Source: a virus
Taxonomy: Duplodnaviria > Caudoviricetes
Strand: one strand, 5' to 3'
Length of the DNA: 64,000 nucleotides
IMG/VR virus record: IMGVR_UViG_2881966637_000002
Location: 31,846 to 95,845 of that record
In this document: piece after piece, positions 1-64,000 of the stretch
Numbering within the stretch: the first letter of the stretch is position 1
How the letters are laid out: every line of letters starts with the position of its first letter
Translations under genes and position numbers: made by a program
Notes under the pieces: generated by a model
Seen by the model: only the letters and a program-made list of their open reading frames with translations
Database searches by the model: none
Told to the model about the DNA's origin: nothing

Positions 1-3000
1 ACCTTTTGTGCCTGGGTCAAGGTCTGTTTATTAACGCCCAGATCCTGGAACGAAGGGTTATCGACAAACGACGTTTGCGAACTAAACGCCCGGTCGAGCA
101 ACACGGCGAACCGGCGTTGCTGTTTCTTTCGGGCTTCCTCATCGGTAAACGTGTAGCCAAGCAATTCTTCGGCGTAGGGCCGCTCTATCGTGTCCAGCCC
201 GGTTAGTCGGCCGGTGAGTCCGCTTTGCTCTTTATCGTTGGCCAGTACCGTGGATGGCGCGTCGAAGTCTTTAAACGCACCGGCCGTTGTTTTGAACAAA
301 ATGCCAATGGCCTCGCCCGAACGCAAAAACTCGTCTTTTATAATGCCCTGCCCCACGGCCCCGAAATAACTACCGGCCTGCTTCAGTGGCACCGAAACAC
401 TTAACGAAAACACGCTTTGCGTGTATCGTTTCATGATCTGATCGAACCAGCGGTTGTACCGGTTCTCGTCCCGGTTCTTAGCCTGCTCCCTGCGGTAAGA
501 CTGTAGCCGGTCGCGCTCCTGAGACAGATACGATTTGATCTGGTCTTTCTGGCTCCCTTCGTAATCGGATTCGATGCTGTCCAGTAACCCGTTGAGGTTG
601 TTGACCACCTTCGTGTTTTCCAGCACATCGCTGACCGCGTTAAAATAGGTCTGCATGGTTTGTACCGGGTCGGTCGCGAGTATTGCCCCCGATGGGCCGT
701 TACGAGCAATTAACTGACGACTTTCTTCCAGTTTCTTAGCGTAACCCCGGCTTTGTTGTTCGGCCGACTGGTCGCTACCAAAGGTGGTCAACGGCCAGTA
801 ATAGTTGACCCGCTCGAACGGCTGGGCCGGATTGGCCTCATTCACTTCCTGCTCCAGCAAATCGGTTACGTCCGGGTTATTGAAGAATGTAGCAAGGCTA
901 GAAAAAGCGTCAATTTCCTCCTGCGCTCCGGTTTTGGTAAACCGGTCATTGAGTGTGTTGAAGTCCTCACGGCTCAGTAAGATATAATGAGTTTTGTCAT
1001 TCTCCCGGTCGTAATAAACTGCCCCTCGCGGTGTACGCCGTAGTCCACCTTCCGGGTTTTTCTCGTACAATGTAACCGGCTCTGGTGCTATCTCGCTGAC
1101 AGCATCCGCTTTGCCGTAACTGGAAAACTGGCTTCTCGACTTACCAACAATGTCCATCACGACGCCGACCGGCAGGTAGACCGGACGCCGGATAACGGCT
1201 CCCGTTTCATCGTAGTCATAGGTATTGACTTCGATGGTTCGCACTGTATCGGCCGTGTTGCCCGTGTTCAGCGAATAGCCAGCCAGCAGCCGGGTAGCTT
1301 GTATCTGGGCCGACTCCAATAGTACGCGGGCGTAAGCGGCTTTATCCGCTGATTCGCGCTTCACGGAGTGGATGAGTTCTTTCAGTAAGCCCCCCGAACT
1401 ATCAATGAAGTTGGTAAACGTTTCCAGGTTCAGTAAGTGCCGTAGCGAAAAGGCCGACCGGAACAGTTGCCCTCGATACCCCTCTGCGTTATACGCGGTA
1501 TCAAACCCTTCCTTAATCGCGTTGGCAATTTTGTACGCATCGACCTTAACCAGCGTACCGGACCGGGCGAAGAACAGTTCTTTGGGCCGGTTCCAGACCA
1601 TTGTTTCGGGCGAAACAAGTTCAAATCCCGTTTCCTGCGCTACTTTCTTAATGTAGTCGCGGTCGGTCTTAGTCCAGAACATTTTAGGCGTGTAGTACAG
1701 CCGGGCCGATACCTCAATTGGCACTTCGCTATACATCTGCATCGCTTGTTGCCGTAGACTGTCGGGCGTTACGATGGTCCCCAGACTAAACTGCATGGCC
1801 TCGGGGTTGGTGTCGATACCCGACGTATCGAAGCCGGCATTGATCTGATCAATCACGGTAGCGGCCCAGTTGGATAACTTGACGTCGGCCAGCTTCTGGT
1901 CGGAGACAAGGCCAATGGCGTTGCCGATCTCCGCAAACAGCCCGTCCAGCCACCGGCTAAATTTGCTCTTGCGGTCGCTGAGCCGGAACAACGCTCCCTT
2001 ATCACCTATCGCCGTTTCCAACGCTTCAATTTCCTGCTCGGCAACGGGCAGGTTTTTATAATAGGAGTTGGCCTGAAGCTTGGTGAAGTAGCCCGACTGC
2101 CGCACTAAGGAAACGCCTTGCTGGAATAGGTCTGGGTACTGGGTGCGGGCGACTTCGGCCCATAATCCGCCAAACTCGTGCATGACCGTGTTCTCGTCGA
2201 CGTCGGGCGACAAATACACCTTACCCTGCCAGCGGAACGCGAGTATTTTGTTGTTACCAACACGCGCCTGCGCATTGCTGTCAGCAATAGCCTGGTTGTA
2301 TTGCTGGGGGTCGGTAACGACCTCAACGCCCAGGTTCTCCCCGATCTGAAAGGCGAGGGCTTCAACCGGGGTGTCTACCCGCTGTTTAGGCAACAAGGAC
2401 GCTAAGCTGTGCTGAGTGCCCCCCCGGCTTTCGACAATGGCGTTGGTCGGACTGATGCCAGGCGTGCCTATGTTGGTGTAGGGTTGTTGTTGGGTTAGGC
2501 TGTCCTGAGACAGACCGACATTGAACTGCGTATCCCTGGCTTCGATTTCGCCAGCATACGACCGGTACGCGTCAACCACCTTTGCTCGTACGTCGGCGGG
2601 TAGCTGACTGGTCGGTGTGTTGCGGTAGGTTTCGGGCAGAACGCCTTGATCAACTAAATAATCAAGTGCTTGTTTGATGCTGGCTCCGGATGCAAACCCT
2701 TCATATCGCTGGATGGCGTGTTGCAACTCGTGCAGGGTGACGGATTCGAGTTGACCCACCCATCCAGGAACGTTGGGTTCCAAGTCACCTGTACGTCCGC
2801 CATTTCCATCAGATTCGGGTCGTCCAGCGAGGGAATCGTTTGCAGTAGCGTTTCGGGAAAGGGCGTCATAGTACGTGGCGTTAAGGATAATGAGGGGCAG
2901 GTTTTGCGGCACCATGCCCCACGTATTTTGCGTTTGGGCGCGTTCAAAAATAACGTGCCACTCGGCTAATTGTGGATACAAGGTAAGCAATTTGTCAATG

Positions 3001-6000
3001 GAAATCAAGTCCGACACGGGTATGGCCCCCGTGCGCTCACCGGACGGCAATGACCGCATGGTGTCCAGTACCTGTTGCGGGTTTTTTAGCCGGACATCCT
3101 GGTCGCTGACCCGGTGCCGCCACAACCCATCCATGCCCACGAACCAGCCGGTCGCTATCCGCACCCGCTCAGCTACGGCTTGCCAGTCGGGATTGGCCTG
3201 TAGCGTGGCAAACGTAACCCCGGCCGGGATACCCGCCTGAGCGTACTGAGCGGTAGCGATGGACAGGTTCTCGGCCAGGCTGACGCCATGTATGCCGTCC
3301 ACGGTCAGGTCGGCAACCGGCCCTATCGTGGAGAAGCGAGGTACCTCATCCAAACTGGGTATGTTGAACAGTTCGGTTTGCGCCTGATCACCGATAACCG
3401 CCTGTTCAATGGCCCTGATTTTCTGCTCGTTGTTCTCGGCAATCGCCCGGTCAATAGCGGTTATCTGCTCATCGACCTGCGCAATGGCCTGCTTGGCCGC
3501 ATCCTGCGCTTCGACGCCTGAGGTGTCCCCCGCGAACAGATCGCCTTGTTGCTTTTTTGTTGAAGCAGGTTTAGGTTGCGCATCCAGCCAAGCTTCCAGT
3601 TCGGCAACTGGTCGGTAGCTGGCAATGTCAATCGTAGGGGTACTGACAAAATAGCTCCGAAGGCGAAATCCTTCCGGCGCGGACGTAATGGCCTCCAGAG
3701 CCTTTTCTTTGCCACGCTGGTCAACAAACTCAGCAAGGCGATCAATCCAGGCACCGGACAGCTTTTCAACCAAATCAGTATTGTTGGCCTGCTTATTAGC
3801 GATTCGCTTAACCAGATCGGCGTTGTTGCGCATCCAGTCAGCAACGTCAAGACCCATAGAGACGAAACGCCCACCCTGCATCACGCCTACATCAACAATC
3901 TGTCCGCTTTCCAAACGAACGGACTGGTTTGTGCCGGGCAGCGACTCAATACCGTTTAATGCCGACTCTGCCGTTTGTTGCGCTTTTTGCCGCAACTCGG
4001 CTAGTCTGTCCCGGTACGCCGTTGGCGGATTGATAGTGTCGTTAGCGAACAGGTCACCGGTCTGCACCCGGTTGGATGCGTCGCGGACCAGCTTATCCCT
4101 TTTGCGAACTAAGGCGTCGCGTTGCTTTTGAAGATTGGCCCCTTCAATGTCGTAGGAAGCCGACACCTCGGCGGTGCGCACATCGCTCGACGCTTCGGCT
4201 AAAATCTCGCTGTCTACAGCGGAGGCAAGTTCAGTAGCTGTCGGCGTTTCTGCAACAGGGCCTTCAGCCGGTCGGTCGTTGGAGCCGGTGTCGTATCCGA
4301 GTTGGGCGTCGGGGGCGGGGGTAATGTCTGCATCGCTGCGGTCAGCATCGCCGTTTTCAACAGGTGCCGGTTCGATTTGGGTTTGGGCTCTGGCTGCATC
4401 AAGTATAGGGCTAACCGTTCGGTTGGCAAAGATAAGACTTTCGCGCATACGGGCATACAACTCGACACCCGCAGGATCAATACTTAGAAAGCCGGACTCA
4501 ATGGCCGGCAGGTCCGCAATAAAGTTTTCGGCGTCAAACGTGCCGTCCTCCTGGATGTAGCCGTTGCTGATCAAGGCTTCGACCAGCCGGTCAACTACCT
4601 CGTCGCTGTACGCATCCACCTCGCTGCTGACCACTGCCACCAGTTCGTCGGTAACGGCTTGTCCCTCCCACATCACGCGGTCCGCGTCGTCCATCGCGTC
4701 CAGCGCATCGGCCAAAGCCGCTTCGTCCTCGGCCGATGTATTGTCCTGGGCGTATTGCTGAAGCTGAACGGATGGACCGTTGCCTTTCCGGAACGAGATC
4801 ACGGCATCAACAATAGCCTGCTCAACGGTCTGCTGGTCGTAATCGGTCAGCCCCAGCCCATCGGCAATGGCCCGGCCAATGGTATCCAATGGCGGTTGCC
4901 GGTTGGCCGGGTCCAGGTAGTTGAGGTACGGGTTGCCGCCCCGTTCGCCCCGGCGCATGGCTTCGCCCGCCACCCGGTCGAAATCCGCCATATTGATTTT
5001 TCCCCTGGTAGCGAAAAAAGTCAATATCGCACTTTGCAGATCAACGGGCTGATACGTTTTGGCAAACGACGTCCTTACTTTCGGCGTTCGACCAGATCCT
5101 GTTGCAACAGCACTCTGGTCAGCGGGTCTTGGTTCAGTCCCCGCTCCAAGCTGGTCAAGCTCCGCTGCAAGCGCGTTATTTGCTCGGTCAAGCGATTCGA
5201 GTAATCCGTCTGCCCCTGCGACAGCATCTGTTCCTGCTGCTGCAACAGATCGGGCAAGGTCGTCTGTAGCTTCCTGTAGCTCTCGACCCGTCTGGTCGCG
5301 TTGCTCCTCGACAACCGCTCGTTGTAGTTGAGCATCGAAATCAAGCTCGACCGCTGGTGGTTGGGGGTTAAGGCCCGAAACTGACGGGGCGACAGGGTTC
5401 GGGCGTGGTGCCGGGGTAGGGGTTGCATCTTGTATCGGGGTTTCGGCCAACAAATCAATATCTTCGCCAACAACGGACTCGGTTTCCGGCGTTGTCTCTA
5501 CCGGCTGTACCAGAGCTCGCAGGGCGTCGGCTACCGGCGTATACGATTCGGCGTAGTCCGGGTTAGTCAGCAGGCCGTCAGCCGCGTTCAGATACGCCTG
5601 GGCCAGTGTTTTAAGCTCGACTACAGCCGGGTTTTCTTTGCGGGCTTTCCGCTTTTTGCCTTCATTGCCCTGCTCGACAGCGGCATACGCTTGTCCAATA
5701 CGCTCCAGAATGGTTTCGCCATCGCGGATCAAATTGGCCTCCGCGCTATTATCGGGACTGGTGTACCTTGCCGTGGGTAACGGCTTGGCCGGGTCCGCTA
5801 CGGCCGTGGCAATCGCCAGGTGCTGCGATAGGTCGTCGGCCGGCTGTTCGTAGCTGTCCACCAGGTCCGTGCGCTGGGACGGCACGAAGGCTCCGGATTC
5901 ATCCAGACCCAGGGGGGTGGTTATTTCTCCCCCCACCCGGTTCAGTTTTCGATACACCCGCTTGTTGCCGTTGGTCACGTACGCCTGTCCGCTGGGATCA

Positions 6001-7967
6001 ATAGCGGTTAAACTGGGCTGGAACGTATCGGGATAAGACACGGCCCCGAACTCCCGGTCCAGACTGTCCAGCTTTTCGGCTACGTAACTGTTGATCTGCG
6101 TGCGGTCGGTGTCGGCCGCGTACAGTTCCAACGCCTGCGCCCGGACTTTTTCGGCTTCGGCCCGGCGCGTTTGCTGCCGGATTTCGGCCTGGTACCTGGG
6201 GCCTTCCGGTGTCTCGACAACGCCCCCCAGTTGCTGGGTCAGTTTGCGCTGGGCGAGCTCCGCTTTGGTGCGTTCCCCGAACGAGGCATCGGGGTTTTGT
6301 AGCACCTGCTCCAGCTCGCTCAGCGACTGGCGGGCCTGGTTTAACTCGGCATCAAGCGTACGGGACACGTTGTCGGATTCGCTGACCCGGAACATGGTGG
6401 CCCGGTCGGATTCCGAAAACATATCCACGTCGGCAAAATCAGCCGATACCCGTGCCATGCGGCCCACTTTCTGCACCAGATCGGTATGGGTATCGGCGTC
6501 GATCTCACCGGCTTGCAACTTGTGATCCAGTACCCCCAGCATCTTTAACCGGCCGGGCGTCGATGGGTCGTCCGACAGCATCGTATCCAGGTCAATACTT
6601 TTGCGCAAGCCGTCGCGGACGTTGGCCCCGACGTAGCCAAACACCATTTGGTTCGCGGGCTTGGTTTGCAGAAAGGTGCCGGGCAGGGTACCGACGAGTA
6701 CGCCCAGCGTCATGCCGTAGATGCTGTTGAACGCATACCGCCCCCAGGACGGGTCTTTGAATCGGCCGGTACTGTCGGCCGACGCCAGGTTATTGTACAG
6801 CAATTTGGCCAGTGTCTCGGCGGTCGTTTGTAAAAACTCCTCACCGGCTTCGGGTAGTCCCTGCTCAACAAAACCCCGACCCACGCGGCTGGACAGTAGC
6901 TTGCCCATTGCGCCTAACGACTTCGGGTTTTCGATGATACCCAACGCGCCTTTCACCGCTTGCTGACCGGCATCGACCAGCATGTCCTGTGTGAAGCCTT
7001 TGGGTAGGTTCTGCAACGCTTTGACCGCTTCGGACATAGCCGCTTCACGGACGGTGGCACGGGCCGCTTTGTCGGAGATACCCAGCGCACGGGTCAAATT
7101 ACCCATGTTCGCTGTCTCAATCACCGCGTTGAGCCCGGCCACCGGAATCGCGAACAGCGTGGCGTCCTGTACGTCCAGGCCCGCCCCTATCGCTTCGCGC
7201 TGATAGAGTGGAAATGTTTGCAGAAAGGAACTGGCCCCGGTCACCCGCGTCGCGACTTTACCGGCCGTCGCCAGTTCCGACGTTAAAATGCCCCGCTCCG
7301 CAGCGGTAGCCGCTGTGCGCAACGCGGCCCGGCTCCCTATCGTCGCAACGGTACCAGCTCCGGCCGTGAGCAAACCGGGCAGGATATAGCTCATGAGCGT
7401 ACCGGTGGTGCCGACCAAGTTCTTAAAATTAACGTCAAACTCCACCCCGTTTTCCTCACTGTACGAGGCTAACGGTTTCTGGTAGTCCTGAGAAACATAG
7501 GCTTTGTAGCCGGCGAACGTTTTCTCAATGCTTTTCTGGGTCCGCGTCCACTCCGGTTTGTCGATCAACCCCGTTAGCCCGGCTCCGGCCGTGGCGAGCT
7601 GGGGCACGGCTTCGGCCATATCCACGAACCCGTTGTATATCTGGCCGAAGAACGCGTTGCCTGCCGTCGAGCTGTTGTAGGCGGGTGCCGCTTCCTGCTG
7701 GGTGGGGAGCCGGTAGGCGTCGAGGTAGTTGCTACCGGCGTTGCCCCCTTCCACCTGATCGTTGAGGTACGCCAGTTTCTGAGCCAGCGTCGCCTTCGTG
7801 GCAAAATCACCCTCGCGGTGCGCCTTCTCCAGCCGCTGAATATCGGCGGTTGGGTTCAGGCCGTTTTTCCGCATCACCTGTTCGGTGCGGGCACTGATCT
7901 GGAACGTGGAGAGCTCAGGGTATAAATCCTGATCCAGCTTCACGGGTTTAGTGGGCTGTTTTCCCAT
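1..7967 (-). CDS. Giant polyvalent/ejection protein (at least 2655 aa, 3' end outside window) with LPD23-like motif and zincin metallopeptidase domains
   Basis: ATG at 7967 overlaps the upstream TAA (TAATG); translated by hand as MGKQPTKPVKLDQDLY..., with no stop seen to position 1; TGWFVGMDGLWRHRVSD (~3100-3152), HELQHAIQRYEGFASG...YAGEIEAR (~2540-2732), TVMHEFGGLW (~2160-2189). Confidence 0.88.
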   Translation of the reverse strand, partial: MGKQPTKPVKLDQDLYPELSTFQISARTEQVMRKNGLNPTADIQRLEKAHREGDFATKATLAQKLAYLNDQVEGGNAGSNYLDAYRLPTQQEAAPAYNSSTAGNAFFGQIYNGFVDMAEAVPQLATAGAGLTGLIDKPEWTRTQKSIEKTFAGYKAYVSQDYQKPLASYSEENGVEFDVNFKNLVGTTGTLMSYILPGLLTAGAGTVATIGSRAALRTAATAAERGILTSELATAGKVATRVTGASSFLQTFPLYQREAIGAGLDVQDATLFAIPVAGLNAVIETANMGNLTRALGISDKAARATVREAAMSEAVKALQNLPKGFTQDMLVDAGQQAVKGALGIIENPKSLGAMGKLLSSRVGRGFVEQGLPEAGEEFLQTTAETLAKLLYNNLASADSTGRFKDPSWGRYAFNSIYGMTLGVLVGTLPGTFLQTKPANQMVFGYVGANVRDGLRKSIDLDTMLSDDPSTPGRLKMLGVLDHKLQAGEIDADTHTDLVQKVGRMARVSADFADVDMFSESDRATMFRVSESDNVSRTLDAELNQARQSLSELEQVLQNPDASFGERTKAELAQRKLTQQLGGVVETPEGPRYQAEIRQQTRRAEAEKVRAQALELYAADTDRTQINSYVAEKLDSLDREFGAVSYPDTFQPSLTAIDPSGQAYVTNGNKRVYRKLNRVGGEITTPLGLDESGAFVPSQRTDLVDSYEQPADDLSQHLAIATAVADPAKPLPTARYTSPDNSAEANLIRDGETILERIGQAYAAVEQGNEGKKRKARKENPAVVELKTLAQAYLNAADGLLTNPDYAESYTPVADALRALVQPVETTPETESVVGEDIDLLAETPIQDATPTPAPRPNPVAPSVSGLNPQPPAVELDFDAQLQRAVVEEQRDQTGRELQEATDDLARSVAAAGTDAVAGADGLLESLDRANNALAAELDQLGAGTEPRPADQSAVATGSGRTPKVRTSFAKTYQPVDLQSAILTFFATRGKINMADFDRVAGEAMRRGERGGNPYLNYLDPANRQPPLDTIGRAIADGLGLTDYDQQTVEQAIVDAVISFRKGNGPSVQLQQYAQDNTSAEDEAALADALDAMDDADRVMWEGQAVTDELVAVVSSEVDAYSDEVVDRLVEALISNGYIQEDGTFDAENFIADLPAIESGFLSIDPAGVELYARMRESLIFANRTVSPILDAARAQTQIEPAPVENGDADRSDADITPAPDAQLGYDTGSNDRPAEGPVAETPTATELASAVDSEILAEASSDVRTAEVSASYDIEGANLQKQRDALVRKRDKLVRDASNRVQTGDLFANDTINPPTAYRDRLAELRQKAQQTAESALNGIESLPGTNQSVRLESGQIVDVGVMQGGRFVSMGLDVADWMRNNADLVKRIANKQANNTDLVEKLSGAWIDRLAEFVDQRGKEKALEAITSAPEGFRLRSYFVSTPTIDIASYRPVAELEAWLDAQPKPASTKKQQGDLFAGDTSGVEAQDAAKQAIAQVDEQITAIDRAIAENNEQKIRAIEQAVIGDQAQTELFNIPSLDEVPRFSTIGPVADLTVDGIHGVSLAENLSIATAQYAQAGIPAGVTFATLQANPDWQAVAERVRIATGWFVGMDGLWRHRVSDQDVRLKNPQQVLDTMRSLPSGERTGAIPVSDLISIDKLLTLYPQLAEWHVIFERAQTQNTWGMVPQNLPLIILNATYYDALSRNATANDSLAGRPESDGNGGRTGDLEPNVPGWVGQLESVTLHELQHAIQRYEGFASGASIKQALDYLVDQGVLPETYRNTPTSQLPADVRAKVVDAYRSYAGEIEARDTQFNVGLSQDSLTQQQPYTNIGTPGISPTNAIVESRGGTQHSLASLLPKQRVDTPVEALAFQIGENLGVEVVTDPQQYNQAIADSNAQARVGNNKILAFRWQGKVYLSPDVDENTVMHEFGGLWAEVARTQYPDLFQQGVSLVRQSGYFTKLQANSYYKNLPVAEQEIEALETAIGDKGALFRLSDRKSKFSRWLDGLFAEIGNAIGLVSDQKLADVKLSNWAATVIDQINAGFDTSGIDTNPEAMQFSLGTIVTPDSLRQQAMQMYSEVPIEVSARLYYTPKMFWTKTDRDYIKKVAQETGFELVSPETMVWNRPKELFFARSGTLVKVDAYKIANAIKEGFDTAYNAEGYRGQLFRSAFSLRHLLNLETFTNFIDSSGGLLKELIHSVKRESADKAAYARVLLESAQIQATRLLAGYSLNTGNTADTVRTIEVNTYDYDETGAVIRRPVYLPVGVVMDIVGKSRSQFSSYGKADAVSEIAPEPVTLYEKNPEGGLRRTPRGAVYYDRENDKTHYILLSREDFNTLNDRFTKTGAQEEIDAFSSLATFFNNPDVTDLLEQEVNEANPAQPFERVNYYWPLTTFGSDQSAEQQSRGYAKKLEESRQLIARNGPSGAILATDPVQTMQTYFNAVSDVLENTKVVNNLNGLLDSIESDYEGSQKDQIKSYLSQERDRLQSYRREQAKNRDENRYNRWFDQIMKRYTQSVFSLSVSVPLKQAGSYFGAVGQGIIKDEFLRSGEAIGILFKTTAGAFKDFDAPSTVLANDKEQSGLTGRLTGLDTIERPYAEELLGYTFTDEEARKKQQRRFAVLLDRAFSSQTSFVDNPSFQDLGVNKQTLTQAQK

Positions 7968-9586
7968 TAGAACGTGGTGTCGGTATAAGGGGTGGGTATG
8001 GATGGGCTATCCCATTCGTCGTTGGCCCGTTTCTGGCCCTGCTGCGCTTTGATCAATGCGTTGACAAAGTTGGGGTTGGTTGCTTCGTCCACGGCTCCGA
8101 TAGGCACGAAGATCGTGGCCTGGCGGGTGGACGGGTTGTACACCCCGGTGCCGGCTTTGGTTGGCCCGAACCCGGTCCAGTTGTCAAACAAACCGGCTTT
8201 CCGGGCTTCAGTCGGGTCGTTGAACTGAACCGTTACCCGGCTGTAGCCCCGCGTATCTCGGTTCAGTGCGCCTTTGGCCGGGTTCATGCTTTTGGGGTCG
8301 ATGAACACCTTTGGCTCCACGGCCATGACCTGAAAGTTGAGTCCTTTCAGATTGATCGGCTGAACGCCGTTCGCGTCAATAAACCCTTCCTGAATATTGC
8401 CTTTGGAAAAGCCGGTTTTGGTTTTCTGAATGCCGAGCTGCTTCAGCAAGACATCACCCAATTCACCGAACAACGTAGCTCCCTGCAACTGGCCCACTTT
8501 GGACAGGTCAACTTTGGAAAACGGCAGCACCTTGCTGCCTTCCGCATCGGGATTGAGTCGGATTCGGTCGGCGGGTGCTGCCCCTTCGCCAAACAACTTA
8601 TAGTCGTAGCCCTTGCCGTCCGCCGATTTGCCCGACAAGTCCTGGAGTCCCTTCGCGATTTTGATCTGGTTGAGTTGGTACGCCTGCCCTTTCAACGCCT
8701 GATCGGTTTTGAAGCCGGCCGCAGCGCGTCGGTTCGCGTCGAACGCCAGCCCCAACCGCTGACCCTCCATACCCAGCCGCGCCTGGCTACGTTTATCGTC
8801 ATTGACCGCCATTTGGTAGCGGCCCTGGTCCATCTGAAACTCGTAGGCTTTGGTAATCGGGTCGGTTTTGTAATAGACCTGGGTGCCGGCGTGTTGACGT
8901 AAGTATTTATCGACGCCCATTTCCCGGCCGTATTTATCAACTAACCGGTTCAGCTTTTCATCCTCACCCACGGCTACCCGCTCCCACGGCAACCGGCCCG
9001 GCGCGTACTGGTCGCGAATTTCTTTTAAGTCGTCGTCTGGCTTGTAGCTGCCCCTAAACTTATAAACGTCGCTTTGCCCGGTCAGAAAGCCCTCCAGCTC
9101 TTTTTCGCCACTCCGGAAGTTTTTCAGATCGCCGTTGCCGACCAGGAACTCGGATTTATTCGCGGCCTCCTGCGCGGCCAGCACGTTGCGCACATTCTCG
9201 GTAGCCTGCGCGTACCACGGCTGTTGCTGCAACCGACTCGCGGAATCAGCCTGCCACGTAGGTAATTCGGCTTTGGCAAATGCCCGGAAATTGCCGTTGT
9301 ACTCCGTGAGCAGTTTCCGGTACAACGCTTTTTCCTCGGCGTTTACATACGCTTGCAGCCGCTGCCGGTCTTTACCCAGAAACGGTAAGCTGCGGGCTTT
9401 CTGCAAAAACTGCTGGGTCAACGCTTCGCCCTGCTGCTCCTCGGCCAACTGCTGTTCGCTTTGCTGGTTGGCGATTGCGCCGACCTGAACGGCTTCCTGC
9501 CGGGCGGCTGAAGCCGCGCTCCAATTGGTAAACGGCGCGGTTACCGCCCCGATTAGATTTGCGTTACCCGATGCAACCGGAACCAT
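7967..9586 (-). CDS. Putative internal virion/ejection protein
   Basis: 539 aa, A/Q-rich helical N-terminus, translationally coupled to the giant gene, lies after the tail genes. Confidence 0.6.
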   Translation of the reverse strand: MVPVASGNANLIGAVTAPFTNWSAASAARQEAVQVGAIANQQSEQQLAEEQQGEALTQQFLQKARSLPFLGKDRQRLQAYVNAEEKALYRKLLTEYNGNFRAFAKAELPTWQADSASRLQQQPWYAQATENVRNVLAAQEAANKSEFLVGNGDLKNFRSGEKELEGFLTGQSDVYKFRGSYKPDDDLKEIRDQYAPGRLPWERVAVGEDEKLNRLVDKYGREMGVDKYLRQHAGTQVYYKTDPITKAYEFQMDQGRYQMAVNDDKRSQARLGMEGQRLGLAFDANRRAAAGFKTDQALKGQAYQLNQIKIAKGLQDLSGKSADGKGYDYKLFGEGAAPADRIRLNPDAEGSKVLPFSKVDLSKVGQLQGATLFGELGDVLLKQLGIQKTKTGFSKGNIQEGFIDANGVQPINLKGLNFQVMAVEPKVFIDPKSMNPAKGALNRDTRGYSRVTVQFNDPTEARKAGLFDNWTGFGPTKAGTGVYNPSTRQATIFVPIGAVDEATNPNFVNALIKAQQGQKRANDEWDSPSIPTPYTDTTF

Positions 9587-9615
9587 AGTATGCGATAAAT
9601 AAGGTAAAAAACGTA

Positions 9616-12600
9616 TTATGCCCCCAATGCGTAGGCCCGTTCCCGAACCCGACGCCGTAACGCGGCTCTGGTCGCGGCCGTTTCGCTGGCCTGCTGAATC
9701 TGGTTCTCGGTCAACGCGTCGTACAGTGGAGCGTTCTGCTCAAAAATTCGCCTGTTCTCGGCGTTCTGCAACGTAGCCGATACCAGGCCCGCTCCGATTT
9801 GCTGACGGGCCGCATCCCGGTTGATACCTTCCCGCTGGATCGCGCTTTCCATTGCCGCCGTCTGACCTGTAACGGCCCCAAACAACGCAAAGTTACGTTC
9901 GCGACGGGCATTATCCTCGGCCAGCACCTGCTGAGTCGCGTTGTTGCGCTGCAAGCCGATGTTGGTCAACCCCGCCAGCGTAACACCGGGCGATGCCCCA
10001 CCCCCGGTCAGCCGGCTTAGTGTGTTGACGCCCTCGGCGTAGTTATTGGCGATGTTGGTGTTGGCGGTTGCCCGCTCGATAGCACTGAGCCCGGTTCCTT
10101 TTCGGTTCGTCACCTCACCGACGTAATCCATCCATCGGTCGGGTACGGTGGGCATGGCTACCGGTTTGGACGCCAACGATACGCCCGTAGCGATGCGGGC
10201 CGCGTCACCAACACTGTTGAGTAATGTACCCGCCTTTCCTTTCTTTGTCGCGGCACTACCTGTTTCGTCACTACCCGTTTGAGACGTACGGCGACCCAGT
10301 TCTGCATTCAGGCCAGCAATTTGCGTCGCGAACGGATTGGCCGCATTGTCCAGGATCGACATAACCCGCTCGTTGGTAACGGACGGTGAGGTGATCGGGG
10401 CCGGGGTTTTTATAGCCGTCCGGGGGTCGGTCAGGGAAATGGTCTGGCCCGGCTGTAGCTGGTCGGGATTGCCAATGCCGTTGTTCCGCATCAGGTCCAG
10501 GGTCAGCAAGCCGGTACGGGCCGCAATATTGTCCAGGGTATCGCCGGGCTGCACCGTGTACTGACCAGCGACCGCTGTTACCGGTGGCATGGTCGCGGGA
10601 TCGGTCGTAACCGTGGCGTAGGTACCCGTCATTTTTCGCGTTGTCGTCTTTTGGCTCGTTGCTTTGGGAGCCGGTTTACGTTTGGCCGGTCCACCGGTAG
10701 CGTACATAGGTAAGCCGGCCGGCACGAAGTCGCGACCCGGCGCACCAAACGCCCCGATCTGACCCATTGAGGCCCGGTACTGGCTGGACAGTTCGTTGCC
10801 GCGCTGGGCCGCAACCTGACGGTAGGCGATCCGGCGTGGCCGGCTGAACAGACGGGCAAAGAAGCCTAAGTTTGGCTGCTCCACCTGCGGAAACATTGTT
10901 TCAATCCGGAACGGGGCCGGTAACGGTGGGGGCACCAGGCCACCCCCGGCAAACAGCTTGCTGCCATCGACCGGCTGCTCGCTGAGCTGTTCAAACAGCA
11001 ACGCGCCGAGCGCATATTTCTTTTGTCGGGGACTGACCTCGCTCGTCATGATATGGCCTGCTGACAGGGTTTTGTCCTGGGGTAAAATGTATTCGCCAAT
11101 CCGCATTTCGCCAAACTTTTCTCCGGTGCCTTTGACCGAAATGATCAGATCCTCGGTCGGGTCGTTTTTGCCGTACACCTTGTAGTCTTTCGGCCGGGGT
11201 ACGGAGCCCGCTACTCCCCCGTACTTATACAGGATAGCCGGACCACCGGCCGCATAGGTCCGGGGTGGCGTTATGCGCTTGCCCGTTTTAGGGTCGTAGT
11301 ATATTCGCCCTTTTATTTCATAGGGCTTGCCAACAAAGTTCTCAACTTTGATTTTCGACCAATCCTGGCCCGGTATAAGCTGTGGTTCCAAATCCCACCA
11401 GTCCCGATAGTTGATATAGTTGCCATTGGCATCTTTCCCTTTGGCAACCGTATAGTTGCCCATAACCTCCCCTATATCATAGTTAACCCAACGATCTTCA
11501 CCGTCTACGTTTCGATAATCGGCCGCTTTATATTCTACCGGGCCGTTCGGCGTTTTGATGTCCTGTCCAGCTCGTAGCTTGTTGACGTCCACCCGAAGGG
11601 CGGACCGCAGTATATCTTTCTCAATGTCGTTGTGAAGCCGGTATCCGCCCCCTGCCGTTGGTCGCAGCGCATCCCCTTGTGGCTTCATACCCAAATAAAC
11701 CCGCCAGGCGTCATTTTTATTGAGTACCGATTTTTCTCCGATCGGTGCGTTGCTGGCTAGTTCAGCTTGCAAGTACCCGTCATACTCTTTTCTGGCATCG
11801 CCGGTTTGCTTGGTAAAATCGTACCCTACAGGATTTACGAATTTATACGCCAGCTTTTCAGCCAGGCCGGGCGTAAAGGGTTTATTGGCATCTTCCCGTT
11901 GAGCCGCTGACACCCGTTGCTGGTGGTGACGCATGGAGGTAGTCAGATCCAGGGTGCCAGCCAGTTCGGTTACCAGTTTAGGCGCGTCGAGCAAGGCGTT
12001 TTTCGCCCGATTCAGTGACCAGCCTGGCTTGATCGGTCCGCCCGTAGCGTAGCTGAAGTAAGACGTTGCTTTGGGTCGTTTGACGCCAAACAACAAATTA
12101 TCCATCGCACCCAGATACGAGGGCTGTTCGGTCAGGGTAATAGCCCCGGCTGCACCGGGCAACGCCGGCAGGGCGGAGTTCATAGCCGTGCTTGTACCCA
12201 GTTGCGCCGGGGCATTGGGCGTAACGGCTGGCGGGGTTGGCACGGGTGTTTTGTCCGCTGTACCGTTGGGTATAAAGTTAGCTGCCAGCCCGCCGACCTG
12301 CGACCCTATGGCTGACAGCCCGACTCCCTGCGCCATCGCGTTTTCCGCGTTTTCGTAGCTGTCGGTAAAGCCTTCACCCGGCATGTTCAGATCGAGTTGC
12401 CGATTCACCACCGCCCGGCCCAGCTCACCCCCGGCCTGTCCCAACCCCTGAATGCCGGTCACCGCCCCCACCACGCTGCCGGCTGCGGACGTAATGGCGG
12501 GTAGCGCGGTGGACACGACCTTACCAAAACCGGTCAGTTTGCCATACCGGTTGAAATACATATTACCGCCACCGTACACCGGAGGCCGGTAGTAGGCGGT

Positions 12601-12630
12601 GCTGGGCAGGGTGGTGTCGTACAGTGCCAT
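9616..12630 (-). CDS. Putative virion cargo/ejection protein with LysM domain and repeated [YF]xxGG motifs
   Basis: LysM YTVQPGDTLDNIAARTGLLTLDLMRNNGIGNPDQLQPGQTISL; G/A-rich hydrophobic N-terminus; YATGGP x2, YAAGGP, YKYGG, FAGGG. Confidence 0.7.
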   Translation of the reverse strand: MALYDTTLPSTAYYRPPVYGGGNMYFNRYGKLTGFGKVVSTALPAITSAAGSVVGAVTGIQGLGQAGGELGRAVVNRQLDLNMPGEGFTDSYENAENAMAQGVGLSAIGSQVGGLAANFIPNGTADKTPVPTPPAVTPNAPAQLGTSTAMNSALPALPGAAGAITLTEQPSYLGAMDNLLFGVKRPKATSYFSYATGGPIKPGWSLNRAKNALLDAPKLVTELAGTLDLTTSMRHHQQRVSAAQREDANKPFTPGLAEKLAYKFVNPVGYDFTKQTGDARKEYDGYLQAELASNAPIGEKSVLNKNDAWRVYLGMKPQGDALRPTAGGGYRLHNDIEKDILRSALRVDVNKLRAGQDIKTPNGPVEYKAADYRNVDGEDRWVNYDIGEVMGNYTVAKGKDANGNYINYRDWWDLEPQLIPGQDWSKIKVENFVGKPYEIKGRIYYDPKTGKRITPPRTYAAGGPAILYKYGGVAGSVPRPKDYKVYGKNDPTEDLIISVKGTGEKFGEMRIGEYILPQDKTLSAGHIMTSEVSPRQKKYALGALLFEQLSEQPVDGSKLFAGGGLVPPPLPAPFRIETMFPQVEQPNLGFFARLFSRPRRIAYRQVAAQRGNELSSQYRASMGQIGAFGAPGRDFVPAGLPMYATGGPAKRKPAPKATSQKTTTRKMTGTYATVTTDPATMPPVTAVAGQYTVQPGDTLDNIAARTGLLTLDLMRNNGIGNPDQLQPGQTISLTDPRTAIKTPAPITSPSVTNERVMSILDNAANPFATQIAGLNAELGRRTSQTGSDETGSAATKKGKAGTLLNSVGDAARIATGVSLASKPVAMPTVPDRWMDYVGEVTNRKGTGLSAIERATANTNIANNYAEGVNTLSRLTGGGASPGVTLAGLTNIGLQRNNATQQVLAEDNARRERNFALFGAVTGQTAAMESAIQREGINRDAARQQIGAGLVSATLQNAENRRIFEQNAPLYDALTENQIQQASETAATRAALRRRVRERAYALGA

Positions 12631-13010
12631 TATGGTCGGAATGCTAAGTAGATACAGAGGGAGTTGATCAGCACATGAAACGCGTTGTCAATAATGATCA
12701 TGAGCCATACCGACATCCAAACTGGCTTGTCCGCGTCGTAGCCCATATTTGTGCTTGACCAGTTCCAGTTCACGAGCTTGATCCAGTACACGGCCAGCCG
12801 GTAGCGGTCGATGAGTACGTGACTACCCCACACAATCAACCACCAGCCCGACCAGCAAACCAGCAGGAACGGCAGCGCATATATCGTTGCGTGCAAAGCA
12901 GCCACCAGCAGCGACCTTGTTTTTTCTCTAGCCATAAAGTCATTTTGCAGTAGGTAGTCCCCCACAAAATGAAGCAGCAGGCCGATGTACAAGGCAAGTT
13001 CCAGTGTCAT
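12630..13010 (-). CDS. DUF3307-like membrane protein
   Basis: HFVGDYLLQ...H..IY...SHVLID...DNAFH His pattern with multiple TM helices. Confidence 0.75.
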   Translation of the reverse strand: MTLELALYIGLLLHFVGDYLLQNDFMAREKTRSLLVAALHATIYALPFLLVCWSGWWLIVWGSHVLIDRYRLAVYWIKLVNWNWSSTNMGYDADKPVWMSVWLMIIIDNAFHVLINSLCIYLAFRP

Positions 13011-13132
13011 GGTTTGGTCGGGTCTGTGGGTAACTGAGTAGATTTGCCGTTGTCGCGTCGAGCTACCCAGTAAATGAATCCGGTCAGCAACAGAATGATG
13101 CCAATACTATATACAATGTTGAACACAAGCAT
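13007..13132 (-). CDS. Small single-TM protein (41 aa)
   Basis: MLVFNIVYSIGIILLLTGFIYWVARRDNGK...; TGA overlaps next ATG (ATGA). Confidence 0.6.
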   Translation of the reverse strand: MLVFNIVYSIGIILLLTGFIYWVARRDNGKSTQLPTDPTKP

Positions 13133-13161
13133 AAAAATAGTGTATTAATATGTTTTTTCAC

Positions 13162-16100
13162 TTATCTAAATACGGTTGAAAACGCGACCAGCACCACCTG
13201 CTTGTTCTCGGCATCGTTACCGATCTCAATTTCCACCGTCATATAGTCGTCCCGGAGTCGCTGTTTGGTGCCCGACCAGTCTACTTCGTGCATGGCGTAG
13301 CGCAGCGCATTCTGAAAGAACCGGAACCGCTCGTCATTCGCCGGAAACAGCGTATGCACCTGCGCTGGTCCGCCGTCCGGCGTCCAGTGGGTGATCCGGG
13401 TGATTTTCCGCCAGCTATCGGCACTGATATTAATCTGGCCGGCGTCGAACGTTTTTTTCTGGTTGGGATAAGGATTGACAATGAACCTGACCACGGACGG
13501 GTAGAACGTGCCGAAGTACTGACCGAACGGCCCCCGGTCCATCGCCCATAACGTGTTAGGCTGGCTTCGGGCCGACGCCAGCAGCAGCCGGCCGCGATTG
13601 ACAAACCGGCTATAATCGCCGTCCTTGATCTCGACAAACGAACTCATAGCCGTGCTGTACACAGCGGTGAACGTGGGTATGCCCGGTTTGTAAAACGAGA
13701 ACAGGATTTCCTCGTTGTCGCGGTTGGTACCGGCCACGCACTGCCAGTTCCGCAAGCTGTCGATCCCGGCACCGGCCAGTTCATACGTCAGGCGTTTAAG
13801 CTGATCACTGAACAGCTCACTCGCACTCAGACTGTCGAGCCCTCCGGTATACCGCAGCAACGCCCCCATCCGGGCATCCCACGCCCCCACCTGCCCATTG
13901 CTGGACCAGACGGATTCGGGGTGCTGGGTACCGAACTCGGTGCTGATCGTGATCATCCGGTTGAACACGGCTCCGGAATCCGTTTCGATCACGCCGGCAT
14001 CGGTCGTCTGGTAGCTCAGCGGGTCGAGCGGCAATATACCGACGCCCCGTTCCTGCCAGCACAGGAGCCCCCGGCCCTGACCCCGTTGCAACTTGACAAT
14101 CGCGCCCAAACTGCCATTGGCCTGGCCCGCGTCGCCCGGTAGCCGGCTGCGCCAGGCGTCAATAAACTGGCCGGGTTGTTTGGGTGGCGTCCAGCTAAAG
14201 CCGGCCGGGTCGTTGGTCACGGCCAGAAAGTCGCGGGGCATGACCGCGTAAGGATTGACCCTGGTGTCCACGGTCAACGCTTTGTTGTAGTTCCAGTCCT
14301 CGGGCTGATCCGGATTAATCCCGTTTTGAAACTGCTCTCCTTCCTCCCGGCACGTGGTCCGTTCGGGCCGGAACGCGTTGCGGGCCAGCGTTCGGCCGGG
14401 TCGCAACGCGAGGTTGTATTTGGATTCAACCGGAACAACGTGTCCAATGCCGTAATCGCTTTGCCGGCAGCTATCGGAATAAAAGGGGTAAATGCGGGCG
14501 AAATCAAACAGCGTGACGTACGCCGGTCCGCCCCAGACCTCAATGTCGTTAAACTCGAAAAATTGACCCGCAGCGGTTTCCACCGGTTTGGCCATACCGA
14601 GTAACGACTCGGTGATGGGCTGAAAGTGGCCGCAGGGGTAGTACGGTTCTATGGACGACTGCGCATCGACCGGCTGGGTCGTGCGCTGGATGTAGTTGAC
14701 GATCCGGAACGTGCCGGGGTTCTCTTGGGAGCCGGCGTCTATACTGGTCCAGTCCGCCGTTTTTACAATCACGGCGTTTCGCTGCAACAGCCCGTCGCCG
14801 TAGATATAGAGTCCGCCCGCGCCCGACCACTGCGGGTGGGTCTGGGTTTCGATCTTCAGGTTCAGGTTGTTTTTGTCCAGCTCTTTGTAGGTGGTGTTGA
14901 AGCCATCGCTGTGCAGTTTGGCCAGCGTCAGCCTCGTCTCACTGCCCAGGCGCGGCCGGCCGCGCGCGAGCAGCGTAGGGAGCCAGGATAGGTTCGTTGC
15001 GGTCCGGTACGACTTTGTATAACCGTGGGTGACGTGGGTTTTGTCAGGCAGGGCCCGGCTGTAGCCGTCCAGCGCAATTACGTTGCTGGAGTACGCCCGC
15101 GATACGATGCCGACGTGGTGGAGCACATCGCCCTCCTCCAGTTCTTTGAGTCCACCTTCGATCAGCACATCCGGGCTGTGGTAGGTCAGGTAGTAGGGCT
15201 GGCTGCGGGTTTCGCGCCAGTCGCCTTCATTGGGTGTCGTGCAGGGCGTAGGCCAGGGGTAGCTGTGGCGGTTCTGCCCATCGAAATCGGTGGAGAACCA
15301 GTTCAGGTAAGGCAGGGGAAACGGCTTTTCCGACCGGCCCGAATCCAGCTTACATTCGTCGGTGCGACAAACCGGAAACACGACGCCCTGGTGCAGCAGC
15401 CGGGGAACGCGCTGCCGCTTCACGATCATAAAGCCGCTCACGTTCAGTTTGCCCTCGCTGTCGTACAAATCGGCCACCGGTAGCCGGAGCCCGGAGATCA
15501 ATACACCCATCGGCACCAGCTCATAAATACCGGCCGGGCTGAGTTTGGTCAGTGCGTAGTGGTCGGTTTCGCCAGCCGGCCCTTCGTCGTACAACTGGGG
15601 AAAGGTGAAGGCGGGTAGCGGGGTGACGAACATCGGCTGGCCCAGCCGGTCGAACAGCAATACGCCGAACTCCTCGGTTTCGCCCCGGAAGTACGAGCCG
15701 TGCAGCCACTCCCAGACTTGGCCTTTGTCGTTGAGGTAGTCGTTGGTAACGGTGTAGGTTTCGGTCAGGCCGTTGAACGTTTTACGCACCACACTACCCA
15801 GCGTCACGGTTGACGAATTGGTCAGCGGGTTGCCATCGGGCTTGCCTGACGTCGGATTGGCAACGGGCCGGAAGGTGGGCTCTTTGACCTCATCCAGCAC
15901 ACATCGTTTCAGGAAGGGCTGAAAGCGGACGGCCGACGCATTCATAGTAATCGGCGGGAGCCGCAGCAAGTCGCCCTCCACCAGCCGGTTGTTTTCCGGG
16001 GCCAGGGTACCAACGCGCAGCACCGTTTCGTGCCGCTGGTTCAGTTCGGCTACCGTGATTTCGTCTCCGCTGTTATCAACGATCTCCACCGTTATCGCCG

Positions 16101-17088
16101 TGCTGCCTGACAACGCCGGGGTGATGGTTATGGGTGGCAGGGTCCGGATTGAGGTGGGTAAGCCTTCCGTTTCGTAGTACAGAACGGCGACAACCACCCG
16201 CTCCCAGCGGACATCGACCCGGCTGAGCTCCCAGCGCAAACTTTCCTGGGTTACGACGCCTGACGCGCCCATGACCCGGTTGTGGTGCGAGAGCCGAACG
16301 CCGGTCGTCGGGATCTGGCTGGGGAATCTGTCGAAGCCCAGCACGTCCAGCTTTTCGCTGGTGACAAACACGCGCCGGGTCACGGGCGTGAACGCGGACC
16401 GTACGCCGTCCCGCGACTCGTAGGCTATCGCGATTTGATACGTGCCGGATAGTAGCTTGCCAATACCCCGGCCCAGGAGCTTAATGGTAGGAAAAACGAC
16501 GTCCGGCCGTTCCCGGAATCCGTGAGCCGACCAGGACGACGGGTACGGGGTGGTGGTCGGTGCATGGCGCAGGTTCAGCACATGCTTCGTGCCGCGCCGG
16601 TTCGTCCAGTACACGCGCTCTACCGACTCGTTCTCGTACGCAATTTCAATGTCAAAGGTGTCGGTCGTTCGCCAGCCCAGCCGCTCGGGAGCCGCGCTGC
16701 CCCGCTTGGACCAGGGCTGGTTCTTGGCGTGCGGATCATTGTCGTCACTGTACAGGACGCGAAAGGCACCCGTAACCACGGCTCCGTTCACCTCACTATC
16801 GTAGTCCCAGAAGCCGACGATACTGGTCGTGTTGTTGGTCAGGAATAGCACGTTGCCGCGCTGCGCTTCGGCGTCGCCAACGATGTGGTAGCCTTGCGTC
16901 AGGGTTAAGGTGAGTAGATTGCCGGGGCTGTTGGCCAGGGACAGGCTTTTCCCATCGGACGTATCGCTGCGATTCCGGTTGTACAGAGTCCGTACGTTCC
17001 GGCCGTAGCGATACGTCCCTTGCTGTTGCAGGTGTGCATCCACATCCTGCTTCATGCCGCCAGAAAAAACCTGTGTGTGCGTAGGCAT
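13162..17088 (-). CDS. Tail stabilisation/muzzle protein (crAss muzzle or P22 gp10-like)
   Basis: 1308 aa; N-terminal FSGGMKQD...Y..GRNVR pattern; beta-rich; C-terminal FGTQHPESV, FIVNP...KTFD, RLRDDY; downstream of ring genes. Confidence 0.7.
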   Translation of the reverse strand: MPTHTQVFSGGMKQDVDAHLQQQGTYRYGRNVRTLYNRNRSDTSDGKSLSLANSPGNLLTLTLTQGYHIVGDAEAQRGNVLFLTNNTTSIVGFWDYDSEVNGAVVTGAFRVLYSDDNDPHAKNQPWSKRGSAAPERLGWRTTDTFDIEIAYENESVERVYWTNRRGTKHVLNLRHAPTTTPYPSSWSAHGFRERPDVVFPTIKLLGRGIGKLLSGTYQIAIAYESRDGVRSAFTPVTRRVFVTSEKLDVLGFDRFPSQIPTTGVRLSHHNRVMGASGVVTQESLRWELSRVDVRWERVVVAVLYYETEGLPTSIRTLPPITITPALSGSTAITVEIVDNSGDEITVAELNQRHETVLRVGTLAPENNRLVEGDLLRLPPITMNASAVRFQPFLKRCVLDEVKEPTFRPVANPTSGKPDGNPLTNSSTVTLGSVVRKTFNGLTETYTVTNDYLNDKGQVWEWLHGSYFRGETEEFGVLLFDRLGQPMFVTPLPAFTFPQLYDEGPAGETDHYALTKLSPAGIYELVPMGVLISGLRLPVADLYDSEGKLNVSGFMIVKRQRVPRLLHQGVVFPVCRTDECKLDSGRSEKPFPLPYLNWFSTDFDGQNRHSYPWPTPCTTPNEGDWRETRSQPYYLTYHSPDVLIEGGLKELEEGDVLHHVGIVSRAYSSNVIALDGYSRALPDKTHVTHGYTKSYRTATNLSWLPTLLARGRPRLGSETRLTLAKLHSDGFNTTYKELDKNNLNLKIETQTHPQWSGAGGLYIYGDGLLQRNAVIVKTADWTSIDAGSQENPGTFRIVNYIQRTTQPVDAQSSIEPYYPCGHFQPITESLLGMAKPVETAAGQFFEFNDIEVWGGPAYVTLFDFARIYPFYSDSCRQSDYGIGHVVPVESKYNLALRPGRTLARNAFRPERTTCREEGEQFQNGINPDQPEDWNYNKALTVDTRVNPYAVMPRDFLAVTNDPAGFSWTPPKQPGQFIDAWRSRLPGDAGQANGSLGAIVKLQRGQGRGLLCWQERGVGILPLDPLSYQTTDAGVIETDSGAVFNRMITISTEFGTQHPESVWSSNGQVGAWDARMGALLRYTGGLDSLSASELFSDQLKRLTYELAGAGIDSLRNWQCVAGTNRDNEEILFSFYKPGIPTFTAVYSTAMSSFVEIKDGDYSRFVNRGRLLLASARSQPNTLWAMDRGPFGQYFGTFYPSVVRFIVNPYPNQKKTFDAGQINISADSWRKITRITHWTPDGGPAQVHTLFPANDERFRFFQNALRYAMHEVDWSGTKQRLRDDYMTVEIEIGNDAENKQVVLVAFSTVFR

Positions 17089-17582
17089 TAGACTCTTGAT
17101 TCCTTGTAACCAACCACGTTTTCATCCAACCAAACCTCCACCTCTGGCCAGACCAGATCCGGATTGCCATTCGCCACTTTGTCCTCGACAAATTTGCGAA
17201 TCAACGCCCCGATCTCGGTAAGTTGTGCCAATCGGTCACTCACAACCGGACGTAGTCCGGCAGGCCCATTGCTGCCGGGTGCTGGTCCCTGGTGCGCTTC
17301 GTCTGCCGAGTTTTGTTCGTCTGCCGGTGGATCGGTGATTGGTGGCGCAGTATCCGTACTTTCCGCAACAGCCGGCGTCTGTGGCTCGATACCCGTTTCC
17401 GTTGTTTCGGGAGCAGGCGGTGTCACGGCTTCGGGTGCGGTGTCCTGGGGCTTCGCAGACTCGGTAGCGGGCGACTTGCTTTGTTCCGGTACGCCGGCAT
17501 CGGTTTTCTCGGGCGGGGTCTGGGTAGACGCATGGGCATTGTTTCGTTTAGCCATTGGTTTTTTTGGTTTGTGGTTCAACAT
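17088..17582 (-). CDS. Hypothetical protein, low-complexity P/T/E/A-rich (start may be 17555)
   Basis: Coupled to the muzzle gene (TAATG). Confidence 0.6.
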   Translation of the reverse strand: MLNHKPKKPMAKRNNAHASTQTPPEKTDAGVPEQSKSPATESAKPQDTAPEAVTPPAPETTETGIEPQTPAVAESTDTAPPITDPPADEQNSADEAHQGPAPGSNGPAGLRPVVSDRLAQLTEIGALIRKFVEDKVANGNPDLVWPEVEVWLDENVVGYKESRV

Positions 17583-17925
17583 TCTTTTCCCAGATCGCTA
17601 CCCAGTCGGCTTTGATCTCTTTGCCGTTCAGGGTGCGGTACCGCTGGAAGCGGGTTTCGTACATCCGCCCGTCCGGCATCGCGATAGCGTATACATCAGG
17701 GATCACGGCCTGCACACGACTGGCTATTTGCTGAGCGGAGAGCGCACGGGCGTCAAAGGCAAAGGTTTGTTTCTGGCCGAAGCCTCTCTCACCATTGCCG
17801 CCCGGCCGGTCCACAATAATGATCGTGGTAAACGTGGGCGGTGGGTTATGGGCAATGGAACGAACAACGAAGGGCGTAGCTAATAGTATGCCCATGCAGC
17901 GAATAAGGATTTGTTTGCGGTTCAC
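17548..17925 (-). CDS. Hypothetical protein with N-terminal hydrophobic segment
   Basis: Fills the gap in the operon, co-oriented. Confidence 0.45.
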   Translation of the reverse strand: MNRKQILIRCMGILLATPFVVRSIAHNPPPTFTTIIIVDRPGGNGERGFGQKQTFAFDARALSAQQIASRVQAVIPDVYAIAMPDGRMYETRFQRYRTLNGKEIKADWVAIWEKNVEPQTKKTNG

Positions 17926-17942
17926 GGCGGTACTGTTTTGGG

Positions 17943-18560
17943 TTAGTAGAAAAAACGGTCGTTGGTCTGGTTACGAATAAAGCCGCTGGCCTGCCGTTCG
18001 GTACGGCGGGTCGCGGCTGTTTCGCGGTTGAGCTCGGCCCTGGTCTGGGCAATTAGTGTATCGGCGTTTTGCTGCACCCGGTAGCGGTCGTTGTAGCGGG
18101 GGTGAAGCGGGTGGCTTTCCAACAGTTTGCCTAACACAAACTCGTAGCAGGCGGCATAAGCCTCCCTATGGATCAGGGCTTGCCCCCGTTCATCCTTCAG
18201 CAAGCCAATGTAGCGAACGTAAAGGTCGCCGGCCGGGTAGTTGGGTAGTTGCAGCCCTACCGGCGTCCGTTTGAAAGCGAGTAACGCTTTGGGGTACATT
18301 TCGGTCGTGACTTCGTAGCCGGCCCATTGCTGCCCGTCCAGGCTCAAATCCTCGACCTTCAGCACGTAGCTGGGGGTGGTAAGCGTGTGTTGCGCCACGG
18401 GCATTTTTTCCGTGAACTCACTCGCGATCAGGTCATAGCCAATGTTTCGGAACACGGTGCGCATATGATCGTTGACCCGAAAGCGGAAGCGTTCGATGTT
18501 GGGGAAGTTGAACTCCTCCGTCAGATCAGACAGCAAATCATCCAGTACCCGCGTTTCCAT
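17943..18560 (-). CDS. Putative tail ring/adaptor protein
   Basis: 205 aa between portal and muzzle; GDLYVRYIGLLKDERGQALI resembles crAss-like ring proteins. Confidence 0.55.
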   Translation of the reverse strand: METRVLDDLLSDLTEEFNFPNIERFRFRVNDHMRTVFRNIGYDLIASEFTEKMPVAQHTLTTPSYVLKVEDLSLDGQQWAGYEVTTEMYPKALLAFKRTPVGLQLPNYPAGDLYVRYIGLLKDERGQALIHREAYAACYEFVLGKLLESHPLHPRYNDRYRVQQNADTLIAQTRAELNRETAATRRTERQASGFIRNQTNDRFFY

Positions 18561-18577
18561 GTTTTTAATATTCTATT

Positions 18578-19156
18578 TTAGATTTCCCAAGACACGATTA
18601 TGCTACCGGTCTGCCCAGGGTTATAGTTCGGCTGAAACTCGGAAACCTTGTAGCGTTCTTTGCGTAAACGAGCTAACAGTTCAGTAGAAAATCCGTGCCT
18701 GGAGTCAAACTTTTTAATCAAGCAACCTTGTTTAGCCGCCTGTTGAATGCCGGCGAAAACTTCAGCAAATTCTTGATCGTCCTTTTCTTTCGCTACCCGA
18801 GCCCTTAATGCTATAGTTTTTGCCTGTTCGGCCGACAACACTATAGTACCATATCCTTTCTCGTTCTTCTCAATAAACGGACTTTCAATGGTTGACGAAG
18901 GCTCTATCGGAGTAAAAATTACGCCCGCATCTGCGTTTTTTTCCTTAGCACTATCTGCCGCGAAACAGGCAGCAATTTTACCCAATGCTCCCGTAACCAA
19001 GTTGGCATCTTCCCGACTGTCAAGCACAACATATAGCTCAACAGATTTCGCATTGTCCGGAAGTGGAACATTCTCAATACGATGCACCTGGTCGCTTGTA
19101 ATATCTGAATACAGCCAGCCGTCGTGGCAGAATGATCTTATTTTTAGCTTACTCAT
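18578..19156 (-). CDS. Hypothetical protein, AT-richer insertion in the structural operon
   Basis: 192 aa ORF with visibly lower GC than its flanks. Confidence 0.6.
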   Translation of the reverse strand: MSKLKIRSFCHDGWLYSDITSDQVHRIENVPLPDNAKSVELYVVLDSREDANLVTGALGKIAACFAADSAKEKNADAGVIFTPIEPSSTIESPFIEKNEKGYGTIVLSAEQAKTIALRARVAKEKDDQEFAEVFAGIQQAAKQGCLIKKFDSRHGFSTELLARLRKERYKVSEFQPNYNPGQTGSIIVSWEI

Positions 19157-19167
19157 CTTTAGTTGGG

Positions 19168-19845
19168 TTATGGTTGGTTTATGGGCGTTTCAGTGCCCTC
19201 ATTCTTTTTGTCGGCTCGTTGCCAGGTCGCGACGTTACCACCGCGCAGGCGCATTTCGGCCCGTTCCTTGATCACGGCCCGGTTGTTCTCCCACTGCCAC
19301 GGTCCTTCCCAGTACGCCGGATCATTGCGATCCAGCCCTTCCCACGGGTTTTCCATCGCCCCGGTAACGCTCAGCTCATCGACCGCCACCAGTTGCGTCG
19401 TGGTATACACGAATAAGCTGTTGCCCTCCACGCAATAAGTCGAGACGTTGTTGCGCCTGGACACAACGGGTAGCTGCCACCGCTGAGCGACCGGCACCAG
19501 CGAGGCTCCGCAGCACGACACATTGGTGATGTAGGGCGTGCCGTTCCACGATAAGAAGGTGGGGATCGGTGCAGAGCGAACATTGGTGTCGCAACTCGCG
19601 CACTCGTCTCCGGACAGGGTGACGGTACGGGTCGTTATACGCCACGGCGCGATCTGCTGACCCAGTTGCAGCGTCCGGGCATCGTCTTTCACCCGTAACG
19701 CTGTCTGTTGCGCGATCAGCTCGGGTTCGATCTGATAAATCGTGATATTGCTATCATCGACCGGACCACTGCCGTACAGCGCATTCAGCACCTCGTAGGC
19801 GCAGGCCCGCAGACTGTCCGGGTGTATAACGACCTCGTTTTCCAT
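19168..19845 (-). CDS. Putative tail ring/tubular protein (crAss ring-like)
   Basis: C..CD...RSAPIPTFL and VTGAMENPWE patterns; size and position. Confidence 0.6.
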   Translation of the reverse strand: MENEVVIHPDSLRACAYEVLNALYGSGPVDDSNITIYQIEPELIAQQTALRVKDDARTLQLGQQIAPWRITTRTVTLSGDECASCDTNVRSAPIPTFLSWNGTPYITNVSCCGASLVPVAQRWQLPVVSRRNNVSTYCVEGNSLFVYTTTQLVAVDELSVTGAMENPWEGLDRNDPAYWEGPWQWENNRAVIKERAEMRLRGGNVATWQRADKKNEGTETPINQP

Positions 19846-19846
19846 C

Positions 19847-20305
19847 TTACTTCGCGTTGTGCTCTATTAAGCCCTTTATAGCCGACTGGTATAGCTTGCC
19901 AAGAAGCTCTGCGTATTCCTTCTCCATAAAGGCATCATAGTTAGTCTTTCCGCTATGCCTTTTTTTGCTAATGAGAATCTGTCGCTGTTCGCCCCCTACG
20001 GTGAATGTCTGACCATTTACATAATCAGCCATGTTGATCAATCCAGGCGAAACAAATTCTTCATCGGCTTTCGCGTTACCCACAAAGCAGTTTTCTGGCC
20101 GAATCAGGTTTTCTCTCGCCAGAAGGCAACTCGTAGCGTACTGTTCAGACGACAAGTCCAGTTGCCGATGGTGATTTATATATTGCCGGGCTTTGGACAA
20201 CTGACCCACACCGTTGATTTGTTGCGATCCCCAGTCCTGAAACGGATTGGGCTCACCGGATCTGACCGGGAACGCATACGTTTCCCATTGGCTTTTGCCC
20301 GACAT
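19847..20305 (-). CDS. Hypothetical protein, possibly the -1 frameshift extension of 20374..20580
   Basis: Frame stays open upstream through the CCT TTT TAA site; its ATG sits in the hairpin GCCCGA-ATG-TCGGGC. Confidence 0.55.
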   Translation of the reverse strand: MSGKSQWETYAFPVRSGEPNPFQDWGSQQINGVGQLSKARQYINHHRQLDLSSEQYATSCLLARENLIRPENCFVGNAKADEEFVSPGLINMADYVNGQTFTVGGEQRQILISKKRHSGKTNYDAFMEKEYAELLGKLYQSAIKGLIEHNAK

Positions 20306-20373
20306 TCGGGCCTTTGCATAAATTGTTGTTATGCCTTGATTCGCGGCAACGTCCTTGTCGAACGTTGCCGCAC

Positions 20374-20580
20374 TTAAAAAGGTCGGATAACGACCTCGAC
20401 CTGTTCCAGCTTGTCCAGATACTTCTCAGGGATTTCCCGGCTGGCGAGCGTCTTGGCATGATCCTCGTTAGTGGCCAGCACGTTTTTAGGATCAAGGATA
20501 ATTTCGGTCTGCTTCCCGGCCTCTACATCTTTGGCACTGGGGTGAAACAAAATGGCAATTTGAAACAGTCGTTTTTTCAT
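20374..20580 (-). CDS. Small phage protein ending ...VVIRPF
   Basis: 68 aa, A-rich leader, ends in CCT TTT TAA followed by a hairpin. Confidence 0.75.
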   Translation of the reverse strand: MKKRLFQIAILFHPSAKDVEAGKQTEIILDPKNVLATNEDHAKTLASREIPEKYLDKLEQVEVVIRPF

Positions 20581-20593
20581 CTGTATTTGGGTT

Positions 20594-21151
20594 TTATAAA
20601 ATTGCGTTCCAGAGTTGGTCCAGGGTAATCGTGCCGCCCTCCGCGATCATTTTCTGCAACCGGGCTTCGGCCTCCGATAGCTCTTTGGCCGTTTCGTTGA
20701 TCAAGCCGCGCAGGTTCTTAGCGGCCGTAACCTGCTTGGGAAAGTCAGCGTGATCAGCCTTTTTCCACACCATCGAATCTTCCTGTTTCTGATACTGCGC
20801 CAGTTTGCGCTTTAAAAACGCGACGTTCGTAACGTCCGGAATGGACGGCAATTCCAGCAGCGCATTGGTCAGCTTCACAAAAGCATCGTCCTTGTACAAG
20901 CCGGTGGGGTACAGCGTCCGGCCCATGTTGTTGACATGGCCCTGGTTCATGGCGGTCATGTGCTCAATGACCTCTTTTTCCCGCAGCTCCAGGTCGCTTT
21001 GCTTGCTGTGCAGGGAGATCGGGTGAGCGAACCAGCACGCGTAATGCAGGGCCGCGTCGCCCCACAAGTTGACCAACGGCTTTATGTCCGGGTGATCCAG
21101 TACCGTGATCGGCCAGCCAAACCCTTTGTCCGGTGTATAGAAAACAAGCAT
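20594..21151 (-). CDS. Hypothetical protein, possibly a crAss-type terminase small-subunit-like protein
   Basis: Helical 185 aa protein; loose recalled similarity to the protein encoded before TerL in crAss-like phages. Confidence 0.4.
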   Translation of the reverse strand: MLVFYTPDKGFGWPITVLDHPDIKPLVNLWGDAALHYACWFAHPISLHSKQSDLELREKEVIEHMTAMNQGHVNNMGRTLYPTGLYKDDAFVKLTNALLELPSIPDVTNVAFLKRKLAQYQKQEDSMVWKKADHADFPKQVTAAKNLRGLINETAKELSEAEARLQKMIAEGGTITLDQLWNAIL

Positions 21152-21154
21152 TAT

Positions 21155-21427
21155 CTATTTTTTCTGGTTGTTCCAGTACGCGAGCCGGCGCGTTCTGCAT
21201 TCGGTATGCACATTCTCCCAGAACGTAGCCGGATCAACCGAACCCGTTTTAAGCTGCTCGATCAATTCGGCCAGCACCGTTTGCACAATCACCTCGGTAT
21301 GACTGTGCCGGTACGGCATAACGGGCGGTACCAGTAACCGTTCCAATTCACGGATCTGGGCCGGGGCATTTGCCGGGGTGGGTGTATTGACAAGTCCCAT
21401 GAATAGTTTTACTAAGGTTTTTACCAT
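21155..21427 (-). CDS. Hypothetical protein
   Basis: ATG (MVKTLVK) immediately after the portal stop. Confidence 0.55.
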   Translation of the reverse strand: MVKTLVKLFMGLVNTPTPANAPAQIRELERLLVPPVMPYRHSHTEVIVQTVLAELIEQLKTGSVDPATFWENVHTECRTRRLAYWNNQKK

Positions 21428-21428
21428 A

Positions 21429-23945
21429 TTACTGGGACGACGATAACGCGGCCTGTTGCTCGGCTGACGCCTGCTCCATTTCTGCATCCATAACCTTATT
21501 TTCCCGGTCGGTGTTCGTCTTTATATCGGTCAGCGTCCCTTTGAAATCTTCTTTCTCCCGGTTATCCGCTACCCGCATCTGAGCGACGAGAATATCCTTC
21601 TCAATTTCCATGCGCAGTAGCTCTTTTTCGTGGTCGCGCTGGGCCTGTTTGTCGGCCAGTTGCATCTGAGCCAGTTGACCCTCTTGCTGGGCCTGTGCCG
21701 ACGCCCGTTCGGCCACGGCCTCCCGTGCTTTGCGGTAATTGGCGTAGCCAACGGAAGGATTGGGCGAGAGAATGATCTGCATCAACGCTTCGGCGTCGTC
21801 CGAGCCGCCCGACTGCATGAGCAAGGTGACGAGTTGATCCAGGGCCTGCTTCGTATCGGAGAGTAACTGACCCGACTCTAACCGGATCGCGAAGTCCGCG
21901 CTGCGCAACTCGCGGGTGAGCTGGAGAATTTTCTGCTCGTTTTTGCTGATCACCATCAACGCCTGGTTATCGACGGCGTAATGGAATTTGGATACGTCGG
22001 CGCAGGTCTGTAGCAGCTCGTTCATGAACTGGCTGTGCTCCCAGTTGAAGTCGATATTGAGCTGCTTTTGATTCGCGATGTTGAGCTGCTGCTGCTTACC
22101 CGAGGAGTACGGGCTGGTCTGACCCTGAACATCGGGGCCGGCCCCGACCCGTATTTCGTAGCTGGTTTGCCAGTCGCGAAACATTTGCCACGCGACTTTG
22201 AGCTGTTCGCTGGCGTTGGAGAGCTCGATTGTTTTTAAATGCTGCAAGCCGGCCATGTTGCCCGGCTGGTACTTGGTGCTGTCGATCTTGACCACACCGG
22301 TCATTTTCGCATTGTAGCGGTAGGCCACCGCGTTTTTACCCTGCGTATCGTCAATGATCAGGGCTTTGTCATACCCCATGTCGGCCAGAAACATATCGAC
22401 CCGCTGCATGAGTACGTTGCCACGGGCCGCGTCGTCCTCCCCGAGCCTGGCCATCGACTTCTCGTAGCTGATCCGGCCTACAACCGGCCAGTATATTTTG
22501 TCCCGCTCCTGGGTATCTTCATCAAAATCAGGTTGGTATTTGTACGGGCCGATGTCGATAAACGAGTCGTGGCCGATCCGTTTAAACGACCATAGCTGAG
22601 GCCGGGCGTATACTTTCACATTGGCCCGGCTTGGTAATTTGGTGCCGATTGGTGTAAAGTCGATGTCGTAGCCGATCCCACCGCTACGAGCCGTTTGCCA
22701 GCTCTTTAGCTCTCTGTCGGTCGCCGGGCTGCGGGTGCCATCGCGATCCACGCGCTCGACCATGAACCGCTTTTCCCGCAGCATGGTGAAAAAGTTGTGC
22801 TGCACCAGCATATTCACCAGCAGCTTGCCCGTCCCGCGCATGGGATAGAACAGGTTGCGCATCCAGTTCACCTCCGTACTGGTGTAGTCCCTGTTCTCGT
22901 CCAGGCAGTAATTGGTGGTGTCGGCTGATATGCCCCGGCTGGACCAGTAGGTGCCGTACGGGTCGTAGCCGATACGGGGCGCGTTGCGCTCGAACAGCTT
23001 TTCCACGTACCGCAACGCACCCTTCACCCCGGTGCCGGTCGCGAGCTGGCCGGTGCCGAACGTATTGATCAGTTCGGTCGGCGTCATGTACTCGTTGACC
23101 TGGATACCGAACACAGCGGGGTCGCTGAGCTGCTCGACGGGTTTACCCGCCATCCACCTTACTTCGGCCGGCGTAAGGGCCCTGGCGCACACCCGGCCGT
23201 TCTTGACTTCGGTGAACGCGAACTGGCCATTGACCCGGAACTTATGCTTTAACGATTTACGACCGATGTCCTGAAAGCTGCACCGGGCGTCAATGTCTTG
23301 CAACAGGTCGTAGACAATGCCTTGTACCTGCTCTTGCCCGGTGGCGAAACTCAGCCACTCGTCGGTGGTTTTGGGCAACTGGATGTTGGGGTCAATTACC
23401 GGCGCAACGTGGCCTTCCCCCTGGGCGTACATGGTCTGAAGCATGGATTGCATCGCCAGCTTCGCGCCTTTCTTCGCGTCGTCCAGAATAGACTTCTGGG
23501 CGAAATCGGTATTGATATTGCGGACGCCGAACTGAAACGGCTGGGCCAGGATCTGGCTGAGAATGGTTTTTTCCGCGCCGTGGAAGAAATGGTTGTCTTT
23601 CACCCCTAACGCCGGCTCCTCCCCGAACAGCTTCATCAACGGTTCGTAATCGCTGCGGTTCAGCTTTCCGGCCACGACGTCATAGAGTCTGGCGTGGTTC
23701 GGGTTATGATTGCCGTAGAGCGGGTGGGGGTTGAGCAGCATGTAGTCCGATACACGGCGCAGGAACTCAACCAGAAGCAGGGGGTTGGTGTTGAACTCGT
23801 CGTTCCAGACCAGGATTGGCTGGTCGAATAGCTGCTTCTGGCGGGCTTCGCTCGACGCCTGGTATTGCCACGGCAGTTGGTCATGCCGCGACACATAGGC
23901 GTTGTACGCGTTCTGGTGAGCTATCGGTACGTAGTTGGAAACCAT
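21429..23945 (-). CDS. Portal protein (podovirus, crAss-like size)
   Basis: 838 aa, first gene of the structural operon; N..LYDVVAGKLN..DY near the N-terminus; long Q/A/E coiled-coil C-terminus. Confidence 0.75.
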   Translation of the reverse strand: MVSNYVPIAHQNAYNAYVSRHDQLPWQYQASSEARQKQLFDQPILVWNDEFNTNPLLLVEFLRRVSDYMLLNPHPLYGNHNPNHARLYDVVAGKLNRSDYEPLMKLFGEEPALGVKDNHFFHGAEKTILSQILAQPFQFGVRNINTDFAQKSILDDAKKGAKLAMQSMLQTMYAQGEGHVAPVIDPNIQLPKTTDEWLSFATGQEQVQGIVYDLLQDIDARCSFQDIGRKSLKHKFRVNGQFAFTEVKNGRVCARALTPAEVRWMAGKPVEQLSDPAVFGIQVNEYMTPTELINTFGTGQLATGTGVKGALRYVEKLFERNAPRIGYDPYGTYWSSRGISADTTNYCLDENRDYTSTEVNWMRNLFYPMRGTGKLLVNMLVQHNFFTMLREKRFMVERVDRDGTRSPATDRELKSWQTARSGGIGYDIDFTPIGTKLPSRANVKVYARPQLWSFKRIGHDSFIDIGPYKYQPDFDEDTQERDKIYWPVVGRISYEKSMARLGEDDAARGNVLMQRVDMFLADMGYDKALIIDDTQGKNAVAYRYNAKMTGVVKIDSTKYQPGNMAGLQHLKTIELSNASEQLKVAWQMFRDWQTSYEIRVGAGPDVQGQTSPYSSGKQQQLNIANQKQLNIDFNWEHSQFMNELLQTCADVSKFHYAVDNQALMVISKNEQKILQLTRELRSADFAIRLESGQLLSDTKQALDQLVTLLMQSGGSDDAEALMQIILSPNPSVGYANYRKAREAVAERASAQAQQEGQLAQMQLADKQAQRDHEKELLRMEIEKDILVAQMRVADNREKEDFKGTLTDIKTNTDRENKVMDAEMEQASAEQQAALSSSQ

Positions 23946-23986
23946 TTGGGCCGCAGCTACCGATATAGGTAAACCTGCGGCCCAAA
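23945..23986. repeat. 12-bp inverted repeat touching the portal start codon and the promoter -7 box
   Basis: TTTGGGCCGCAG (23945-56) / CTGCGGCCCAAA (23975-86). Confidence 0.85.
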
Positions 23987-24013
23987 AATAAAACTATTGT
24001 TTAAATATGCAAA
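23983..24013 (-). promoter_or_regulatory. Bacteroidota sigma-A-type promoter for the structural operon
   Basis: TTTG-19 nt-TATTTTTG on the minus strand matches the -33 TTTG / -7 TAnnTTTG consensus. Confidence 0.65.
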
Positions 24014-24022
24014 AAAACATAT

Positions 24023-24595
24023 CTACAGCTTAACTTCCTTCATCTCGTCAAACCACTCTTTTGTCGGAAAGACAGCGTGTTGCATATCAAAGAAAAAGGC
24101 TGGGTTTCCCTGCGAGTTGCCATGTAGTTTTGCATCAATGCGAACCAAGACGCCCATCTGGCTTAAATCGGTTAACACTTCTACAACCAGATCATAATCC
24201 AATTCGGTGTTACGCATGATATGGTCGGGCTCAATTAAAAAGTACACATTTTCTTCGTGCACCGACTTGAGCATATTAGCTTTTTCAACCCCGGCCATGA
24301 ACCTGAACACAGTTCGGCTGGCCTCGAACAGCACTACGGCAATTTCCCGAGTAAACTCCTTTACGCACGGGGCTGCGTATCTCGCTATCCGATCTTCCAC
24401 TAGCATGGAGTCGTAGATGCGTTTGGGGCCGATTTTTTCCTGTTGCTCCTCAGACCATAAATAAGAAAATCCTATTTGGCATATCTCGTACGGACTTAGG
24501 GATTGTCTGGGTTCACGGTCGTTTGAGTGGTTGTGCATTTTAGGTGCCGGGGCTTCCGCTAAGCAACCTTCTGCGACGCGATTTGAATTGAACAT
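24023..24595 (-). CDS. Hypothetical protein with C-terminal winged-HTH-like segment
   Basis: IMRNTELDYDLVVEVLTDLSQMGVLVR pattern. Confidence 0.55.
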   Translation of the reverse strand: MFNSNRVAEGCLAEAPAPKMHNHSNDREPRQSLSPYEICQIGFSYLWSEEQQEKIGPKRIYDSMLVEDRIARYAAPCVKEFTREIAVVLFEASRTVFRFMAGVEKANMLKSVHEENVYFLIEPDHIMRNTELDYDLVVEVLTDLSQMGVLVRIDAKLHGNSQGNPAFFFDMQHAVFPTKEWFDEMKEVKL

Positions 24596-24661
24596 AACTC
24601 AGGGGGGTTATTGGTTTATGATAATAAACTGTCTGTAATTGGGCCTTAAAACACTTTTAGT

Positions 24662-25213
24662 TTACACGATCTCGTTGCGGTCGTAATACGCAAACACCTC
24701 GGCCAACTGCGTTTCGTCTTTCACCGTGAACTCCCAATCGTCGGGGGCTACTTCTTTCTCGATCACGTTGATGTAAAACGTTTTCGGCGTGAAGGGTAAC
24801 CGGACCCATTGCCGCGACGGTATTTTTTTTCCGTCCGCCAATATCGCACTGCCTGTATACGACCCTCCGTTTTGGGTTTGCCACACAATGGCGTCGAGGT
24901 AGTACGGCTTACCTTCTTTTCCGTTTTTGAACACCGCACCACACCGACTGTTCTGAAATATGCCCCCATCAACCTCGCCCCACTCATTGTCGTTTCCGGT
25001 AATAGGCAGCAGCGGCTTGAAGTTAGCGAGGTCATAAAACAGCTTACTCACCATTGGAGCTGAGCTGCCCGAGTGGCCCTGCTCGGCAAAAACCGCCATT
25101 AAGTCGAGCACGTTTTTTTTAAGGTGCTGGGTATACTCGTCTTTTTCTTCCTGATTGTCGGTTGCGATCAGGGCATCAAGCTCACGCTCGGCATGGGAAA
25201 TGAGATTACTCAT
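24662..25213 (-). CDS. Phage hypothetical protein
   Basis: 183 aa with AERELD...FAEQGHSGSSA...PITG.D.EW...FQNSRC motifs recalled from phage proteins. Confidence 0.75.
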   Translation of the reverse strand: MSNLISHAERELDALIATDNQEEKDEYTQHLKKNVLDLMAVFAEQGHSGSSAPMVSKLFYDLANFKPLLPITGNDNEWGEVDGGIFQNSRCGAVFKNGKEGKPYYLDAIVWQTQNGGSYTGSAILADGKKIPSRQWVRLPFTPKTFYINVIEKEVAPDDWEFTVKDETQLAEVFAYYDRNEIV

Positions 25214-25234
25214 GGTTTTATTATTGTATTTGGG

Positions 25235-25513
25235 TTATTTGGTTGAATTTTCGGCTTGGTACTGGCCGCAGGCCGGCCAGTTGATCAGGTGATCGGTGGT
25301 AACAGAGCTGGATACGCCCCGTTTGGCACATTTGTAGTACCGTTTGCTGTACTCTACGTACCGGAGTAGCGCACAGGTCTTGCATTTCGCCCCTTCCGGC
25401 CCCGGCCCAAACACTTTTATGCATGGATTGCCGTGTTTGGTGCCCGAATGCCAGGCTGATCGGTTTGGTTTGGGCGTGGCGTCCGGTATTTCCTGCCCGA
25501 ACAGATCAATCAT
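25235..25513 (-). CDS. Small Cys-rich hypothetical protein
   Basis: CKTC...C...C pattern; overlaps the upstream stop. Confidence 0.65.
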   Translation of the reverse strand: MIDLFGQEIPDATPKPNRSAWHSGTKHGNPCIKVFGPGPEGAKCKTCALLRYVEYSKRYYKCAKRGVSSSVTTDHLINWPACGQYQAENSTK

Positions 25514-25811
25514 GGACGTAACGGAGGAACTTTAACGCGTGGTAGCCAATAGATCGGGGGGTCGGGCTGTATTGGAACGTGATGTAACGCCGACAAAGCC
25601 GATTTTTAGACACGGTTTCCAGCGAGGCCCTTATTACACCGTCGTTCGTTTTGTGAACCGTAACGATCACGATTCCCAACAGATGGGTGTACTGATAGAT
25701 GTGGTTGGACATAACCCACGCCACCATATTTTTTTCCTCAAACAGTAGCTGAGTAGAGCCGCTGGTCAGTGCATAGGAGGTGTCTTGATCCGGATCGAGC
25801 GTATAGGACAT
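25506..25811 (-). CDS. Hypothetical protein
   Basis: Tightly packed co-oriented ORF. Confidence 0.6.
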   Translation of the reverse strand: MSYTLDPDQDTSYALTSGSTQLLFEEKNMVAWVMSNHIYQYTHLLGIVIVTVHKTNDGVIRASLETVSKNRLCRRYITFQYSPTPRSIGYHALKFLRYVHD

Positions 25812-25813
25812 GG

Positions 25814-26683
25814 CTATGCGGAGGTTTCAGGTTTATCCAGTAGCTCGGGGCCGATGGTGGCCCGTCTGGCGATTACTTTTTGGTAGGATAGCTTGGCTAG
25901 ATCCTCCAGGCTCATGCCCAGACAGGAGGCCGTGGCGTTGAGGTAGTAGAACACGTCGGCAAGTTCGACGTTGAATTTCGTCTCGGTAACCTCAAAGCGG
26001 AGTGCCTGGCTGTATCGGCTGTCACTGCGAACTTTTTTCTTGATCCGGTCAATTTCGGACGCGAACTCCACAAATAGAGCCTTATAGTGGGCAATGACTT
26101 GTTCAAAAGTCAATAGGTCGTCTATCTCACCGATCTGTGTGTTGTCAGCATATATCTCGGCTTCGGCCGCGACCTCCCCTACTTCACCCAGTAACCCGAG
26201 TAAGGCGACGGGCTGTATCCGGCCCTTGACATAGCCGATCTGGTGCTGAAGCGCGGTCAGCTTCGTTACGTAGTTTTGTGTCTCGACTTCCGCGCAATAG
26301 GTATTAATAAACGTGATCGGATCAACCCCTTCGTCGCTGGCCAGGTTGCCAATGACCAGAGCGCGGTTCGTTTCCTTTGTTAAATTGAGTTCATCTTCAA
26401 TCAAATAAAACAAACCAACCTTAGCAATCTCCGCGCAATCAAACTCGCTGGTGTCCATGCTACCGGGTTCGCAGATGCAATACCAGAAGTCGATGTGGTT
26501 ATGCCGGGTTTTGTTGTTGTACGGCTCAATCACTTTGTTATAATATTTGCTGGCGATTTTATGATCCAGTTCAGCTACGTAGTACAAATCGGTATCGTCA
26601 TGGTAACCGGAACGAAACGGTTTGGAAACTTGGGTTGGCTGCATGTGGTCGATCACAGCCTGGGTACACAGGTATTGCTCCAT
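25814..26683 (-). CDS. Protein with C-terminal MazG-like nucleotide pyrophosphohydrolase domain
   Basis: GLLGEVGEVA...ELADVFYYLNATASCLGMSLEDLA. Confidence 0.75.
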   Translation of the reverse strand: MEQYLCTQAVIDHMQPTQVSKPFRSGYHDDTDLYYVAELDHKIASKYYNKVIEPYNNKTRHNHIDFWYCICEPGSMDTSEFDCAEIAKVGLFYLIEDELNLTKETNRALVIGNLASDEGVDPITFINTYCAEVETQNYVTKLTALQHQIGYVKGRIQPVALLGLLGEVGEVAAEAEIYADNTQIGEIDDLLTFEQVIAHYKALFVEFASEIDRIKKKVRSDSRYSQALRFEVTETKFNVELADVFYYLNATASCLGMSLEDLAKLSYQKVIARRATIGPELLDKPETSA

Positions 26684-26754
26684 TGTTTTAATAAGGATTT
26701 TTAGTTGCTTTATTGTTTGACTTTATTGATAAATCTGCCGGACAACGATGTTGC

Positions 26755-27207
26755 TTATGGCATCTGTTTATGTACGGCTAACCCTTCTTTGATCCAGTTG
26801 TTGGTGTCAACGCCAATAGACCGCAGGTAGTCAATGAGGCTGGCGTAAGGAAGCATTTCATCGCAGCCAATCTCGCCATCGTTCCAGATCGTTAAGAAAG
26901 GTTTGCTTTCATTTGGGTAGCAAAACAGAACATGGTCCCCTTCTTCAGCCTGCGTTATAACAAAGATGTCTCCAAAATGGGCCACCCACTCTTGGTTTGT
27001 TACGTCTGTTGGTAGCCGAAGGACGGGGCGCAGGTAATTTGGCGAAAACATACCGAAGCCGCCTGAAAAAAGCACCTCGGCTCTTGCCGATAAGCTAACC
27101 AAGATTCCACGCTGGCCGTGGTACGGGTTATAAATGCAATCTATCTGCACCTGTTTGTTGATGCACTGGCCCAGTTGCTGCGGGGTAAGTTGCCTGGTCT
27201 CGCTCAT
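26755..27207 (-). CDS. Hypothetical phage protein
   Basis: 150 aa co-oriented ORF with an A/C-rich leader. Confidence 0.65.
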   Translation of the reverse strand: MSETRQLTPQQLGQCINKQVQIDCIYNPYHGQRGILVSLSARAEVLFSGGFGMFSPNYLRPVLRLPTDVTNQEWVAHFGDIFVITQAEEGDHVLFCYPNESKPFLTIWNDGEIGCDEMLPYASLIDYLRSIGVDTNNWIKEGLAVHKQMP

Positions 27208-27268
27208 GTGGTTGTCGTTTTGGAAACAACCCGACCAGCACGGCCGGCCGGGTGTCCGAACCTTCCTC

Positions 27269-27880
27269 TTAACTTACTGATTCCGCAAAGTCTATTGCCA
27301 TCTGTTTAGCGTCGTCCAAGGTCAGGGCGGTCCATTCGCCCCGGCCCCATTTAGGCGGAAAGGTGCAGAACGCCTGCCCCTGTTTACCGCGCAAGGCTTC
27401 GTTGCCGATGGTATCGGCATAGGTCCACGTTATTTTCGCCCCCGGATGGCCTGCTCCGTCGGTTTGCCCCAGCTCGCCCGATACTAACAGGTGCTCAGGC
27501 TCCGTATGAAAGTTTATGGCCCATTCCAAGAAGTCTACTTCATTCGCTGGGCTGTAGTTAGCCCCGTCTTTCTGAACTGTATAGCCTACTCCAAAGCCGT
27601 AATACGCCCGGTGTGACCAGCCGTACCACTTCTGCTCAGCCGGGTTGAAACCAATACAGGCGGTATTGCCGTCCGGGTCTTTTTTCTGGATCTGCTCGGT
27701 AATGCCTTTGTTGTACAGCCAGCGCACATCTTCGGTCAGGTTACCGAAGCACAGGTACGCACCGTCGAGCCGGGTGACGTACATATCAATAGGTTCCTGA
27801 CCTTCGCCCGGACTCCACGGCTTTATCTCTGCAATTCGCTCAAGCCACTGCTCAAATGTTTCCTTTATTTCTGTTGTCAT
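27269..27880 (-). CDS. Phage hypothetical protein
   Basis: IGFNPAEQKWYGWSHRA motif; 203 aa. Confidence 0.7.
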   Translation of the reverse strand: MTTEIKETFEQWLERIAEIKPWSPGEGQEPIDMYVTRLDGAYLCFGNLTEDVRWLYNKGITEQIQKKDPDGNTACIGFNPAEQKWYGWSHRAYYGFGVGYTVQKDGANYSPANEVDFLEWAINFHTEPEHLLVSGELGQTDGAGHPGAKITWTYADTIGNEALRGKQGQAFCTFPPKWGRGEWTALTLDDAKQMAIDFAESVS

Positions 27881-27914
27881 TTTGTTAGCCGTTTTGCGCC
27901 CGGTCGGCGTTGGT

Positions 27915-28115
27915 TTAAACTATTCGGCCCTCTGGCTCTACCCACACATTTGTAGGGTCACATGGCGGGGCAGTATCATACACTGTATCGTTGAGAAAAT
28001 AGGTTACGCGTCCGGCAACATATTCACGTACACAGGCACAATCCTGACAGTTTTGAGCGGATTCGTATATGGTTTTTTTAATTGGGGTTCCGCCCCACTT
28101 GTGACGTTTTGCCAT
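27915..28115 (-). CDS. Small Cys-containing hypothetical protein
   Basis: H..W...CQDCACVR; packed in the operon. Confidence 0.55.
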   Translation of the reverse strand: MAKRHKWGGTPIKKTIYESAQNCQDCACVREYVAGRVTYFLNDTVYDTAPPCDPTNVWVEPEGRIV

Positions 28116-28122
28116 TTTACTG

Positions 28123-28359
28123 TTATCCGCAGTCTGTGAATAAGTATCGAAGGTCTTGGTCGGTCAACGGTGTTTTGTCTAGCACCATCCGCAACGTGTT
28201 GGCCATTGTACTCGCCTGCATGAACACTAAGCTGAGTTCCTGGCTTCGCTGTGCGTAGTTCGGCGTTGTTTTGGTAATTTTCAGCTTTTCCAGCAACGCC
28301 TGATTACTACGTTTAGTGGCTACCGTTATCAGCTTTTCGATCTCAGCTTTCTTTTTCAT
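28123..28359 (-). CDS. Hypothetical protein
   Basis: ATGA coupling with the upstream gene. Confidence 0.6.
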   Translation of the reverse strand: MKKKAEIEKLITVATKRSNQALLEKLKITKTTPNYAQRSQELSLVFMQASTMANTLRMVLDKTPLTDQDLRYLFTDCG

Positions 28360-28718
28360 GCGTCGAAAAAGGATTCGATTGCTGAATCTGGAATGTCTAT
28401 ACCGGCTTCCTTTTTTAGATGCTCGGCAAATGCGCTGATCAGGTTCATATTTCGGTCGGTGCGGGCCATCAGCTCCTCGTCCGCTTCTTCACAACCAACA
28501 AGCATTCGTTCCCGTAACAGTTGCAAAGCCTCAATCGCTCTGTCTACCGTCCCTTGATCTGGAAAGGTGAGTGTAATGTATAATGGTAGCCTCATTGTGT
28601 CGTCAATCTCTGGAGAGAAACAGAATCCGCGCTCCCATTTTTCAAACGCATTTCTTCTAAAGCTGTCAGGGGCTACCACGACGTGAGAAATTGCGATAGG
28701 TATGATAATTTCGGCCAT
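28356..28718 (-). CDS. Hypothetical protein
   Basis: 120 aa with A-rich leader. Confidence 0.6.
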   Translation of the reverse strand: MAEIIIPIAISHVVVAPDSFRRNAFEKWERGFCFSPEIDDTMRLPLYITLTFPDQGTVDRAIEALQLLRERMLVGCEEADEELMARTDRNMNLISAFAEHLKKEAGIDIPDSAIESFFDA

Positions 28719-28738
28719 TGTATTGAAGTTTATAAATC

Positions 28739-29344
28739 TTAGACTTCTTTTTTCACTATTGTTCGGTTGAATGAGGCTAACGCTGCTTCTCGGCTCGGAT
28801 AGTAGGCTCCGGTCCAGCTATTAGAATTTCTGGACATGTCGTAATCCCAGCCATATTCATAATTGGCTATCCGACCGCGTTTCTCGTGTTTGCACACGCT
28901 TTCATAGTTTAGGCGCAACTCGTATTTAAAGCAGGCGATTACAAAACTGACAGCCTGTATTGTCGCTACCAGTTCAGGTTCCGTAGGCGGTTCGTACCCC
29001 TGCCCCAGATGGTAATACCCAAGCCATATTTCGTGAGACGGCAGGCCGGAGTTAATTTCCTGTAAGCTGTCTGTGTCGGATTCAATCACCTCTACTTCAA
29101 CATAGGCTTGGTAATTAAACAGGCTCGCCGTATTGTGTATGTGAGGGCCGAATATTTGGGCAAACTCCCAGCCTTGTATGGACACGTATCCATCCGAATC
29201 AGCCACGCTTTTGTAAACCTCTACTGGATGGTGGAATTTTTTGGGCAGGTATTGCTCTTTGCCAGCTTTCCAAACTTCATACCCAGCCTCGGTAAGTTTC
29301 ACCCATATGGGATAGTTGAGGTTATAGGGAATTTTGGTTGTCAT
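28739..29344 (-). CDS. Hypothetical phage protein, probably two domains
   Basis: NLNYPIWVKLTEAG N-terminus; preceded by AAAACCTTATTAAAACC. Confidence 0.7.
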   Translation of the reverse strand: MTTKIPYNLNYPIWVKLTEAGYEVWKAGKEQYLPKKFHHPVEVYKSVADSDGYVSIQGWEFAQIFGPHIHNTASLFNYQAYVEVEVIESDTDSLQEINSGLPSHEIWLGYYHLGQGYEPPTEPELVATIQAVSFVIACFKYELRLNYESVCKHEKRGRIANYEYGWDYDMSRNSNSWTGAYYPSREAALASFNRTIVKKEV

Positions 29345-29359
29345 GGTTTTAATAAGGTT

Positions 29360-29884
29360 TTAAAAATATATGCGAATCTGTTTATCCAATCGGGACGGTG
29401 GCCATTTCTCAATGACCGACTGCGCGTATTTCTGATCTTTATTGATCAGGGATTTCAGCGATATGCCGGTGAAAGGGCCGAAGTTGATAATCGTTTCCAT
29501 TGTCACGATACCAGTTTTGGGCAGCAGCTTACTGTCAAGTTTTTTCAAGCCGTCAACCGTTTCGCTGACAGCTACGGGCTCCGCTTTTATTTCAGCACTT
29601 TCCCGCTTTTTCTGATCACGGATCGCGACGCGTTTAGTCACGCTTTTTTTCTTGACCTCAATCATGTAACCCTGTATGTAATCGCGTACCAAATCACTTA
29701 CTTTATAATAGGTCCAGGTTTTTAACAGGCGTTTCATCCACCATACATCACGATCTATTATATCCGCTACGGTCATACCGGCATAAGGCCCGAATAAAAC
29801 AAGACTATTCATGTCTACTTCGACATTAATATCGTCTTTATTTGCCAGCGGCTTTAGTAAATTACTTGGGGTGAGTTTGCTCAT
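29360..29884 (-). CDS. Protein with two FGP[YF]xG repeats (DUF3820 / ExoX C-terminal-like)
   Basis: LFGPYAGMTVADIIDRD and NFGPFTGISLKSLINKD. Confidence 0.6.
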   Translation of the reverse strand: MSKLTPSNLLKPLANKDDINVEVDMNSLVLFGPYAGMTVADIIDRDVWWMKRLLKTWTYYKVSDLVRDYIQGYMIEVKKKSVTKRVAIRDQKKRESAEIKAEPVAVSETVDGLKKLDSKLLPKTGIVTMETIINFGPFTGISLKSLINKDQKYAQSVIEKWPPSRLDKQIRIYF

Positions 29885-30182
29885 CTTTTCCGTAGCTTAC
29901 ATATTGCTTGTTGACCTGATATTCTCCCTTCCCTTTTTTCAGCAGCAGGCCGTTTTTTACCAGATTTTTCATGTAGTTAAACTGGCTCGCTTCTTTAAGC
30001 CCGTATAACTGCTCAACGGCCAGCCGCTTTTGCTTCGTGTTGGTCCATAAACCATCGGTCCGGTTCATGGTAGCGAGGATATAACCAAATAGCTTGGCTT
30101 CGCCAATATGATCGCATTTTGTGATCCACGAACAAGTTCCTTCCAGGATGTTCATCTTTAGCCAGTATCGTATTTTGTGCAT
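29862..30182 (-). CDS. RepL-like winged-helix protein
   Basis: YMKNLVKNGLLLKKGKGEYQVNKQYV C-terminus. Confidence 0.6.
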   Translation of the reverse strand: MHKIRYWLKMNILEGTCSWITKCDHIGEAKLFGYILATMNRTDGLWTNTKQKRLAVEQLYGLKEASQFNYMKNLVKNGLLLKKGKGEYQVNKQYVSYGKDEQTHPK

Positions 30183-30273
30183 TGTGCTGCACGATTATGC
30201 TCCACAAATATAGAGTAATCATCTAAAAAAACATATTAATACAATATATTTTTAGATAATAAGGCGAGAAATA

Positions 30274-30335
30274 GCAAACTATGTTAGAGTATTACTCTAC
30301 ACTATTTTAGACTTTTTGGCAAACTATGTTAGAGT
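30274..30335 (+). repeat. 17-bp direct repeats (iteron or operator-like) upstream of the RepL-like gene
   Basis: GCAAACTATGTTAGAGT at 30274-30290 and 30319-30335; further TAGAGT cores at 30211 and inverted at 30294. Confidence 0.8.
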
Positions 30336-30628
30336 GGAATGTTGCTATATCAGGCAGTTAGCTCATTTTGGCCCATGCCCCGAACCCTATATATCGCCTA
30401 TCTGTAACGTTTCATTTATACATGCCGCTTACGCGGACCTGCTACCCCAGTAGCTGCCCGTTTTTTGGCCGATTTACACAATTATCTTCCCGGTCTGGTG
30501 CTGGGACTACCACCACGCCCGGCCCCACACGCGGCCCCGTTTTGTCTACCCCCCCCTACCTAGTGGTGCGTGCATGGGTAAGGAATCCCTTATAAAAAAT
30601 GGTATGCTGTGCGTACACTGTCTTTTTT

Positions 30629-30994
30629 TTATGAGGTGGTGAGGATCGATACAGGCAGGAACGCACGAGGGCTAAGCCAATAGGTATGGGGTCTGGGTCC
30701 ATAGGCTACCAGCTCAGCGTATAGCAGTGATTTGATAGCAGTGGACAGGTCAGCGGGTTTCCCTCCTACGTGGTCGCGCATCTGCTTGCGTGTGAGTGTT
30801 GATAGTTTGGTGTCGGGGTCCAGTTTGGCAGCGAGTAAATACAGCATACGTAAACCGGACGCTGGCAACTGTAGTATTTTGGTCAGTGTATAATCGTCAG
30901 GCTGGTATATGGTTGCTAACCTGGTTTCTGACCCAGTGCCGAAAGGGTTCTTTTTAGAAAGTGAATATCCGTCAACATATCTCATGTTAGTCAC
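30629..30994 (-). CDS. Second RepL-like/winged-helix protein
   Basis: GLRMLYLL...LSTAIKSLLYAELVA...TYWLSPRAF. Confidence 0.55.
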   Translation of the reverse strand: MTNMRYVDGYSLSKKNPFGTGSETRLATIYQPDDYTLTKILQLPASGLRMLYLLAAKLDPDTKLSTLTRKQMRDHVGGKPADLSTAIKSLLYAELVAYGPRPHTYWLSPRAFLPVSILTTS

Positions 30995-31039
30995 AACCTG
31001 TCAGTAAGTAGCTGAGTTTGTTACGGGACGAATACGGAG

Positions 31040-31330
31040 GGACGAACGAGGTTGGGGTTGGTGGGAATGGGTGAGGGGGTGGATAGTTACCTGAGGCAAT
31101 ATCGGGGTTTACCTAATGGGTTACCTGAGGGCTAAACTAGGCTAGGGGTCTGGGCGTAGTATTGGGGTAAATCAGGGAACAATACGGGCGTAGCGTCAGG
31201 TAACTTGAGGGGTATATCAGGGAAAAGCATCGGCAGTTACCTAGGGATTAGTATCGTCAGGTAACTGAGGAAAAGTACAGGAGTTACACAGGCAGGTAGC
31301 CGGGGGTCAGTAGCAGGAAAACAGCACAGA
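31040..31330. repeat. G-skewed, apparently non-coding region with GTTACCT/AGGTAAC repeats
   Basis: GTTACCTGAGG at 31086 and 31120, GTTACCTAGG at 31236, CGTCAGGTAAC at 31194 and 31255, ATCAGGGAA at 31171 and 31216. Confidence 0.75.
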
Positions 31331-31470
31331 TAAAGCAGTAAAAATTTATCTGTTGATAGAGCACACGTCTGCGGATACCTCAACACCTGGTAGGCCAGGG
31401 CACCGGCCGACCGGTCGTATAGTTGTAGCCGTGGCTGGGACAAGGCAGGCCGTTCACTCAAATAGTCTCA

Positions 31471-31914
31471 TTAGACCAGCGCAACCATTGGGCGACTATC
31501 CTTTTTCATTTGCTCAATGTGTTCTGCCTTGTTTGCTTCATACCTCAACATAAGGGCAGGAAGTACAGATTTTGGCTGCAACCTCAGAAATAGACGATTG
31601 TACAATTCAAACCCAGCCTGTTTAAACTTATGCATCCAAATAGCTTCATAGTACTTCAGCGTCTCCGGGTTGCACTCTTGAAGCATGGTGCATGTAAAAG
31701 ATTCCTGTCCGTGCGTGTGGTAGTCACTTAGCATAAGATCAGAGAACAGTAACCCGCTTTTAGCCTGTGCCATGTGTGTGTAGAAGCGGTTCGACACGCA
31801 AGACGACGACCCAACATAAATACGCATAGTGCTTTTGCAGGTAAGCAGGTAAACCCCACAATCGGAAGGGTCTTGCAGGTAACTAGTGTAACCAGGATGA
31901 TAAGTGCCGTACAT
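31471..31914 (-). CDS. GIY-YIG family endonuclease
   Basis: GVYLLTCKSTMRIYVGSS...RF..H...E...YN. Confidence 0.85.
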   Translation of the reverse strand: MYGTYHPGYTSYLQDPSDCGVYLLTCKSTMRIYVGSSSCVSNRFYTHMAQAKSGLLFSDLMLSDYHTHGQESFTCTMLQECNPETLKYYEAIWMHKFKQAGFELYNRLFLRLQPKSVLPALMLRYEANKAEHIEQMKKDSRPMVALV

Positions 31915-31950
31915 GGTTTTAATAAGTTATTTATAATAAAACGCTATATA

Positions 31951-31984
31951 CACTTGCAGGGTTCAATTGAATTAAGTACTTTAG
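31951..31984 (+). promoter_or_regulatory. Putative promoter/operator for the small HTH gene
   Basis: CACTTGCAggGTTCAATTG followed by a TACTTTAG -7-like box; same element at 32236. Confidence 0.5.
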
Positions 31985-31988
31985 TACT

Positions 31989-32192
31989 ATGAAACCAATA
32001 ACACCCTACCAATATGCCAAGCTTTGCGGAGTCTCAGCGCAGGCCATAAACCAGCGTATTCTACGAGGTACGCTACCCGTGATAAAGCACGAGAACCCGG
32101 ACGGTTCAGTAAGCAACTATATAGATGCAGACGCGCACCCACCGGTAAAATTTGACAAGGGCAGAAAAAAAGTTGACCACCAAATCAACTGA
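31989..32192 (+). CDS. Small HTH DNA-binding protein
   Basis: TPYQYAKLCGVSAQAINQRILRG. Confidence 0.75.
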   Translation: MKPITPYQYAKLCGVSAQAINQRILRGTLPVIKHENPDGSVSNYIDADAHPPVKFDKGRKKVDHQIN

Positions 32193-32235
32193 CATTCAGC
32201 AACTTATAAAATATGTAAAAATATTTTATAACAAA

Positions 32236-32270
32236 CACTTGCATAGTTCAATTGTATATACGTACCTTTG
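32236..32270 (+). promoter_or_regulatory. Promoter of the early plus-strand operon
   Basis: TTG (32239)-21 nt-TACCTTTG (32263-70), Bacteroidota consensus. Confidence 0.75.
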
Positions 32271-32294
32271 TCACAGACATTTAAACAAAGGGAT

Positions 32295-32510
32295 ATGAAA
32301 ACGCACAGAATCACCATCGAACTCGAAGAAAACAGCACGGATTACATTGAATACACGACGTGCGGACATTCAACAGCGGTTGTAATCGAATACAGTGTTG
32401 AACAGGCGTCGGACGATAATACGGACGTAACGGAGTTTGTTAAAAATGCGGTATTGCTGGATGGGTTTGAAACGGTCCTTATCGCGGATGGTGCTAATAT
32501 CTGGGGATAA
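32295..32510 (+). CDS. Small acidic early protein
   Basis: MKTHRITIELEENS..., first gene after the promoter. Confidence 0.65.
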   Translation: MKTHRITIELEENSTDYIEYTTCGHSTAVVIEYSVEQASDDNTDVTEFVKNAVLLDGFETVLIADGANIWG

Positions 32511-32614
32511 TGAACAACGAGTTGCAACGCATAAAGCGACAATCAGAACAGGTATTGAAACTCGTCAGCATTCTAGTTATCACCCTGTTTATTTTGTGTC
32601 TGTTAACATGTTAA
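32510..32614 (+). CDS. Small membrane peptide (34 aa)
   Basis: TAATG coupling; MNNELQRIKRQSEQVLKLVSILVITLFILCLLTC. Confidence 0.55.
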   Translation: MNNELQRIKRQSEQVLKLVSILVITLFILCLLTC

Positions 32615-32646
32615 AAACCATATTTAAACCTTAAACAATTACCACT

Positions 32647-32721
32647 ATGTCCGGCTTCATTTTTTTCTGCATTTTCATTAGTTCGCTTCTTGCTGTCGCT
32701 TCAAACGGTAAGAAAAACTAA
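32647..32721 (+). CDS. Small hydrophobic peptide (24 aa)
   Basis: MSGFIFFCIFISSLLAVASNGKKN with A/C-rich leader. Confidence 0.45.
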   Translation: MSGFIFFCIFISSLLAVASNGKKN

Positions 32722-32785
32722 CCTGTTTTTTAGTCCTCACAGCGATCAAGTCAAAAACCTTATTAAAACCTTAAACTTTGCAATT

Positions 32786-33181
32786 ATGAACACAGCACCC
32801 ATGTATAAATTAGTTGCCGCGCTACATCTGACAGACGAGCAGATTAAAGCCTACGAAGAACTCCCAGACAACGGACCAAAAACCAAGCTAACCGCTGCAC
32901 AAACCCAATTTATATCGCGCCTTTATTACGATAAAGTCGAAGTGAACGGTTTCCGCATGGGATGGGGTAAGGAGCTTTACGAAGTGGAGAAAAAAGAAGG
33001 TTGGCCCAGTGGCGGACGCGTCAGCGATGCTCAGGCAAAGCGCATGGTTTTAAACGCAGTTATCCACCTCAACAAGCGGAAAGAACTAACCGCTGAACAG
33101 GCTGCAATCGAATTTAAAGATGCGTTAGAATTGCGCCCAACGTGGCAGTATATATACGCAAAAGCTTATGAACGTGTGTAG
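32786..33181 (+). CDS. Hypothetical early protein
   Basis: ATG at 32786 after the AAAAACCTTATTAAAACC leader. Confidence 0.7.
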   Translation: MNTAPMYKLVAALHLTDEQIKAYEELPDNGPKTKLTAAQTQFISRLYYDKVEVNGFRMGWGKELYEVEKKEGWPSGGRVSDAQAKRMVLNAVIHLNKRKELTAEQAAIEFKDALELRPTWQYIYAKAYERV

Positions 33182-33240
33182 CCGAAACGCCTACGGGCGT
33201 CTGCTTCAACTAGCTATTGAAGTACTGATGATGGCAAGCT
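33181..33240 (+). ncRNA. Hammerhead ribozyme, type II
   Basis: GCC GAAA CGCC-TACG-GGCG TC TGCTTCAA-CTAGCTA-TTGAAGTA CTGATGA T GGC AAGCT: intact core, three stems, GUC cleavage triplet (cut after 33201), loop I AGCT complementary to 3' AGCT. Confidence 0.92.
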
Positions 33241-33266
33241 AAAAACCTTATTAAAACTATATAGCC

Positions 33267-33569
33267 ATGAAAACCATAATCGCACAAGTTCGGGTACGCA
33301 AACAAGACAGAAACGGCAACACATACCACGACGTTTCTTTAATCGACGTAGACACAGAAAAACAAATAGCTGACGTAGTGAAGCGATACGGCTACGGCGA
33401 CCAGTACAAAACAACAACCTGTGAGCTGATAAAAAAGACACTGCCGGAAATAGCTGAAGCGGTCAAGCCATTTGAAACTGATCCCAAGACGTTAGACAAT
33501 TGGCGGGTAGAAAGTGAGGTTAAACAGGCCGGCATCCTTAAAATTATCTACATAGTCAATCACTTCTAA
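33267..33569 (+). CDS. Hypothetical early protein
   Basis: DRNGNTYH...YGYGDQY motif; conserved leader. Confidence 0.7.
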   Translation: MKTIIAQVRVRKQDRNGNTYHDVSLIDVDTEKQIADVVKRYGYGDQYKTTTCELIKKTLPEIAEAVKPFETDPKTLDNWRVESEVKQAGILKIIYIVNHF

Positions 33570-33668
33570 CAAAGTTGGGCCTCGGCCCTACTCTAACGCG
33601 CCAACGGTCATTCCTCAGTGTGACGAGCAAAAAGCGGAAGGGGACAACCAAAAAACCTTATAAAAACC

Positions 33669-33899
33669 ATGAAACGCAATTTCACCCGCACAGTTACCGC
33701 TGTAACCAGCATACAGCAAAATTACCCCAACTTAATCAAATCGGTTAGCTGGATCGCCAGCATTACCCCTACCCAGGCCGCGCTGGTCATTTGGGCCACT
33801 AAGAACGGGATCAGTGCGCCCATCGGTTCAGATCGGGTCAAGCTGTTCGGGGATAACCGGACATTGGTTTCTCAGGCCGTCAGATACCGGAATGCATGA
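33669..33899 (+). CDS. Hypothetical early protein
   Basis: Conserved leader AAAAACCTTATAAAAACCATG. Confidence 0.7.
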   Translation: MKRNFTRTVTAVTSIQQNYPNLIKSVSWIASITPTQAALVIWATKNGISAPIGSDRVKLFGDNRTLVSQAVRYRNA

Positions 33900-34189
33900 A
33901 CGTTGTCCGGGCCTCCACCAAATTCGAGCCAGTGTTAACCGGGTATTTAGCACTGGTGCAACGTGACGAAACAGAGCGGGCCGGCCTAATCCGGCTCGCG
34001 GTACTGACCTACGGCTATCTGGTTCCGATGGGCACGACCTTCACCCTGGATTATCTGGGCGAACTAATCCGCCAATTCTACGACCAATCGGATGAGCGAA
34101 ACCGCTTACTGGCGGATCTATGCACGATCAACGCGGACACGTACAAACCAATCCGCCGAACCTACGACGGCGGCTTTAATCAGATCTAA
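33896..34189 (+). CDS. Hypothetical early protein
   Basis: ATGA coupling. Confidence 0.65.
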   Translation: MNVVRASTKFEPVLTGYLALVQRDETERAGLIRLAVLTYGYLVPMGTTFTLDYLGELIRQFYDQSDERNRLLADLCTINADTYKPIRRTYDGGFNQI

Positions 34190-34190
34190 T

Positions 34191-34430
34191 ATGTACTCCC
34201 ATACCCTAGCCACGTTGCGAGCCAGTATTTACAAACTGCTCGTGTCGTTCTGCGAGCTCGATTATGACCTGTTCGAGTTCGTAACGGTTGAAACGGTCGC
34301 CCTTTTTGAATCGTACAACTTTGATATACCCGTCGAATGGGTAACTAAAACCGAACGTTATGAGAATCCGGTATGTGTCGAAACAACAGGGACAAACCCT
34401 GAAGCTGTCAACGTTTCCGTCGTTTGCTAA
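34191..34430 (+). CDS. Hypothetical early protein
   Basis: ATG (MYSHTL) just after the upstream stop. Confidence 0.6.
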   Translation: MYSHTLATLRASIYKLLVSFCELDYDLFEFVTVETVALFESYNFDIPVEWVTKTERYENPVCVETTGTNPEAVNVSVVC

Positions 34431-34541
34431 AAACGATAAGTCCAGCCGGGCGATGGCCGGCCCTGCCTCCTTACTGGTTTCGTGTGGAGGCACGATCTAC
34501 AACGTAAGTTCTAACCCAGACATTTACAACCAGGCGAAATA

Positions 34542-34793
34542 ATGGCAAACATGCCCCACACACCAAGCAAAAACCGACGAACGGTTACTAAACGAATCGT
34601 TCGTTTTTTGGAGAAAGAATACGCTACCAATAAAGTCGTAAAACTTGACGACAACACAATTGGAACCGGGCACTTATTAGCAGCAAGGGCTACTTGTCTG
34701 GGCTTTTCAATTATGCACCTTCCGGGCTCGGATAACAGGGCTTACTGGTGTTTTTATACACAGCCACTGGAACGGTGCCGAGTTATTCATTAA
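34542..34793 (+). CDS. Hypothetical early protein
   Basis: Co-oriented 83 aa ORF. Confidence 0.55.
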   Translation: MANMPHTPSKNRRTVTKRIVRFLEKEYATNKVVKLDDNTIGTGHLLAARATCLGFSIMHLPGSDNRAYWCFYTQPLERCRVIH

Positions 34794-34811
34794 ACGAGCC
34801 CTAACGCAGAC

Positions 34812-35087
34812 ATGAAAGAACACTTTGAAAAACTATCAGCATCGTACTACCACGCCTTTTTTATCATTGTACCGACACAAACGGCGGTCGTGATTCACCG
34901 CGAGCCGGGAGCCTGGTTCGCGGTTGAATACGCAACGATTACCGATGCTATGCTAGACCGGAATCCACTGACCACGAACAACGTGGTAGAGCTGACCCCC
35001 GACAGTCTAACGGTTACCCTGGTTCACTTTGGCAAACCGTCAACAGCAGTCGTATTGCTGCGCGACCTAAAACGAGTCTATCAATGA
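34812..35087 (+). CDS. Hypothetical early protein
   Basis: Co-oriented 91 aa ORF. Confidence 0.6.
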   Translation: MKEHFEKLSASYYHAFFIIVPTQTAVVIHREPGAWFAVEYATITDAMLDRNPLTTNNVVELTPDSLTVTLVHFGKPSTAVVLLRDLKRVYQ

Positions 35088-35209
35088 GACGCGGCCGGAC
35101 AGTTCTGGTACTGCTACTAAGTGTAGTGTTGCTCCTATGCGTAACGTTCGCGTACGGTTTTCACCGTCTGTTCATGAAGTATGTCGTGCCTTATTTACTC
35201 AATCTCTGA
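35084..35209 (+). CDS. Small membrane peptide (41 aa)
   Basis: ATGA coupling; MRRGRTVLVLLLSVVLLLCVTFAYGF... Confidence 0.55.
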   Translation: MRRGRTVLVLLLSVVLLLCVTFAYGFHRLFMKYVVPYLLNL

Positions 35210-35211
35210 TC

Positions 35212-35472
35212 ATGAAGCAGCGATTCTCAGGACCATCGGCTGGTGAACAGGCCGACAAAATGGCCCGATACGGAAACAGCGATTGGCTATTGTACACGGA
35301 CCGGTCGGGCGTCCGTATAGCGACCAGGCTAACAAAAGCAAACCTAAAAACCTGCTTATTGTGTATTGGCACAAAGGGTCGTTTTTCTCACATTTTAGCC
35401 GGTAACGCCCACCACATGCGTTTAGGCTGGCGTACAGGCATAAACCTTCTATCTCAACTCAATCATGGCTAA
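35212..35472 (+). CDS. Hypothetical early protein
   Basis: MKQRFSGP start just after the upstream stop. Confidence 0.6.
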   Translation: MKQRFSGPSAGEQADKMARYGNSDWLLYTDRSGVRIATRLTKANLKTCLLCIGTKGRFSHILAGNAHHMRLGWRTGINLLSQLNHG

Positions 35473-35620
35473 GAAACCAACACCCAAACAACAAGCTGCA
35501 AAGGAACTAATAGCCCAGGGCGCAACGATAAAGCCCTACAGCCGACAGGGCCATAAGGGATGGCAAGACACACCGCTTTTTCTGGCTGCGGCCGAGGACA
35601 AACAAACGAAGCTTTTTTGA
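35465..35620 (+). CDS. Small basic protein (51 aa)
   Basis: MAKKPTPKQQAAKELIAQG...QTKLF; overlaps the upstream stop. Confidence 0.55.
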   Translation: MAKKPTPKQQAAKELIAQGATIKPYSRQGHKGWQDTPLFLAAAEDKQTKLF

Positions 35621-35652
35621 TTCTCTAACAAGGTTTATTACGTATTAAAAAC

Positions 35653-35955
35653 ATGGCTAAGAAAACAAAACAGCCGGTCCTGGTCGTAACAGGGCCGGCC
35701 TCAGCCGCTTTCGTTATTGAAGGCACAAAGGGGAAAGACGTCGAGACGTACGCCACGATCTACGCGGGCCGCGACGATCACCCTGCGGGTAAAACCAGGC
35801 AGAACATGCTGGATCACGCCTACAAAACGCTTGACCAATGGCGGTTCCTAAAGCCGGACATTGAGTTCGCGCTGATTTTGTCAAATCCTAACAATGATTA
35901 TGACATGATGGACCTGGACCTGCGGGGGCGTGATACAGAAATCGTAACGGAATAA
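35653..35955 (+). CDS. Hypothetical early protein
   Basis: Leader TATTAAAAACATG. Confidence 0.65.
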   Translation: MAKKTKQPVLVVTGPASAAFVIEGTKGKDVETYATIYAGRDDHPAGKTRQNMLDHAYKTLDQWRFLKPDIEFALILSNPNNDYDMMDLDLRGRDTEIVTE

Positions 35956-36245
35956 TGGAGAACACGTATTATTCCCCAGCGGAGAAAACGCTGTTCTGGG
36001 TCGCTGGCTATACCGGCGATCTGAACACGATCCAGGTCAGCGAGCAGGTTAAGTACCTGGTTACCCACGGTACAACATTCGCGGAATATGCGAACGTGGA
36101 TATGGGCGAGGTACGAACCGACGTAGTACGGGTATCGCGACGATACAAGAACATGCGGGTTTTCTGGACCGTTACCGAGACACCGCCCGCCGACGCCTTC
36201 GAGATTACCAATAACTGGACCATGTGGAACTGGCTAACCGATTAA
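35955..36245 (+). CDS. Hypothetical early protein
   Basis: TAATG coupling. Confidence 0.65.
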   Translation: MENTYYSPAEKTLFWVAGYTGDLNTIQVSEQVKYLVTHGTTFAEYANVDMGEVRTDVVRVSRRYKNMRVFWTVTETPPADAFEITNNWTMWNWLTD

Positions 36246-36508
36246 ACCTTACACACTATGAACAACATTGCACGGGAGATTGCGCTTACCCTGGCCATTT
36301 TATCAACATCGACGCAGCAACGCGCCCTGGTTCGTCGGGAGCTGAACGAAACCCCTAAACCGACCGAAGAACAAATTCAGGAAAAGCTCAATACGGCCAA
36401 AGGGTTGAAGAAGTTTTGTATCAATGGCAAAACGGTGTGGGCGCGTGACGAAAAGAACGCGATCCGTAAGGCTAAACGATGAACGAGTTTGGAACTGGCT
36501 AACCGATT
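36225..36508 (+). repeat. 19-bp direct repeat flanking gene 36258..36482
   Basis: TGGAACTGGCTAACCGATT at 36225-36243 and 36490-36508. Confidence 0.85.
36258..36482 (+). CDS. Small basic hypothetical protein
   Basis: GLKKF.INGKTVWARDEKNAIRKA. Confidence 0.65.
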   Translation: MNNIAREIALTLAILSTSTQQRALVRRELNETPKPTEEQIQEKLNTAKGLKKFCINGKTVWARDEKNAIRKAKR

Positions 36509-36513
36509 GAATC

Positions 36514-36855
36514 ATGACAGACCTGCAACTACTTGATAAATACTGTGAAGAATGTCTTGACTTCATCAGCCCCGTCCTGCTACGTGACATCGAAAGCCGT
36601 GGTCTATACTCGTATATACTGAGGCTGCCTAACAATGTGGCGCAGGCAAAAGCCGTGATTCGGGGTCGGCTGGGGAAGGATGGCCGGTATGTTGGCGATC
36701 CTGAAATTGAAGAAATAGCGGACATGGTTTGCCGACTGGAAAGTTTGCGGGCGTCGCTCAACAGGTTGAACATGGCTGATACTGACCAGACAGCCCCTGT
36801 TCTGAAAGAAATGCAGCACTTGACCGATTGGCTTAGCAACTACTACAACAAATGA
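36514..36855 (+). CDS. Hypothetical early protein
   Basis: 113 aa co-oriented ORF. Confidence 0.6.
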   Translation: MTDLQLLDKYCEECLDFISPVLLRDIESRGLYSYILRLPNNVAQAKAVIRGRLGKDGRYVGDPEIEEIADMVCRLESLRASLNRLNMADTDQTAPVLKEMQHLTDWLSNYYNK

Positions 36856-37139
36856 TGAAAAAGACAGCAATACCCGACGAACACGACATCCTGCTTTACG
36901 AAGTGGGATTATTCACGGTTCGACCCGGCAAACGAGGCTACGAGGTCTGTAAAGAAGGGCTGACCCATGCTGTTGTCGTGGCCTGGATTGGCTACACGGG
37001 ACCGATTGGTTTAGAGAAAGCGATCAATGAAGCAAACCGGAGGAACAGCCTTGAACCTTACAAACACACATCCAATGATAACACACACCGAAAGACAGAC
37101 ATGGTACAGCCTCGTGGCCAGGAAGCAACTGCTGGGTAA
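36852..37139 (+). CDS. Hypothetical early protein
   Basis: ATGA coupling. Confidence 0.55.
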   Translation: MMKKTAIPDEHDILLYEVGLFTVRPGKRGYEVCKEGLTHAVVVAWIGYTGPIGLEKAINEANRRNSLEPYKHTSNDNTHRKTDMVQPRGQEATAG

Positions 37140-37398
37140 TTATGATCAGGTCTACTTCAACGTAGGGGATACCATGCCCAACCCGTTCACAACGAACAAC
37201 CCTCACCCGTTCCTGTTGACCCCGGACGAAATCAAACAGCTCTTTAAGTCCGGCCAGTACGAGAACGTAGAAGGGCATGGCGTGAGAAGCTTTTACAAAT
37301 TCCCTGACAGCTTCGAGATCAGGAAGATTGTAAAGACCATCGCAACGGTAACGACAACCCCATCGCCAGAACAACTAGCCTCCGAGCTATATCTGTAG
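37075..37398 (+). CDS. Hypothetical early protein
   Basis: MITHTERQ start with A/C-rich leader. Confidence 0.55.
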   Translation: MITHTERQTWYSLVARKQLLGNYDQVYFNVGDTMPNPFTTNNPHPFLLTPDEIKQLFKSGQYENVEGHGVRSFYKFPDSFEIRKIVKTIATVTTTPSPEQLASELYL

Positions 37399-37440
37399 CC
37401 AGACAGCCCGTGAAGTCAATAACCACTAATCTGCATCCCG

Positions 37441-37890
37441 ATGAACTATTTGTGTCTTTACATCGACGGTAAGCCCAAGCCAATACAAGGGCCATTGCCA
37501 GAGCGTGAGATCGTAGATATGATCTCAATGGTGGGGCCTATCGAAGTACAATTGCCTTATGGCAATTGGTCGCGGTACATGCTGGCAAAAGACAAGCATT
37601 ACCCCAACACAAAAAAGGGTGACACTGCGCTTGTGGCAGACATAGCCGCCAACGCCGACCTGCTGGCAACGTTCCGAAAGCTAACCCGCCTTTTCTGGGT
37701 TGACTGCTATTACCCGGACGGCTCCGAGCCAATTCATTGCGAAACCATTAGAGCCGCCAACGAACAGATGGCAATCGAAAAAATGGAAGGCATCATGCGC
37801 TTTCGAGTGGACAGACACGACTTGCCGACTTTACGTTATAACGCTCGCACACGTCCCGGTACTGACTTGCCCAGACGGGCCGACCGATAA
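37441..37890 (+). CDS. Hypothetical early protein
   Basis: 149 aa co-oriented ORF. Confidence 0.6.
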   Translation: MNYLCLYIDGKPKPIQGPLPEREIVDMISMVGPIEVQLPYGNWSRYMLAKDKHYPNTKKGDTALVADIAANADLLATFRKLTRLFWVDCYYPDGSEPIHCETIRAANEQMAIEKMEGIMRFRVDRHDLPTLRYNARTRPGTDLPRRADR

Positions 37891-37918
37891 CAATTCCTAA
37901 CTAAAAAAATATACAATT

Positions 37919-38182
37919 ATGACTCCGAAAGAGAAAGCAATCGAACTGACCCTGGGTATCCTGCCTTACGCCTACTGCTACATGGGTAGTGGGATGTTGA
38001 CTAATGACTATGATCAGCGCGTGGCCCTGGACAGCGCACGTATGGCGGCTAGTAATGTTCTGGATTCCATAGCCCAGGTTGAGCAGGAAGCCAAACTGGT
38101 CGCGTACTGGCTGGCGGTTAAAAGTGAACTGCCGCGCATCACTTTTGACGATTTACCTAAGCCAGAAAAAAAGCAAGTGTAG
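37919..38182 (+). CDS. Phage protein of the MTPKEKAIEL type
   Basis: MTPKEKA.EL...YW..VK.EL pattern recalled from Bacteroidota phages. Confidence 0.7.
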   Translation: MTPKEKAIELTLGILPYAYCYMGSGMLTNDYDQRVALDSARMAASNVLDSIAQVEQEAKLVAYWLAVKSELPRITFDDLPKPEKKQV

Positions 38183-38280
38183 GCGTGAGCTCAAAACGAA
38201 CGACATACTTTTTGCACACTGCTGACAACTAGCTATAGTTGTTTTCTGGCCACGAGGCCAACCCCAATCAATACCCGATA

Positions 38281-38312
38281 GCCCTGTTACGTGCCACGTG
38301 ACGGGGCTTTTT
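38281..38312 (+). terminator. Intrinsic terminator of the early operon
   Basis: GCCCTGTTACGT-GCC-ACGTGACGGGGC followed by TTTTT. Confidence 0.75.
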
Positions 38313-38363
38313 CGTGCGGGTTATGCATGATACTACCGTTTACTCAATTCAGAAAAAAAGTTT

Positions 38364-38407
38364 GTACCAAATTTGGTACTTATTGTTTTGTGTACTACTT
38401 TTGGTAC
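38364..38407 (+). promoter_or_regulatory. Promoter overlapped by a palindromic operator
   Basis: GTACCAAATTTGGTAC (38364-79) over -33 TTTG; TACTTTTG -7 box at 38396 overlapped by half-site TTTGGTAC. Confidence 0.7.
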
Positions 38408-38435
38408 AAGTTAAACGCTAAACAAAAAAACAGAA

Positions 38436-38672
38436 ATGAAAACGGTATCATCAAAATCGCAAGCACTTGATTTAGACGCTCAAATTCACTTAGCACTGAA
38501 ACGTCATTATGGATTTGCCAAGCCTATTACAGATGGTCAATTTTATGAAACGCCTAAAGGGGAAGTGCAAATAAACTGGACCAACTCAGGGCTTGACCAC
38601 TTAAAAATTAACACTAGCGAAGGTTCGTGCTATGTCTCCTATACGGTTAAGCCTGACAAAGACCGGGACTAG
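38436..38672 (+). CDS. Hypothetical protein, first gene of a two-gene cassette
   Basis: A-rich leader and own promoter. Confidence 0.65.
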   Translation: MKTVSSKSQALDLDAQIHLALKRHYGFAKPITDGQFYETPKGEVQINWTNSGLDHLKINTSEGSCYVSYTVKPDKDRD

Positions 38673-38674
38673 TA

Positions 38675-38890
38675 ATGACTGAAGCCGAAAACCTAAAAGC
38701 CTGGTTCACGGAAAACCGGCGCAAGCTGGTTTCCGTGAAGGCAGTTGAAGAAATGGCGGGAGTGCCAGCGTCAACCCTAAAACACTTTCTGGATGGGCGC
38801 CGAGCTATTCCAGAACACCATTTGGAGAATATAGAAAACGTCCTCTCAACAATCGGTTATCAGTCAATCGAGCAACGCAATTTTTTATAG
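38675..38890 (+). CDS. Small XRE-like HTH protein
   Basis: SVKAVEEMAGVPASTLKHFLDGRR.IP. Confidence 0.75.
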   Translation: MTEAENLKAWFTENRRKLVSVKAVEEMAGVPASTLKHFLDGRRAIPEHHLENIENVLSTIGYQSIEQRNFL

Positions 38891-38895
38891 CCACG

Positions 38896-38928
38896 AAAAA
38901 GCCGCTCCCGAAACCGGGGCGGCTTTTT
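38896..38928. terminator. Bidirectional intrinsic terminator
   Basis: AAAAA-GCCGCTCC...GGGGCGGC-TTTTT between convergent genes. Confidence 0.8.
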
Positions 38929-38954
38929 ACATTCCTCTCAATATACTTTATTGC

Positions 38955-39644
38955 TTAAACGATTGGTTTGTCAATTCGTTCAGCGAGGTACCATTGCACC
39001 ACAGTATCTGGCTTCACCACAACCGGGTTTCCGTATGTCGAGCTCAGCACGACGCCATTATCAGCCATCGTGTAGCGGCCAATATGCAGTTCCTCGGCGG
39101 TCTGAGCCACGTAGAGCCGCCCGATCTGTAGCTTACCCGGCTCGGTCCTGACGCAAATCAGCTGGGAACCCAGCGGCATATCAGCTCCGAAGTCGTGAGT
39201 GGTCACCGGAAAGCTGTAACAATCGGTCGGGATCAGGTCGTACGGAATCCCGATGCGGTGGGGCGACTTTAACCACTGACCTATATCCCGGCTGGAAATG
39301 AATCGCAGATTACCGCCCTTATGCCGCTCTAACGACGCCAAGACCTGCTCGGCGGTCGGCTGGGTTTTACTGATCGGGGAGAACATGGGCAGCGTACCCC
39401 GGTCGATGTAGTCCGGGTTCGCACCCAGGATCAAAATGTACTGCTGCCGACCGTGTTTACCCAGCGTGAGATAACCCCGCTCGTAGCCACTGATCGTGCC
39501 CTGTCCGTTGGCCAGCTTGAACAGTTTACCCAGGGCCAGCTGGGTGAGCCCCTTCGCTCGCCGGATCTCGTAAAGCCGCCGACCCGTTTCAAGGGTTTCC
39601 GGCGTGGGCTCGTGCCGTGTTGTCACTTCACTTTTATCAATCAT
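38955..39644 (-). CDS. XRE-family repressor-like protein with degenerate S24-like C-terminal domain
   Basis: RLYEIRRAKGLTQLALG...TISGYERG; beta-rich C-terminus without an obvious catalytic SM motif. Confidence 0.75.
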   Translation of the reverse strand: MIDKSEVTTRHEPTPETLETGRRLYEIRRAKGLTQLALGKLFKLANGQGTISGYERGYLTLGKHGRQQYILILGANPDYIDRGTLPMFSPISKTQPTAEQVLASLERHKGGNLRFISSRDIGQWLKSPHRIGIPYDLIPTDCYSFPVTTHDFGADMPLGSQLICVRTEPGKLQIGRLYVAQTAEELHIGRYTMADNGVVLSSTYGNPVVVKPDTVVQWYLAERIDKPIV

Positions 39645-39706
39645 AATATGGTATTTGCTATGTTAAAAATAAGGTTTTTGACATGATAAACCGCTAAAAA
39701 AAAGCA

Positions 39707-40156
39707 CTATTTAGCCTGTGTATCAGTTAGTTTCAGTAAGGTTTCTATCGCGGGTATCGGCTCATGCCAGCGGGCCACGACCTGCTGGGTAGCCGCTTTG
39801 TGACTCGATACCAGCCGCCGGATATTGACCTGCTGACCGGGCTCGTGGGATTGGTGCGCGAGCCGGTCCAGGTGCTGAACCACCATCGCCAGGGCCAGCA
39901 CGGGGTAGTCCAGTAGCGAGGGGTCAGCGAGTGTATATACGTTATGGTCCAGGTAGCGTTGCAGATCGAGCTCGCGTAGCTTGCCGCTTTTCAACTGGGT
40001 ATGCAGCACGGCACGGGCAACGCGACGGTCGCGTGTTGAGCTATCCAGTTCCGGGCAGGTTCGGTTTAGGTAAGCGGTTGCGTACGCTACTTCCGTCGCG
40101 ATCTCGGTAAGCGATCGGGCCGGGGTAAAGAATAGCGTACGCAACTTGTCAAACAT
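39707..40156 (-). CDS. Hypothetical protein in the immunity operon
   Basis: 149 aa, co-oriented with the repressors. Confidence 0.6.
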   Translation of the reverse strand: MFDKLRTLFFTPARSLTEIATEVAYATAYLNRTCPELDSSTRDRRVARAVLHTQLKSGKLRELDLQRYLDHNVYTLADPSLLDYPVLALAMVVQHLDRLAHQSHEPGQQVNIRRLVSSHKAATQQVVARWHEPIPAIETLLKLTDTQAK

Positions 40157-40157
40157 A

Positions 40158-40397
40158 TCAGTCAGGTTCTTTGTGAGGGTCGATCGCCCGGATACCCAGG
40201 GTCAGGAGTTCCTTGATCAACTGCTGCTCCCGGCATAACGCGTCCTGGAGCAGTCGGTGCATTAATTGTAATCGCTCACAGTGGGAACAATCGCGCTCAC
40301 TGTGGATACCAGCATCGTTCTTGTTGTTGTGGCCACTCTGATTGATAATCGTCGTGTCGCCAATGTGATGATTCGTTGTTGGATGGGTCTTACTCAT
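40158..40397 (-). CDS. Small protein resembling the C-terminal half of the adjacent repressor
   Basis: TTIINQSGHNNKN...EQQLIKELL versus NTITQRGTNNTN...ENALKDELL. Confidence 0.55.
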   Translation of the reverse strand: MSKTHPTTNHHIGDTTIINQSGHNNKNDAGIHSERDCSHCERLQLMHRLLQDALCREQQLIKELLTLGIRAIDPHKEPD

Positions 40398-40494
40398 AAG
40401 TTGTGGAGAGGGTTTGTAACCCCACAATAACGTAAGTACCCTGACTTGGTTTATAGATTTTATGAAAACAGTACCATTTATTCACTTTGCGGTA

Positions 40495-40866
40495 TCAGTC
40501 CGTCGCGTTGCCCCGATCAAGTAACTTTTTGTACGCGTTTAGCAACTCATCTTTCAACGCGTTTTCCCGCTCCAGCTGCTCAATGCGCTGTTGCAGACTA
40601 CTAACATCACCCTTGATACTGGCCGTGTTCGTGTTGTTCGTGCCGCGCTGGGTAATTGTATTGGTTTCGTTACCCGGCAGCAGGTCGGTTGTAGTGACAC
40701 CCAGCAACTCCGCGAACACCGGTAAATACTTCTCTTTCTTTAGTTCGCCCGTTTTCAGAATCGTGTGCAACGTCGTCCGGCCAATACCCGCCTGTTTCGC
40801 AAAGGTTTCTTGCGTCCAGGCACTGGTATCAATATACCGCTGAAGTTTTTGGGCATTAATCATCAT
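40495..40866 (-). CDS. XRE-family HTH repressor (CI-like)
   Basis: TQETFAKQAGIGRTTLHTILK; divergent from the cro-like gene. Confidence 0.8.
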   Translation of the reverse strand: MMINAQKLQRYIDTSAWTQETFAKQAGIGRTTLHTILKTGELKKEKYLPVFAELLGVTTTDLLPGNETNTITQRGTNNTNTASIKGDVSSLQQRIEQLERENALKDELLNAYKKLLDRGNATD

Positions 40867-40879
40867 TGATAATCAGCTA

Positions 40880-40990
40880 GTTGAGTACTTTTTGTTCAAA
40901 AACTTCAACTTTTTGTTCCAAAAGTTTGGTTTTATTGTTCAGTTTGTTCAGTTTTGTATCAGAGATAACTAAGCAATAGCAGAACAATAG
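40880..40990. promoter_or_regulatory. Lysis/lysogeny switch region with TTGTTC operator-like boxes
   Basis: ACTTTTTGTTC at 40887 and 40908; TTGTTC at 40935 and 40944; inverted GAACAA at 40982. Confidence 0.65.
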
Positions 40991-40997
40991 CAAAAGT

Positions 40998-41261
40998 ATG
41001 GAAGAGAAACAGAAAAACAAGAGACGAGCCAGGAAAACGTTTAGTCCACTTAGTGAACGGTTTAGGTCGGCTTACTTCAAGTTGTCTCACCGTCAACGAA
41101 CACAGTGCAAGCTGGCATTCTGCAAAAAGTTTGGTATGGTCCAGGATACGTTCCGGCATAAAGTATCGGCCTCGTTCAATGTCACAGAAACGGAAGTAAT
41201 CTGGCTTGAACGATACACGGAAAAGTCGGGGGAGTTAATTGAACAAACTGAACAGGTATAA
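40998..41261 (+). CDS. Cro-like small DNA-binding protein
   Basis: First rightward gene; basic; AFCKKFGMVQDTFRHKV is HTH-like. Confidence 0.6.
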   Translation: MEEKQKNKRRARKTFSPLSERFRSAYFKLSHRQRTQCKLAFCKKFGMVQDTFRHKVSASFNVTETEVIWLERYTEKSGELIEQTEQV

Positions 41262-41272
41262 TTCGACTCGCT

Positions 41273-42046
41273 ATGATTCAGGCATTCGACTATAACAACA
41301 CAGCAATCGAGTTCGAGCTGATCGACGGTGAGCTATACGCCAATGCTACCGCGATGTGTCTGGTTAAAAAGAAACGGCCAGCCGCCTGGCTTCAAAACGA
41401 GTCCACCAAACGGTACATAGCCGCTTTGAAGGCGAAGTCAGGAATCCTGACATCGCTCATAATCAGCAGAAAGGGCGGTACCGACGCAGGGGGCACAACA
41501 TGGATACACGAAAAATTGATCCTGAAGCTGGCTTCGTGGCTTGATGTTGACTTTGAGGTATGGTGCGATGAAAAGGTGGCTGAACTGCTTCGTACCGGAA
41601 CGGCAACGCTGGATATTAGCCCGCTATCCGGGTCGGACGCCGACCCGCTACTGACCTTCACGCAAAGGCCCAAACAGATTGCCAACAGTAAGGAGGTCAA
41701 CAGCTTTAATTTCTCGCAGGGTGGCAAACAGCAGGCTATCGACTATAACCGGGCCAACTGCTTCCACCACACAGGAAAGACCCCTCAAGAAATTCTACTC
41801 TGGGCCAAATCAAAGGGCATTCCATCCAGGCATCGCACCTCAGCCAAAGAAGTGATCAGAACTTTTAAGCCCGCCGTGGCCTCGTCAATGGCACTAGCTG
41901 ACGACTTCTGCAAGACGGGCCGGATTAGTATAGACGAAGCTTCGATCATCTGTAAGGCTCACGCGCTGCCACTATTTCAAAAGATGCAGGAGCTGGGAAT
42001 CACCACACCTCCCGCCACTGTCCCACAACTTAAACAAGCACGATAA
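41273..42046 (+). CDS. KilA-N domain protein (antirepressor-like)
   Basis: YANATAM...KRPAAWL...GTTWIHEKLILKLASWLDVDFEVWCDE. Confidence 0.9.
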   Translation: MIQAFDYNNTAIEFELIDGELYANATAMCLVKKKRPAAWLQNESTKRYIAALKAKSGILTSLIISRKGGTDAGGTTWIHEKLILKLASWLDVDFEVWCDEKVAELLRTGTATLDISPLSGSDADPLLTFTQRPKQIANSKEVNSFNFSQGGKQQAIDYNRANCFHHTGKTPQEILLWAKSKGIPSRHRTSAKEVIRTFKPAVASSMALADDFCKTGRISIDEASIICKAHALPLFQKMQELGITTPPATVPQLKQAR

Positions 42047-42396
42047 TGGCTACTGCTGAGAAATCGAAAAATCCGCTACTGCTTTTTATTGATCCGGATC
42101 AGCTAAAAAAGCTGCCTTTGTCCGAACTAAGTATGCTGGATGAATTTGTTGAGGGCGAGATGGGCCGCTTCTATCAGCAAAGTAAGCTGAGTGATAATAG
42201 CCATGCCTTACAGGTAATGGAAATCCTTGAAATCGCTTCCGAACTGATCGCAAAGGCTTATCGGGAAAAGGTACGCACGTATGTCTGCATCAAAATGCCG
42301 GACGGAAGCGACGCCCTTGATGTCGTGGCACCGGTGAAGGGAGTAGAGCACCATTCTAACTTTCCGATTTATGGAGATCGTAATCCTGCTGCCTGA
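42046..42396 (+). CDS. Hypothetical protein
   Basis: TAATG coupling. Confidence 0.6.
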   Translation: MATAEKSKNPLLLFIDPDQLKKLPLSELSMLDEFVEGEMGRFYQQSKLSDNSHALQVMEILEIASELIAKAYREKVRTYVCIKMPDGSDALDVVAPVKGVEHHSNFPIYGDRNPAA

Positions 42397-42565
42397 GCAA
42401 CTGGACGAGTTGGAGGAACTACTCAGGGACAACGAGCTGACCTACGAGTCTCACGCCAAATTCATTCTGCAAAAAGCGTATTTTCTCTACCGGCGCGAGG
42501 GCAAGACACATCACGACACCATGCAGGTATTGCGCCACAAAATTAACGAGTACTACTATGGATAG
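42371..42565 (+). CDS. Hypothetical protein
   Basis: Overlapping co-oriented ORF. Confidence 0.55.
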   Translation: MEIVILLPEQLDELEELLRDNELTYESHAKFILQKAYFLYRREGKTHHDTMQVLRHKINEYYYG

Positions 42566-42866
42566 ACAAGTGATCATGGTCACGACCGAGGAAAGTTTAA
42601 GAGCCCTGGCCTATATGGTCGCTGATATTATCCGCAGCGACGAAAAGAAACCCGACACCGAACGGTTCATTGCCGTGGAGCTCGCTAAGAAAATCGGGAT
42701 CGGGCCGCGCCGGGTACGAACCGCGATAGCCGAGGGCCACTACGGAACGGTGTATACGAAGGGAGGCAGAACGATGTATTACGGCACGGTGACCGAGGCC
42801 AGGGCGTACCACTTCGAGAACATCAGCAAAAAAAAGACGCCGGCCAGAAACCAACGTCTTTCGTAA
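42558..42866 (+). CDS. HTH protein, excisionase-like
   Basis: IAVELAKKIGIGPRRVRTAIAEG. Confidence 0.6.
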   Translation: MDRQVIMVTTEESLRALAYMVADIIRSDEKKPDTERFIAVELAKKIGIGPRRVRTAIAEGHYGTVYTKGGRTMYYGTVTEARAYHFENISKKKTPARNQRLS

Positions 42867-42897
42867 CTCTTAAAAAAACCTTTTAAAACTTTTTACC

Positions 42898-43302
42898 ATG
42901 CAACTAATCTGCCCAGTTACAACCACAACAACCACAACACGTATCCAAAAGTTCGAACCGATCAGCACTCGACTCGAACGAACCATTCAGAAAATCGGGC
43001 TACCGGAGGGGTTATCTATCGGTGTTGAGGAATCAGGACCACTCGAAGTAACGATCGCGGTGTCGGGCTCGATCCGCACCAGTATCGCCGGGGCGGACCC
43101 CGACGAGTTCGGCTTCGAGTGGAACAGTACCGATGTTGAGGATGAAGTCTCGCTGACACACAGCCCCAACCCCGATATCCATAAACTTGCCGACGAAGCG
43201 ATCGACGCGATAAACGAGCTGGTCAAGGACCTGCGCGATCAGGCGGACGAGGAACGCGATAGCCATGACAACGATCTGTACCAGCTGTCCACGTATTATT
43301 GA
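42898..43302 (+). CDS. Acidic hypothetical protein
   Basis: D/E-rich C-terminus; conserved leader. Confidence 0.65.
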   Translation: MQLICPVTTTTTTTRIQKFEPISTRLERTIQKIGLPEGLSIGVEESGPLEVTIAVSGSIRTSIAGADPDEFGFEWNSTDVEDEVSLTHSPNPDIHKLADEAIDAINELVKDLRDQADEERDSHDNDLYQLSTYY

Positions 43303-43332
43303 TTTACCCATTTAAAAAACCTTATTAAAACC

Positions 43333-43938
43333 ATGAAAAATCTGCTCACAACCAAAAACTGGGGGTGCCCCGACACCTGGCCGATCGACGCGGCTATCGT
43401 GGCCGAAGCGGCCTGGAACCTGGCCGATACCGCCGAACGGCTGCACGGCTGCTCACTGCGTGAGGCCGATGTATCGAAAAGTTACGGCCGGGAGTTTGCC
43501 GGGGTTGATCTGCTGCTGGCCGTGCCGCAGCTGGCTGGTACCATGCGGTTTCCCAAAGCCGTACTCTGGCTGATCCGCAACGAGGTATTGCAATCGGTCG
43601 ATGTGCTGAACTGGGACACGCTATTTATCCCCAGCCTGTTTATCGAGGATCAACAGGAAGCGTATCGAACCCTTCGGACCCGGACCAATCGGTTAGCGGA
43701 TTTGCTGATCGCGGCCCACCTGCACTATACCGACGCACAGCGGGAAGCGCGGGTCAGCATCGGGCTGTCCCACACCTATTTCGCCAATATCAAGGCTATG
43801 CGGAAAGAAAAGCAGTACTACCGGCTGCAACGGCTCGCTATTGCCTGGCTGAAAGCGGGCGCGATTGATCTGGAACTGTGGGGCGAACGACTGGCCGCTG
43901 GTAAAGACTCGCTACTCGACCTGACCTATGCCCGGTAA
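43333..43938 (+). CDS. Hypothetical protein
   Basis: Conserved leader AAAAACCTTATTAAAACCATG. Confidence 0.7.
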   Translation: MKNLLTTKNWGCPDTWPIDAAIVAEAAWNLADTAERLHGCSLREADVSKSYGREFAGVDLLLAVPQLAGTMRFPKAVLWLIRNEVLQSVDVLNWDTLFIPSLFIEDQQEAYRTLRTRTNRLADLLIAAHLHYTDAQREARVSIGLSHTYFANIKAMRKEKQYYRLQRLAIAWLKAGAIDLELWGERLAAGKDSLLDLTYAR

Positions 43939-44032
43939 ACGGTTCTGGCAAAGCTTCACGGCACTGACCGTGGCCCTGGCCCTGTATGTCCTCTGGCACT
44001 TATCCATCACGTTTATATACCCCTATTTATGA
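43928..44032 (+). CDS. Small membrane peptide (34 aa)
   Basis: MPGKRFWQSFTALTVALALYVLWHLSITFIYPYL; ATGA-coupled to the next gene. Confidence 0.55.
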   Translation: MPGKRFWQSFTALTVALALYVLWHLSITFIYPYL

Positions 44033-44442
44033 ATACCGAAACAAAAGCACCCGACAAAAAAAACACCAGTCAATTACTGGTCAAAATTGACAGTACCTGT
44101 AGTGGAGCATGGTTTACCATTGTTCAACCCTGCATTGACCCCGAAACACAGGAAGAATGGGACAATGAAATTGCCCGTAGTAGCACAGCCTATGTATTTG
44201 ACTACGAAAAATATGGCAATACCACCGCCGTGACTTATAACGAACGGCCCGATATGTGGAAAGCCGAGCCGGATCATGACGAGATAAAGAACTTAATAAA
44301 CCTCATGGCCACAGCCCCTGAACTGTTTGAATGCCTGAGAGACTGCACGTTTGCCCTTTCAGACCCAAACGTTTCCAGGCGAGAAATTAATCGTGTGTTA
44401 GAACAAGCCGCAAGTGCCCTAAAAAGAGCCAATGGGAACTAA
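44029..44442 (+). CDS. Hypothetical phage protein
   Basis: NLMATAPELFECL motif. Confidence 0.7.
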   Translation: MNTETKAPDKKNTSQLLVKIDSTCSGAWFTIVQPCIDPETQEEWDNEIARSSTAYVFDYEKYGNTTAVTYNERPDMWKAEPDHDEIKNLINLMATAPELFECLRDCTFALSDPNVSRREINRVLEQAASALKRANGN

Positions 44443-44647
44443 AATAAACCTCCGAAACCTGTGGCCTGTGCTGTGCAGCATCGCCAGCATCGCCCTGTTC
44501 ATTTACGCCGGCTATACCCGGTACGAAGCCGGCGATAAGCAGACGGCCTCCTTTATCTGGCTGCTCACGCCCTGGGTCGCCATTGCCCTCGCGGCTATGA
44601 TCTGGCTCGACAGAACTACCTCACACGACTTCGACCAAAAGGGGTAA
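44432..44647 (+). CDS. Small two-TM membrane protein
   Basis: Two hydrophobic helices. Confidence 0.65.
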   Translation: MGTKINLRNLWPVLCSIASIALFIYAGYTRYEAGDKQTASFIWLLTPWVAIALAAMIWLDRTTSHDFDQKG

Positions 44648-44687
44648 CCTCTGGTGACGGGCCGGTTCGATTCCGGCCCTGGTCGCA
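44630..44687 (+). other. tRNA-like fragment (T-arm with partial acceptor pairing)
   Basis: GGGCCGG-TTCGATT-CCGGCCC; CGACCA/TGGTCG pairing; too short for a full tRNA. Confidence 0.45.
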
Positions 44688-44721
44688 ATGCATAAGCAGA
44701 CAACGATTCAATCGTCAAATT

Positions 44722-45666
44722 ATGAACACACGTCCCATAGTACTAGGGCTCCACGGAGATCCCTCGATCGGCAAAAGCACCACGGCCCTGACCGCTGGTA
44801 ACGTTTTACCTCTTGATTTCGACATGGGCCTGGACCGGGCCGGTATCGCGGCCGACGCGTATCCGATCCATTCCTGGCCCGATGCGGTCGCCATGCTCGA
44901 CAGCGAAGCGTTCGAGTTCTGCGACGCCGTGGTGATCGACACGGCCAAAACCTGCCTTGATAACTTCCTGGCCGAGTACGTGATGAAACAGGATCACAAA
45001 AACAAGCGCGGCAACGTGCTGAGCCTACAGGGTTACGGTGCGCTGGGCAACGAGTTCAAAACCTGGCTCAACCGGATTCGCCGGGCGGGTAAGGACGTGA
45101 TCTGGGTTGCCCATACCAAAGATGAAAAGGACGGCGACGACGTTGTGAAAACACCCAACATCACGGGCGGCAGCTACGACTTGTTGATGCAATGCACCGA
45201 CCAGCTGGGGTACATGACGACCCAGAGCGGGAAGCGCATGATCAAGTTTCAGATCAGCGAGAAATACCGCTCGAAGGACAGTGCGTATATCGGGGAAGTT
45301 ACTATCCCGCCCATCAAGCACGACTCGCACGGCTTCTTTCTGTACGGGGTCATTGAGCAGGTCCGCAGCAGCCTGGCCGACCGGACCAAAAAAGCGAAGT
45401 CAAAGGGTGAGGTCTGGGGTGAGATCAAAAAGGCCGTGCTGTCCAGCACCGACGCTGACAGTTTGAACAAGTTTATCGCCACGCTCAGCGGGGATACCTA
45501 TACCGCTCCGGATAAAGCATACGCCAAGCCCCTGATCGTGAGTCGTGCCAGAGAGCTGGACCTGCGCTTTAACCGCGATCTGGCGGTGTACGAATCCGCC
45601 ACCGCCCCGGTGCCCGCTCCGGTGTCCGACGTACCGGCAGACGAGCCCGTTTCCCAACCTGCATAA
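44722..45666 (+). CDS. AAA_24 / Sak4-like ATPase (recombination)
   Basis: GDPSIGKST Walker A, LDFDMG, VVIDT, WVAH. Confidence 0.85.
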   Translation: MNTRPIVLGLHGDPSIGKSTTALTAGNVLPLDFDMGLDRAGIAADAYPIHSWPDAVAMLDSEAFEFCDAVVIDTAKTCLDNFLAEYVMKQDHKNKRGNVLSLQGYGALGNEFKTWLNRIRRAGKDVIWVAHTKDEKDGDDVVKTPNITGGSYDLLMQCTDQLGYMTTQSGKRMIKFQISEKYRSKDSAYIGEVTIPPIKHDSHGFFLYGVIEQVRSSLADRTKKAKSKGEVWGEIKKAVLSSTDADSLNKFIATLSGDTYTAPDKAYAKPLIVSRARELDLRFNRDLAVYESATAPVPAPVSDVPADEPVSQPA

Positions 45667-45690
45667 GTTCACCTATAACCATACATAACG

Positions 45691-46194
45691 ATGCCAAATT
45701 GGTTTCTGGGCAGCATTGCCTACCAACAGCCTATTGACGACGCGAGTGTCGGAACGAAAAACCAGGAGTTCGCGAAGGTAAAAAAGATCACGGAGACATA
45801 CCTGTTCGACGCCGTGAGCCATTCCGATGCCGAGGCCCGGTTGTATCAGGAGATTGCTGCCAACACGCCCGATTTCGAGGTGACCAAAATTGCCCGCATG
45901 AAACTGGCCGACGTGATCAACACGGAGAACGGGGGCGATACGTGGTTCAAAATAAAGGTGCTGTTTATCACCGACGACGAGAAAACCGGCAAGCAAAAGA
46001 AATCACCCAGCGTGATTCTGGCCAACGCCGAGACGCCGAAACAGGCGTACGATCGCGTCGAGCAGCTGCTGAAAACGTCCCTGGACCCGCACGAGATCAC
46101 GGACGTGATCAAAACGAAGATATTGGATATCTACCCCTACGATGAAACAGCTCGCTTAAAGCCGCTGAGTCAGGTCAGTAGCGAACCGGCTTAA
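45691..46194 (+). CDS. DUF4494 family protein
   Basis: KKITETYLFDAVSHSDAEAR...WFKIKVLFITDDEKTGKQKK...KTKILDIY. Confidence 0.85.
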   Translation: MPNWFLGSIAYQQPIDDASVGTKNQEFAKVKKITETYLFDAVSHSDAEARLYQEIAANTPDFEVTKIARMKLADVINTENGGDTWFKIKVLFITDDEKTGKQKKSPSVILANAETPKQAYDRVEQLLKTSLDPHEITDVIKTKILDIYPYDETARLKPLSQVSSEPA

Positions 46195-46238
46195 TCAACC
46201 GCCCGCTGGCGGGACCAGCGGGCAAAACATCCCTTCCT

Positions 46239-46430
46239 ATGCAGCTGATCAATGGAGCCGGTGCGCTTATTCTCTGTATTGCTGCCTGTGCCGGGCTGGC
46301 CGCTTTAGCCGGAGGCTCTTATATACTGGCAAGCCTGATCATTTACCTGTTTCGGTACGTGTTCAGATCGGTGAGGCAGTGGTTCAACCCACCAATACAG
46401 AACAAGCACCATTACAAAAACTATAAATAG
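46239..46430 (+). CDS. Small membrane protein
   Basis: Long hydrophobic stretch. Confidence 0.5.
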   Translation: MQLINGAGALILCIAACAGLAALAGGSYILASLIIYLFRYVFRSVRQWFNPPIQNKHHYKNYK

Positions 46431-46440
46431 CCCAGTGAAC

Positions 46441-46728
46441 ATGACAAAGAAATTAAGAATATGGCATGTGCCCCAGGTGCCGGGCGAACGGATGATTGTC
46501 GAAGTGCCCGACCTGGCATCGGCGCGGTTGGTTCTAAACACGCTGGCCCAGTACGACCTGTTCCAGCTCGAACAGAACATTAAACCCGACTTCGCTAACG
46601 CACAAGGGCTCGAAGTGCTGGACCCGGCAACCGGGGAGTGGGAGGACTGGTACGACGACGAAACCGGACTCAGCTTCGAGGAGTATTGCATCGAAGGCTA
46701 CCTGGATCAACCAACCGACAGCGAATGA
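46441..46728 (+). CDS. P22 gp17-like protein (superinfection exclusion bypass family)
   Basis: LRIWHVPQVPG...YDLFQLEQNIKPDFANAQGLE...WEDWYD. Confidence 0.75.
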   Translation: MTKKLRIWHVPQVPGERMIVEVPDLASARLVLNTLAQYDLFQLEQNIKPDFANAQGLEVLDPATGEWEDWYDDETGLSFEEYCIEGYLDQPTDSE

Positions 46729-47414
46729 CAGCCCTGAACATTTCCGTCTCCAAGCTATGCAGCTTTGACGACTACCTGCACGGCCGCTGGAACCAGGACG
46801 ACGATAGCAAGCTGAAAAGCTATATCATGGGCACCAGTGTCAAAACCTACGAACAGGGCGCGGGCGACGCGGTTCACGCCTATATCGAGGCTCCCGACCG
46901 CTACCCCTGCACGGATCTGACAACCGGCCAGGTCAATGTCAACGGGCATATGCTAGCCCCGGCCGTTGTCGAAACGTGCTTTGACTACTGGATGAACCTG
47001 CCTTGCCCCTTTCTATTCGAGCAGTGGCTACCGGCGATGCGGGTTGTGGTGAAGGGCTACGAGGTGTTTGTTCGGGCCAGGATCGACGTGCTGACGCCCG
47101 AAGCGATCCGCGACATCAAGACCTCTACCTACGCCTATGATCACGACAAATACGCCGATTCGTTTCAGTGGCGGTTCTATCTGTGGATGGCGTCTCACCT
47201 GGACATGGACACCTTTATCTACGACCATTTCCAGTGGAAAAGCAAGGAAACCGAACTAAAGTACAGCAGCGTACAGCTGTATCGGTATCCGACGATGGAA
47301 CAGGACTGTCAGCGTATCCTAGCCGAGTTCATTGACTACCTGGAATCCCAGGAACTTATCGGCTACTGTGTAGCCAGCGAGAAATCACTCTATTACCAAG
47401 CGCAAAGTCGTTAA
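46725..47414 (+). CDS. PD-(D/E)XK / Cas4-like exonuclease
   Basis: GDAVH...RIDVL...IRDIKTS...SFQWRFY; ATGA start at 46725. Confidence 0.8.
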   Translation: MTALNISVSKLCSFDDYLHGRWNQDDDSKLKSYIMGTSVKTYEQGAGDAVHAYIEAPDRYPCTDLTTGQVNVNGHMLAPAVVETCFDYWMNLPCPFLFEQWLPAMRVVVKGYEVFVRARIDVLTPEAIRDIKTSTYAYDHDKYADSFQWRFYLWMASHLDMDTFIYDHFQWKSKETELKYSSVQLYRYPTMEQDCQRILAEFIDYLESQELIGYCVASEKSLYYQAQSR

Positions 47415-47433
47415 ACCAACATAGCTAAATTAA

Positions 47434-48048
47434 ATGCAACTGGATATGTCATTTGTGCCTGATAACAGGTCGGGCAACTGGTCGGTAGAAACCTTTGAGG
47501 TGCCTAAAAACGACCCTACACAAATATTTTCCATCATGAAGTCGGGACGAGGGGTGCCGCCCGGCACGTACAAACGGTTAATGCGTGGCGGCACGGTTGT
47601 GATGTCGAACACACCCGACGAACTATTTGATTTCCATAAAGTGCAGCATTTGGCCCACGGCTCTGTGTTGATCAACGGGCTGGGGCTTGGTTGCTTGGTG
47701 CGGGTATTACTAAATAAAAGTGAGGTGACGCAGATCACGGTTATTGAAAAAAGCGAAGATGTTATTGCGCTGGTCAAACCTTATCTGGTTGATTCCCGAC
47801 TAACGATTATACAGGCCGACGCGTTCTCGTTCCAACCACCAAAAGGCGCTCGATACGACTTCGTGTGGCACGACATCTGGGATTACATCTGTAGCGACAA
47901 CTTAAAGCAAATGGCCATCCTTCACCGTAAATACGCCCGCAGGTCGGGCTGGCAGGATAGTTGGGCCAGAGCTATATGTAAGCAGCAGGATCAACGCTGG
48001 AAAAAGCAAGAGCGGGCTTATCAGTCCTTTTCCGGAATGTATCAATAA
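47434..48048 (+). CDS. SAM-dependent methyltransferase fold (spermidine-synthase-like)
   Basis: VLINGLGLG, VIEKSEDVI, IQADAF, YDFVWHDIW. Confidence 0.75.
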   Translation: MQLDMSFVPDNRSGNWSVETFEVPKNDPTQIFSIMKSGRGVPPGTYKRLMRGGTVVMSNTPDELFDFHKVQHLAHGSVLINGLGLGCLVRVLLNKSEVTQITVIEKSEDVIALVKPYLVDSRLTIIQADAFSFQPPKGARYDFVWHDIWDYICSDNLKQMAILHRKYARRSGWQDSWARAICKQQDQRWKKQERAYQSFSGMYQ

Positions 48049-48060
48049 CTCCAAAAACTT

Positions 48061-48249
48061 ATGCGATTCTGCATGGCCTACGGCAGTCGCTGCCAGAAAC
48101 GTACCGAGTGCGGGGCGTATCAACGCTACCGCACTCACCCCGACCGAAGGCAGATTGCGGCCGTCGAGCTGGGGAAGGCGTGTATCGTGTCGAATCACGC
48201 CCAGCAGGAGCCCGTGAAAAAGTTTAACCCCGTAAAAGGTAGTATGTAA
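48061..48249 (+). CDS. Small Cys-rich protein
   Basis: C......C.....C pattern. Confidence 0.45.
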   Translation: MRFCMAYGSRCQKRTECGAYQRYRTHPDRRQIAAVELGKACIVSNHAQQEPVKKFNPVKGSM

Positions 48250-48266
48250 AAAAACATATTAATAAC

Positions 48267-48297
48267 TTGTTTGCATGAAAGCGACACCCTATTTTTG
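48267..48297 (+). promoter_or_regulatory. Promoter for the replication operon leader
   Basis: TTG-20 nt-TATTTTTG. Confidence 0.6.
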
Positions 48298-48304
48298 GCA
48301 CACA

Positions 48305-48407
48305 TAACACAGGCGTTATCGAGGTGGTAGCCGATAGCAACTGTAAGGACTTGGTTGTCTGACAACCCGCCCGCCGTTTGCGCTACCACCGCAACGGCGG
48401 GTTTTTT
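48305..48407 (+). ncRNA. Structured leader RNA/attenuator with complementary loops and a terminator
   Basis: Hairpin 1 loop GGTGGTAGC is complementary to GCTACCACC in hairpin 3; hairpin 3 is followed by TTTTTT. Confidence 0.65.
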
Positions 48408-48463
48408 ATTTCCCCTTCTTTCCTGCAACCGCCAATCAACGCATTGGCATAATCAACTCCGCA

Positions 48464-49393
48464 ATGGAAAAGACATCTTATTTTGACAATTTTATGGACA
48501 CCGCCCCAGCATTGAGCGGGTATAAGTTTGGGTACTGTGCGGTATACATGGCCATCCTGCGGCTAACCAGGAAGCAGAAAACCAATGTACTGTCCGACGA
48601 AATGGACAGCATAAAAAACGTTGCTGCCGTGGGAAAAACCTTCGCCCACGAAGCCGTGATCTGGCTGGACGCGAACGAATTTATCCGCTACACCCCTACA
48701 GCCAATGGCAAAATACCAGCCACCATTCATCTAATCTTGGATTCTGCCACGCGGTCTACTAGCGGTCTAGTAGCGGTCCAGCAGCGGTCTAGTAGCGGTC
48801 TAGTAGCAGAATCCAGATTTCCTCACGTACACGCCCGCGAAGGGATAGGAACGCACGGCCACGCGGAGAAGGATGTTACTAATTATTTAGATACTTTTAG
48901 AGTAGGATATGGAGTAATAGAACCTACGGACTATCTACCGGTAAAGGATGCCCTACCGAGCCGACCGGCCGCAGCCGTTGATTTTTCCGGAGGTCGTCAA
49001 TTCACACCCGGCCATCCACCCTCCGATCAGGAACGAGCCGATCTGCTCGCGATCCAGCAGTCCGGCCGTAAGTTCTCGTTGCAAAGTTTGCTTGATGACT
49101 ACGAGAACGCTCACCCCCTCGACTACCCCCCTTCCATGCTGGTTGAGTTTGCCGAGTTCTACGAAAAGGCCGACGACAAGCAACCCTCGATCCAAATTTG
49201 GGAATCACTCAGCAACGGCCAGCCCGATAAAGCCCTTTGGCTCCGGCGACGGCTAAAGTCCTGGTGGGAGAAAAAGCAGCTATCCCACTACCCCACCTGG
49301 AAAAAAGGCGTTGGCTACCCGGCGACCCCTGACGACGACTACCAGGAAACCCCATTGACCTTTTCGACCAATAACCCGTATGAGTTCATTTAG
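48464..49393 (+). CDS. Replication initiator (lambda O-like position)
   Basis: wHTH-like N-terminus, internal iterons, upstream of DnaB. Confidence 0.7.
   Translation: MEKTSYFDNFMDTAPALSGYKFGYCAVYMAILRLTRKQKTNVLSDEMDSIKNVAAVGKTFAHEAVIWLDANEFIRYTPTANGKIPATIHLILDSATRSTSGLVAVQQRSSSGLVAESRFPHVHAREGIGTHGHAEKDVTNYLDTFRVGYGVIEPTDYLPVKDALPSRPAAAVDFSGGRQFTPGHPPSDQERADLLAIQQSGRKFSLQSLLDDYENAHPLDYPPSMLVEFAEFYEKADDKQPSIQIWESLSNGQPDKALWLRRRLKSWWEKKQLSHYPTWKKGVGYPATPDDDYQETPLTFSTNNPYEFI
48751..48805 (+). repeat. Five tandem 11-bp iterons (putative origin)
   Basis: GCGGTCTACTA / GCGGTCTAGTA / GCGGTCCAGCA / GCGGTCTAGTA / GCGGTCTAGTA, then an AT-rich tract near 48875-48920. Confidence 0.8.
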
Positions 49394-49712
49394 CCGGGAT
49401 CAGTCGGAACGTCACCACCAGTTACTCGTCCAGCGAGACGTACCCGAAGAAGCGGTAACGCGCTGGGAAACGATGATTGACGCGATCGAGTGCTCGCCTA
49501 CCACCAGCCATTTACCCCCCTGGGCCTTTGTCTGGTTTTTCGCTGGTCGAAGTGATGCGTATAGCCGAATCCTGCCCCCGCCCCCCTGGGCGTATGCGCC
49601 TTACGGATCGCTGGAATCAACCCCACTCCTGCCCGGCCAGCCGGGTTACGTGCCCCAGCCGGTAACGGCCGACGACCTTCTTGAACTGAAATTAATACTG
49701 GGTTATGTTTGA
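49380..49712 (+). CDS. Hypothetical Pro-rich protein
   Basis: Overlaps both neighbours. Confidence 0.55.
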   Translation: MSSFSRDQSERHHQLLVQRDVPEEAVTRWETMIDAIECSPTTSHLPPWAFVWFFAGRSDAYSRILPPPPWAYAPYGSLESTPLLPGQPGYVPQPVTADDLLELKLILGYV

Positions 49713-51165
49713 CACACTGAAATTACCCCCCTCCGACATACCCTCCGAACGGGCCCTGCTAGGGGCTATTTTCAACGAGCCGCGCCGGTTATTCGATGTC
49801 AGGGCCTATCTGGATGAGGGCAACGTGTTTTACGACCTGGAGCTGGCCGACATTTACAAAACGATGCTCTGGGTAGTGGATGCGGGCCAGACCCTACGGC
49901 CATTGACCGTGATCCAGCGGCTGAACATGCAGAAGAAGGAAGGTATCTTTGCCAAGCATAACCTACTGGATCTGAGCAACGAGGGTACGGGCTGTGATGT
50001 TGACTATACCGCGATTCACCTGCGTGAGCTGTTCATCAAGCGACTGGCGATCAGCGAAGCCAGCCAGCTGATCAGGATTTCGTTCGAGAACCAGCCGCTG
50101 GACCATGTTGTCGCGCAGTCGCAGCAACTAACCGAACTGGTGACAGGTCAGGTCAATGTCGGTCGCGACCGGTCCCTGGACAGCATTACCAGCGGGGCCT
50201 TCGCCCATATCGTGGACGCGAGTAACGCGCCGACCGGGTTGGTGGGGGTAACCACGGGGTCGGGCCGCATCAACAGGCTCACCGGGGGCTGGCAGAAATC
50301 AGACCTGGTGTACATGGCCGGCCGGCCGGGATCGGGTAAAAGTGCGGTGGCACTCTGCCACGCCGATGCCGCAGCGTCGGACAAAACCGGGGTCGGTATC
50401 ATTTCGCTGGAAATGAGCGCGGAGGATAACGTGATGCGGCTGATCAGCGGACGCTGTAGGGTTCCGTACAGTGAGCTCAGGCGGGGCAAACACGCGGATG
50501 GAACGCCGTTCACGCCGGAGGAGTGGCGGGCGATTGAAAAGGCCAGGGACGAGATCAACAGCTTACCGCTCCATTTCTACACCAAACACAGCTACGACAT
50601 CGCGGACCTGACGTATACCGCACTGGACTGGCAACAACGGTACGGCATTGGTTTGCTGATCGTGGATTACGTTCAGCTCTTAGAGGACCGAACGGTGAAG
50701 GGCAACGACCAGCAGCGGGTGAGCGCGGTGAGCCGCAAGCTGAAGCAGCTCAACTTTAGGACCGAAATGCCGATTCTGGCCCTGGCACAGCTGTCCCGTG
50801 CGGTAGAAACCAGGAAGAACAAGCGGCCGATCATGACCGATCTGCGGGAAACGGGTCAGCTGGAACAGGACGGCGGTATCATTATCGGACTGTACCGCGA
50901 CGACTACTACAAGTTGCAGCGGGCCAAGAACCAGCGGGCCGACGCTACACTGGTTATGCCTGACTTTGATAACACGATCGAGTACGATTTATTGAAGAAC
51001 CGAAACGGGGAGGTGCGTATGGCCAAGCTCTGGTGCGATATAGCGACCAACCGCATAGCCGACGACGCCCCCGGTCTGCTGCCTTACAATGGCATCAGTG
51101 CTCCCACGCCCAGCCGGGCTCTGGCACCGGTCCAGGCAGAGGATGAAAGCGACGTTCCGTTCTAA
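49705..51165 (+). CDS. dnaB: Replicative DNA helicase
   Basis: AGRPGSGKS, ISLEMS, IVDYVQL, LAQLSRAVE, DLRETGQLEQD, KNRNG. Confidence 0.96.
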   Translation: MFDTLKLPPSDIPSERALLGAIFNEPRRLFDVRAYLDEGNVFYDLELADIYKTMLWVVDAGQTLRPLTVIQRLNMQKKEGIFAKHNLLDLSNEGTGCDVDYTAIHLRELFIKRLAISEASQLIRISFENQPLDHVVAQSQQLTELVTGQVNVGRDRSLDSITSGAFAHIVDASNAPTGLVGVTTGSGRINRLTGGWQKSDLVYMAGRPGSGKSAVALCHADAAASDKTGVGIISLEMSAEDNVMRLISGRCRVPYSELRRGKHADGTPFTPEEWRAIEKARDEINSLPLHFYTKHSYDIADLTYTALDWQQRYGIGLLIVDYVQLLEDRTVKGNDQQRVSAVSRKLKQLNFRTEMPILALAQLSRAVETRKNKRPIMTDLRETGQLEQDGGIIIGLYRDDYYKLQRAKNQRADATLVMPDFDNTIEYDLLKNRNGEVRMAKLWCDIATNRIADDAPGLLPYNGISAPTPSRALAPVQAEDESDVPF

Positions 51166-51183
51166 GCTAAAAACCATATTAAT

Positions 51184-51456
51184 ATGCTGAAACGAACCTT
51201 AGCCTATGAAGTGGATAACGGCGACATCTGGGTGATCGTGGGCCTGATCTACCCCAGCCCATCGGGGATCAGGCCCGTGGCCACCGATGTGATCATGGAG
51301 CGGACCCGCGACGGCAAACGAATCGAACGAGCCGTGGATGTGGTCGAGGAGCAGATCAGGCTGAAAAAGCTCGTACCCCGGCCCGTGTTCAACGACAAGC
51401 GCGATACAGTGCGCATCGACATCTGTAATAACCAGCTCATTTTAGAAACCATTTAA
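51184..51456 (+). CDS. Hypothetical protein
   Basis: Co-oriented ORF with leader motif. Confidence 0.6.
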   Translation: MLKRTLAYEVDNGDIWVIVGLIYPSPSGIRPVATDVIMERTRDGKRIERAVDVVEEQIRLKKLVPRPVFNDKRDTVRIDICNNQLILETI

Positions 51457-51465
51457 AAGGAAATA

Positions 51466-52350
51466 ATGAAAGCATTCGTGAGTTTTAGTGGAGGTAAAGA
51501 TTCTCAGGCATGTTTGATCTGGGCGGTAAAGACATGGGGGCAAAAGGTGGAGGCCGTATTCTGCGATACAGGTCACGAACACCCCTTAACATACATTCAT
51601 GTGCAAGAGGTTTGTGATCAGTTGGGGGTGGCCCTGCACACCTTGAAATCAAAAAAATATGCTGGCTTTGGTGATATGTCGATACAGAAAGGTCGCTTCC
51701 CGTCAACAAAGGCCAGGTTTTGCACCGAGGAGCTGAAAATAAAGCCGATGGTTGATTTTGTGCTCAGTCAAGAAACTGACCTATTGGTAATACAGGGTAT
51801 ACGGAAGGACGAAAGCAACAGCCGATCAAAAATGGAGGAGCAGTGCCACTACTTCAAAGGATGGATTGAGCCGTATGGAAAAGACAAAAAGGGCCGTCCA
51901 AGATTCAACACGTATCGAAAAAAGGATGTGCTCATCCATATGGAGCGGTATAGTTCAACGATCATGCGTCCGATTTTCGACTGGACATCCCAAGACGTGA
52001 TTAACTATATTCTTGAAAATAACCAGAAACCCAACCCATTATACTATAAGGGCTTCTCACGAGTGGGCTGCTTTCCCTGTATTATGTGCCGGCAAAGTGA
52101 GCTGAAATTAATCATTGAAAAATATCCGGAGCATATTGACAAAATAAAAGAATGGGAGTCGGGAATGGAGAAAAAAGATAGACACTTTTTCCCGCCTAAT
52201 TATATTCCTAAACGAGCCATGACCAATCGAATTTGGCCAACTACGGATGATGTTGTTAAATACATTAAAGGGAAAAACGAAACGATCGAAGTTTTTGAAG
52301 AACCTGAGGGTGATGGGCGGTGTATGAGCTATTATCATCTTTGTGAATAG
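51466..52350 (+). CDS. PAPS reductase family (PP-loop) protein
   Basis: SFSGGKDS, FCDTG, RFCTEELKIKP, GIRKDES..R, RVGCFPC. Confidence 0.9.
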   Translation: MKAFVSFSGGKDSQACLIWAVKTWGQKVEAVFCDTGHEHPLTYIHVQEVCDQLGVALHTLKSKKYAGFGDMSIQKGRFPSTKARFCTEELKIKPMVDFVLSQETDLLVIQGIRKDESNSRSKMEEQCHYFKGWIEPYGKDKKGRPRFNTYRKKDVLIHMERYSSTIMRPIFDWTSQDVINYILENNQKPNPLYYKGFSRVGCFPCIMCRQSELKLIIEKYPEHIDKIKEWESGMEKKDRHFFPPNYIPKRAMTNRIWPTTDDVVKYIKGKNETIEVFEEPEGDGRCMSYYHLCE

Positions 52351-52426
52351 CCAAAAATTTAATCCCTTTTGGTTAGCATTTAATGTTTTTTACCATATTT
52401 TTGCCATTAAATAAACCTTATTTACC

Positions 52427-53637
52427 ATGACAACAGAAACCGTAGTGTCTACCTCTGCGATCGTCGCCAGTTCCGTGATGCGTCACGCCATGTCCCGGCT
52501 GCTCCCGGTCGTATCCATCAACCCGATCATCCCGATTGTAGAGAACATGTTAGTGACGGTACGCGAAGATTTGCTCACCCTGCACGTCTCCGACCTCCAT
52601 CGCGAAGCCCGCGCTATTATCCCGGCTGAAACCGATGTTTTTGGCACCGACACGACTCAGTTCTGCGTTCCGTTCCGTGAGCTCTACAGATTGCTCGTCA
52701 CGCTGCCCGAACAGCCCATCACGATTCGCTACGAAGCCGGTGAGTCGCGGAAACTGAGTATCCTCGCGGTGAATGGGGAATACGAGTTTTTGTCGCTGGA
52801 GGACCCGCTTGACTTCCCCAAGCCACTAGACTTCAAGCCAACGACCAGCTTCACGGCTCCGCTATCCGAGTTCAAAGCGTTGATGCGACTCATGAAGCCG
52901 TTTATCAGCACGGACGATCTGCGCCCGGCAATGACCGGTATCCACTGGCAGTGTGGCGGTGCGCTATCGGGCGGACCGGAGCCCAGCCACAAGGGGCATG
53001 AACTGGTCGCGACAGACGGACACTCGATTGTACGCGTTCGGCCCACCTTCCCAACCTGCGACCCATTCGCGGTTATTGTCCCCCTCCAACTCGTATCCAC
53101 GCTGGCCCAGCTGCCGGACAAAGGCGATAATCCGACCATCGCCATCAACAAAAGCAAAGATAGGCCGATGATAAACGTTAGTTTCGGCATGTTTAGCTAC
53201 ACCGCCCGGTGTATTGACGAGCGGTTTCCGGACTACCCCAATGTGTTGACCGATATTAAACCCACCGCCACGTTCCAGCTGGGGCGGGTCGATTTTATCA
53301 GCAGTTTAAAGCGGGCTCTGATCTTTTCTAACCGCATCACTCACCAGTTCAAATTGTCGGTAGCCAGTGTAAACTGGTGCTGAGTGCTCACAACCTGGAC
53401 TATGCGAACGCGTTTACCGAGCGCATCCCGCTGCACGACAATAAAAAGCACACCCCTGCCGATATCGGGTTCAACGCGAAACTGATGCTGGGTATCATCG
53501 CGGTGGTGCCAACCATGATCTTTGAGTTTACTATCACGAAAGCCAGTAGCATTGCGCTACTGCATCCGGTCGGCCCTAACGGACCTGACAAAACGGTGCT
53601 GATCGGCATCATGCCGGTTATGCTGGATCGCTATTAA
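52427..53637 (+). pseudogene. dnaN: DNA polymerase III beta sliding clamp homologue, split by a frameshift near 53370
   Basis: STDDLRPAMTG, VATDGH, RCIDERFPDY in frame 1; IGFNAK and IMPVML in frame 2. Confidence 0.8.
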
Positions 53638-53664
53638 GGTATTTACCATATTAAATACATATTC

Positions 53665-55011
53665 GTGATTGATCTTGACAACGACCTGCCTGCTCTTTCG
53701 TACGCTACGGTGTGCAGCGGGATAGAAGCCCCCAGCGTAGCCTGGCATCCACTAGGCTGGCGACCGGTCTGGTTCTCTGAAATAGACCGGTTTGCCAGCC
53801 AGGTTCTTTCCCATCATTACCCCGACATACCTAATCTGGGGGATATGACCCTGATCCATGAAAAAGAAGCCTTCATCCAATCAGATATTGATCTTCTCTT
53901 CGGAGGAACCCCTTGTCAAAGCTTCTCCATCGCCGGACTCCGAAAGGGCCTTTCTGATCCGCGTGGCAACCTCGCCCTCACCTTTCTCGCACATCTTGAA
54001 AGAAAGCATCCCTGGTGGTTTGTTTGGGAAAATGTCCCCGGCGTCTTATCAAGCTGGTCAGATGAGACGGCTGGTCCGGAGGACGGAACCTACTGGCAAA
54101 CAAACGATTTTGACACCTTCCTCTGTGGACTTCGGGAAATCGGGTACGGTGTCGCGTGGCGAATCTTTGACGCTCAGTATTTCGGCCTGGCCCAGCGACG
54201 CGAGCGTGTGTTCGTTGTCGGATGTCTTGGTGACGAGCGAAGTGCCCAGGCGGTTCTTTTTGAGTCCGGTTGCCTGCAAGGGTATCCTGCGCCGAGCCGA
54301 AAAAAGGGGCAAAGCATTACCTACGACCTTGCTCCAAGCCTTAAAGCAAGTGGCCCAGGCACATCAAGAGTCGGTGATAAAAGAGGTCAGGACCCGGTAG
54401 TAGCTGTTTGTATGGCTAAAGGACAGGCTAATGCAGAGATTACAAGTGAGCACAGCCCTGCCCTCACTTGTAATCACGAAGCTCCAATTGTTGTGTACGG
54501 AATTGACGAGGAATGCAACGTTAGCGAGAATCATTTTGGTTCGCTGTTGCGTGGTGGTCAAGAGGGCACCAGACAGGCTGTTGCGTACCGTACGGCGGGT
54601 GATGGTGGTATCTACGAATCAGGTGATCATACTGCGGCTCTGACAACCAATACCGACCGTTCGGCCAATATAATTCTTGGTTTCAGGTATGGGGCGTCAC
54701 AGCAGGACACGCTGCATCATGAAAACGGAATTATGTCTACCCTGCCATCGGGCTCAAATAACAAAGCGGGCCATTATACCAAAACCGTTCAGGGCCTTTC
54801 CGTGCGCCGGTTAATGCCTGTAGAGGCCGAGCGGTTGCAGGGTTTTCCGGATGGATATACGGATATAAAGCCAAAAGGAAAGCCGACGCCTGATGGCCCC
54901 AGATACAAAGTTCTGGGCAACTCCATTGCTGTTCCGGTTCTACGTTGGATTGGTCGCCGGATTCAACTCGTACACAAACTAAAAGGCTATGAGCGAAGAA
55001 CTGAGCATTGA
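53665..55011 (+). CDS. DNA (cytosine-5) methyltransferase
   Basis: CSGIEA, GGTPCQSFS, WENVPG, QRRERVF, RRLMPVEAERLQGFP, GNSIAVPV. Confidence 0.93.
   Translation: MIDLDNDLPALSYATVCSGIEAPSVAWHPLGWRPVWFSEIDRFASQVLSHHYPDIPNLGDMTLIHEKEAFIQSDIDLLFGGTPCQSFSIAGLRKGLSDPRGNLALTFLAHLERKHPWWFVWENVPGVLSSWSDETAGPEDGTYWQTNDFDTFLCGLREIGYGVAWRIFDAQYFGLAQRRERVFVVGCLGDERSAQAVLFESGCLQGYPAPSRKKGQSITYDLAPSLKASGPGTSRVGDKRGQDPVVAVCMAKGQANAEITSEHSPALTCNHEAPIVVYGIDEECNVSENHFGSLLRGGQEGTRQAVAYRTAGDGGIYESGDHTAALTTNTDRSANIILGFRYGASQQDTLHHENGIMSTLPSGSNNKAGHYTKTVQGLSVRRLMPVEAERLQGFPDGYTDIKPKGKPTPDGPRYKVLGNSIAVPVLRWIGRRIQLVHKLKGYERRTEH
53858..54400 (+). CDS. Nested alternative-frame ORF resembling the beta polypeptide of split C5 MTases
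   Basis: 180 aa ATG-started ORF; CSLSDVL...VPRRFFLSPVACKGILRRAEKRGKALP. Confidence 0.6.
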   Translation: MKKKPSSNQILIFSSEEPLVKASPSPDSERAFLIRVATSPSPFSHILKESIPGGLFGKMSPASYQAGQMRRLVRRTEPTGKQTILTPSSVDFGKSGTVSRGESLTLSISAWPSDASVCSLSDVLVTSEVPRRFFLSPVACKGILRRAEKRGKALPTTLLQALKQVAQAHQESVIKEVRTR

Positions 55012-55465
55012 GCAGTACCGCGCCGAGTTGCAGCGCGGGGCCGTATCCCGCCCCAAACTGCCCAGCCGCAAGAAGCAGGTATCGCAGCCCGACCAGCCCG
55101 GTACCGAGACACCGCCCGGCGTTCAGGTGATTTTGGGTTCCCCGCCGTCCAAGTCCAATTCGTACCGAATCGTGAATGACACGCTGGTGAAATCAACCGC
55201 GATGAAGCTGTGGGAGGAGTCGTTTTACATGCAGTGCAATCTGTACCGGGGCGTTCGGATCAACGGTTTCTTTGAGCTGACGCTAACCGCGTTTTTCCCC
55301 TCGATCAGGCACGATCTGGACGGCGTGTTGAAGGGATTGCTGGATTGCTTACAGACCATGCAGGTGATCAAAAACGACAAATATAACACGGCGATCAACG
55401 CCCGAAAGTTTGTGGACAAACAGAACCCTCGTATCGAATTTACCCTGACCCCGATCAATTTATGA
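54989..55465 (+). CDS. rusA: RusA-family Holliday junction resolvase
   Basis: PPSKSN...HDLDGVLKGLLDCL...IKNDK...NPRIEF. Confidence 0.85.
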   Translation: MSEELSIEQYRAELQRGAVSRPKLPSRKKQVSQPDQPGTETPPGVQVILGSPPSKSNSYRIVNDTLVKSTAMKLWEESFYMQCNLYRGVRINGFFELTLTAFFPSIRHDLDGVLKGLLDCLQTMQVIKNDKYNTAINARKFVDKQNPRIEFTLTPINL

Positions 55466-56010
55466 CCCAGCAAGACGATCAAGTGTACGGCCGGTTCGTG
55501 CATAACGGCACGTCGTACCGGCTCAACCCGGACGCCGGTGCTGCTGGCCCCAGTGGTCCAATCCTACGCTCACTCCATATCAATGATAAACCGGTCTGGC
55601 TCATTGACGACGCGTACTGGATTAAGGAGCCGTGGTCGGAGAACGAGTTGCCCTTCGACGTGGACGTCGCGTTCTACGCGTTCCGGTACTGTCTGGGCCG
55701 CATGACGTACGTAGTCTATGACATGGCCGAGTACCTGATCAATCACGCCGACGCGATCGATGATAAACACCGGGCTCTGATCATATCGGAGATTGATGCC
55801 GCGATCGAGAAGAAACAGGCCGGTTGGGATATGGACGTTAAACAGTGGCAACGGGTCAAAGCCCGGCTGTCCCCGGCCTACCGGGTACGTGTGTTTGATG
55901 GTTGGTACACGATGTATGTATGGGACGGAAAGTATTATTTACCCAACATGCAGCAGTACATGGAACCCTCGGCTATTATAGAAATCACACCACTCAATGG
56001 GACGACGTAG
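55462..56010 (+). CDS. Hypothetical phage protein
   Basis: AFRYCLGRMTYV motif; ATGA coupling. Confidence 0.65.
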   Translation: MTQQDDQVYGRFVHNGTSYRLNPDAGAAGPSGPILRSLHINDKPVWLIDDAYWIKEPWSENELPFDVDVAFYAFRYCLGRMTYVVYDMAEYLINHADAIDDKHRALIISEIDAAIEKKQAGWDMDVKQWQRVKARLSPAYRVRVFDGWYTMYVWDGKYYLPNMQQYMEPSAIIEITPLNGTT

Positions 56011-56680
56011 GAAAGAGCCCGACATCGACCCGGCTTCCGACTGGCCGCAGCTGATCGCGGCCCACGCCCCGTTCATTCGTCACGCAGCCCGCAGGTTTCT
56101 GACCAACAGCGACGACGCGCAGGATCTGGCCCAGGACGTGATGGTCCGGGTCCTGCTCAACGAGAAAAACTTCGACCGGGGCACTGACCTGAAAGCCTGG
56201 CTGTACTGCATCGTTCGGAACATGTTCATCACCGCTTACCAGCGCAAAAAACGGGTGAGTCGGGTTGATCTCTCCGACGAGCTCTACAGCGGTATGGATG
56301 TGCTGGGGAGCGTGGAGAGCGGGGCCGACGAGCTCATGCACATGCAGTCGGTGCTGGTCGCGGTCAACGGGCTGGTGCCGCGCTACCGGGAGCCCCTATT
56401 GCTGTTCATTCAGGGCTGGATGTATGAAGAAATCGCGGCCCACATCGGCCTGCCGGTGGGTACGGTCAAGAACCGGATACACGTCGCCCGGAAGTATTTG
56501 CACGACAACAGGGAGCAGATCGCGACCACAACCACCCTGGTTCTGGACGAAACGCCGGAATCATTGCTCAATACCCTATGTACCTCCGCCAGCAACACTT
56601 CGTCTTTTTCAACCGGGCCACGGGCCAAATCTGGCAGGACCGGCTCTTTGCGACGCGGCAGGAAGCCAAAAACGCCCTAG
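55997..56680 (+). CDS. ECF-type RNA polymerase sigma factor
   Basis: DAQDLAQDV, LKAWLYCIVRN, YEEIAAHIGLPVGTVKNRIHVAR. Confidence 0.92.
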   Translation: MGRRRKEPDIDPASDWPQLIAAHAPFIRHAARRFLTNSDDAQDLAQDVMVRVLLNEKNFDRGTDLKAWLYCIVRNMFITAYQRKKRVSRVDLSDELYSGMDVLGSVESGADELMHMQSVLVAVNGLVPRYREPLLLFIQGWMYEEIAAHIGLPVGTVKNRIHVARKYLHDNREQIATTTTLVLDETPESLLNTLCTSASNTSSFSTGPRAKSGRTGSLRRGRKPKTP

Positions 56681-56784
56681 ATGAGTTCTTCGGCTTCCCG
56701 GTTGATCTCAGAGCGATTCGACACGACTGGGAGCTGCAAAAAGTGGGCGTTACGTTCAGTATCAAAACCAAAAAACCTTATTAA
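56578..56784 (+). CDS. Hypothetical protein
   Basis: Overlaps the low-complexity sigma tail and ends at the next leader. Confidence 0.5.
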   Translation: MYLRQQHFVFFNRATGQIWQDRLFATRQEAKNALDEFFGFPVDLRAIRHDWELQKVGVTFSIKTKKPY

Positions 56785-56788
56785 ACCA

Positions 56789-57415
56789 ATGAAAGCTATC
56801 ACACTCCAGGACAACGCATCTAAAAACCCCGTGCCCTGGCTATTGACGGGTTATTTTGAGGGAGAACAAAGGAGGCTTTGCCCAAGCTTCCCTGGATACT
56901 CTGTGACAGAATCGGGTAGGCTTTTTACCCACAGACGAAAAACGGGGGGTGCTGCAAAGAAGCTGGGTGTTCCCACAGTAGTTGTTGATTTTTCTTATGA
57001 AAAGGAGTTGAAAAGGCCATATGTTGACCCAAAGCATCCGTACGTAAATTATCCTATTTGCGTAAACGGAAAGCAAAGAGCCATCGGCATACATCGATTG
57101 TTAGCCGACGCCTTTTTTGGTCCTCGACAAAACGGACAGGTTGTTCGACATTTAGATGACAACCCACAAAACAACCATCTGAGCAATTTAAAATATGGAA
57201 CAAATAAAGAAAACGCCCAAGACGCAATTCGTAACAACAAGAGAAAGTGTAACGAGGACCACCATATGTCTAAGTTATCTAATCAAGATGTAAGGGAAAT
57301 AAGAAGGTTGCGACATCAAAAGGTCACTGTGCCAGAATTAAAAAAAATGTTTGGGGTGTGTACCGCTACAATTGAAGGGGTCATTTATAATAGGTATTAC
57401 AAAGACGTAATTTGA
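56789..57415 (+). CDS. HNH homing-type endonuclease (NUMOD4/HNH-like)
   Basis: PGYSVTESG, IHRLLADAF, VRHLDDNPQNNHLSNLKYGTNKEN; C-terminal HTH; ATG at 56789 after the conserved leader. Confidence 0.9.
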   Translation: MKAITLQDNASKNPVPWLLTGYFEGEQRRLCPSFPGYSVTESGRLFTHRRKTGGAAKKLGVPTVVVDFSYEKELKRPYVDPKHPYVNYPICVNGKQRAIGIHRLLADAFFGPRQNGQVVRHLDDNPQNNHLSNLKYGTNKENAQDAIRNNKRKCNEDHHMSKLSNQDVREIRRLRHQKVTVPELKKMFGVCTATIEGVIYNRYYKDVI

Positions 57416-57416
57416 A

Positions 57417-57884
57417 ATGAAAGCTATCACACTTCAGGATGATGCGCCTAGCAATCCTGTCTGCTGGCTCAGTCTGGTCGAATGGGGTATCAAAACGATC
57501 GAAACCCGCAGCAACTGGATGAACCGGTCCCATTGGGGTGACACGATCCTGACCGGTAGTGCCACGAGCCGGACGCCTAACGCCGGCCTGGCGGTCTGCG
57601 TGGTCAATATCATCGACATCGTACCCATGACCCGTGAGCACGAAGAAAAAGCGTGTATCGAGGTGTACGAAAACGCCCGGGCCCTGATCACCACCGATCT
57701 GCGCTGGCTCAGCCGGAAGTTCCCGGTCAAAGGCTCGTTGGGCGTGTTCAACCTGGATATGCCGGCCGACGTACAGATTATCACGCCGACGCCGGAGGAC
57801 CTGAATCCGGCCAACTACCCCGACTACCTCAAGCAGTATCTTTATGCAAACCGACCTAACGCTTTGTCTCGCCAACAACGATAA
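57417..57884 (+). CDS. ASCH domain protein
   Basis: MKAITL...GIKTIETRS...FPVKGSLGVF. Confidence 0.75.
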   Translation: MKAITLQDDAPSNPVCWLSLVEWGIKTIETRSNWMNRSHWGDTILTGSATSRTPNAGLAVCVVNIIDIVPMTREHEEKACIEVYENARALITTDLRWLSRKFPVKGSLGVFNLDMPADVQIITPTPEDLNPANYPDYLKQYLYANRPNALSRQQR

Positions 57885-58029
57885 ATGTCCCTTGCGCCGG
57901 TCGTGCCGTCGCTACACGGAGCTGGTCAAGCTGGACCCGGCCGAGTGCCATATCTTTTCCAAGATAGATGGGCAGACCTGCGCCGAGGCCGATTACCCCA
58001 ACGACTACCCGGAGTACCTACCCCTATGA
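57844..58029 (+). CDS. Small Cys-rich phage protein
   Basis: DLTLC...CPLRRSCRRY. Confidence 0.6.
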   Translation: MQTDLTLCLANNDKCPLRRSCRRYTELVKLDPAECHIFSKIDGQTCAEADYPNDYPEYLPL

Positions 58030-58346
58030 GAGAGATACAAATCAACCCTGACGAGGTGATGTACGCGGTGGGTGACGCGAACTACGCGCATATCCACTTT
58101 GCCAACGCGAAGCCGATTGTGTACGCCCGAACCCTGAAACTACTACACGAGCGGTGGCCGGTTATGCTACGGCTGCACAAGCATGTGCTGATCAACCCCA
58201 ACTTCATCCGGTCGGTTCATGTACCAAAACGAAATGGCGGGGTGCTATCGGTCACGATGCGCGACGGATCAAGTCATGACGCGGGTAGGCGACGGAAAGC
58301 GGGCATACTTAAATTTCTCAATCAAAATAACGTATTAAAACCATGA
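58026..58346 (+). CDS. Stand-alone LytTR DNA-binding protein
   Basis: GDANYAHIHF...ARTLK...RLHKHVLINPNFI...GRRR; ATGA start at 58026. Confidence 0.85.
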   Translation: MREIQINPDEVMYAVGDANYAHIHFANAKPIVYARTLKLLHERWPVMLRLHKHVLINPNFIRSVHVPKRNGGVLSVTMRDGSSHDAGRRRKAGILKFLNQNNVLKP

Positions 58347-58753
58347 ACACCTGTCTCCATTGCAACGCTCCGGTAGAGCCCCAAGAGATCATTCACGGCT
58401 ACGATGGCTATAAGTCGTATTACGAATGTAAGTCGTGCGAGTGGTGGTCGATGCTCGAAACCGGCAATTCTCAGGTTGGCCACTTCCTGTCACCCGTTGT
58501 CAAGCTATTCCCCCACACCCCGCACGATTTGTGTGTGCATGACCTGGTTTCGGCTATCAACAAAATGCCCCGCAACACGACGCCTGCCGAGCTGGCCAAC
58601 TTCGTGCAAGGCTCGGTGTGCCAGTACCTGGAAGCCTTCTGCGTCGCGGCCAATATCCCGGACGAAAAACGGAAGCTCTACGAGATCAACACCGGTCTGG
58701 TCCCCACCCTACCCCGCAAAGAATTTACCCTGCCCGCCAATGAAACGAATTGA
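58343..58753 (+). CDS. Zinc-ribbon protein
   Basis: CLHC...CKSC. Confidence 0.6.
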   Translation: MNTCLHCNAPVEPQEIIHGYDGYKSYYECKSCEWWSMLETGNSQVGHFLSPVVKLFPHTPHDLCVHDLVSAINKMPRNTTPAELANFVQGSVCQYLEAFCVAANIPDEKRKLYEINTGLVPTLPRKEFTLPANETN

Positions 58754-59915
58754 TCTGTATTTCGGGGACAACCGCATTATACTGCCTAAACTGGCCGAGA
58801 ACTCGGTGGATTCCATCGTTACCGACCCGCCATACGAGATCAATATGATGGGTAAGTCCTGGGACCGGAGTGGTATTGCCTACGACGTGTATATGTGGCA
58901 GTGCGCATACCGGGTACTGAAGCCGGGGGGCTATCTGCTCGCGTTCGGCGCAACCCGGACCTACCACCGCATGGCCTGTGCGGTGGAGGATGCCGGATTC
59001 CGGGTTATAGACCAGATGATATGGCTATATTCTGAGGGCTTCCCCAAGTCGCATAACCTGAAAGGTGAGCACGAGGGTAAGGGTAGCGCGTTAAAGCCAG
59101 CGCATGAGCCCATTGTTATTGCGCAAAAACCGTTCAGGGGCACCATCCTTGACAATGTACAGAAGTGGGGCGTCGGCGTTTTTAACATTGACCAAAGCCG
59201 CATCCCGTTTAGTACTGAACAGGACCTGAAATCGGCTACCTGGGGTCGCGGCACAGACATCACGGGGGGGCAATTTGTGGGCAGTACGCAGCCGTCAGGC
59301 AAGACCAATGTAGAGGCCAACCCGAAAGGTCGCTGGCCCGCCAACGTGCTGCACGACGGTAGTGAGCCTATTATGGACGCGTTTGCTCAGTATGGCGAAC
59401 GGACCAGCGGCAAACCGAGCGGAATTAAAAAGGCTGCTAACAATATATTCGGTCAGTTTGGCGAACAGCCCTTAACCGGCTATGGCGATACGGGTAGTTT
59501 GGCCCGCTTTTTCTACTGCCCCAAAGCAACCAAAGCCGATAGGGAGGAAGGACTACGGCGATTCTCCTTACAGCAGGGCGGTATAAAGAACGCGAGCGGT
59601 CGGGGGTTTTCGGCCTCTGACCCCAACCGGCCCATTCTTAGACGCAACACATGCCCAACCGTCAAACCGGTTGAATTGATGCGGTATCTGTGTAAGCTGG
59701 TTACACCCACAGACGGAACCGTACTGGACCCATTTATGGGCAGTGGCTCAACCGGCAAAGCAGCCGCTATCGAAAGTTTTGGGTTCGTCGGTATTGATAA
59801 AGACCCAGAACATTTCCCGATCGCGAAGGCGCGTATTCATCACGCTGCCGGCAAGTATAAGCCGCAATCCACCATTTTCAACCACGGATCTATCCATGAA
59901 CGCAGCGAAATTTGA
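58740..59915 (+). CDS. DNA amino-methyltransferase (N6A/N4C, beta class)
   Basis: VDSIVTDPPY near the N-terminus; PTVKP; VLDPFMGSGSTG; likely start MKRIDL at 58740. Confidence 0.93.
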   Translation: MKRIDLYFGDNRIILPKLAENSVDSIVTDPPYEINMMGKSWDRSGIAYDVYMWQCAYRVLKPGGYLLAFGATRTYHRMACAVEDAGFRVIDQMIWLYSEGFPKSHNLKGEHEGKGSALKPAHEPIVIAQKPFRGTILDNVQKWGVGVFNIDQSRIPFSTEQDLKSATWGRGTDITGGQFVGSTQPSGKTNVEANPKGRWPANVLHDGSEPIMDAFAQYGERTSGKPSGIKKAANNIFGQFGEQPLTGYGDTGSLARFFYCPKATKADREEGLRRFSLQQGGIKNASGRGFSASDPNRPILRRNTCPTVKPVELMRYLCKLVTPTDGTVLDPFMGSGSTGKAAAIESFGFVGIDKDPEHFPIAKARIHHAAGKYKPQSTIFNHGSIHERSEI

Positions 59916-60321
59916 AGCCAAGCTCCGGCTGGCTACCGGCAATGTGGTGGGCATATCCCGACCCGAACAAGCCTTGCTTTGGATGAGTGAGGGGGAATAC
60001 CCGGTTGAAGTCGTTACCCTGCCCGCCTGGGTGCCGATTTTCTGGCAACCCGAACGCAGCTTTTTTGACGAGGACGGCGAGTGGGACGACTCGCTGATCC
60101 AGATCAACCAGGAAGTAATGGTGCAGATGGTCTACGGAGCTAATAAGTGGTCGGCCCGCCACCTTCAGCTCAGCTCGTTGAAGCACTTGTTTCGCGAAGT
60201 GGGACGGGTGCAGCGGGTGTACAAACGCCCCCGGCCGGAGCCTGGCGAGTTCGATCTGTATTTGCTCGTGTGGTTTGGGTTCAGGTGGATCGGGCTCCGA
60301 ACCCGTATTGTTGAAACGTAG
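59896..60321 (+). CDS. Hypothetical protein
   Basis: MNAAKFEAK start overlapping the MTase end. Confidence 0.55.
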   Translation: MNAAKFEAKLRLATGNVVGISRPEQALLWMSEGEYPVEVVTLPAWVPIFWQPERSFFDEDGEWDDSLIQINQEVMVQMVYGANKWSARHLQLSSLKHLFREVGRVQRVYKRPRPEPGEFDLYLLVWFGFRWIGLRTRIVET

Positions 60322-60323
60322 CG

Positions 60324-60956
60324 ATGAAAGAGACAGAAATCGGTAAGGAGATCGTGTCGTTTTTTGAAGGGCCGTCTCACGAAGTCTTTTGCGAGGTTCC
60401 CTGCGCGGGTATTATTGATGTCGTGGTGCAGTGCGGTCCCATTATCACCGCTGTTGAGTGCAAGGTATCGTTCGGGTTGGCGGTGATCGAACAAGCCGTC
60501 AAGAACAAAACGTACGCGCATTATAGCTATGTCGCTGTTCCCAAGCGGCCCAGTTCTATGGGTCAGCGGATATGCAAAGACTACGGCATCGGCGTATTGG
60601 TCGCGTCGGTTGGCGGATCGTACCTAAACGTGTATGAACAGGTCAAGCCACGCCTGAATCGACGCATCGTTCGGCCCCACCTGCCGGAGTTTTGTAAACA
60701 CAACGAAGCGGGGGTGCAGAACGATAGGTGGACCGCGTTTAGCTGGTTCGTGGAGGATGTGCGCCGGTTCCTACGGCGAGAACCGATGGGTGCCACGTAC
60801 AGGCAGATTTTTGACAACTGTATCCGGCATTATGGCAAACCGAGTGTGCTGAACAGTTGCCTTCAGACCTATATCCGACGCAACATACTCAAAGATATAG
60901 AGTACCGGGACGGCCGGTTTTTCCTCAGCCTTGCGTCAAATAGCCAAGCCACATGA
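60324..60956 (+). CDS. PD-(D/E)XK nuclease-like protein
   Basis: CEV...IDVV...AVECK...IEQA...YSYVAVP...GIGVL. Confidence 0.7.
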   Translation: MKETEIGKEIVSFFEGPSHEVFCEVPCAGIIDVVVQCGPIITAVECKVSFGLAVIEQAVKNKTYAHYSYVAVPKRPSSMGQRICKDYGIGVLVASVGGSYLNVYEQVKPRLNRRIVRPHLPEFCKHNEAGVQNDRWTAFSWFVEDVRRFLRREPMGATYRQIFDNCIRHYGKPSVLNSCLQTYIRRNILKDIEYRDGRFFLSLASNSQAT

Positions 60957-61177
60957 AAGAGCCGCTATACGTACCCCTCAACTGCCACCAGGATTACATC
61001 GGCAACCGGGACCTCGACCCTATAATACACAAAGGGTTTACGGTCGGTAAAAACGGACGCACGATGTACTGGTACATTATCTGGAACAGCTGGGGAAACG
61101 CGACCATATACCGGAAGGATGTGGGTGGCATACGATGGGTGCCAAATGATACCATGATCACTATTCATTTTAAATAA
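60953..61177 (+). CDS. Hypothetical protein
   Basis: ATGA coupling. Confidence 0.6.
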   Translation: MKEPLYVPLNCHQDYIGNRDLDPIIHKGFTVGKNGRTMYWYIIWNSWGNATIYRKDVGGIRWVPNDTMITIHFK

Positions 61178-61185
61178 TCAAAGCC

Positions 61186-61935
61186 ATGCCAAAAGTTTCA
61201 ACCGAACGAATCGTTCGCGACAAAGGACAAGACACTGAGTTTATCTTTCAGTATGATGTAAATGTGACGAAAGATGGTGTTTTCTCAACAACATTACCCA
61301 GCGACGTAGCTAGTAGATTGGAACTGGCTGGTATATCTCTGGCTCAGAATCGACTTGGCAACAAAGGATATATAGAGAGTAAAACCTTTGATGAGTTAAT
61401 TAAACGCGTCAGAGACATTGTTGATCTCTATTTCAGCAAAGAGCTGATTAGCGAAAAAATTATCATTCGCTATGCTATCCGGACAACATGCGCGTACGTC
61501 CTGGACAAGGATGGTAATATCGCGCCTAATGGCACCTACTCTCCCCTTGGCGGAGCGGGCTGGATAAATGGCACCGTCCCTCAACACGCTAGTTCTCCTA
61601 TGCCTTACGGCATTCTGGCGTATTGCAAACCGTTCGTTCGGCGGGATTATCTCTACAAAAATGGAAAAATAAAGACGGAGTTCGTATCTAATATAGACTG
61701 GCGCACCGATGATTTATTAGAGTCTGGTGTCGCCCTAAAATGGCTCAATGATTTGTGTAGCATCTGTCCGCCAGACAACGCCCCCGTTCAAGAGATAGAC
61801 TATACAGAACCTGTCGCTGCCTTCTTCGTGCAGCTTATCAAGTCGCTGTGTGCGATCAATGAAAAGATTAAAGATTTTCTTGATCCTGTATCTATAAAAA
61901 CGATAGCCGAATCCAATGGTAGACTTTTAGACTAA
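61186..61935 (+). CDS. Hypothetical phage protein
   Basis: 249 aa, AT-richer, co-oriented. Confidence 0.65.
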   Translation: MPKVSTERIVRDKGQDTEFIFQYDVNVTKDGVFSTTLPSDVASRLELAGISLAQNRLGNKGYIESKTFDELIKRVRDIVDLYFSKELISEKIIIRYAIRTTCAYVLDKDGNIAPNGTYSPLGGAGWINGTVPQHASSPMPYGILAYCKPFVRRDYLYKNGKIKTEFVSNIDWRTDDLLESGVALKWLNDLCSICPPDNAPVQEIDYTEPVAAFFVQLIKSLCAINEKIKDFLDPVSIKTIAESNGRLLD

Positions 61936-61965
61936 GCCAAACCACATAAACCACAACTCTTTACC

Positions 61966-62790
61966 ATGATTTTCACAACACTAGCCTGGTTCTTTTTCAG
62001 AATAGCCGCTGTTCTGGCAATCGTCGCGGCTTACTTTGTCCTCTTTGACAATGCTGTCCATGAACAAGCCGACGCCATACTTATAGCAGGCTCCTTTTGT
62101 TTGGTAACATCGCAAGTCTTACTGTTGATCAATTCTTGGCAGGAACGGCGACAGAAAGGGTTGAAAACGATTAACCCAAACGTGATGTCGGAACCCGCTG
62201 GCTGGCAGAACAGGTGGGTGTCCTACCCCAAACCACCACCGCTACATAGTGAACAAATTTCATCAAAGTCGCGGCTGACCCCAGAGCTCCGTTTCTTTAT
62301 AGCGATCACCGGTATTGTGGCCAGCTTTGTCGCGCTCAAAACGGGGTTTATTAGCGACCTGACTTTTTACATAGTCTGCTTTCTGGCCCTGCTGCTACAG
62401 CAATTATTGAAGCCGAAGTACGTAGCCAATTTGTACAGCAAGGGTGGCGTCGTACCCAGCGTGTCCGACGAACTCGCTGCTGAAAATCAGAAATTGACCG
62501 AACGCATATCCGTGCTCGAATCAACGATCGAGTCACGAAACAGCACGATCCAGACGCAGCGGGACTCTATTGACACGTTACATCAGCTACAGTCCGCCCA
62601 TAACGAACAACTTAACAGAAAAGACGAACTGTTCAATCAAGCGATGGCGATTGATAAAACCAATCGGCAAACGATTGATAAGTATCGCGAACTCACGGAC
62701 GAATCGCTACGTCATATCCAAACCCAGTCCGCTATGATCGTTGACCTCAGAGCGCAGCTGGAGCAGTATCAGGCTAGATCCGGTTCATGA
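61966..62790 (+). CDS. Membrane protein (about 4 TM) with C-terminal coiled coil
   Basis: Two pairs of hydrophobic helices followed by a heptad-rich tail. Confidence 0.65.
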   Translation: MIFTTLAWFFFRIAAVLAIVAAYFVLFDNAVHEQADAILIAGSFCLVTSQVLLLINSWQERRQKGLKTINPNVMSEPAGWQNRWVSYPKPPPLHSEQISSKSRLTPELRFFIAITGIVASFVALKTGFISDLTFYIVCFLALLLQQLLKPKYVANLYSKGGVVPSVSDELAAENQKLTERISVLESTIESRNSTIQTQRDSIDTLHQLQSAHNEQLNRKDELFNQAMAIDKTNRQTIDKYRELTDESLRHIQTQSAMIVDLRAQLEQYQARSGS

Positions 62791-64000
62791 TTCCTTTGCT
62801 GTTTTTGAGCAAATCGGTTATCGTCATGTCGATATAATCGGCCGTGGTCTTTATGCTATCGTGCTGGTATATGATTTGTAGATCGAACAGGCTACCGCCC
62901 TCCTCGATAAACCGTTTGCCAAACGTTCTTCGGGCGGTATGGGACGACACGACTTTCCACTTCTCGATCGTTTCCTCGACCCGGTTGATTCCGGAATGCC
63001 TTACCTTCACAATGGGCGTGTTGATACCGGCCTGTCGGCAAAGTTCTTTCATATAGTCCGATTCGCCCTGCCGCGACATGGCCGGTATCCGCCAACCACA
63101 CGACTCCAGTATGTCAACGCAGGGCGTACTGATCGGCAATATGTTTTCTTTCCCGGTTTTGGCACTGGTATACCGCACGACCCACTCACCCCCTTCTTTG
63201 TGAAAGTTCTTGGCCGAGAGCCCATCGCACTCCGATATCCGTAGACTCGTGTAGCAGCGAAACAGCCACCGGACATAAGCTTTCCACATGCCTGATCCGA
63301 TTGCGGGTTTCGTCTGGATCAGCGCGTCGAGCTCGGCTTTGGTCAAGCTGATTGGCCGGGTGCGCTCGCCCTTATAGGTATAGTTATCGATCGCGTCGGG
63401 TACCACGAACCCCTGTTTCCTGGCTTCGCCCGCGACCACTTTCAAATTTTTGATATGGTTATGGATCGTCGCGTTGCTGAGCTCGTTGTCCACCAGAAAG
63501 TCGGTGTATTCGTCCAGCTTTTTCTCCGTCAGCATCGCCCAGGTCAGCGAGGTACTAAAGTTCTTTAAATGTCCCTCGACCTGATTGAAGGTCCGCAGGT
63601 ACGACGGCTTGCGCCGTTTCGCGCTGATCCGCTTGAACTCGGCAAAGAACGGCACGATTCGTTCGTCGCGTTTGGTCTTGACCGCTGCCTGCTCTGGCTC
63701 TACCTGCTGCTGGATGCGATTGGTAATCTCGGTATTGGTCGGCACCATACCCAGCTTGTCGAAGTAGGCCAGGGCTGACGTGAACTGCTTCGTTAGTTCC
63801 TGGATGCGGTCGCGCATCAATACGACGTTCGGGGTCTTGGGATGCAGGCTCTGGTGGTCAACGTTGAAATGGGCCGGGGCAATACTGATACCGGCCGATA
63901 TCTTGACCGTGCGCCCTTTGAACTGGGACGTGAGCGATAGCGGGGCCAGCCCCTTTTTATTGATTTTGCTCTGGTCCAGGAACAGTTTGATCTCGTACAT
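62774..64000 (-). CDS. int: Tyrosine integrase (Bacteroidota arm-binding + SAM-like + catalytic domains)
   Basis: TSLRISE (R), KTG (K), SHTARRTF (HxxR), QHDS (H), TTADY (Y). Confidence 0.93.
   Translation of the reverse strand: MYEIKLFLDQSKINKKGLAPLSLTSQFKGRTVKISAGISIAPAHFNVDHQSLHPKTPNVVLMRDRIQELTKQFTSALAYFDKLGMVPTNTEITNRIQQQVEPEQAAVKTKRDERIVPFFAEFKRISAKRRKPSYLRTFNQVEGHLKNFSTSLTWAMLTEKKLDEYTDFLVDNELSNATIHNHIKNLKVVAGEARKQGFVVPDAIDNYTYKGERTRPISLTKAELDALIQTKPAIGSGMWKAYVRWLFRCYTSLRISECDGLSAKNFHKEGGEWVVRYTSAKTGKENILPISTPCVDILESCGWRIPAMSRQGESDYMKELCRQAGINTPIVKVRHSGINRVEETIEKWKVVSSHTARRTFGKRFIEEGGSLFDLQIIYQHDSIKTTADYIDMTITDLLKNSKGIMNRI

Follow-up and report, generated by a model that had tools for sequence, protein, structure and literature searches.

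The locus and its boundaries

The window, that is, the whole stretch of 64,000 nucleotides that was analysed, carries genes for a portal, two ring proteins, a muzzle protein and several large candidate cargo proteins, followed by repressor-type regulators, recombination and replication genes, a sigma factor and a tyrosine integrase (Table 1). It corresponds to the right-hand 64 kb, about two thirds, of a 97.5-kb prophage (C1:86627-184100) on a contig of 2.0 Mb. The initial annotation had placed the element at positions 1-64000, but the prophage extends beyond the window by 33.3 kb on the left and by about 100 bp on the right. The left 33 kb encode the major capsid protein (MCP), the large terminase subunit (TerL), a third ring protein (R3) and the tail fibres. 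When the flanks were searched for att sites, a 20-bp exact direct repeat was found that sets both ends, with copies at C1:86627 and C1:184081; the latter (attR), about 80 bp past the end of the window, is the 3' end of a tRNA-Ser(GCT) gene. The repeats are perfect and the tRNA gene is intact, and the host genes katG and tRNA-Pro lie directly outside the left end. Thus, the element has what defines an integrating prophage: a tyrosine integrase, which had been called correctly and is the only one inside, and flanking att repeats at a tRNA gene. The host, a soil or water bacterium, is a member of the Bacteroidota and belongs to the Spirosomaceae (Cytophagales), the family that includes Fibrella aestuarina; both this host phylum and the 97.5 kb between the att sites agree with Crassvirales, whose genomes measure about 90-105 kb. 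The GC content is about 57% in the virion half of the window and 45-53% in the early half, and gene orientation switches near 32 kb.

Table 1. Features of the window, with positions counted from its first nucleotide
Feature	Position	Strand	Evidence
Giant cargo/polyvalent virion protein (candidate), 2932 aa in full	3..7967, to C1:119118 (L005:119-8917)	-	ORF joined across window edge
Virion cargo candidate, 539 aa	7967..9586	-	position and size of crAss001 gp46 (C2, 534 aa)
Cargo candidate at gp45 (C1) position, 1004 aa	9616..12630	-	Pfam LysM 4.8e-12
Membrane protein, 126 aa	12630..13010	-	phrog_6676 6.9e-31; phrog_2470 'membrane protein' 2e-14
Muzzle protein MUZ, 1308 aa	13162..17088	-	Pfam crAss_MUZ 8.6e-53 (180 bits), crAss_MUZ_C 1.5e-15
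Ring protein R1, 205 aa, crAss001 gp43 homologue	17943..18560	-	hhalign 99.1%, E 5.3e-19, 156 columns
Protein at crAss IHF-like gp42 position, 192 aa	18578..19156	-	no family match; hhalign to gp42 non-significant
Ring protein R2, 225 aa, gp40 / phi14:2 g074 homologue	19168..19845	-	hhalign 100%; jackhmmer gp40 1e-60, g074
Conserved virion-module protein, 185 aa	20594..21151	-	no family match; portal neighbour also in Fibrella and Spirosoma fluviale prophages
Portal protein, 838 aa	21429..23945	-	homologue profile, jackhmmer, ESM Atlas
Tad3-like anti-Thoeris protein	24662..25213	-	Pfam Tad3 1e-38
Tad6-like anti-Thoeris protein	27269..27880	-	Pfam Tad6 9.3e-40
CI-like repressor candidate, 229 aa	38955..39644	-	phrog_4 'transcriptional repressor' 3.3e-6, residues 12-203
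XRE-type HTH regulator, 123 aa	40495..40866	-	phrog_8 5e-8, phrog_4 1.5e-6; weak Pfam HTH_31/HTH_19
KilA-N domain protein, antirepressor-type	41273..42046	+	Pfam KilA-N 1.3e-15
Recombination genes: AAA_24 ATPase, DUF4494, PD-(D/E)XK nuclease	44722..47414	+	Pfam 2.9e-30, 4.7e-39, 1.1e-3
Putative replication initiator, 309 aa	48464..49393	+	internal iterons 48751-48807
DnaB-type replicative helicase	49705..51165	+	Pfam DnaB_C 2e-63, DnaB 3e-9
Sliding clamp, DNA polymerase III beta-like	52427..53383	+	Pfam DNA_pol3_beta_2 1.5e-7, DNA_pol3_beta 4e-6
C5 cytosine DNA methyltransferase	53665..55011	+	Pfam 5.2e-51
RusA Holliday-junction resolvase	54989..55465	+	Pfam RusA 2.2e-6
ECF-type sigma-70 family sigma factor	55997..56680	+	Pfam Sigma70_r2 7.7e-18, Sigma70_r4_2 1.1e-11
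N6/N4 DNA methyltransferase	58404..59915	+	Pfam N6_N4_Mtase 2.3e-30
Tyrosine integrase, Bacteroidota type	62774..64000	-	Pfam Phage_integrase, Phage_int_SAM_5, Arm-DNA-bind_5

Relatives are found in five of 301 genomes of the host family and in none of 400 other Bacteroidota genomes. Related prophages lie in the chromosomes of F. aestuarina and Spirosoma fluviale, and contig C21 of the same genome holds another prophage that is more crAss-like. The Fibrella prophage unites the same virion genes with homologous clamp, sigma factor and small early genes, which bears on whether the window could instead join two unrelated elements, one a lambdoid prophage and the other a crAss-like fragment, that are adjacent or misassembled. 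The GC step and the switch in orientation would suit such an origin. However, one integrase and one att pair enclose all 97.5 kb, and head and tail genes do not occur a second time in the early half, making two elements very improbable. A misassembly of the halves is excluded by the single att-bounded element with its one integrase, the 2-Mb contig and the Fibrella counterpart.

Head and tail proteins

Kinship with crAss proteins was found for eight virion genes, those of TerL, portal, MCP, a gp33-like protein, R1, R2, R3 and MUZ. A profile search with the MCP through 1.84 billion proteins gave 67 clusters, and the Pfam Crass_capsid model matches 33 of the 62 that were aligned. This model gives no match to the prophage's own MCP, but the MCP paralogue of the C21 prophage bridges the two families, scoring 58.6 bits against the MCP profile and 48 bits against Crass_capsid. 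In a Foldseek search of the PDB with the predicted MCP structure (pLDDT 79.7), the top seven matches are all the crAss001 capsid protein (3.8e-20), and matches outside crAss001 score 4e-8 or worse, phage VP1 excepted; in BFVD, the nearest models are the MCPs of cr130_1 and crAssphage. The family profile, the C21 paralogue and the fold thus all mark the MCP as crAss-type. Profile and jackhmmer searches connect the MCP, like the portal and TerL, with crAss001 and phi14:2. In an unrooted FastTree of 64 MCPs, built without an outgroup and with no labelled representatives of other Crassvirales families, the prophage belongs to a clade of 29 rows that has good support and stands apart from the half that holds crAss001, phi14:2 and the C21 prophage.

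The portal had been recognized as such from the start, and this identification stands. A profile of 10 homologues matches the phi14:2 portal g093 (3.4e-14), jackhmmer joins the protein to both crAss001 gp20 and g093, and in the ESM Atlas it falls among portal clusters, with neighbours that partly carry P22_portal. The portal has no sequence match in Pfam, PHROG or the PDB, and none to any classified phage in GenBank, which argues against membership in an already classified temperate genus; its AF2 model (pLDDT 47) was too poor for use. Since the Crass_capsid and P22_portal models miss the MCP and the portal directly, the kinship of these two proteins to crAss is transitive or structural. For TerL, jackhmmer reaches the proteins of both reference phages, crAss001 and phi14:2, and phrog_6681 matches at 8.6e-29, so that portal and TerL are both homologous to those of Crassvirales. 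The gp33-like protein is supported by hhalign at 85%.

The two genes first described as ring-like encode R1 and R2 (names R1-R3 after PMC10172136), and the muzzle-like gene is indeed that of a crAss muzzle protein, for which tblastn finds matches only in phi14:2 (1e-11), cr108_1 and cr128_1. R3, left of the window, matches crAss001 gp35 (hhalign 100%). The prophage therefore encodes a multi-ring tail barrel with muzzle closure, and MUZ, R1, R2 and R3 are all crAss-specific families. Together with the MCP fold, these place the structural proteins nearer to crAss than to P22, T7 or N4.

Could a generic P22-like temperate podovirus have acquired a crAss muzzle gene horizontally? Phage modules are mosaic, and the tail fibres, near-identical between the C1 and C21 prophages, have clearly been exchanged between them; part of the portal's ESM Atlas neighbourhood also points toward P22. 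Against this, each of the eight virion genes is nearest to crAss proteins, they stand in crAss gene order, and the Pfam P22_portal model finds no match in the prophage. Such an origin is extremely improbable.

It is also unlikely that the prophage is cryptic, a formerly temperate crAss-like phage that has become fixed in the chromosome and has stopped producing particles. The lineage is rare, and among the many small unassigned ORFs none was recognized as a lysis cassette gene, a small terminase or a scaffold. On the other hand, the large virion genes are all intact and equal in length to their homologues, the state of the att repeats and tRNA speaks against decay, and the contigs that carry homologues measure 97-111 kb, roughly the length of one genome, with 97.5 kb well suited to a crAss-type head.

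Cargo proteins and polymerases

Large cargo genes had been proposed, and proteins of 1004, 539 and at least 2655 aa (the last as counted within the window) do occupy the gp45, gp46 and gp47 positions, but sequence homology to these crAss001 proteins was not detected. Their cargo roles are suggested by position. The 539-aa protein is 40% identical to its counterpart in the Fibrella prophage, and its hhalign comparison with gp46 is non-significant. The 1004-aa protein gives a weak hhalign result with gp45 (P 0.0095); its C-terminal part has LysM and lysozyme/transglycosylase-like sequence (PHROG endolysin/transglycosylase, about 1e-7). The 2932-aa protein has a weak LPD23 match and, at aa 1746, a single HELQH zincin motif; its residues 1599-1820 are akin to large structural proteins of F116-like phages.

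The element encodes no DNA polymerase of family A or B. When all six frames of the entire genome were searched, a single DNA_pol_A was found, the host PolA at C1:1236168, 1.05 Mb away, and no DNA_pol_B; none of the prophage ORFs scanned with Pfam has a polymerase domain. The initial observation that no DNA or RNA polymerase is visible thus holds for the window and extends to the entire prophage, including the left 33 kb. Nor did sequence-level comparison find a giant virion-packaged two-barrel RNA polymerase (DFDxD) or its associated giants. The 2932-aa protein aligns with none of crAss001 gp47/49/50 and phi14:2 g065-067 at an hhalign probability above 6%, and it has no DxDxD motif, nor is one conserved in the Fibrella and C21 homologues; the same scan recovers DFDxD in phi14:2 g066 and crAss001 gp50.

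These results make it rather improbable that the prophage is of the ordinary Crassvirales type and that its polymerases have diverged beyond detection, with, for example, a virion RNA polymerase inside the 2932-aa protein. The virion RNA polymerases of crAss phages are notoriously divergent, the giant gene occupies the exact position of gp47/g067, and its product was compared by methods at the sequence level. However, there is a single giant gene rather than three, DNA polymerases of families A and B are absent although easy to detect, and a sigma factor and a sliding clamp are found in their stead.

Regulation and replication

The CI-like and XRE-type proteins, both of repressor-family HTH type and encoded on the minus strand, face the plus-strand KilA-N operon, from which the XRE gene diverges. 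Of the divergent XRE/cro switch originally proposed, the repressor side is upheld by the PHROG matches, but the 87-aa candidate cro has no family match. The KilA-N, DnaB and RusA assignments were confirmed by Pfam, whereas supposed RepL-like genes were not, the best RepL score in the window being 13 bits (E 0.22). The iterons, too, are real (5.2 copies of an 11-bp unit, 89% matches) and lie inside the 309-aa gene. The product of this gene has no Pfam or PHROG match; its presumed initiator function follows from the iterons and from its place upstream of DnaB. The sliding clamp is 32% identical to its Fibrella counterpart, and the sigma factor also has a homologue there. A late-promoter motif for the sigma factor was searched for and none was found, and no Q-type antiterminator was recognized.

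A probable temperate phage with a crAss-type virion

The element is probably a complete-looking temperate podovirus prophage with a crAss-type virion, integrated at a Spirosomaceae tRNA-Ser(GCT). How might such a phage live? The virion would have a crAss-fold capsid, with accessory head genes that follow the crAss order, as well as a large portal and a tail barrel of stacked paralogous rings (R1, R2 and R3) with the muzzle at its end. The cargo train encoded directly downstream would presumably be packed into the head and ejected before the DNA. After injection, the early genes would be read by the host RNA polymerase and, being so transcribed, could be repressed by CI/XRE-type repressors, which would make lysogeny possible; the prophage is probably inducible. 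Replication might begin at the iterons within the initiator gene, with the phage DnaB and sliding clamp recruiting host Pol III, and the late (virion) operons may then be transcribed by host RNA polymerase under the direction of the ECF sigma factor. The methyltransferases and Tad3/Tad6-like proteins would be directed against host defences.

Why would this matter? Characterized Crassvirales are described as unable to lysogenize, and prior evidence for temperate relatives consists only of epsilon-group repressor genes and incomplete prophage fragments (PMC8375218, PMC11054128, PMC7886860). Here, by comparison, is a clean case of integration: the att sites are defined, a single integrase is encoded, and the set of crAss-type virion genes is full. 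Neither hallmark enzyme, DNA polymerase or virion RNA polymerase, is present, and their place is taken by a sigma factor and a sliding clamp. The crAss virion is thereby separated from the crAss replication and transcription strategy, which suggests a route to repressible early transcription. The chances are slightly below even that the Spirosomaceae prophages form a deeply branching sister group of Crassvirales, ranking as a family or above, that is truly lysogenic and depends on host polymerases. If so, the crAss virion (capsid, ring barrel, muzzle and cargo train) would be an ancient module separable from the polymerase-bearing lytic lifestyle, and this would fit the idea that the injected RNA polymerase is gained or lost along with the switch between lytic and temperate life. 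Since the hosts are cultivable and do not come from the gut, such prophages could also become the first inducible genetic system in which to study a crAss-type virion: in Spirosoma/Fibrella-type isolates, a crAss-like particle could be induced, analysed genetically and imaged by cryo-EM without anaerobic gut bacteria. The two prophages of this genome with their shared fibres provide a natural case of module exchange.

Comparison with known systems

The 'lambdoid' chassis of the initial annotation holds as an analogy of layout, not as homology to the lambda family. The prophage resembles P22 and the lambdoids in its terminal integrase by a tRNA att site, divergent repressor-type and early operons, putative iteron origin within the initiator gene, RusA, and probably ejected internal proteins. 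However, no homology to O, P, Q, CI or Cro was found beyond generic HTH matches; the prophage has its own DnaB and clamp where lambdoids have a helicase loader, and a sigma factor where they have the Q antiterminator, and its genome is two to three times larger.

Among crAss-like phages, the epsilon group (crAssE-Sib), with partial Parabacteroides prophages, has KilA/BRO-type repressor/antirepressor genes and chromosomal copies that suggest lysogeny; its members keep a virion RNA polymerase and primase, an integrase is unreported, and the prophage copies are incomplete (PMC11054128). Compared with these by description only, the present prophage is complete-looking, att-bounded, equipped with an integrase and found in another bacterial order.

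Phage phi14:2 (Akihdevirus balticus) gives the best direct sequence matches, those of MUZ and the portal profile, and is likewise a Bacteroidota phage of about 100 kb that comes from the environment and not from the gut. It has a 2180-aa RNA polymerase with the motif DFDID (gp66, the characterized virion RNA polymerase) and associated giants, whereas the prophage has one unrelated 2932-aa polyvalent protein that lacks the motif. No integration by phi14:2 is known.

With Bacteroides phage crAss001 (Kehishuvirus primarius, Steigviridae; virion 7QOF-7QOI), the prophage shares homologous MCP, portal, TerL, gp33-like protein, R1/R2/R3 and MUZ, as well as a genome of about 100 kb and a Bacteroidota host, but the identity to crAss001 is low, at about 11-20%. 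The local order ring-ring-MUZ-cargo-cargo-giant parallels gp40-gp47 in order and size, and the order scaffold-position gene-MCP-gp33-ring-gp36-position gene parallels gp31-gp36, but the arrangement of the virion blocks (portal block, MCP block, TerL) differs. PolA (gp64), the RNA polymerase-associated gp47/49/50, the tRNA array and the nucleotide-metabolism genes of crAss001 have no counterpart in the prophage, which has instead an integrase, CI/XRE-type repressors, KilA-N, a sigma factor of ECF type, a clamp and att-bounded integration. The comparison supports a temperate lineage of Bacteroidota podoviruses that shares its head-tail proteins with crAss-like phages at a very great distance (11-21% identity to named Crassvirales).

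Extent and integration site of the prophage

The window occupies G000:C1:119950-183949 in the host, a member of the Spirosomaceae (G000; 7.37 Mb in 27 contigs, ~56% GC). A tRNA-Ser(GCT) gene lies 133 bp past the right window edge, adjoining the integrase gene, and its 20-bp 3' end, TGCGGAGAGAGAGGGATTCG, has an exact second copy, the sole recurrence to the left, which sits immediately inward of the genes for a tRNA-Pro and a catalase-peroxidase. By our arithmetic, the chance expectation for a 20-mer match in the search space is ~1e-4. Since the exact 20-bp repeats enclose a single integrase, the element is a 97.5-kb prophage, integrated at tRNA-Ser. Its right 64 kb fall in the window and its left 33.3 kb lie outside (fetched loci L002, L003, L005 and L006), so that the coordinates of the initial annotation, which were those of the window, were wrong.

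Locations of features in the window prophage, its flanks and related elements (unlabelled positions are window coordinates; L003 is DNA to the left of the window; C1 and C21 are host contigs except where stated)
Feature	Location	Strand	Evidence
Left copy of TGCGGAGAGAGAGGGATTCG	C1:86627-86646		exact repeat
tRNA-Ser(GCT) 3' end	C1:184081-184100		exact repeat
TerL	L003:7097-9202		phrog_6681, 8.6e-29
MCP, 528 aa	L003:12334-13920		
HAD_SAK_2/zinc-ribbon island	L003:16518-17060, L003:17778-19131 (C1:116467-119080)	+	
Giant protein, frame in window	3-7967	-	
R1 homologue, 205 aa	17943-18560		hhalign 99.1%, E 5e-19
R2 homologue, 225 aa	19168-19845		hhalign 100%
Region with the 152-aa ORF, between portal and R2	19847-20580	-	
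Tad3-like Thoeris inhibitor	24662-25213	-	Pfam 1e-38
Tad6-like Thoeris inhibitor	27269-27880	-	Pfam 9e-40
106-aa ORF	29862-30182		RepL (PF05732), 13 bits, E 0.22
Iterons	48751-48807		11-bp unit, 5.2 tandem copies
PAPS-reductase/QueC-like PP-loop protein	51466-52350	+	
Second prophage	G000:C21:386587-465000 (L027-L030)		
C21 integrase	386587-387147 of C21		
C21 MUZ	404607-408320 of C21		Pfam 405 + 309 bits
C21 TerL	~436.9-438.9 kb of C21		
C21 MCP	440071-441597 of C21		Crass_capsid, 48 bits
C21 portal	444291-446822 of C21		
Fibrella aestuarina giant protein	C1:4059617-4072180 of Fibrella (L021-L026)		

Muzzle, portal and rings

The 1308-aa muzzle protein (MUZ) matches Pfam crAss_MUZ (8.6e-53, 180 bits) and crAss_MUZ_C (1.5e-15); among 50,697 GenBank phages, it matches only the crAss-like phi14:2, cr108_1 and cr128_1, at ~21% identity. 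The 838-aa portal had no match in Pfam, PHROG or PDB and none by tblastn against the same phages, and only 11 homologues were found among 5.8 billion proteins. A profile of these homologues matches the portal of phi14:2 (3.4e-14) and the paralogue on contig C21 (2e-45), and jackhmmer, run on a local ORF set from crAss phages and IMG/VR, reaches the portals of both reference phages, crAss001 and phi14:2. In the ESM Atlas, the 838-aa protein likewise falls among clusters of portals. AF2 modelling of the portal on an alignment of 10 sequences gave a structure too poor for use (pLDDT 47).

In crAss001, the tail rings are named R1 (gp43), R2 (gp40), R3 (gp35) and R4/R5 (gp34) (PMC10172136), and homologues of R1 and R2 are encoded in the window. 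Comparison by hhalign of the 192-, 185-, 152-, 110-, 305- and 376-aa proteins with gp42, gp38, gp39, gp21, gp31 and gp36 was non-significant. The 152-aa ORF between portal and R2 is without a homologue in the relatives examined.

Capsid and terminase in the left arm

Direct sequence searches of Pfam, PHROG and PDB with portal, major capsid protein (MCP) and large terminase (TerL) gave almost no matches. TerL was linked to crAss001 gp19 and phi14:2 g094. For the MCP, a first hhalign of its family against a two-sequence crAss alignment was suggestive only (20%, P 0.0011), and the kinship rests instead on a profile library search and on the fold. The clusters nearest the MCP in the ESM Atlas are Crass_capsid; its family profile drew 67 clusters from 1.84 billion representatives, and 33 of the 62 aligned family members carry Pfam Crass_capsid. 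In the PDB, the seven best matches of an AF2 model made from the family alignment (pLDDT 79.7, pTM 0.75) are all to crAss001 MCP (best E 3.8e-20), followed by phage VP1 at 3e-14 and all others at 4e-8 or worse; in BFVD, the model's top named matches include the MCPs of cr130_1 and of a crAssphage isolate. Genes after the MCP encode a gp33-like protein (hhalign 85%, E 6e-6) and an R3/R4-like ring protein (100%), in the gene order of crAss001 gp31-gp36 and phi14:2 g092-g088.

Also encoded in the left arm are two beta-helix tail-fibre proteins (716 and 1006 aa) and two other proteins (1002 and 1436 aa). A short island on the plus strand, with genes for a zinc-ribbon protein and for a HAD_SAK_2 protein (a "Swiss Army Knife" HAD of RNA repair), separates the giant cargo gene from the MCP block and breaks the minus-strand run of the virion operons.

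Cargo proteins and the polymerase question

Downstream of MUZ, genes for proteins of 1004, 539 and 2932 aa have the positions and rough sizes of crAss001 gp45 (842 aa), gp46 (534 aa) and gp47 (2341 aa); the last is a frame that runs off the left window edge into the flank. Comparisons of the 1004- and 539-aa proteins with gp45 and gp46 by hhalign were non-significant, and the 1004-aa protein has LysM and lysozyme-like similarity.

Is the giant protein a virion RNA polymerase (vRNAP)? Against crAss001 gp47, gp49 and gp50 and phi14:2 g065-g067, its hhalign probability was 6% or less, and a scan of its 2932 aa found no DxDxD motif, the same scan recovering GSDFDIDK in phi14:2 g066, the characterised vRNAP, and GSDFDVDK in crAss001 gp50. 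The C21 homologue has a single DxDxD, which is not conserved in the family. The window's giant protein has a weak LPD23 match, one HELQH zincin motif and a 220-aa stretch common to large structural proteins of F116-like podoviruses, features that read as the signature of a polyvalent ejected protein, not of a polymerase. A six-frame search of the whole genome gave one DNA_pol_A match, the host polA ~1.05 Mb away, and no DNA_pol_B. The initial annotation had seen no polymerase, and this holds for the entire element, both for PolA and PolB and, at the level of sequence, for a vRNAP in the giant protein.

The temperate and replication half

The tyrosine integrase has Arm-DNA-bind_5 and SAM_5 domains, and two minus-strand repressor-family HTH proteins face the KilA-N gene. 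Family searches further identified an AAA_24 ATPase, a DUF4494 protein, a PD-(D/E)XK nuclease, DnaB, a sliding clamp, a C5 methyltransferase, RusA, an ECF-type sigma factor, an HNH protein, a LytTR protein and an N6/N4 methyltransferase. Upstream of DnaB lies a 309-aa gene without a family match; the iterons inside it fit an origin within a putative initiator gene. A PAPS-reductase/QueC-like protein in the replication operon adjoins the clamp and two DNA methyltransferases and may contribute to DNA modification. The Tad3- and Tad6-like genes, immediately upstream of the portal, suggest an anti-defence island. A search of the whole window with Rfam at gathering thresholds yielded no RNA family, and a k-mer search upstream of genes found no convincing shared promoter or leader motif. 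What the initial annotation observed was otherwise confirmed, save for its coordinates and its RepL-like genes, for which the best RepL match, in a 106-aa ORF, is sub-threshold.

Relatives and a second prophage

The portal and MCP families are small, with Fibrella aestuarina BUZ 2, Spirosoma fluviale and an Arsenicibacter MAG as named members, and some homologues, with portal and MCP genes 59-63% identical to those of the prophage, sit on contigs of 97-111 kb. Of 301 genomes from the host's family, 5 have the portal, and the same 5 have crAss_MUZ; a search of 400 further Bacteroidota genomes found crAss_MUZ in none. Located in the chromosome, the Fibrella copy has in common TerL (55%), the MCP block, MUZ, R1, R2, the portal, the 539-aa protein, a giant protein (4187 aa), clamp, sigma factor and small early genes, with a different module order. 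Relative to the 2932-aa protein, the Fibrella giant contains a ~1300-aa insert.

A second, distantly related integrase-bearing crAss-like element is found on contig C21 of the same genome, with no PolA or PolB. Its MUZ scores far better in Pfam than that of the window and its MCP passes the Crass_capsid threshold. Identity between the two prophages is 22-44% for TerL, portal, MUZ, DnaB and the giant protein. It is 84% and 58% for two tail-fibre genes, pointing to an exchange that took place recently inside the host. In sequence, the C21 prophage bridges the window prophage and canonical crAss families.

MUZ relatives in IMG/VR number 77, in a gradient from 43% identity to canonical crAss phages, and include one 80-kb provirus with an integrase. 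Three of the nearer ones (L038, L044 and L057; UViGs 3300035183_000469, 3300028844_003967 and 3300014205_000219; MUZ identity 24-26%) are 67-69-kb genomes, 91-100% complete by CheckV, one with direct terminal repeats and none with integrase, PolA or PolB; they may represent an undescribed mid-sized group with crAss-type tails. In an unrooted MCP tree, the prophage falls in a well-supported 29-row clade, apart from the half with crAss001, phi14:2 and the C21 prophage, so that the lineage may belong within Crassvirales or next to it.

A proposed mechanism and comparison with known crAss-like phages

How would such a phage be silenced and expressed? The prophage has a complete set of crAss-type virion genes, regulators of the lysogeny type and its own helicase, clamp and sigma factor. 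Its early operons would be read by host RNA polymerase, so that the repressors can silence them. The initiator would bind the internal iterons and load the phage DnaB, the clamp would recruit host Pol III, and the sigma factor would turn host RNA polymerase to the late operons. Upon infection, the cargo proteins would be ejected first, the LysM/muramidase-bearing one presumably helping in wall crossing, while the methyltransferases and the Tad3/Tad6 homologues could blunt restriction and Thoeris. It can be argued, although this is an argument and not a result, that a phage which must be repressible is well served by having lost, or never had, an injected RNA polymerase.

Isolated crAss-like phages are described as incapable of lysogeny (PMC8375218), and crAss-like prophages have been a matter of speculation only (PMC7886860). 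For the epsilon group, genes for repressors and antirepressors are reported, as are Parabacteroides prophages that are incomplete (PMC11054128). No link of crAss phages to Fibrella or Spirosoma was found in the literature searched. Crassvirales usually have their own DNA polymerase and virion RNA polymerase, whereas neither was detected in the prophage sequence. The att-type repeats, the integrase and the matches of MUZ, rings, portal and MCP support the initial interpretation of a temperate lineage with crAss-like virion proteins: the element works as a crAss virion on a host-dependent temperate genome.

Follow-up and report, generated by a model that had tools for sequence, protein, structure and literature searches.

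The window, by which we mean the whole stretch of 64,000 nucleotides analysed here, comes from a crAss-like prophage of Spirosoma (genome G000, contig C1). On its minus strand lies a short gene of 68 codons, g68, whose last codons are CGA CCT TTT TAA, and which is followed by a linker of 24 codons that contains a perfect inverted repeat, and then by g152, an ORF whose stop lies 1 nt ahead of the ATG of the next gene (Table 1). The coordinates and the final codons of g68 are those given in the initial annotation, which had read this arrangement as a probable programmed -1 frameshift joining the two frames.

Table 1. Features of the g68-g152 region and its two neighbours (positions are those of the window).
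Feature	Position	Strand	Basis or remark
g68, 0-frame gene, constant N-domain, including TAA (20374-20376)	20374..20580	minus	68 aa; family HMM E = 4.5e-34
Candidate slippery heptamer A_CCU_UUU, 0-frame stop directly after	20377..20383	minus	Consensus C_CCU_UUY; A_CCU_UUU also in L088
Putative stimulatory hairpin, 13 bp, 5-nt loop	20342..20372	minus	Inverted repeat and RNAfold; perfect 10-bp core 20343-20371
24-codon linker, LSAATFDKDVAANQGITTIYAKAR, reading in the -1 frame only	20306..20377	minus	Codon-usage log-odds
Small hairpin with the ATG of ORF 19847-20305 in its loop	20297..20311	minus	Folding of the start context
g152, bulk of the proposed -1 extension, annotatable 152-aa ORF with its own ATG	19847..20305	minus	ORF list
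g185, conserved upstream neighbour	20594..21151	minus	Comparison with related elements
g225, conserved downstream neighbour	19168..19845	minus	Comparison with related elements

The two arms of the inverted repeat, GCGGCAACGT and ACGTTGCCGC (20343-20352 and 20362-20371), are 100% complementary over 10 bp with 9 nt between them, as had been noted together with the short spacer that precedes them, and RNAfold extends the stem to 13 bp. A stable structure was looked for 5-9 nt past the heptamer, and the 13-bp hairpin was found to begin 4-5 nt past the TTT. The 96-nt region that holds it folds at -38.1 kcal/mol, against -21.8 +/- 2.8 for shuffled sequences (z = -5.75), and none of 200 dinucleotide shuffles was as stable. 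No match for the region was found in Rfam.

Upstream of its ATG, the frame of ORF 19847-20305 stays open as far as 20425 and thus overlaps the 3' end of g68. After a -1 slip on TTT, ribosomes would read TTA AGT GCG GCA and go on for 176 codons, compared with 40 in the +1 frame, within an open stretch that runs from 20425 to 19850; the sum, 68 + 176 = 244 aa, agrees with the product size predicted at the outset. The linker between the slip and g152 has a codon-usage log-odds of +2.4 in the -1 frame and of -23.8 and -8.5 in the other two, while 24-codon windows used as a benchmark score 7.9 +/- 6.1 in frame and -14.5 +/- 9.7 off frame. The linker, hairpin included, is coding-like in the -1 frame only, a signal that is weak but consistent. 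Taken alone, an open linker of 24 codons in the right frame has a chance of about 1 in 10; it is the hairpin and the comparative data that make the anatomy significant. A second small hairpin, GCAUAA...UUAUGC (6 bp, 20316-20334), lies between the main stem and the hairpin around the ATG of g152, and the 70-nt linker thus contains three consecutive stem-loops.

Several genes around g68 identify the element and the module. A 1308-aa protein encoded at 13162-17088 matches the Pfam crassvirus muzzle families, and relatives of an 838-aa protein encoded at 21429-23945 are named portal protein in Fibrella, Arsenicibacter and Spirosoma, the nearest with 59% (P0003) and 53% identity (P0004); a search with this portal found no plasmid and no GenBank phage. 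The order portal - X - g185 - g225 - g205 - muzzle is kept in the related elements that we compared, from S. fluviale (L006), a Fibrella prophage (L007/L010), a metagenome contig (L008) and two more distant genomes (L011, L012). Since the homologues of g185 and g225 are neighbours in Fibrella and in the metagenome contig, the unit of g68, hairpin and g152 is an insertion specific to the window lineage; in S. fluviale, the two homologues flank an unrelated ORF of 117 aa (L006 10665-11018). Judged from these gene orders, this group of crAss-like Spirosomataceae phages has a hot spot for insertions in its virion operon, at the g185|g225 junction (19168-21151).

Two further observations concern the same operon and the same host. 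The gene g192 (18578-19156), for which no Pfam or PHROG match was found, is a second lineage-specific insertion, as the homologues of g225 and g205 are adjacent in all relatives. Another crAss-like portal gene, very divergent from the one in the window (23% identity), is present elsewhere in the same genome (contig C21, L004 1334-3826), with a 313-aa ORF that is unannotated there just upstream of it. Given this divergence and a gene organisation that also differs, the host carries two distantly related elements.

Homologues of g68 had to be collected by several routes. In a protein word-index search g68 found only itself, and nothing useful was returned by tblastn against GenBank phages or by single-protein patterns in IMG/VR. 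A six-frame search of 400 genomes of the family gave one clear homologue, in Spirosoma G363 (39% identity, E 5e-11), a protein of 69 aa ending in CGC CCT TTT TAG, with two small hairpins after the stop and a -1 frame open for 110 codons in which the first start codon does not come before codon 74. The ESM Atlas holds viral clusters of 68-73 aa near g68, with TM scores of 0.90-0.95 over all 68 residues. We then scanned IMG/VR with degenerate DNA patterns encoding R-x-I-P-E, 12 residues, [IVLMF]-R-P-F and a stop, in which synonymous positions were left free. This gave 36 distinct loci, the window included, all of them true members (family HMM E 1e-18 to 1e-34), with a locus GC content of 28-67%; g68 shares 33-54% identity with the 33 other members aligned.

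As these patterns include the 3' end of the gene, a scan with the N-terminal motif L-F-E-Y-A-V-x-x-H-P only, blind to the 3' end, served as a control for ascertainment. It added 15 complete members, 14 being distinct, and in each the -1 ORF spans 53-130 codons, as against 1-36 codons in the +1 frame. When the stop requirement was dropped from the IMG/VR pattern, no member fused in frame was found, the extra matches being due to chance only. With two members as queries, tblastn matched only a 735-kb uncultured huge phage (LR756501/LR756503). This copy (L074, LR756501.1 260165-261765; the record is unannotated) lacks the IPE motif, ends in CGC CCT TTT TAA and has a -1 ORF of 188 codons that encodes collagen-like G-x-y repeats, with no start before codon 51. 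The IMG/VR contigs, another Spirosoma prophage and the huge phage together make 51 distinct family loci. Neither Pfam nor PHROGs returned a match for g68, g152 or any of 34 family members, and our literature searches found no description of the family. These small phage proteins ending in RPF and a stop are a widespread family outside Pfam and PHROGs.

The 3' end of the gene is nearly invariant across the 51 loci at the level of nucleotides, almost always C_CCU_UUY with the stop directly after it. Among the 36 loci from the degenerate scans, Arg66 is CGC in 32, compared with 26% at the other Arg codons of the same genes, and Pro67 is CCT in 35, compared with 13% at the other Pro codons and with 5 of 36 at the equally conserved Pro51. 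Phe68 is TTT in 23 loci and TTC in 13, and the stop is always next. On sequence, C_CCU_UUY is a perfect X_XXY_YYZ heptamer, built from synonymous codons that are fixed despite the wide range of GC content. The window has the same RPF-stop ending (CGN CCT TTY and a direct stop), in the form CGA CCT TTT TAA. The initial annotation had held that TTC in homologues would speak against frameshifting. TTC does occur, yet the members that have it retain the open -1 frame, and it does not refute the reading because C_CCU_UUC is still a valid X_XXY_YYZ heptamer, on which tRNA-Phe re-pairs on UUU after the slip.

Past the stop, each member whose downstream DNA could be read has an open -1 frame, of 46-188 codons (46-176 in the first 35 loci), compared with a median of about 10 codons, and mostly no more than 12, in the +1 frame. 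There is no ATG, GTG or TTG at all in the -1 ORFs of L032 (80 codons) and L037 (62 codons), and only a late one in L029 and L036; in other members, in-frame start codons at arbitrary positions of the extension are common. Most extensions are rich in Ser, Thr, Asn and Ala and have in common a C-terminal motif, [ST]-Y-x-[STN]-A-[SA]-x-[LIV], which argues that the -1 frame is translated and under selection at the protein level. The start of the next gene falls at -4 to +14 nt from the -1 stop in about half of the loci, yet 150-550 nt past the 0-frame stop. Downstream hairpins have a mean z of -1.84 (z below -2 in 17 of 35 loci) and begin 3-8 nt past the heptamer; their sequences differ, even among the related loci L061, L063 and L072, where the stem is kept. 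The window hairpin is the most stable of the 35, and its spacing is canonical. An alignment of homologues had been proposed as the check on the frameshift reading, and with a conserved slip site, open -1 frames and hairpins in about half of the loci it speaks in its favour. The suggestion of a constant N-terminus joined to a variable C-terminal domain also stands, the extensions ranging from Ser/Thr/Asn-rich tails of about 50-110 aa to the collagen-like tail of 188 codons and the unrelated 176-codon extension of the window.

A few members depart from the consensus while retaining a canonical extension. L078 has C_CCU_UUG, in which the residue is now Leu and the other nucleotides are kept; L083 has one extra sense codon (Ala) ahead of the stop; L088 has A_CCU_UUU, as in the window; and L087 has G_CCU_UUU. 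Four members in all (L059, L068, L087 and L088) have G, T or A at position 1 of the heptamer. L091 has G_UCU_UUU, with Ser in place of Pro, and its extension is canonical too. Together with L078 and L083, it would be a useful natural mutant for defining the requirements of the slip site. A different case is L045 (156-221 and downstream), which ends in CGT CCC TTT TGA, with -1 and +1 frames both open for about 50 codons and an atypical, hydrophobic extension; it may have lost or changed the recoding signal.

In the mechanism that we propose, the majority of ribosomes translating g68 would stop at the TAA that follows Phe68, and their product would be an alpha/beta protein of 68 aa. The 13-bp hairpin would pause a fraction of them with CCU in the P site and UUU in the A site. 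When these move one base back, tRNA-Phe would re-pair perfectly with UUU and tRNA-Pro with two of the three bases of ACC. The next codon would be UUA (Leu), and translation would go on through ORF 19847-20305; the resulting protein of 244 aa would combine the N-domain of g68 with a C-terminal domain specific to the lineage, the junction peptide being ...VVIRPFLSAATFDK. The anatomy of the site and the conservation of the heptamer at the nucleotide level can be read directly from the DNA, and the -1 ORF bears the marks of translation across the family. For the family as a whole, we hold -1 frameshifting to be almost certain. Slippage in the window copy itself, and its efficiency, we infer from these data, and we consider it quite probable that the window carries a programmed -1 ribosomal frameshift cassette with a second product of 244 aa. 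With similar confidence, we take the window hairpin and the ORFan g152 to form one expression unit with g68 in the virion operon.

The window copy has peculiarities that bear on this reading. Position 1 of its heptamer is A (CGA, not CGC), so that the A-site part, U_UUU, is perfect while re-pairing in the P site is imperfect. Its extension is among the longest of the family, exceeded only by that of the huge phage, and has an in-frame ATG at codon 24. A profile made from the C-terminal 45 residues of 32 extensions gives it a score no higher than that of shuffled sequences, and the family motif was not found in it; the tail ..KLYQSAIKGL.., which we had considered as a version of this motif, was rejected by the same profile test, its likeness being visual only. 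The window extension is also unrelated to that of the other Spirosoma member (L036), which, like the huge-phage extension, differs from the common motif type. No relative of g152 was found among 5.8 billion proteins (word index) or 1.84 billion representative proteins (exhaustive phmmer). The sole match, P0013, was a repeat-inflated low-complexity artefact.

These peculiarities feed the main rival of the frameshift reading, that the window lineage also, or only, makes g152 from its own ATG. In its strict form, g68 would be a complete family protein and g152 a separate accessory gene, the frameshift would have been lost or become negligible in this lineage, and the hairpin would act as an element of mRNA stability or processing or as a translational insulator. 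The degenerate position 1 of the heptamer is in line with this, as is an extension far longer than usual and with no detectable homology to other extensions, and the N-domain is predicted to be a complete, confidently folded unit that ends at RPF. The g185|g225 hot spot, occupied in S. fluviale by an ORF of another kind, also agrees with it. The four members with another base than C at position 1, however, still have canonical extensions, and the same 3' cassette with a -1 ORF is present in every family member examined. The window hairpin exceeds all others of the family in stability and is canonically spaced, and the 24-codon linker is open and coding-like in exactly the -1 frame. As for the ATG of g152, starts at arbitrary positions are common in other extensions too. 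The initial annotation had placed this ATG in a hairpin and described its leader as lacking the usual A-richness. The first part holds: the ATG at 20305 is sequestered as the 3-nt loop of a 6-bp stem, GCCCGA-AUG-UCGGGC, and its context (-25..+25) is in the top 7% for structure among the 95 gene starts in the window. The second does not, since the upstream A content, 0.35 (rank 0.51), is close to the mean for the window, 0.37, a point in favour of an independent start. On balance, we regard two independent genes as improbable.

Slippage could in principle take place during transcription instead, with RNA polymerase adding one extra U on the T5 run in a subset of mRNAs that would then encode the fusion. 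The window does have a run of five T, and a +1-nt transcriptional slip gives the same protein as a -1 ribosomal slip. The sites known for slippage in transcription depend on runs of about 7 or more A/T, however, and the 13 members with CCT TTC keep the -1 ORF with a run of three T only. What the family conserves is the heptamer pattern with its upstream CC(C) and not the length of the run, and the position of the hairpins, 3-8 nt away, fits ribosomal pausing. We therefore judge transcriptional slippage to be very unlikely. Less credible still is a stop created by a sequencing or assembly error, or by a recent frameshift mutation in the homopolymer, in a single 244-codon gene or a pseudogene: one extra T in the T5 run would indeed fuse the frames, but some 50 independent loci from different samples have the stop in the same register right after Phe (or Leu), homopolymer-free TTC versions among them, and dropping the stop requirement brought up no member fused in frame. 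Stop-codon read-through is excluded by another 0-frame stop 13 codons on. An intrinsic terminator is excluded as well: the hairpin has no U-tract, being followed by GAAUCAAGGC, and a terminator scan reported none there on either strand.

If programmed -1 frameshifting is the right reading, the constant part of the two products would be the N-domain. Its AlphaFold2 model, made from a 34-sequence alignment, has a pLDDT of 95 and a beta-alpha-beta-alpha-alpha-beta topology. Foldseek found no significant match to this model in the PDB or BFVD; the best hits (TM about 0.6, E > 0.02) were PurS, PaaB, archaeal ribosomal protein LX and phi29 p6. As these structural matches are not significant, no function can be transferred to the N-domain. 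Most family loci lie amid recombination and replication genes, which include UvsX-like recombinase, Sak4-like annealase, RecE-like and other exonucleases, RuvC-like resolvase, ribonucleotide reductase, DNA polymerase and clamp-loader-like ATPases. In both Spirosoma prophages, the gene is part of the packaging/virion module: in L036 it is flanked by terminase and portal, and in the window it follows the portal. Our best guess is that the N-domain may be an assembly or binding module, oligomerising or docking, and that frameshifting would equip a fixed minority of the molecules, the minor isoform, with an exchangeable C-terminal domain.

Phage precedents for such an arrangement exist. Among them are gpG/gpGT of lambda and their counterparts in long-tailed phages, tail assembly chaperones made by -1 frameshifting in an arrangement conserved beyond sequence (Xu, Hendrix & Duda 2004, cited in PMC10885494 and PMC4276943). 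The g68 family resembles lambda G/GT in that a short phage gene has an X_XXY_YYZ site close to its 3' end, and the proposed products, a short major and a longer minor one, would have the N-terminus in common. It differs in that the slip site consists of the last two sense codons, with the stop at once, and that the N-domain is a 68-aa alpha/beta domain; no sequence or profile similarity of the family to tail chaperones was found in Pfam or PHROGs. The genomic context is different too: the element in the window is crAss-like (podovirus-type), no major tail and tape-measure genes flank g68, its neighbours being the portal, conserved small virion genes and the crAss muzzle, and most other members of the family are found amid recombination and replication genes.

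In T7, gene 10 gives the major and minor capsid proteins 10A and 10B by a -1 frameshift near the end of the gene. Here too the shift lies close to the 0-frame stop and puts a C-terminal extension on a fraction of the molecules, but g68 is not a capsid gene, and its extension exceeds the core domain in size and differs from phage to phage. The tau and gamma products of E. coli dnaX result from a -1 frameshift at A_AAA_AAG with a downstream hairpin. This is likewise a bacterial-type -1 shift with a simple stem-loop and two isoforms in a set ratio, and many family members lie in replication modules; the shift truncates the product in dnaX, whereas it would extend it here, and the proteins are unrelated. 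The heptamer itself is found in West Nile virus, where C_CCU_UUU, the NS1' site, is an experimentally used -1 heptamer (PMC11797035). It is identical to the family consensus and is also stimulated by a downstream RNA structure, although in that case the context is a eukaryotic RNA virus with an unrelated protein, a pseudoknot as stimulator and no 0-frame stop right after the heptamer. The mechanism would thus be of the classic heptamer-spacer-hairpin type. Because sequence and profile similarity are lacking and the genomic context is different, the family is, by these comparisons, outside those of lambda G/GT, T7 10A/10B and dnaX.

Frameshifting of the -1 type has been documented in phages mainly for tail assembly chaperones and a few capsid genes, and the prediction tools have been trained almost entirely on chaperones (PMC10885494); the PRFect paper likewise describes the annotated phage frameshifts as almost all tail chaperones. 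The family reported here has one of the clearest comparative signatures of frameshifting, with fixed synonymous codons, start-less -1 ORFs and a conserved motif in the trans-frame, and it offers an independent training class for frameshift predictors. It also points to a class of recoded genes that has so far been invisible to annotation, called as hypothetical proteins of about 70 aa followed by 'intergenic' DNA. With correct annotation, many phage genomes would gain a hidden protein of 50-190 residues.

With its constant domain and exchangeable C-terminal domains, the family further lends itself to the question of why two isoforms in a fixed proportion are needed by phages. More speculatively, and with clearly less than even probability, the 68-aa domain with its C_CCU_UUY, stop and hairpin could be a portable 'frameshift display' cassette that moves between modules and genomes, from 40-kb phages to the 735-kb huge phage, and captures whatever -1 ORF lies downstream. 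The window might then represent a recent capture, in which a 152-aa ORF that has retained its ATG came under frameshift control within the virion operon. If this were true, programmed frameshifting would be a general route of domain accretion in phages.

Follow-up and report, generated by a model that had tools for sequence, protein, structure and literature searches.

The spacer between two small plus-strand genes of a phage, P0001 (131 aa; 32786-33181) and P0002 (100 aa; 33267-33569), raises two questions: is the sequence lying there, which an earlier note had read as a type II hammerhead ribozyme, a genuine member of that family, and what would its self-cleavage do to the message in which it is embedded? 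Here, 'the window' denotes the whole stretch of 64,000 nucleotides that was analysed, that is, G000:C1:119950-183949 of a 7.4-Mb genome (56% G+C), and positions are those of the window unless indicated otherwise. The segment 33181-33241 on the plus strand is a complete type II hammerhead, and we consider it highly probable that it represents a pseudoknot-stabilised type II hammerhead which cuts the early-operon RNA of a temperate Spirosoma crAss-like prophage. The hammerhead between P0001 and P0002 is thus genuine, and it is an ordinary example of a kind common in phages.

Read along the plus strand, the elements follow one another in the order stem II 5' strand, GAAA, stem III hairpin, cleavage site, stem I hairpin, CUGAUGA and stem II 3' strand, and the topology is that of type II, with stems I and III capped by loops and stem II open. 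The stem II 5' strand GCC (positions 11.3-11.1; 33181-33183) pairs with the 3' strand GGC (10.1-10.3; 33233-33235); it shares its G33181 with the TAG stop codon of P0001 (33179-33181), which overlaps the 5' end of the ribozyme exactly as the earlier note had it, and it is preceded by A33180, an A that is conserved in the family. The core residues G12, A13 and A14 (GAA; 33184-33186) are read directly from the strand and fit both covariance models described below. They are followed by the 5-bp stem III hairpin ACGCC-UACG-GGCGU (33187-33200), composed of the A15.1-U16.1 pair and four G-C pairs and identical in sequence to the Rfam and the phage consensus. Hammerhead numbering places the predicted cleavage site between C17 and U1.1, i.e. 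at 33201/33202 as previously claimed, and C33201 is in accord with the requirement for a base other than G at position 17. Stem I (33202-33224) is an 8-bp hairpin, UGCUUCAA/UUGAAGUA, with strands 33202-09 and 33217-24 and a 7-nt loop CUAGCUA. Then come the second core segment C3-A9, CUGAUGA (33225-33231), and an extra U between A9 and G10.1 (33232), both direct reads; the extra U is a detail that was missing from the earlier claim.

Beyond stem II, the single base A33236 leads to the 3' tail AGCUA (33237-33241), the partner of UAGCU in loop I (33211-33215). The loop-tail pairing, previously put forward as AGCU/AGCU, is present and can be extended to five contiguous Watson-Crick pairs in the same register as the family consensus; the pseudoknot starts one base after stem II. 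All pairs adjacent to the core are intact (U33202-A33224, G33233-C33183 and A33187-U33200; stem lengths 8, 3 and 5 bp for stems I, II and III), and folding of 33178-33250 yields exactly the three-stem hammerhead as the structure of minimum energy. The complete core, stem III with its UACG loop, the 8-bp stem I and the 3-bp stem II were all found where they had first been placed, and every structural feature tested as well as two covariance models support the assignment to type II. The extent requires correction: the ribozyme does adjoin the downstream leader motif, but it ends at 33240/41, and the end at 33260 given earlier includes the leader.

The check with Infernal against the Rfam family Hammerhead_II (RF02276), which the earlier note had proposed, gave a divided result. 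RF02276 is the top Rfam match in the window and aligns end to end, with an E-value of 5e-5 for the local stretch and of 0.013 for the whole window (both strands, 4227 families), but its score of 32.1 bits is below the curated gathering cut-off of 37, a shortfall of 5 bits which is due to an A/U-rich stem I, short loops and two inserted bases in the alignment. We also built a covariance model of our own, which was seeded with the window sequence and one viral sequence and rebuilt from 113 viral matches only. In this training set, 98% of the cells are paired and compensatory changes occur in 14 of the 16 pairs. The resulting model of 113 phage type II hammerheads assigns the window copy, which is near letter-perfect to its consensus, 69.3 bits (E 5e-17), a score that is partly circular because the window sequence seeded the model and the set was fished with its core and stem III. 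Features not fixed by the fishing pattern fit as well, namely the pairing of stem I, stem II, the extra U, the flanking A's and the register of the tail.

For a chance resemblance in an intergenic spacer to be considered, one can point to the fold energy, for which dinucleotide shuffling gives a z-score of only -1.28. The Rfam E-value for the window argues against chance, as does the outcome of a search with a lax descriptor (GAAA, an A-U-closed stem III hairpin, non-G at position 17, a stem I hairpin, CUGAUGA, 0-1 base, stem II) over both strands of the 7.4-Mb genome (14.7 Mb): it returned four matches, compared with two in the reversed control, and among them the window site alone has long stems and the pseudoknot, making it the sole strong candidate in 14.7 Mb, with nothing comparable elsewhere in the genome or in the reversed control. 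Moreover, the pseudoknot register, the conserved flanking A's and the stop-to-start position each match the family independently, and we regard an origin by chance as exceedingly improbable. No orthologous locus that could reveal covariation was found: P0001 is an orphan, and the region has no DNA relative in phages or in 100 related genomes. No other ribozyme was found in the window, either with Rfam at E-values up to 5 or with our own model. The gap 33570-33668 was considered as a twister-like candidate and dismissed, since Rfam at E up to 10 returns one unrelated sRNA (E 7.8) and the fold has a z-score of -0.66.

More weight is due to the possibility that we are dealing with an inactive relic, or with a purely structural look-alike of a hammerhead without a useful cutting rate. 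Such a reading could draw on the Rfam score under the cut-off, on the extra base next to the core together with the short stem II, on the element being missing from most related prophages, and on competing pairings in a long context. As to the last, in a context of 260 nt the minimum-energy fold keeps stems I and III but swaps stem II for other pairings, among them a 7-bp pairing of GGCUGCA (33100-06, inside P0001) with UGUAGCC (33177-83, comprising the stop codon and the stem II 5' strand). Unless opened by ribosomes, this pairing would be in competition with stem II, and the thermodynamic predictions for the long context ignore both the pseudoknot and translating ribosomes. On the other side, the core bases are all unmutated, the pseudoknot and all helices are intact, and there is no mismatch adjacent to the core. 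A loop I-tail pseudoknot is typical of type II hammerheads and needed for fast cleavage (Perreault et al. 2011, PMC3088659), and given the pseudoknot, hammerheads with a stem II of only 1-2 bp are still active (PMC3088659). The extra U is a common natural variant and compatible with activity (PMC3705267): an additional base after A9 is tolerated, and according to the passage in PMC3705267 citing De la Pena and Flores (2001), a U at this place raised the rate of the CChMVd hammerhead 3-4 fold. An inserted unpaired base, likewise compatible with catalysis, is found at this position in the CChMVd (+) hammerhead (PMC3705267) and in hammerheads of Penelope-like elements, which retain a base between A9 and G10.1 (PMC4209133). 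Unlike ours, these ribozymes are of type III or type I and come from a viroid and from eukaryotic retroelements, and the natural extra base of CChMVd is A, as compared with U in the window copy. Taken with the intact core, these precedents make a relic very unlikely in our judgement.

Comparison with other phage hammerheads shows how closely the window copy follows the habits of its family. A pattern comprising the core and this stem III led to more than 118 viral contigs (loci L008-L125), on which the descriptor identified 162 distinct type II hammerheads among the matches listed. Among these listed matches, the same extra U after A9 is present in 40 of 162, GCC/GGC is the commonest stem II of those that have it, just as in the window copy, and position 17 is C in 160 of 162. 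The genomic setting recurs as well: among the matches listed, 150 of 160 viral hammerheads have the end of an open frame of 40 codons or more no further than 40 nt upstream of G12, and the upstream stop ends 3-4 nt before G12, that is, inside or against stem II, in 77 of 160 and at most 8 nt before it in 121 of 160 (3 nt in the window copy). With the upstream stop so near G12, the conserved A or AG at the 5' end of the ribozyme is often part of the stop codon. Downstream, again among the matches listed, the first ATG after stem II follows at a median distance of 21.5 nt, compared with 31 nt here, and a Shine-Dalgarno-like site with a start codon lies within 80 nt in 141 of 162. Since the succession of stop, ribozyme and next start is common across viral hammerheads, it constitutes the norm of the family and not a peculiarity of this locus. 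Several viral contigs (L009, L062 and L101) carry 4-9 consecutive hammerheads.

Type II hammerheads between prophage genes have been described since 2011 (PMC3088659), and the window copy shares with RF02276 and with the type II examples of Perreault et al. the core, the open stem II, the capped stems I and III, the shortness of stem II and the sequence of stem III. It has in common with the latter also the loop I-tail pseudoknot of at least 4 bp just after stem II, and the sense-strand position between genes of a prophage operon (PMC3088659). Two differences stand out: the window copy is single, whereas the hammerheads of Perreault et al. were described in tandem sets, and it resides in a crAss-like prophage of a Bacteroidota host, where it is followed by a leader that is not of the Shine-Dalgarno type. 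Prophage transcripts of ~2 kb were fully processed in vitro by type II hammerheads (PMC3088659), and cleavage by type II hammerheads in vivo was reported for Desulfovibrio (PMC8782182).

What, then, would cleavage do at this locus? The ribozyme sits in a plus-strand block of ~20 small genes, for which a candidate early-operon promoter of Bacteroidota type, matching the consensus (TTG, 21 nt, TACCTTTG), is found at 32239-32270 and a strong intrinsic terminator (13-bp stem, then TTTTT) at 38280-38308, both on the plus strand. Two promoter-like stretches, 31941-31990 and 32230-32270, share ACACTTGCA...GTTCAATTG and end in boxes of the type TA..TTTG; the former precedes a 67-aa Cox-like HTH gene (31989-32192), the latter the early operon. 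A gene resembling GIY-YIG-type homing endonucleases (31471-31914, minus strand; phrog_314, E 2e-9) is placed between the structural and the early modules, and one of the leader-motif copies is located at its start. As to the two genes flanking the ribozyme, a search of 5.8 billion proteins found no relative of P0001, which matches nothing in Pfam or PHROG either; P0002 is assigned to phrog_6246 (E 3e-7), with viral hypothetical proteins as its nearest Atlas clusters. No DNA relative of 32600-33700 was found in phages or in 100 related genomes, and the hammerhead is absent from four viral contigs with relatives of P0002.

On this layout, we envisage the following course of events. A single long transcript of the operon would run from ~32270 to the terminator at 38308, and the ribozyme, once made, would fold locally into its two hairpins, the 3-bp stem II and the 5-bp loop-tail pseudoknot. 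A self-cut after C33201 would then split the early message. The upstream piece would hold four small genes ending with P0001, whose stop codon stays intact, and would finish in a tail of ~20 nt with the terminal G-C-rich UACG stem III hairpin and C17 bearing a 2',3'-cyclic phosphate. The downstream piece would begin at a base-paired 5'-OH U33202 within the 8-bp stem I hairpin and continue with an unpaired A/U-rich leader up to the P0002 start codon. The predicted geometry of the product ends follows directly from the type II topology, and the hairpin-protected 5'-OH end anticipated for the downstream cistrons is in line with it. Since only the 3-bp stem II and the 5-bp pseudoknot would hold the two products together, they should part readily, after which the two halves of the operon may decay and be translated independently. 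Both genes would have to be co-transcribed, the RNA cleaved and stability or translation affected; we infer, in short, that the polycistronic early mRNA is processed into hairpin-capped pieces. That the cut tunes stability or translation, as the earlier note had suggested, is plausible, and an uncoupling of decay and translation is the role proposed for prophage hammerheads (PMC3088659). A precedent for the making of an mRNA 5' end is offered by HHphage of the haloviruses HF1/HF2, where a mapped 5' end within three nucleotides of the cleavage site suggests that the cut generates it (PMC3088659); HHphage differs from the present case in that it is a structural variant of the hammerhead, belongs to an archaeal virus and requires high salt.

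The leader itself, AAAAACCTTATTAAAAC (17 nt; 33241-33257, plus strand), starts where the ribozyme ends and is followed by nine bases and the P0002 ATG at 33267. It occurs 16 times in the window at up to 3 mismatches, compared with 0.19 copies expected, with the copies spanning 13142-58341 on both strands (e.g. 32753-32769, 33241-33257 and 43315-43331). At up to 2 mismatches, 10 of 12 copies in the entire genome lie inside the prophage. Among 400 genomes of the family, none shows a cluster of the motif, which rules out a family-wide motif. Most copies end 1 nt before an ATG, the spacing ranging from 1 to 17 nt. The sole metagenome match to the ribozyme end plus leader proved to be a chance match in unrelated A/T-rich DNA.

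The abutment of ribozyme and leader invites the thought that cleavage mainly switches on the translation of P0002, by bringing the leader near a free 5' end or by freeing it from upstream ribosomes or structure; in a host without Shine-Dalgarno pairing, ribozyme and leader would then make up a portable expression cassette. The ribozyme does abut the leader exactly, and all three exact leaders of a second Spirosoma prophage, described below, likewise have a hammerhead directly upstream; furthermore, self-cleaving ribozymes in the 5'-UTR enable initiation in some fungal and plant RNA viruses (PMC13725137). However, ~15 other copies of AAAAACCTTATTAAAAC in the prophage are without a ribozyme, as are the variant leaders of the second prophage, and the leader is predicted to be unpaired both before and after the cut. 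For 141 of 162 phage relatives among the matches listed, the same layout is also followed by ordinary Shine-Dalgarno sites, and since this concerns most of them, it is not tied to hosts lacking Shine-Dalgarno sites. A masking of the start region by the ribozyme was considered and rejected, the only alternative pairing being AUGGC/GCCAU, which is 5 bp long and statistically unsupported. Hence, a main role in switching on P0002 appears unlikely to us, and it is rather improbable that self-cleavage is required to activate downstream translation, with hammerhead and private leader forming a portable cassette in Spirosoma crAss-like phages. If true, such a cassette would be a bacterial counterpart of the ribozyme-dependent initiation in fungal and plant RNA viruses (PMC13725137).

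The leader might instead be a phage-specific promoter, with the ribozyme acting as a 3'-end maker or insulator that trims upstream read-through. A private repeated motif in each related prophage would indeed fit a phage-specific factor better than the host ribosome, and there is no intrinsic terminator between P0001 and P0002. Yet the motif is mostly 1 nt from the ATG, too close to accommodate a normal start site and leader; its spacing to the ATG is variable (1-17 nt), and by eye it is unlike both the Bacteroidota -7 box TAnnTTTG and the sigma-70 -35/-10 hexamers. With these features weighed, a promoter at this place has very little probability. The more specific proposal that the leader serves as a promoter for the crAss virion RNA polymerase was found unsupported, the phi14:2 paper having found no common motif upstream of early transcripts. 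An insulating use of hammerheads is familiar from RiboJ-type synthetic insulators, in which a self-cleaving hammerhead upstream of the ribosome-binding site removes the upstream context and leaves a 5' hairpin; RiboJ was engineered from a plant satellite RNA and is not a natural phage element. We thus retain the processing of the early message into two hairpin-capped pieces as the preferred reading.

The identity of the host element bears on how general this arrangement may be. Judged by its genes, it is a temperate crAss-like prophage of Spirosoma. A muzzle protein of crAss type is encoded in the window (Pfam crAss_MUZ, E 9e-53), with distant relatives in Cellulophaga phage phi14:2 and in crAss phage cr128_1; the window also contains an ORF exceeding 2655 aa and genes for a repressor-like protein, a Sak4-like annealing protein, DnaB and DNA methylases. 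The prophage context is deduced from the muzzle protein, the repressor-like protein, DnaB and the methylases, and the host is taken to be Spirosoma because a same-genus relative is Spirosoma telluris. Of 400 other genomes of the family, nine contain integrated crAss-like prophages that are recognisable by a related muzzle gene (29-52% identity; L159-L169), and temperate crAss-like phages appear to be recurrent in the family. The same genome contains a second, more distant crAss-like prophage (G000:C21:404610-407783).

We searched the early-gene side of the nine related prophages with our own model, covering 40 kb for eight of them and 13 kb, up to the contig end, for one. Over these stretches of up to 40 kb, seven of the nine showed no hammerhead, and the only related prophage found to have any is that of G045, a genome of the same genus. 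Nor was a hammerhead found in phi14:2 or cr128_1, so that the notion of hammerheads as a general crAss-like trait is ruled out; the related prophages without it show that the hammerhead is dispensable for this phage group. Across 54 Spirosoma genomes, considering the best 95 candidates of each with our own model, hammerheads occur in only two prophages.

The G045 prophage carries three tandem hammerheads on the minus strand (L183 7721-7636, 7249-7164 and 6809-6740; G045:C25 ~29984-30965), which score 43.5, 41.5 and 30.1 bits on our own model and of which Rfam returns none at E 0.5. As in the window prophage, they are on the strand opposite to the muzzle gene and 12-13 kb away from it, so that the two prophages agree in phage group, host genus, orientation of the early region and approximate muzzle distance. 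Each of the three is preceded by a stop codon and followed by a repeated leader private to that prophage, AAACCACTATCGCAATG, just before an ATG; all three exact copies of AAACCACTATCGCAATG have a hammerhead directly upstream, whereas variant leaders have none. The ribozymes themselves are of a different lineage, with a long stem III, a different stem I and no extra U, and they are three copies flanking single small genes, as compared with one in the window prophage. In two of the three, stem III has changed in a compensatory manner; core position 7, which is variable, is C in one of the three copies. In the third, stem II comprises only ~1 bp.

As a single instance, the window hammerhead matters little: it is a standard member, in the usual context, of a family that was described in 2011 (PMC3088659) and is represented in Rfam. 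A full-text literature search found no paper pairing hammerheads with crAss-like phages. Because the Rfam cut-off misses this copy and the three copies of the sister prophage go unreported, hammerheads of Bacteroidota phages are probably under-counted. The overlapping stop codon and the start codon within ~20-30 nt fit a precise cut-point between cistrons, with both products keeping a terminal hairpin. The two Spirosoma crAss-like prophages, each with hammerheads beside a private leader, provide a simple system for testing the effect of the cut on expression.
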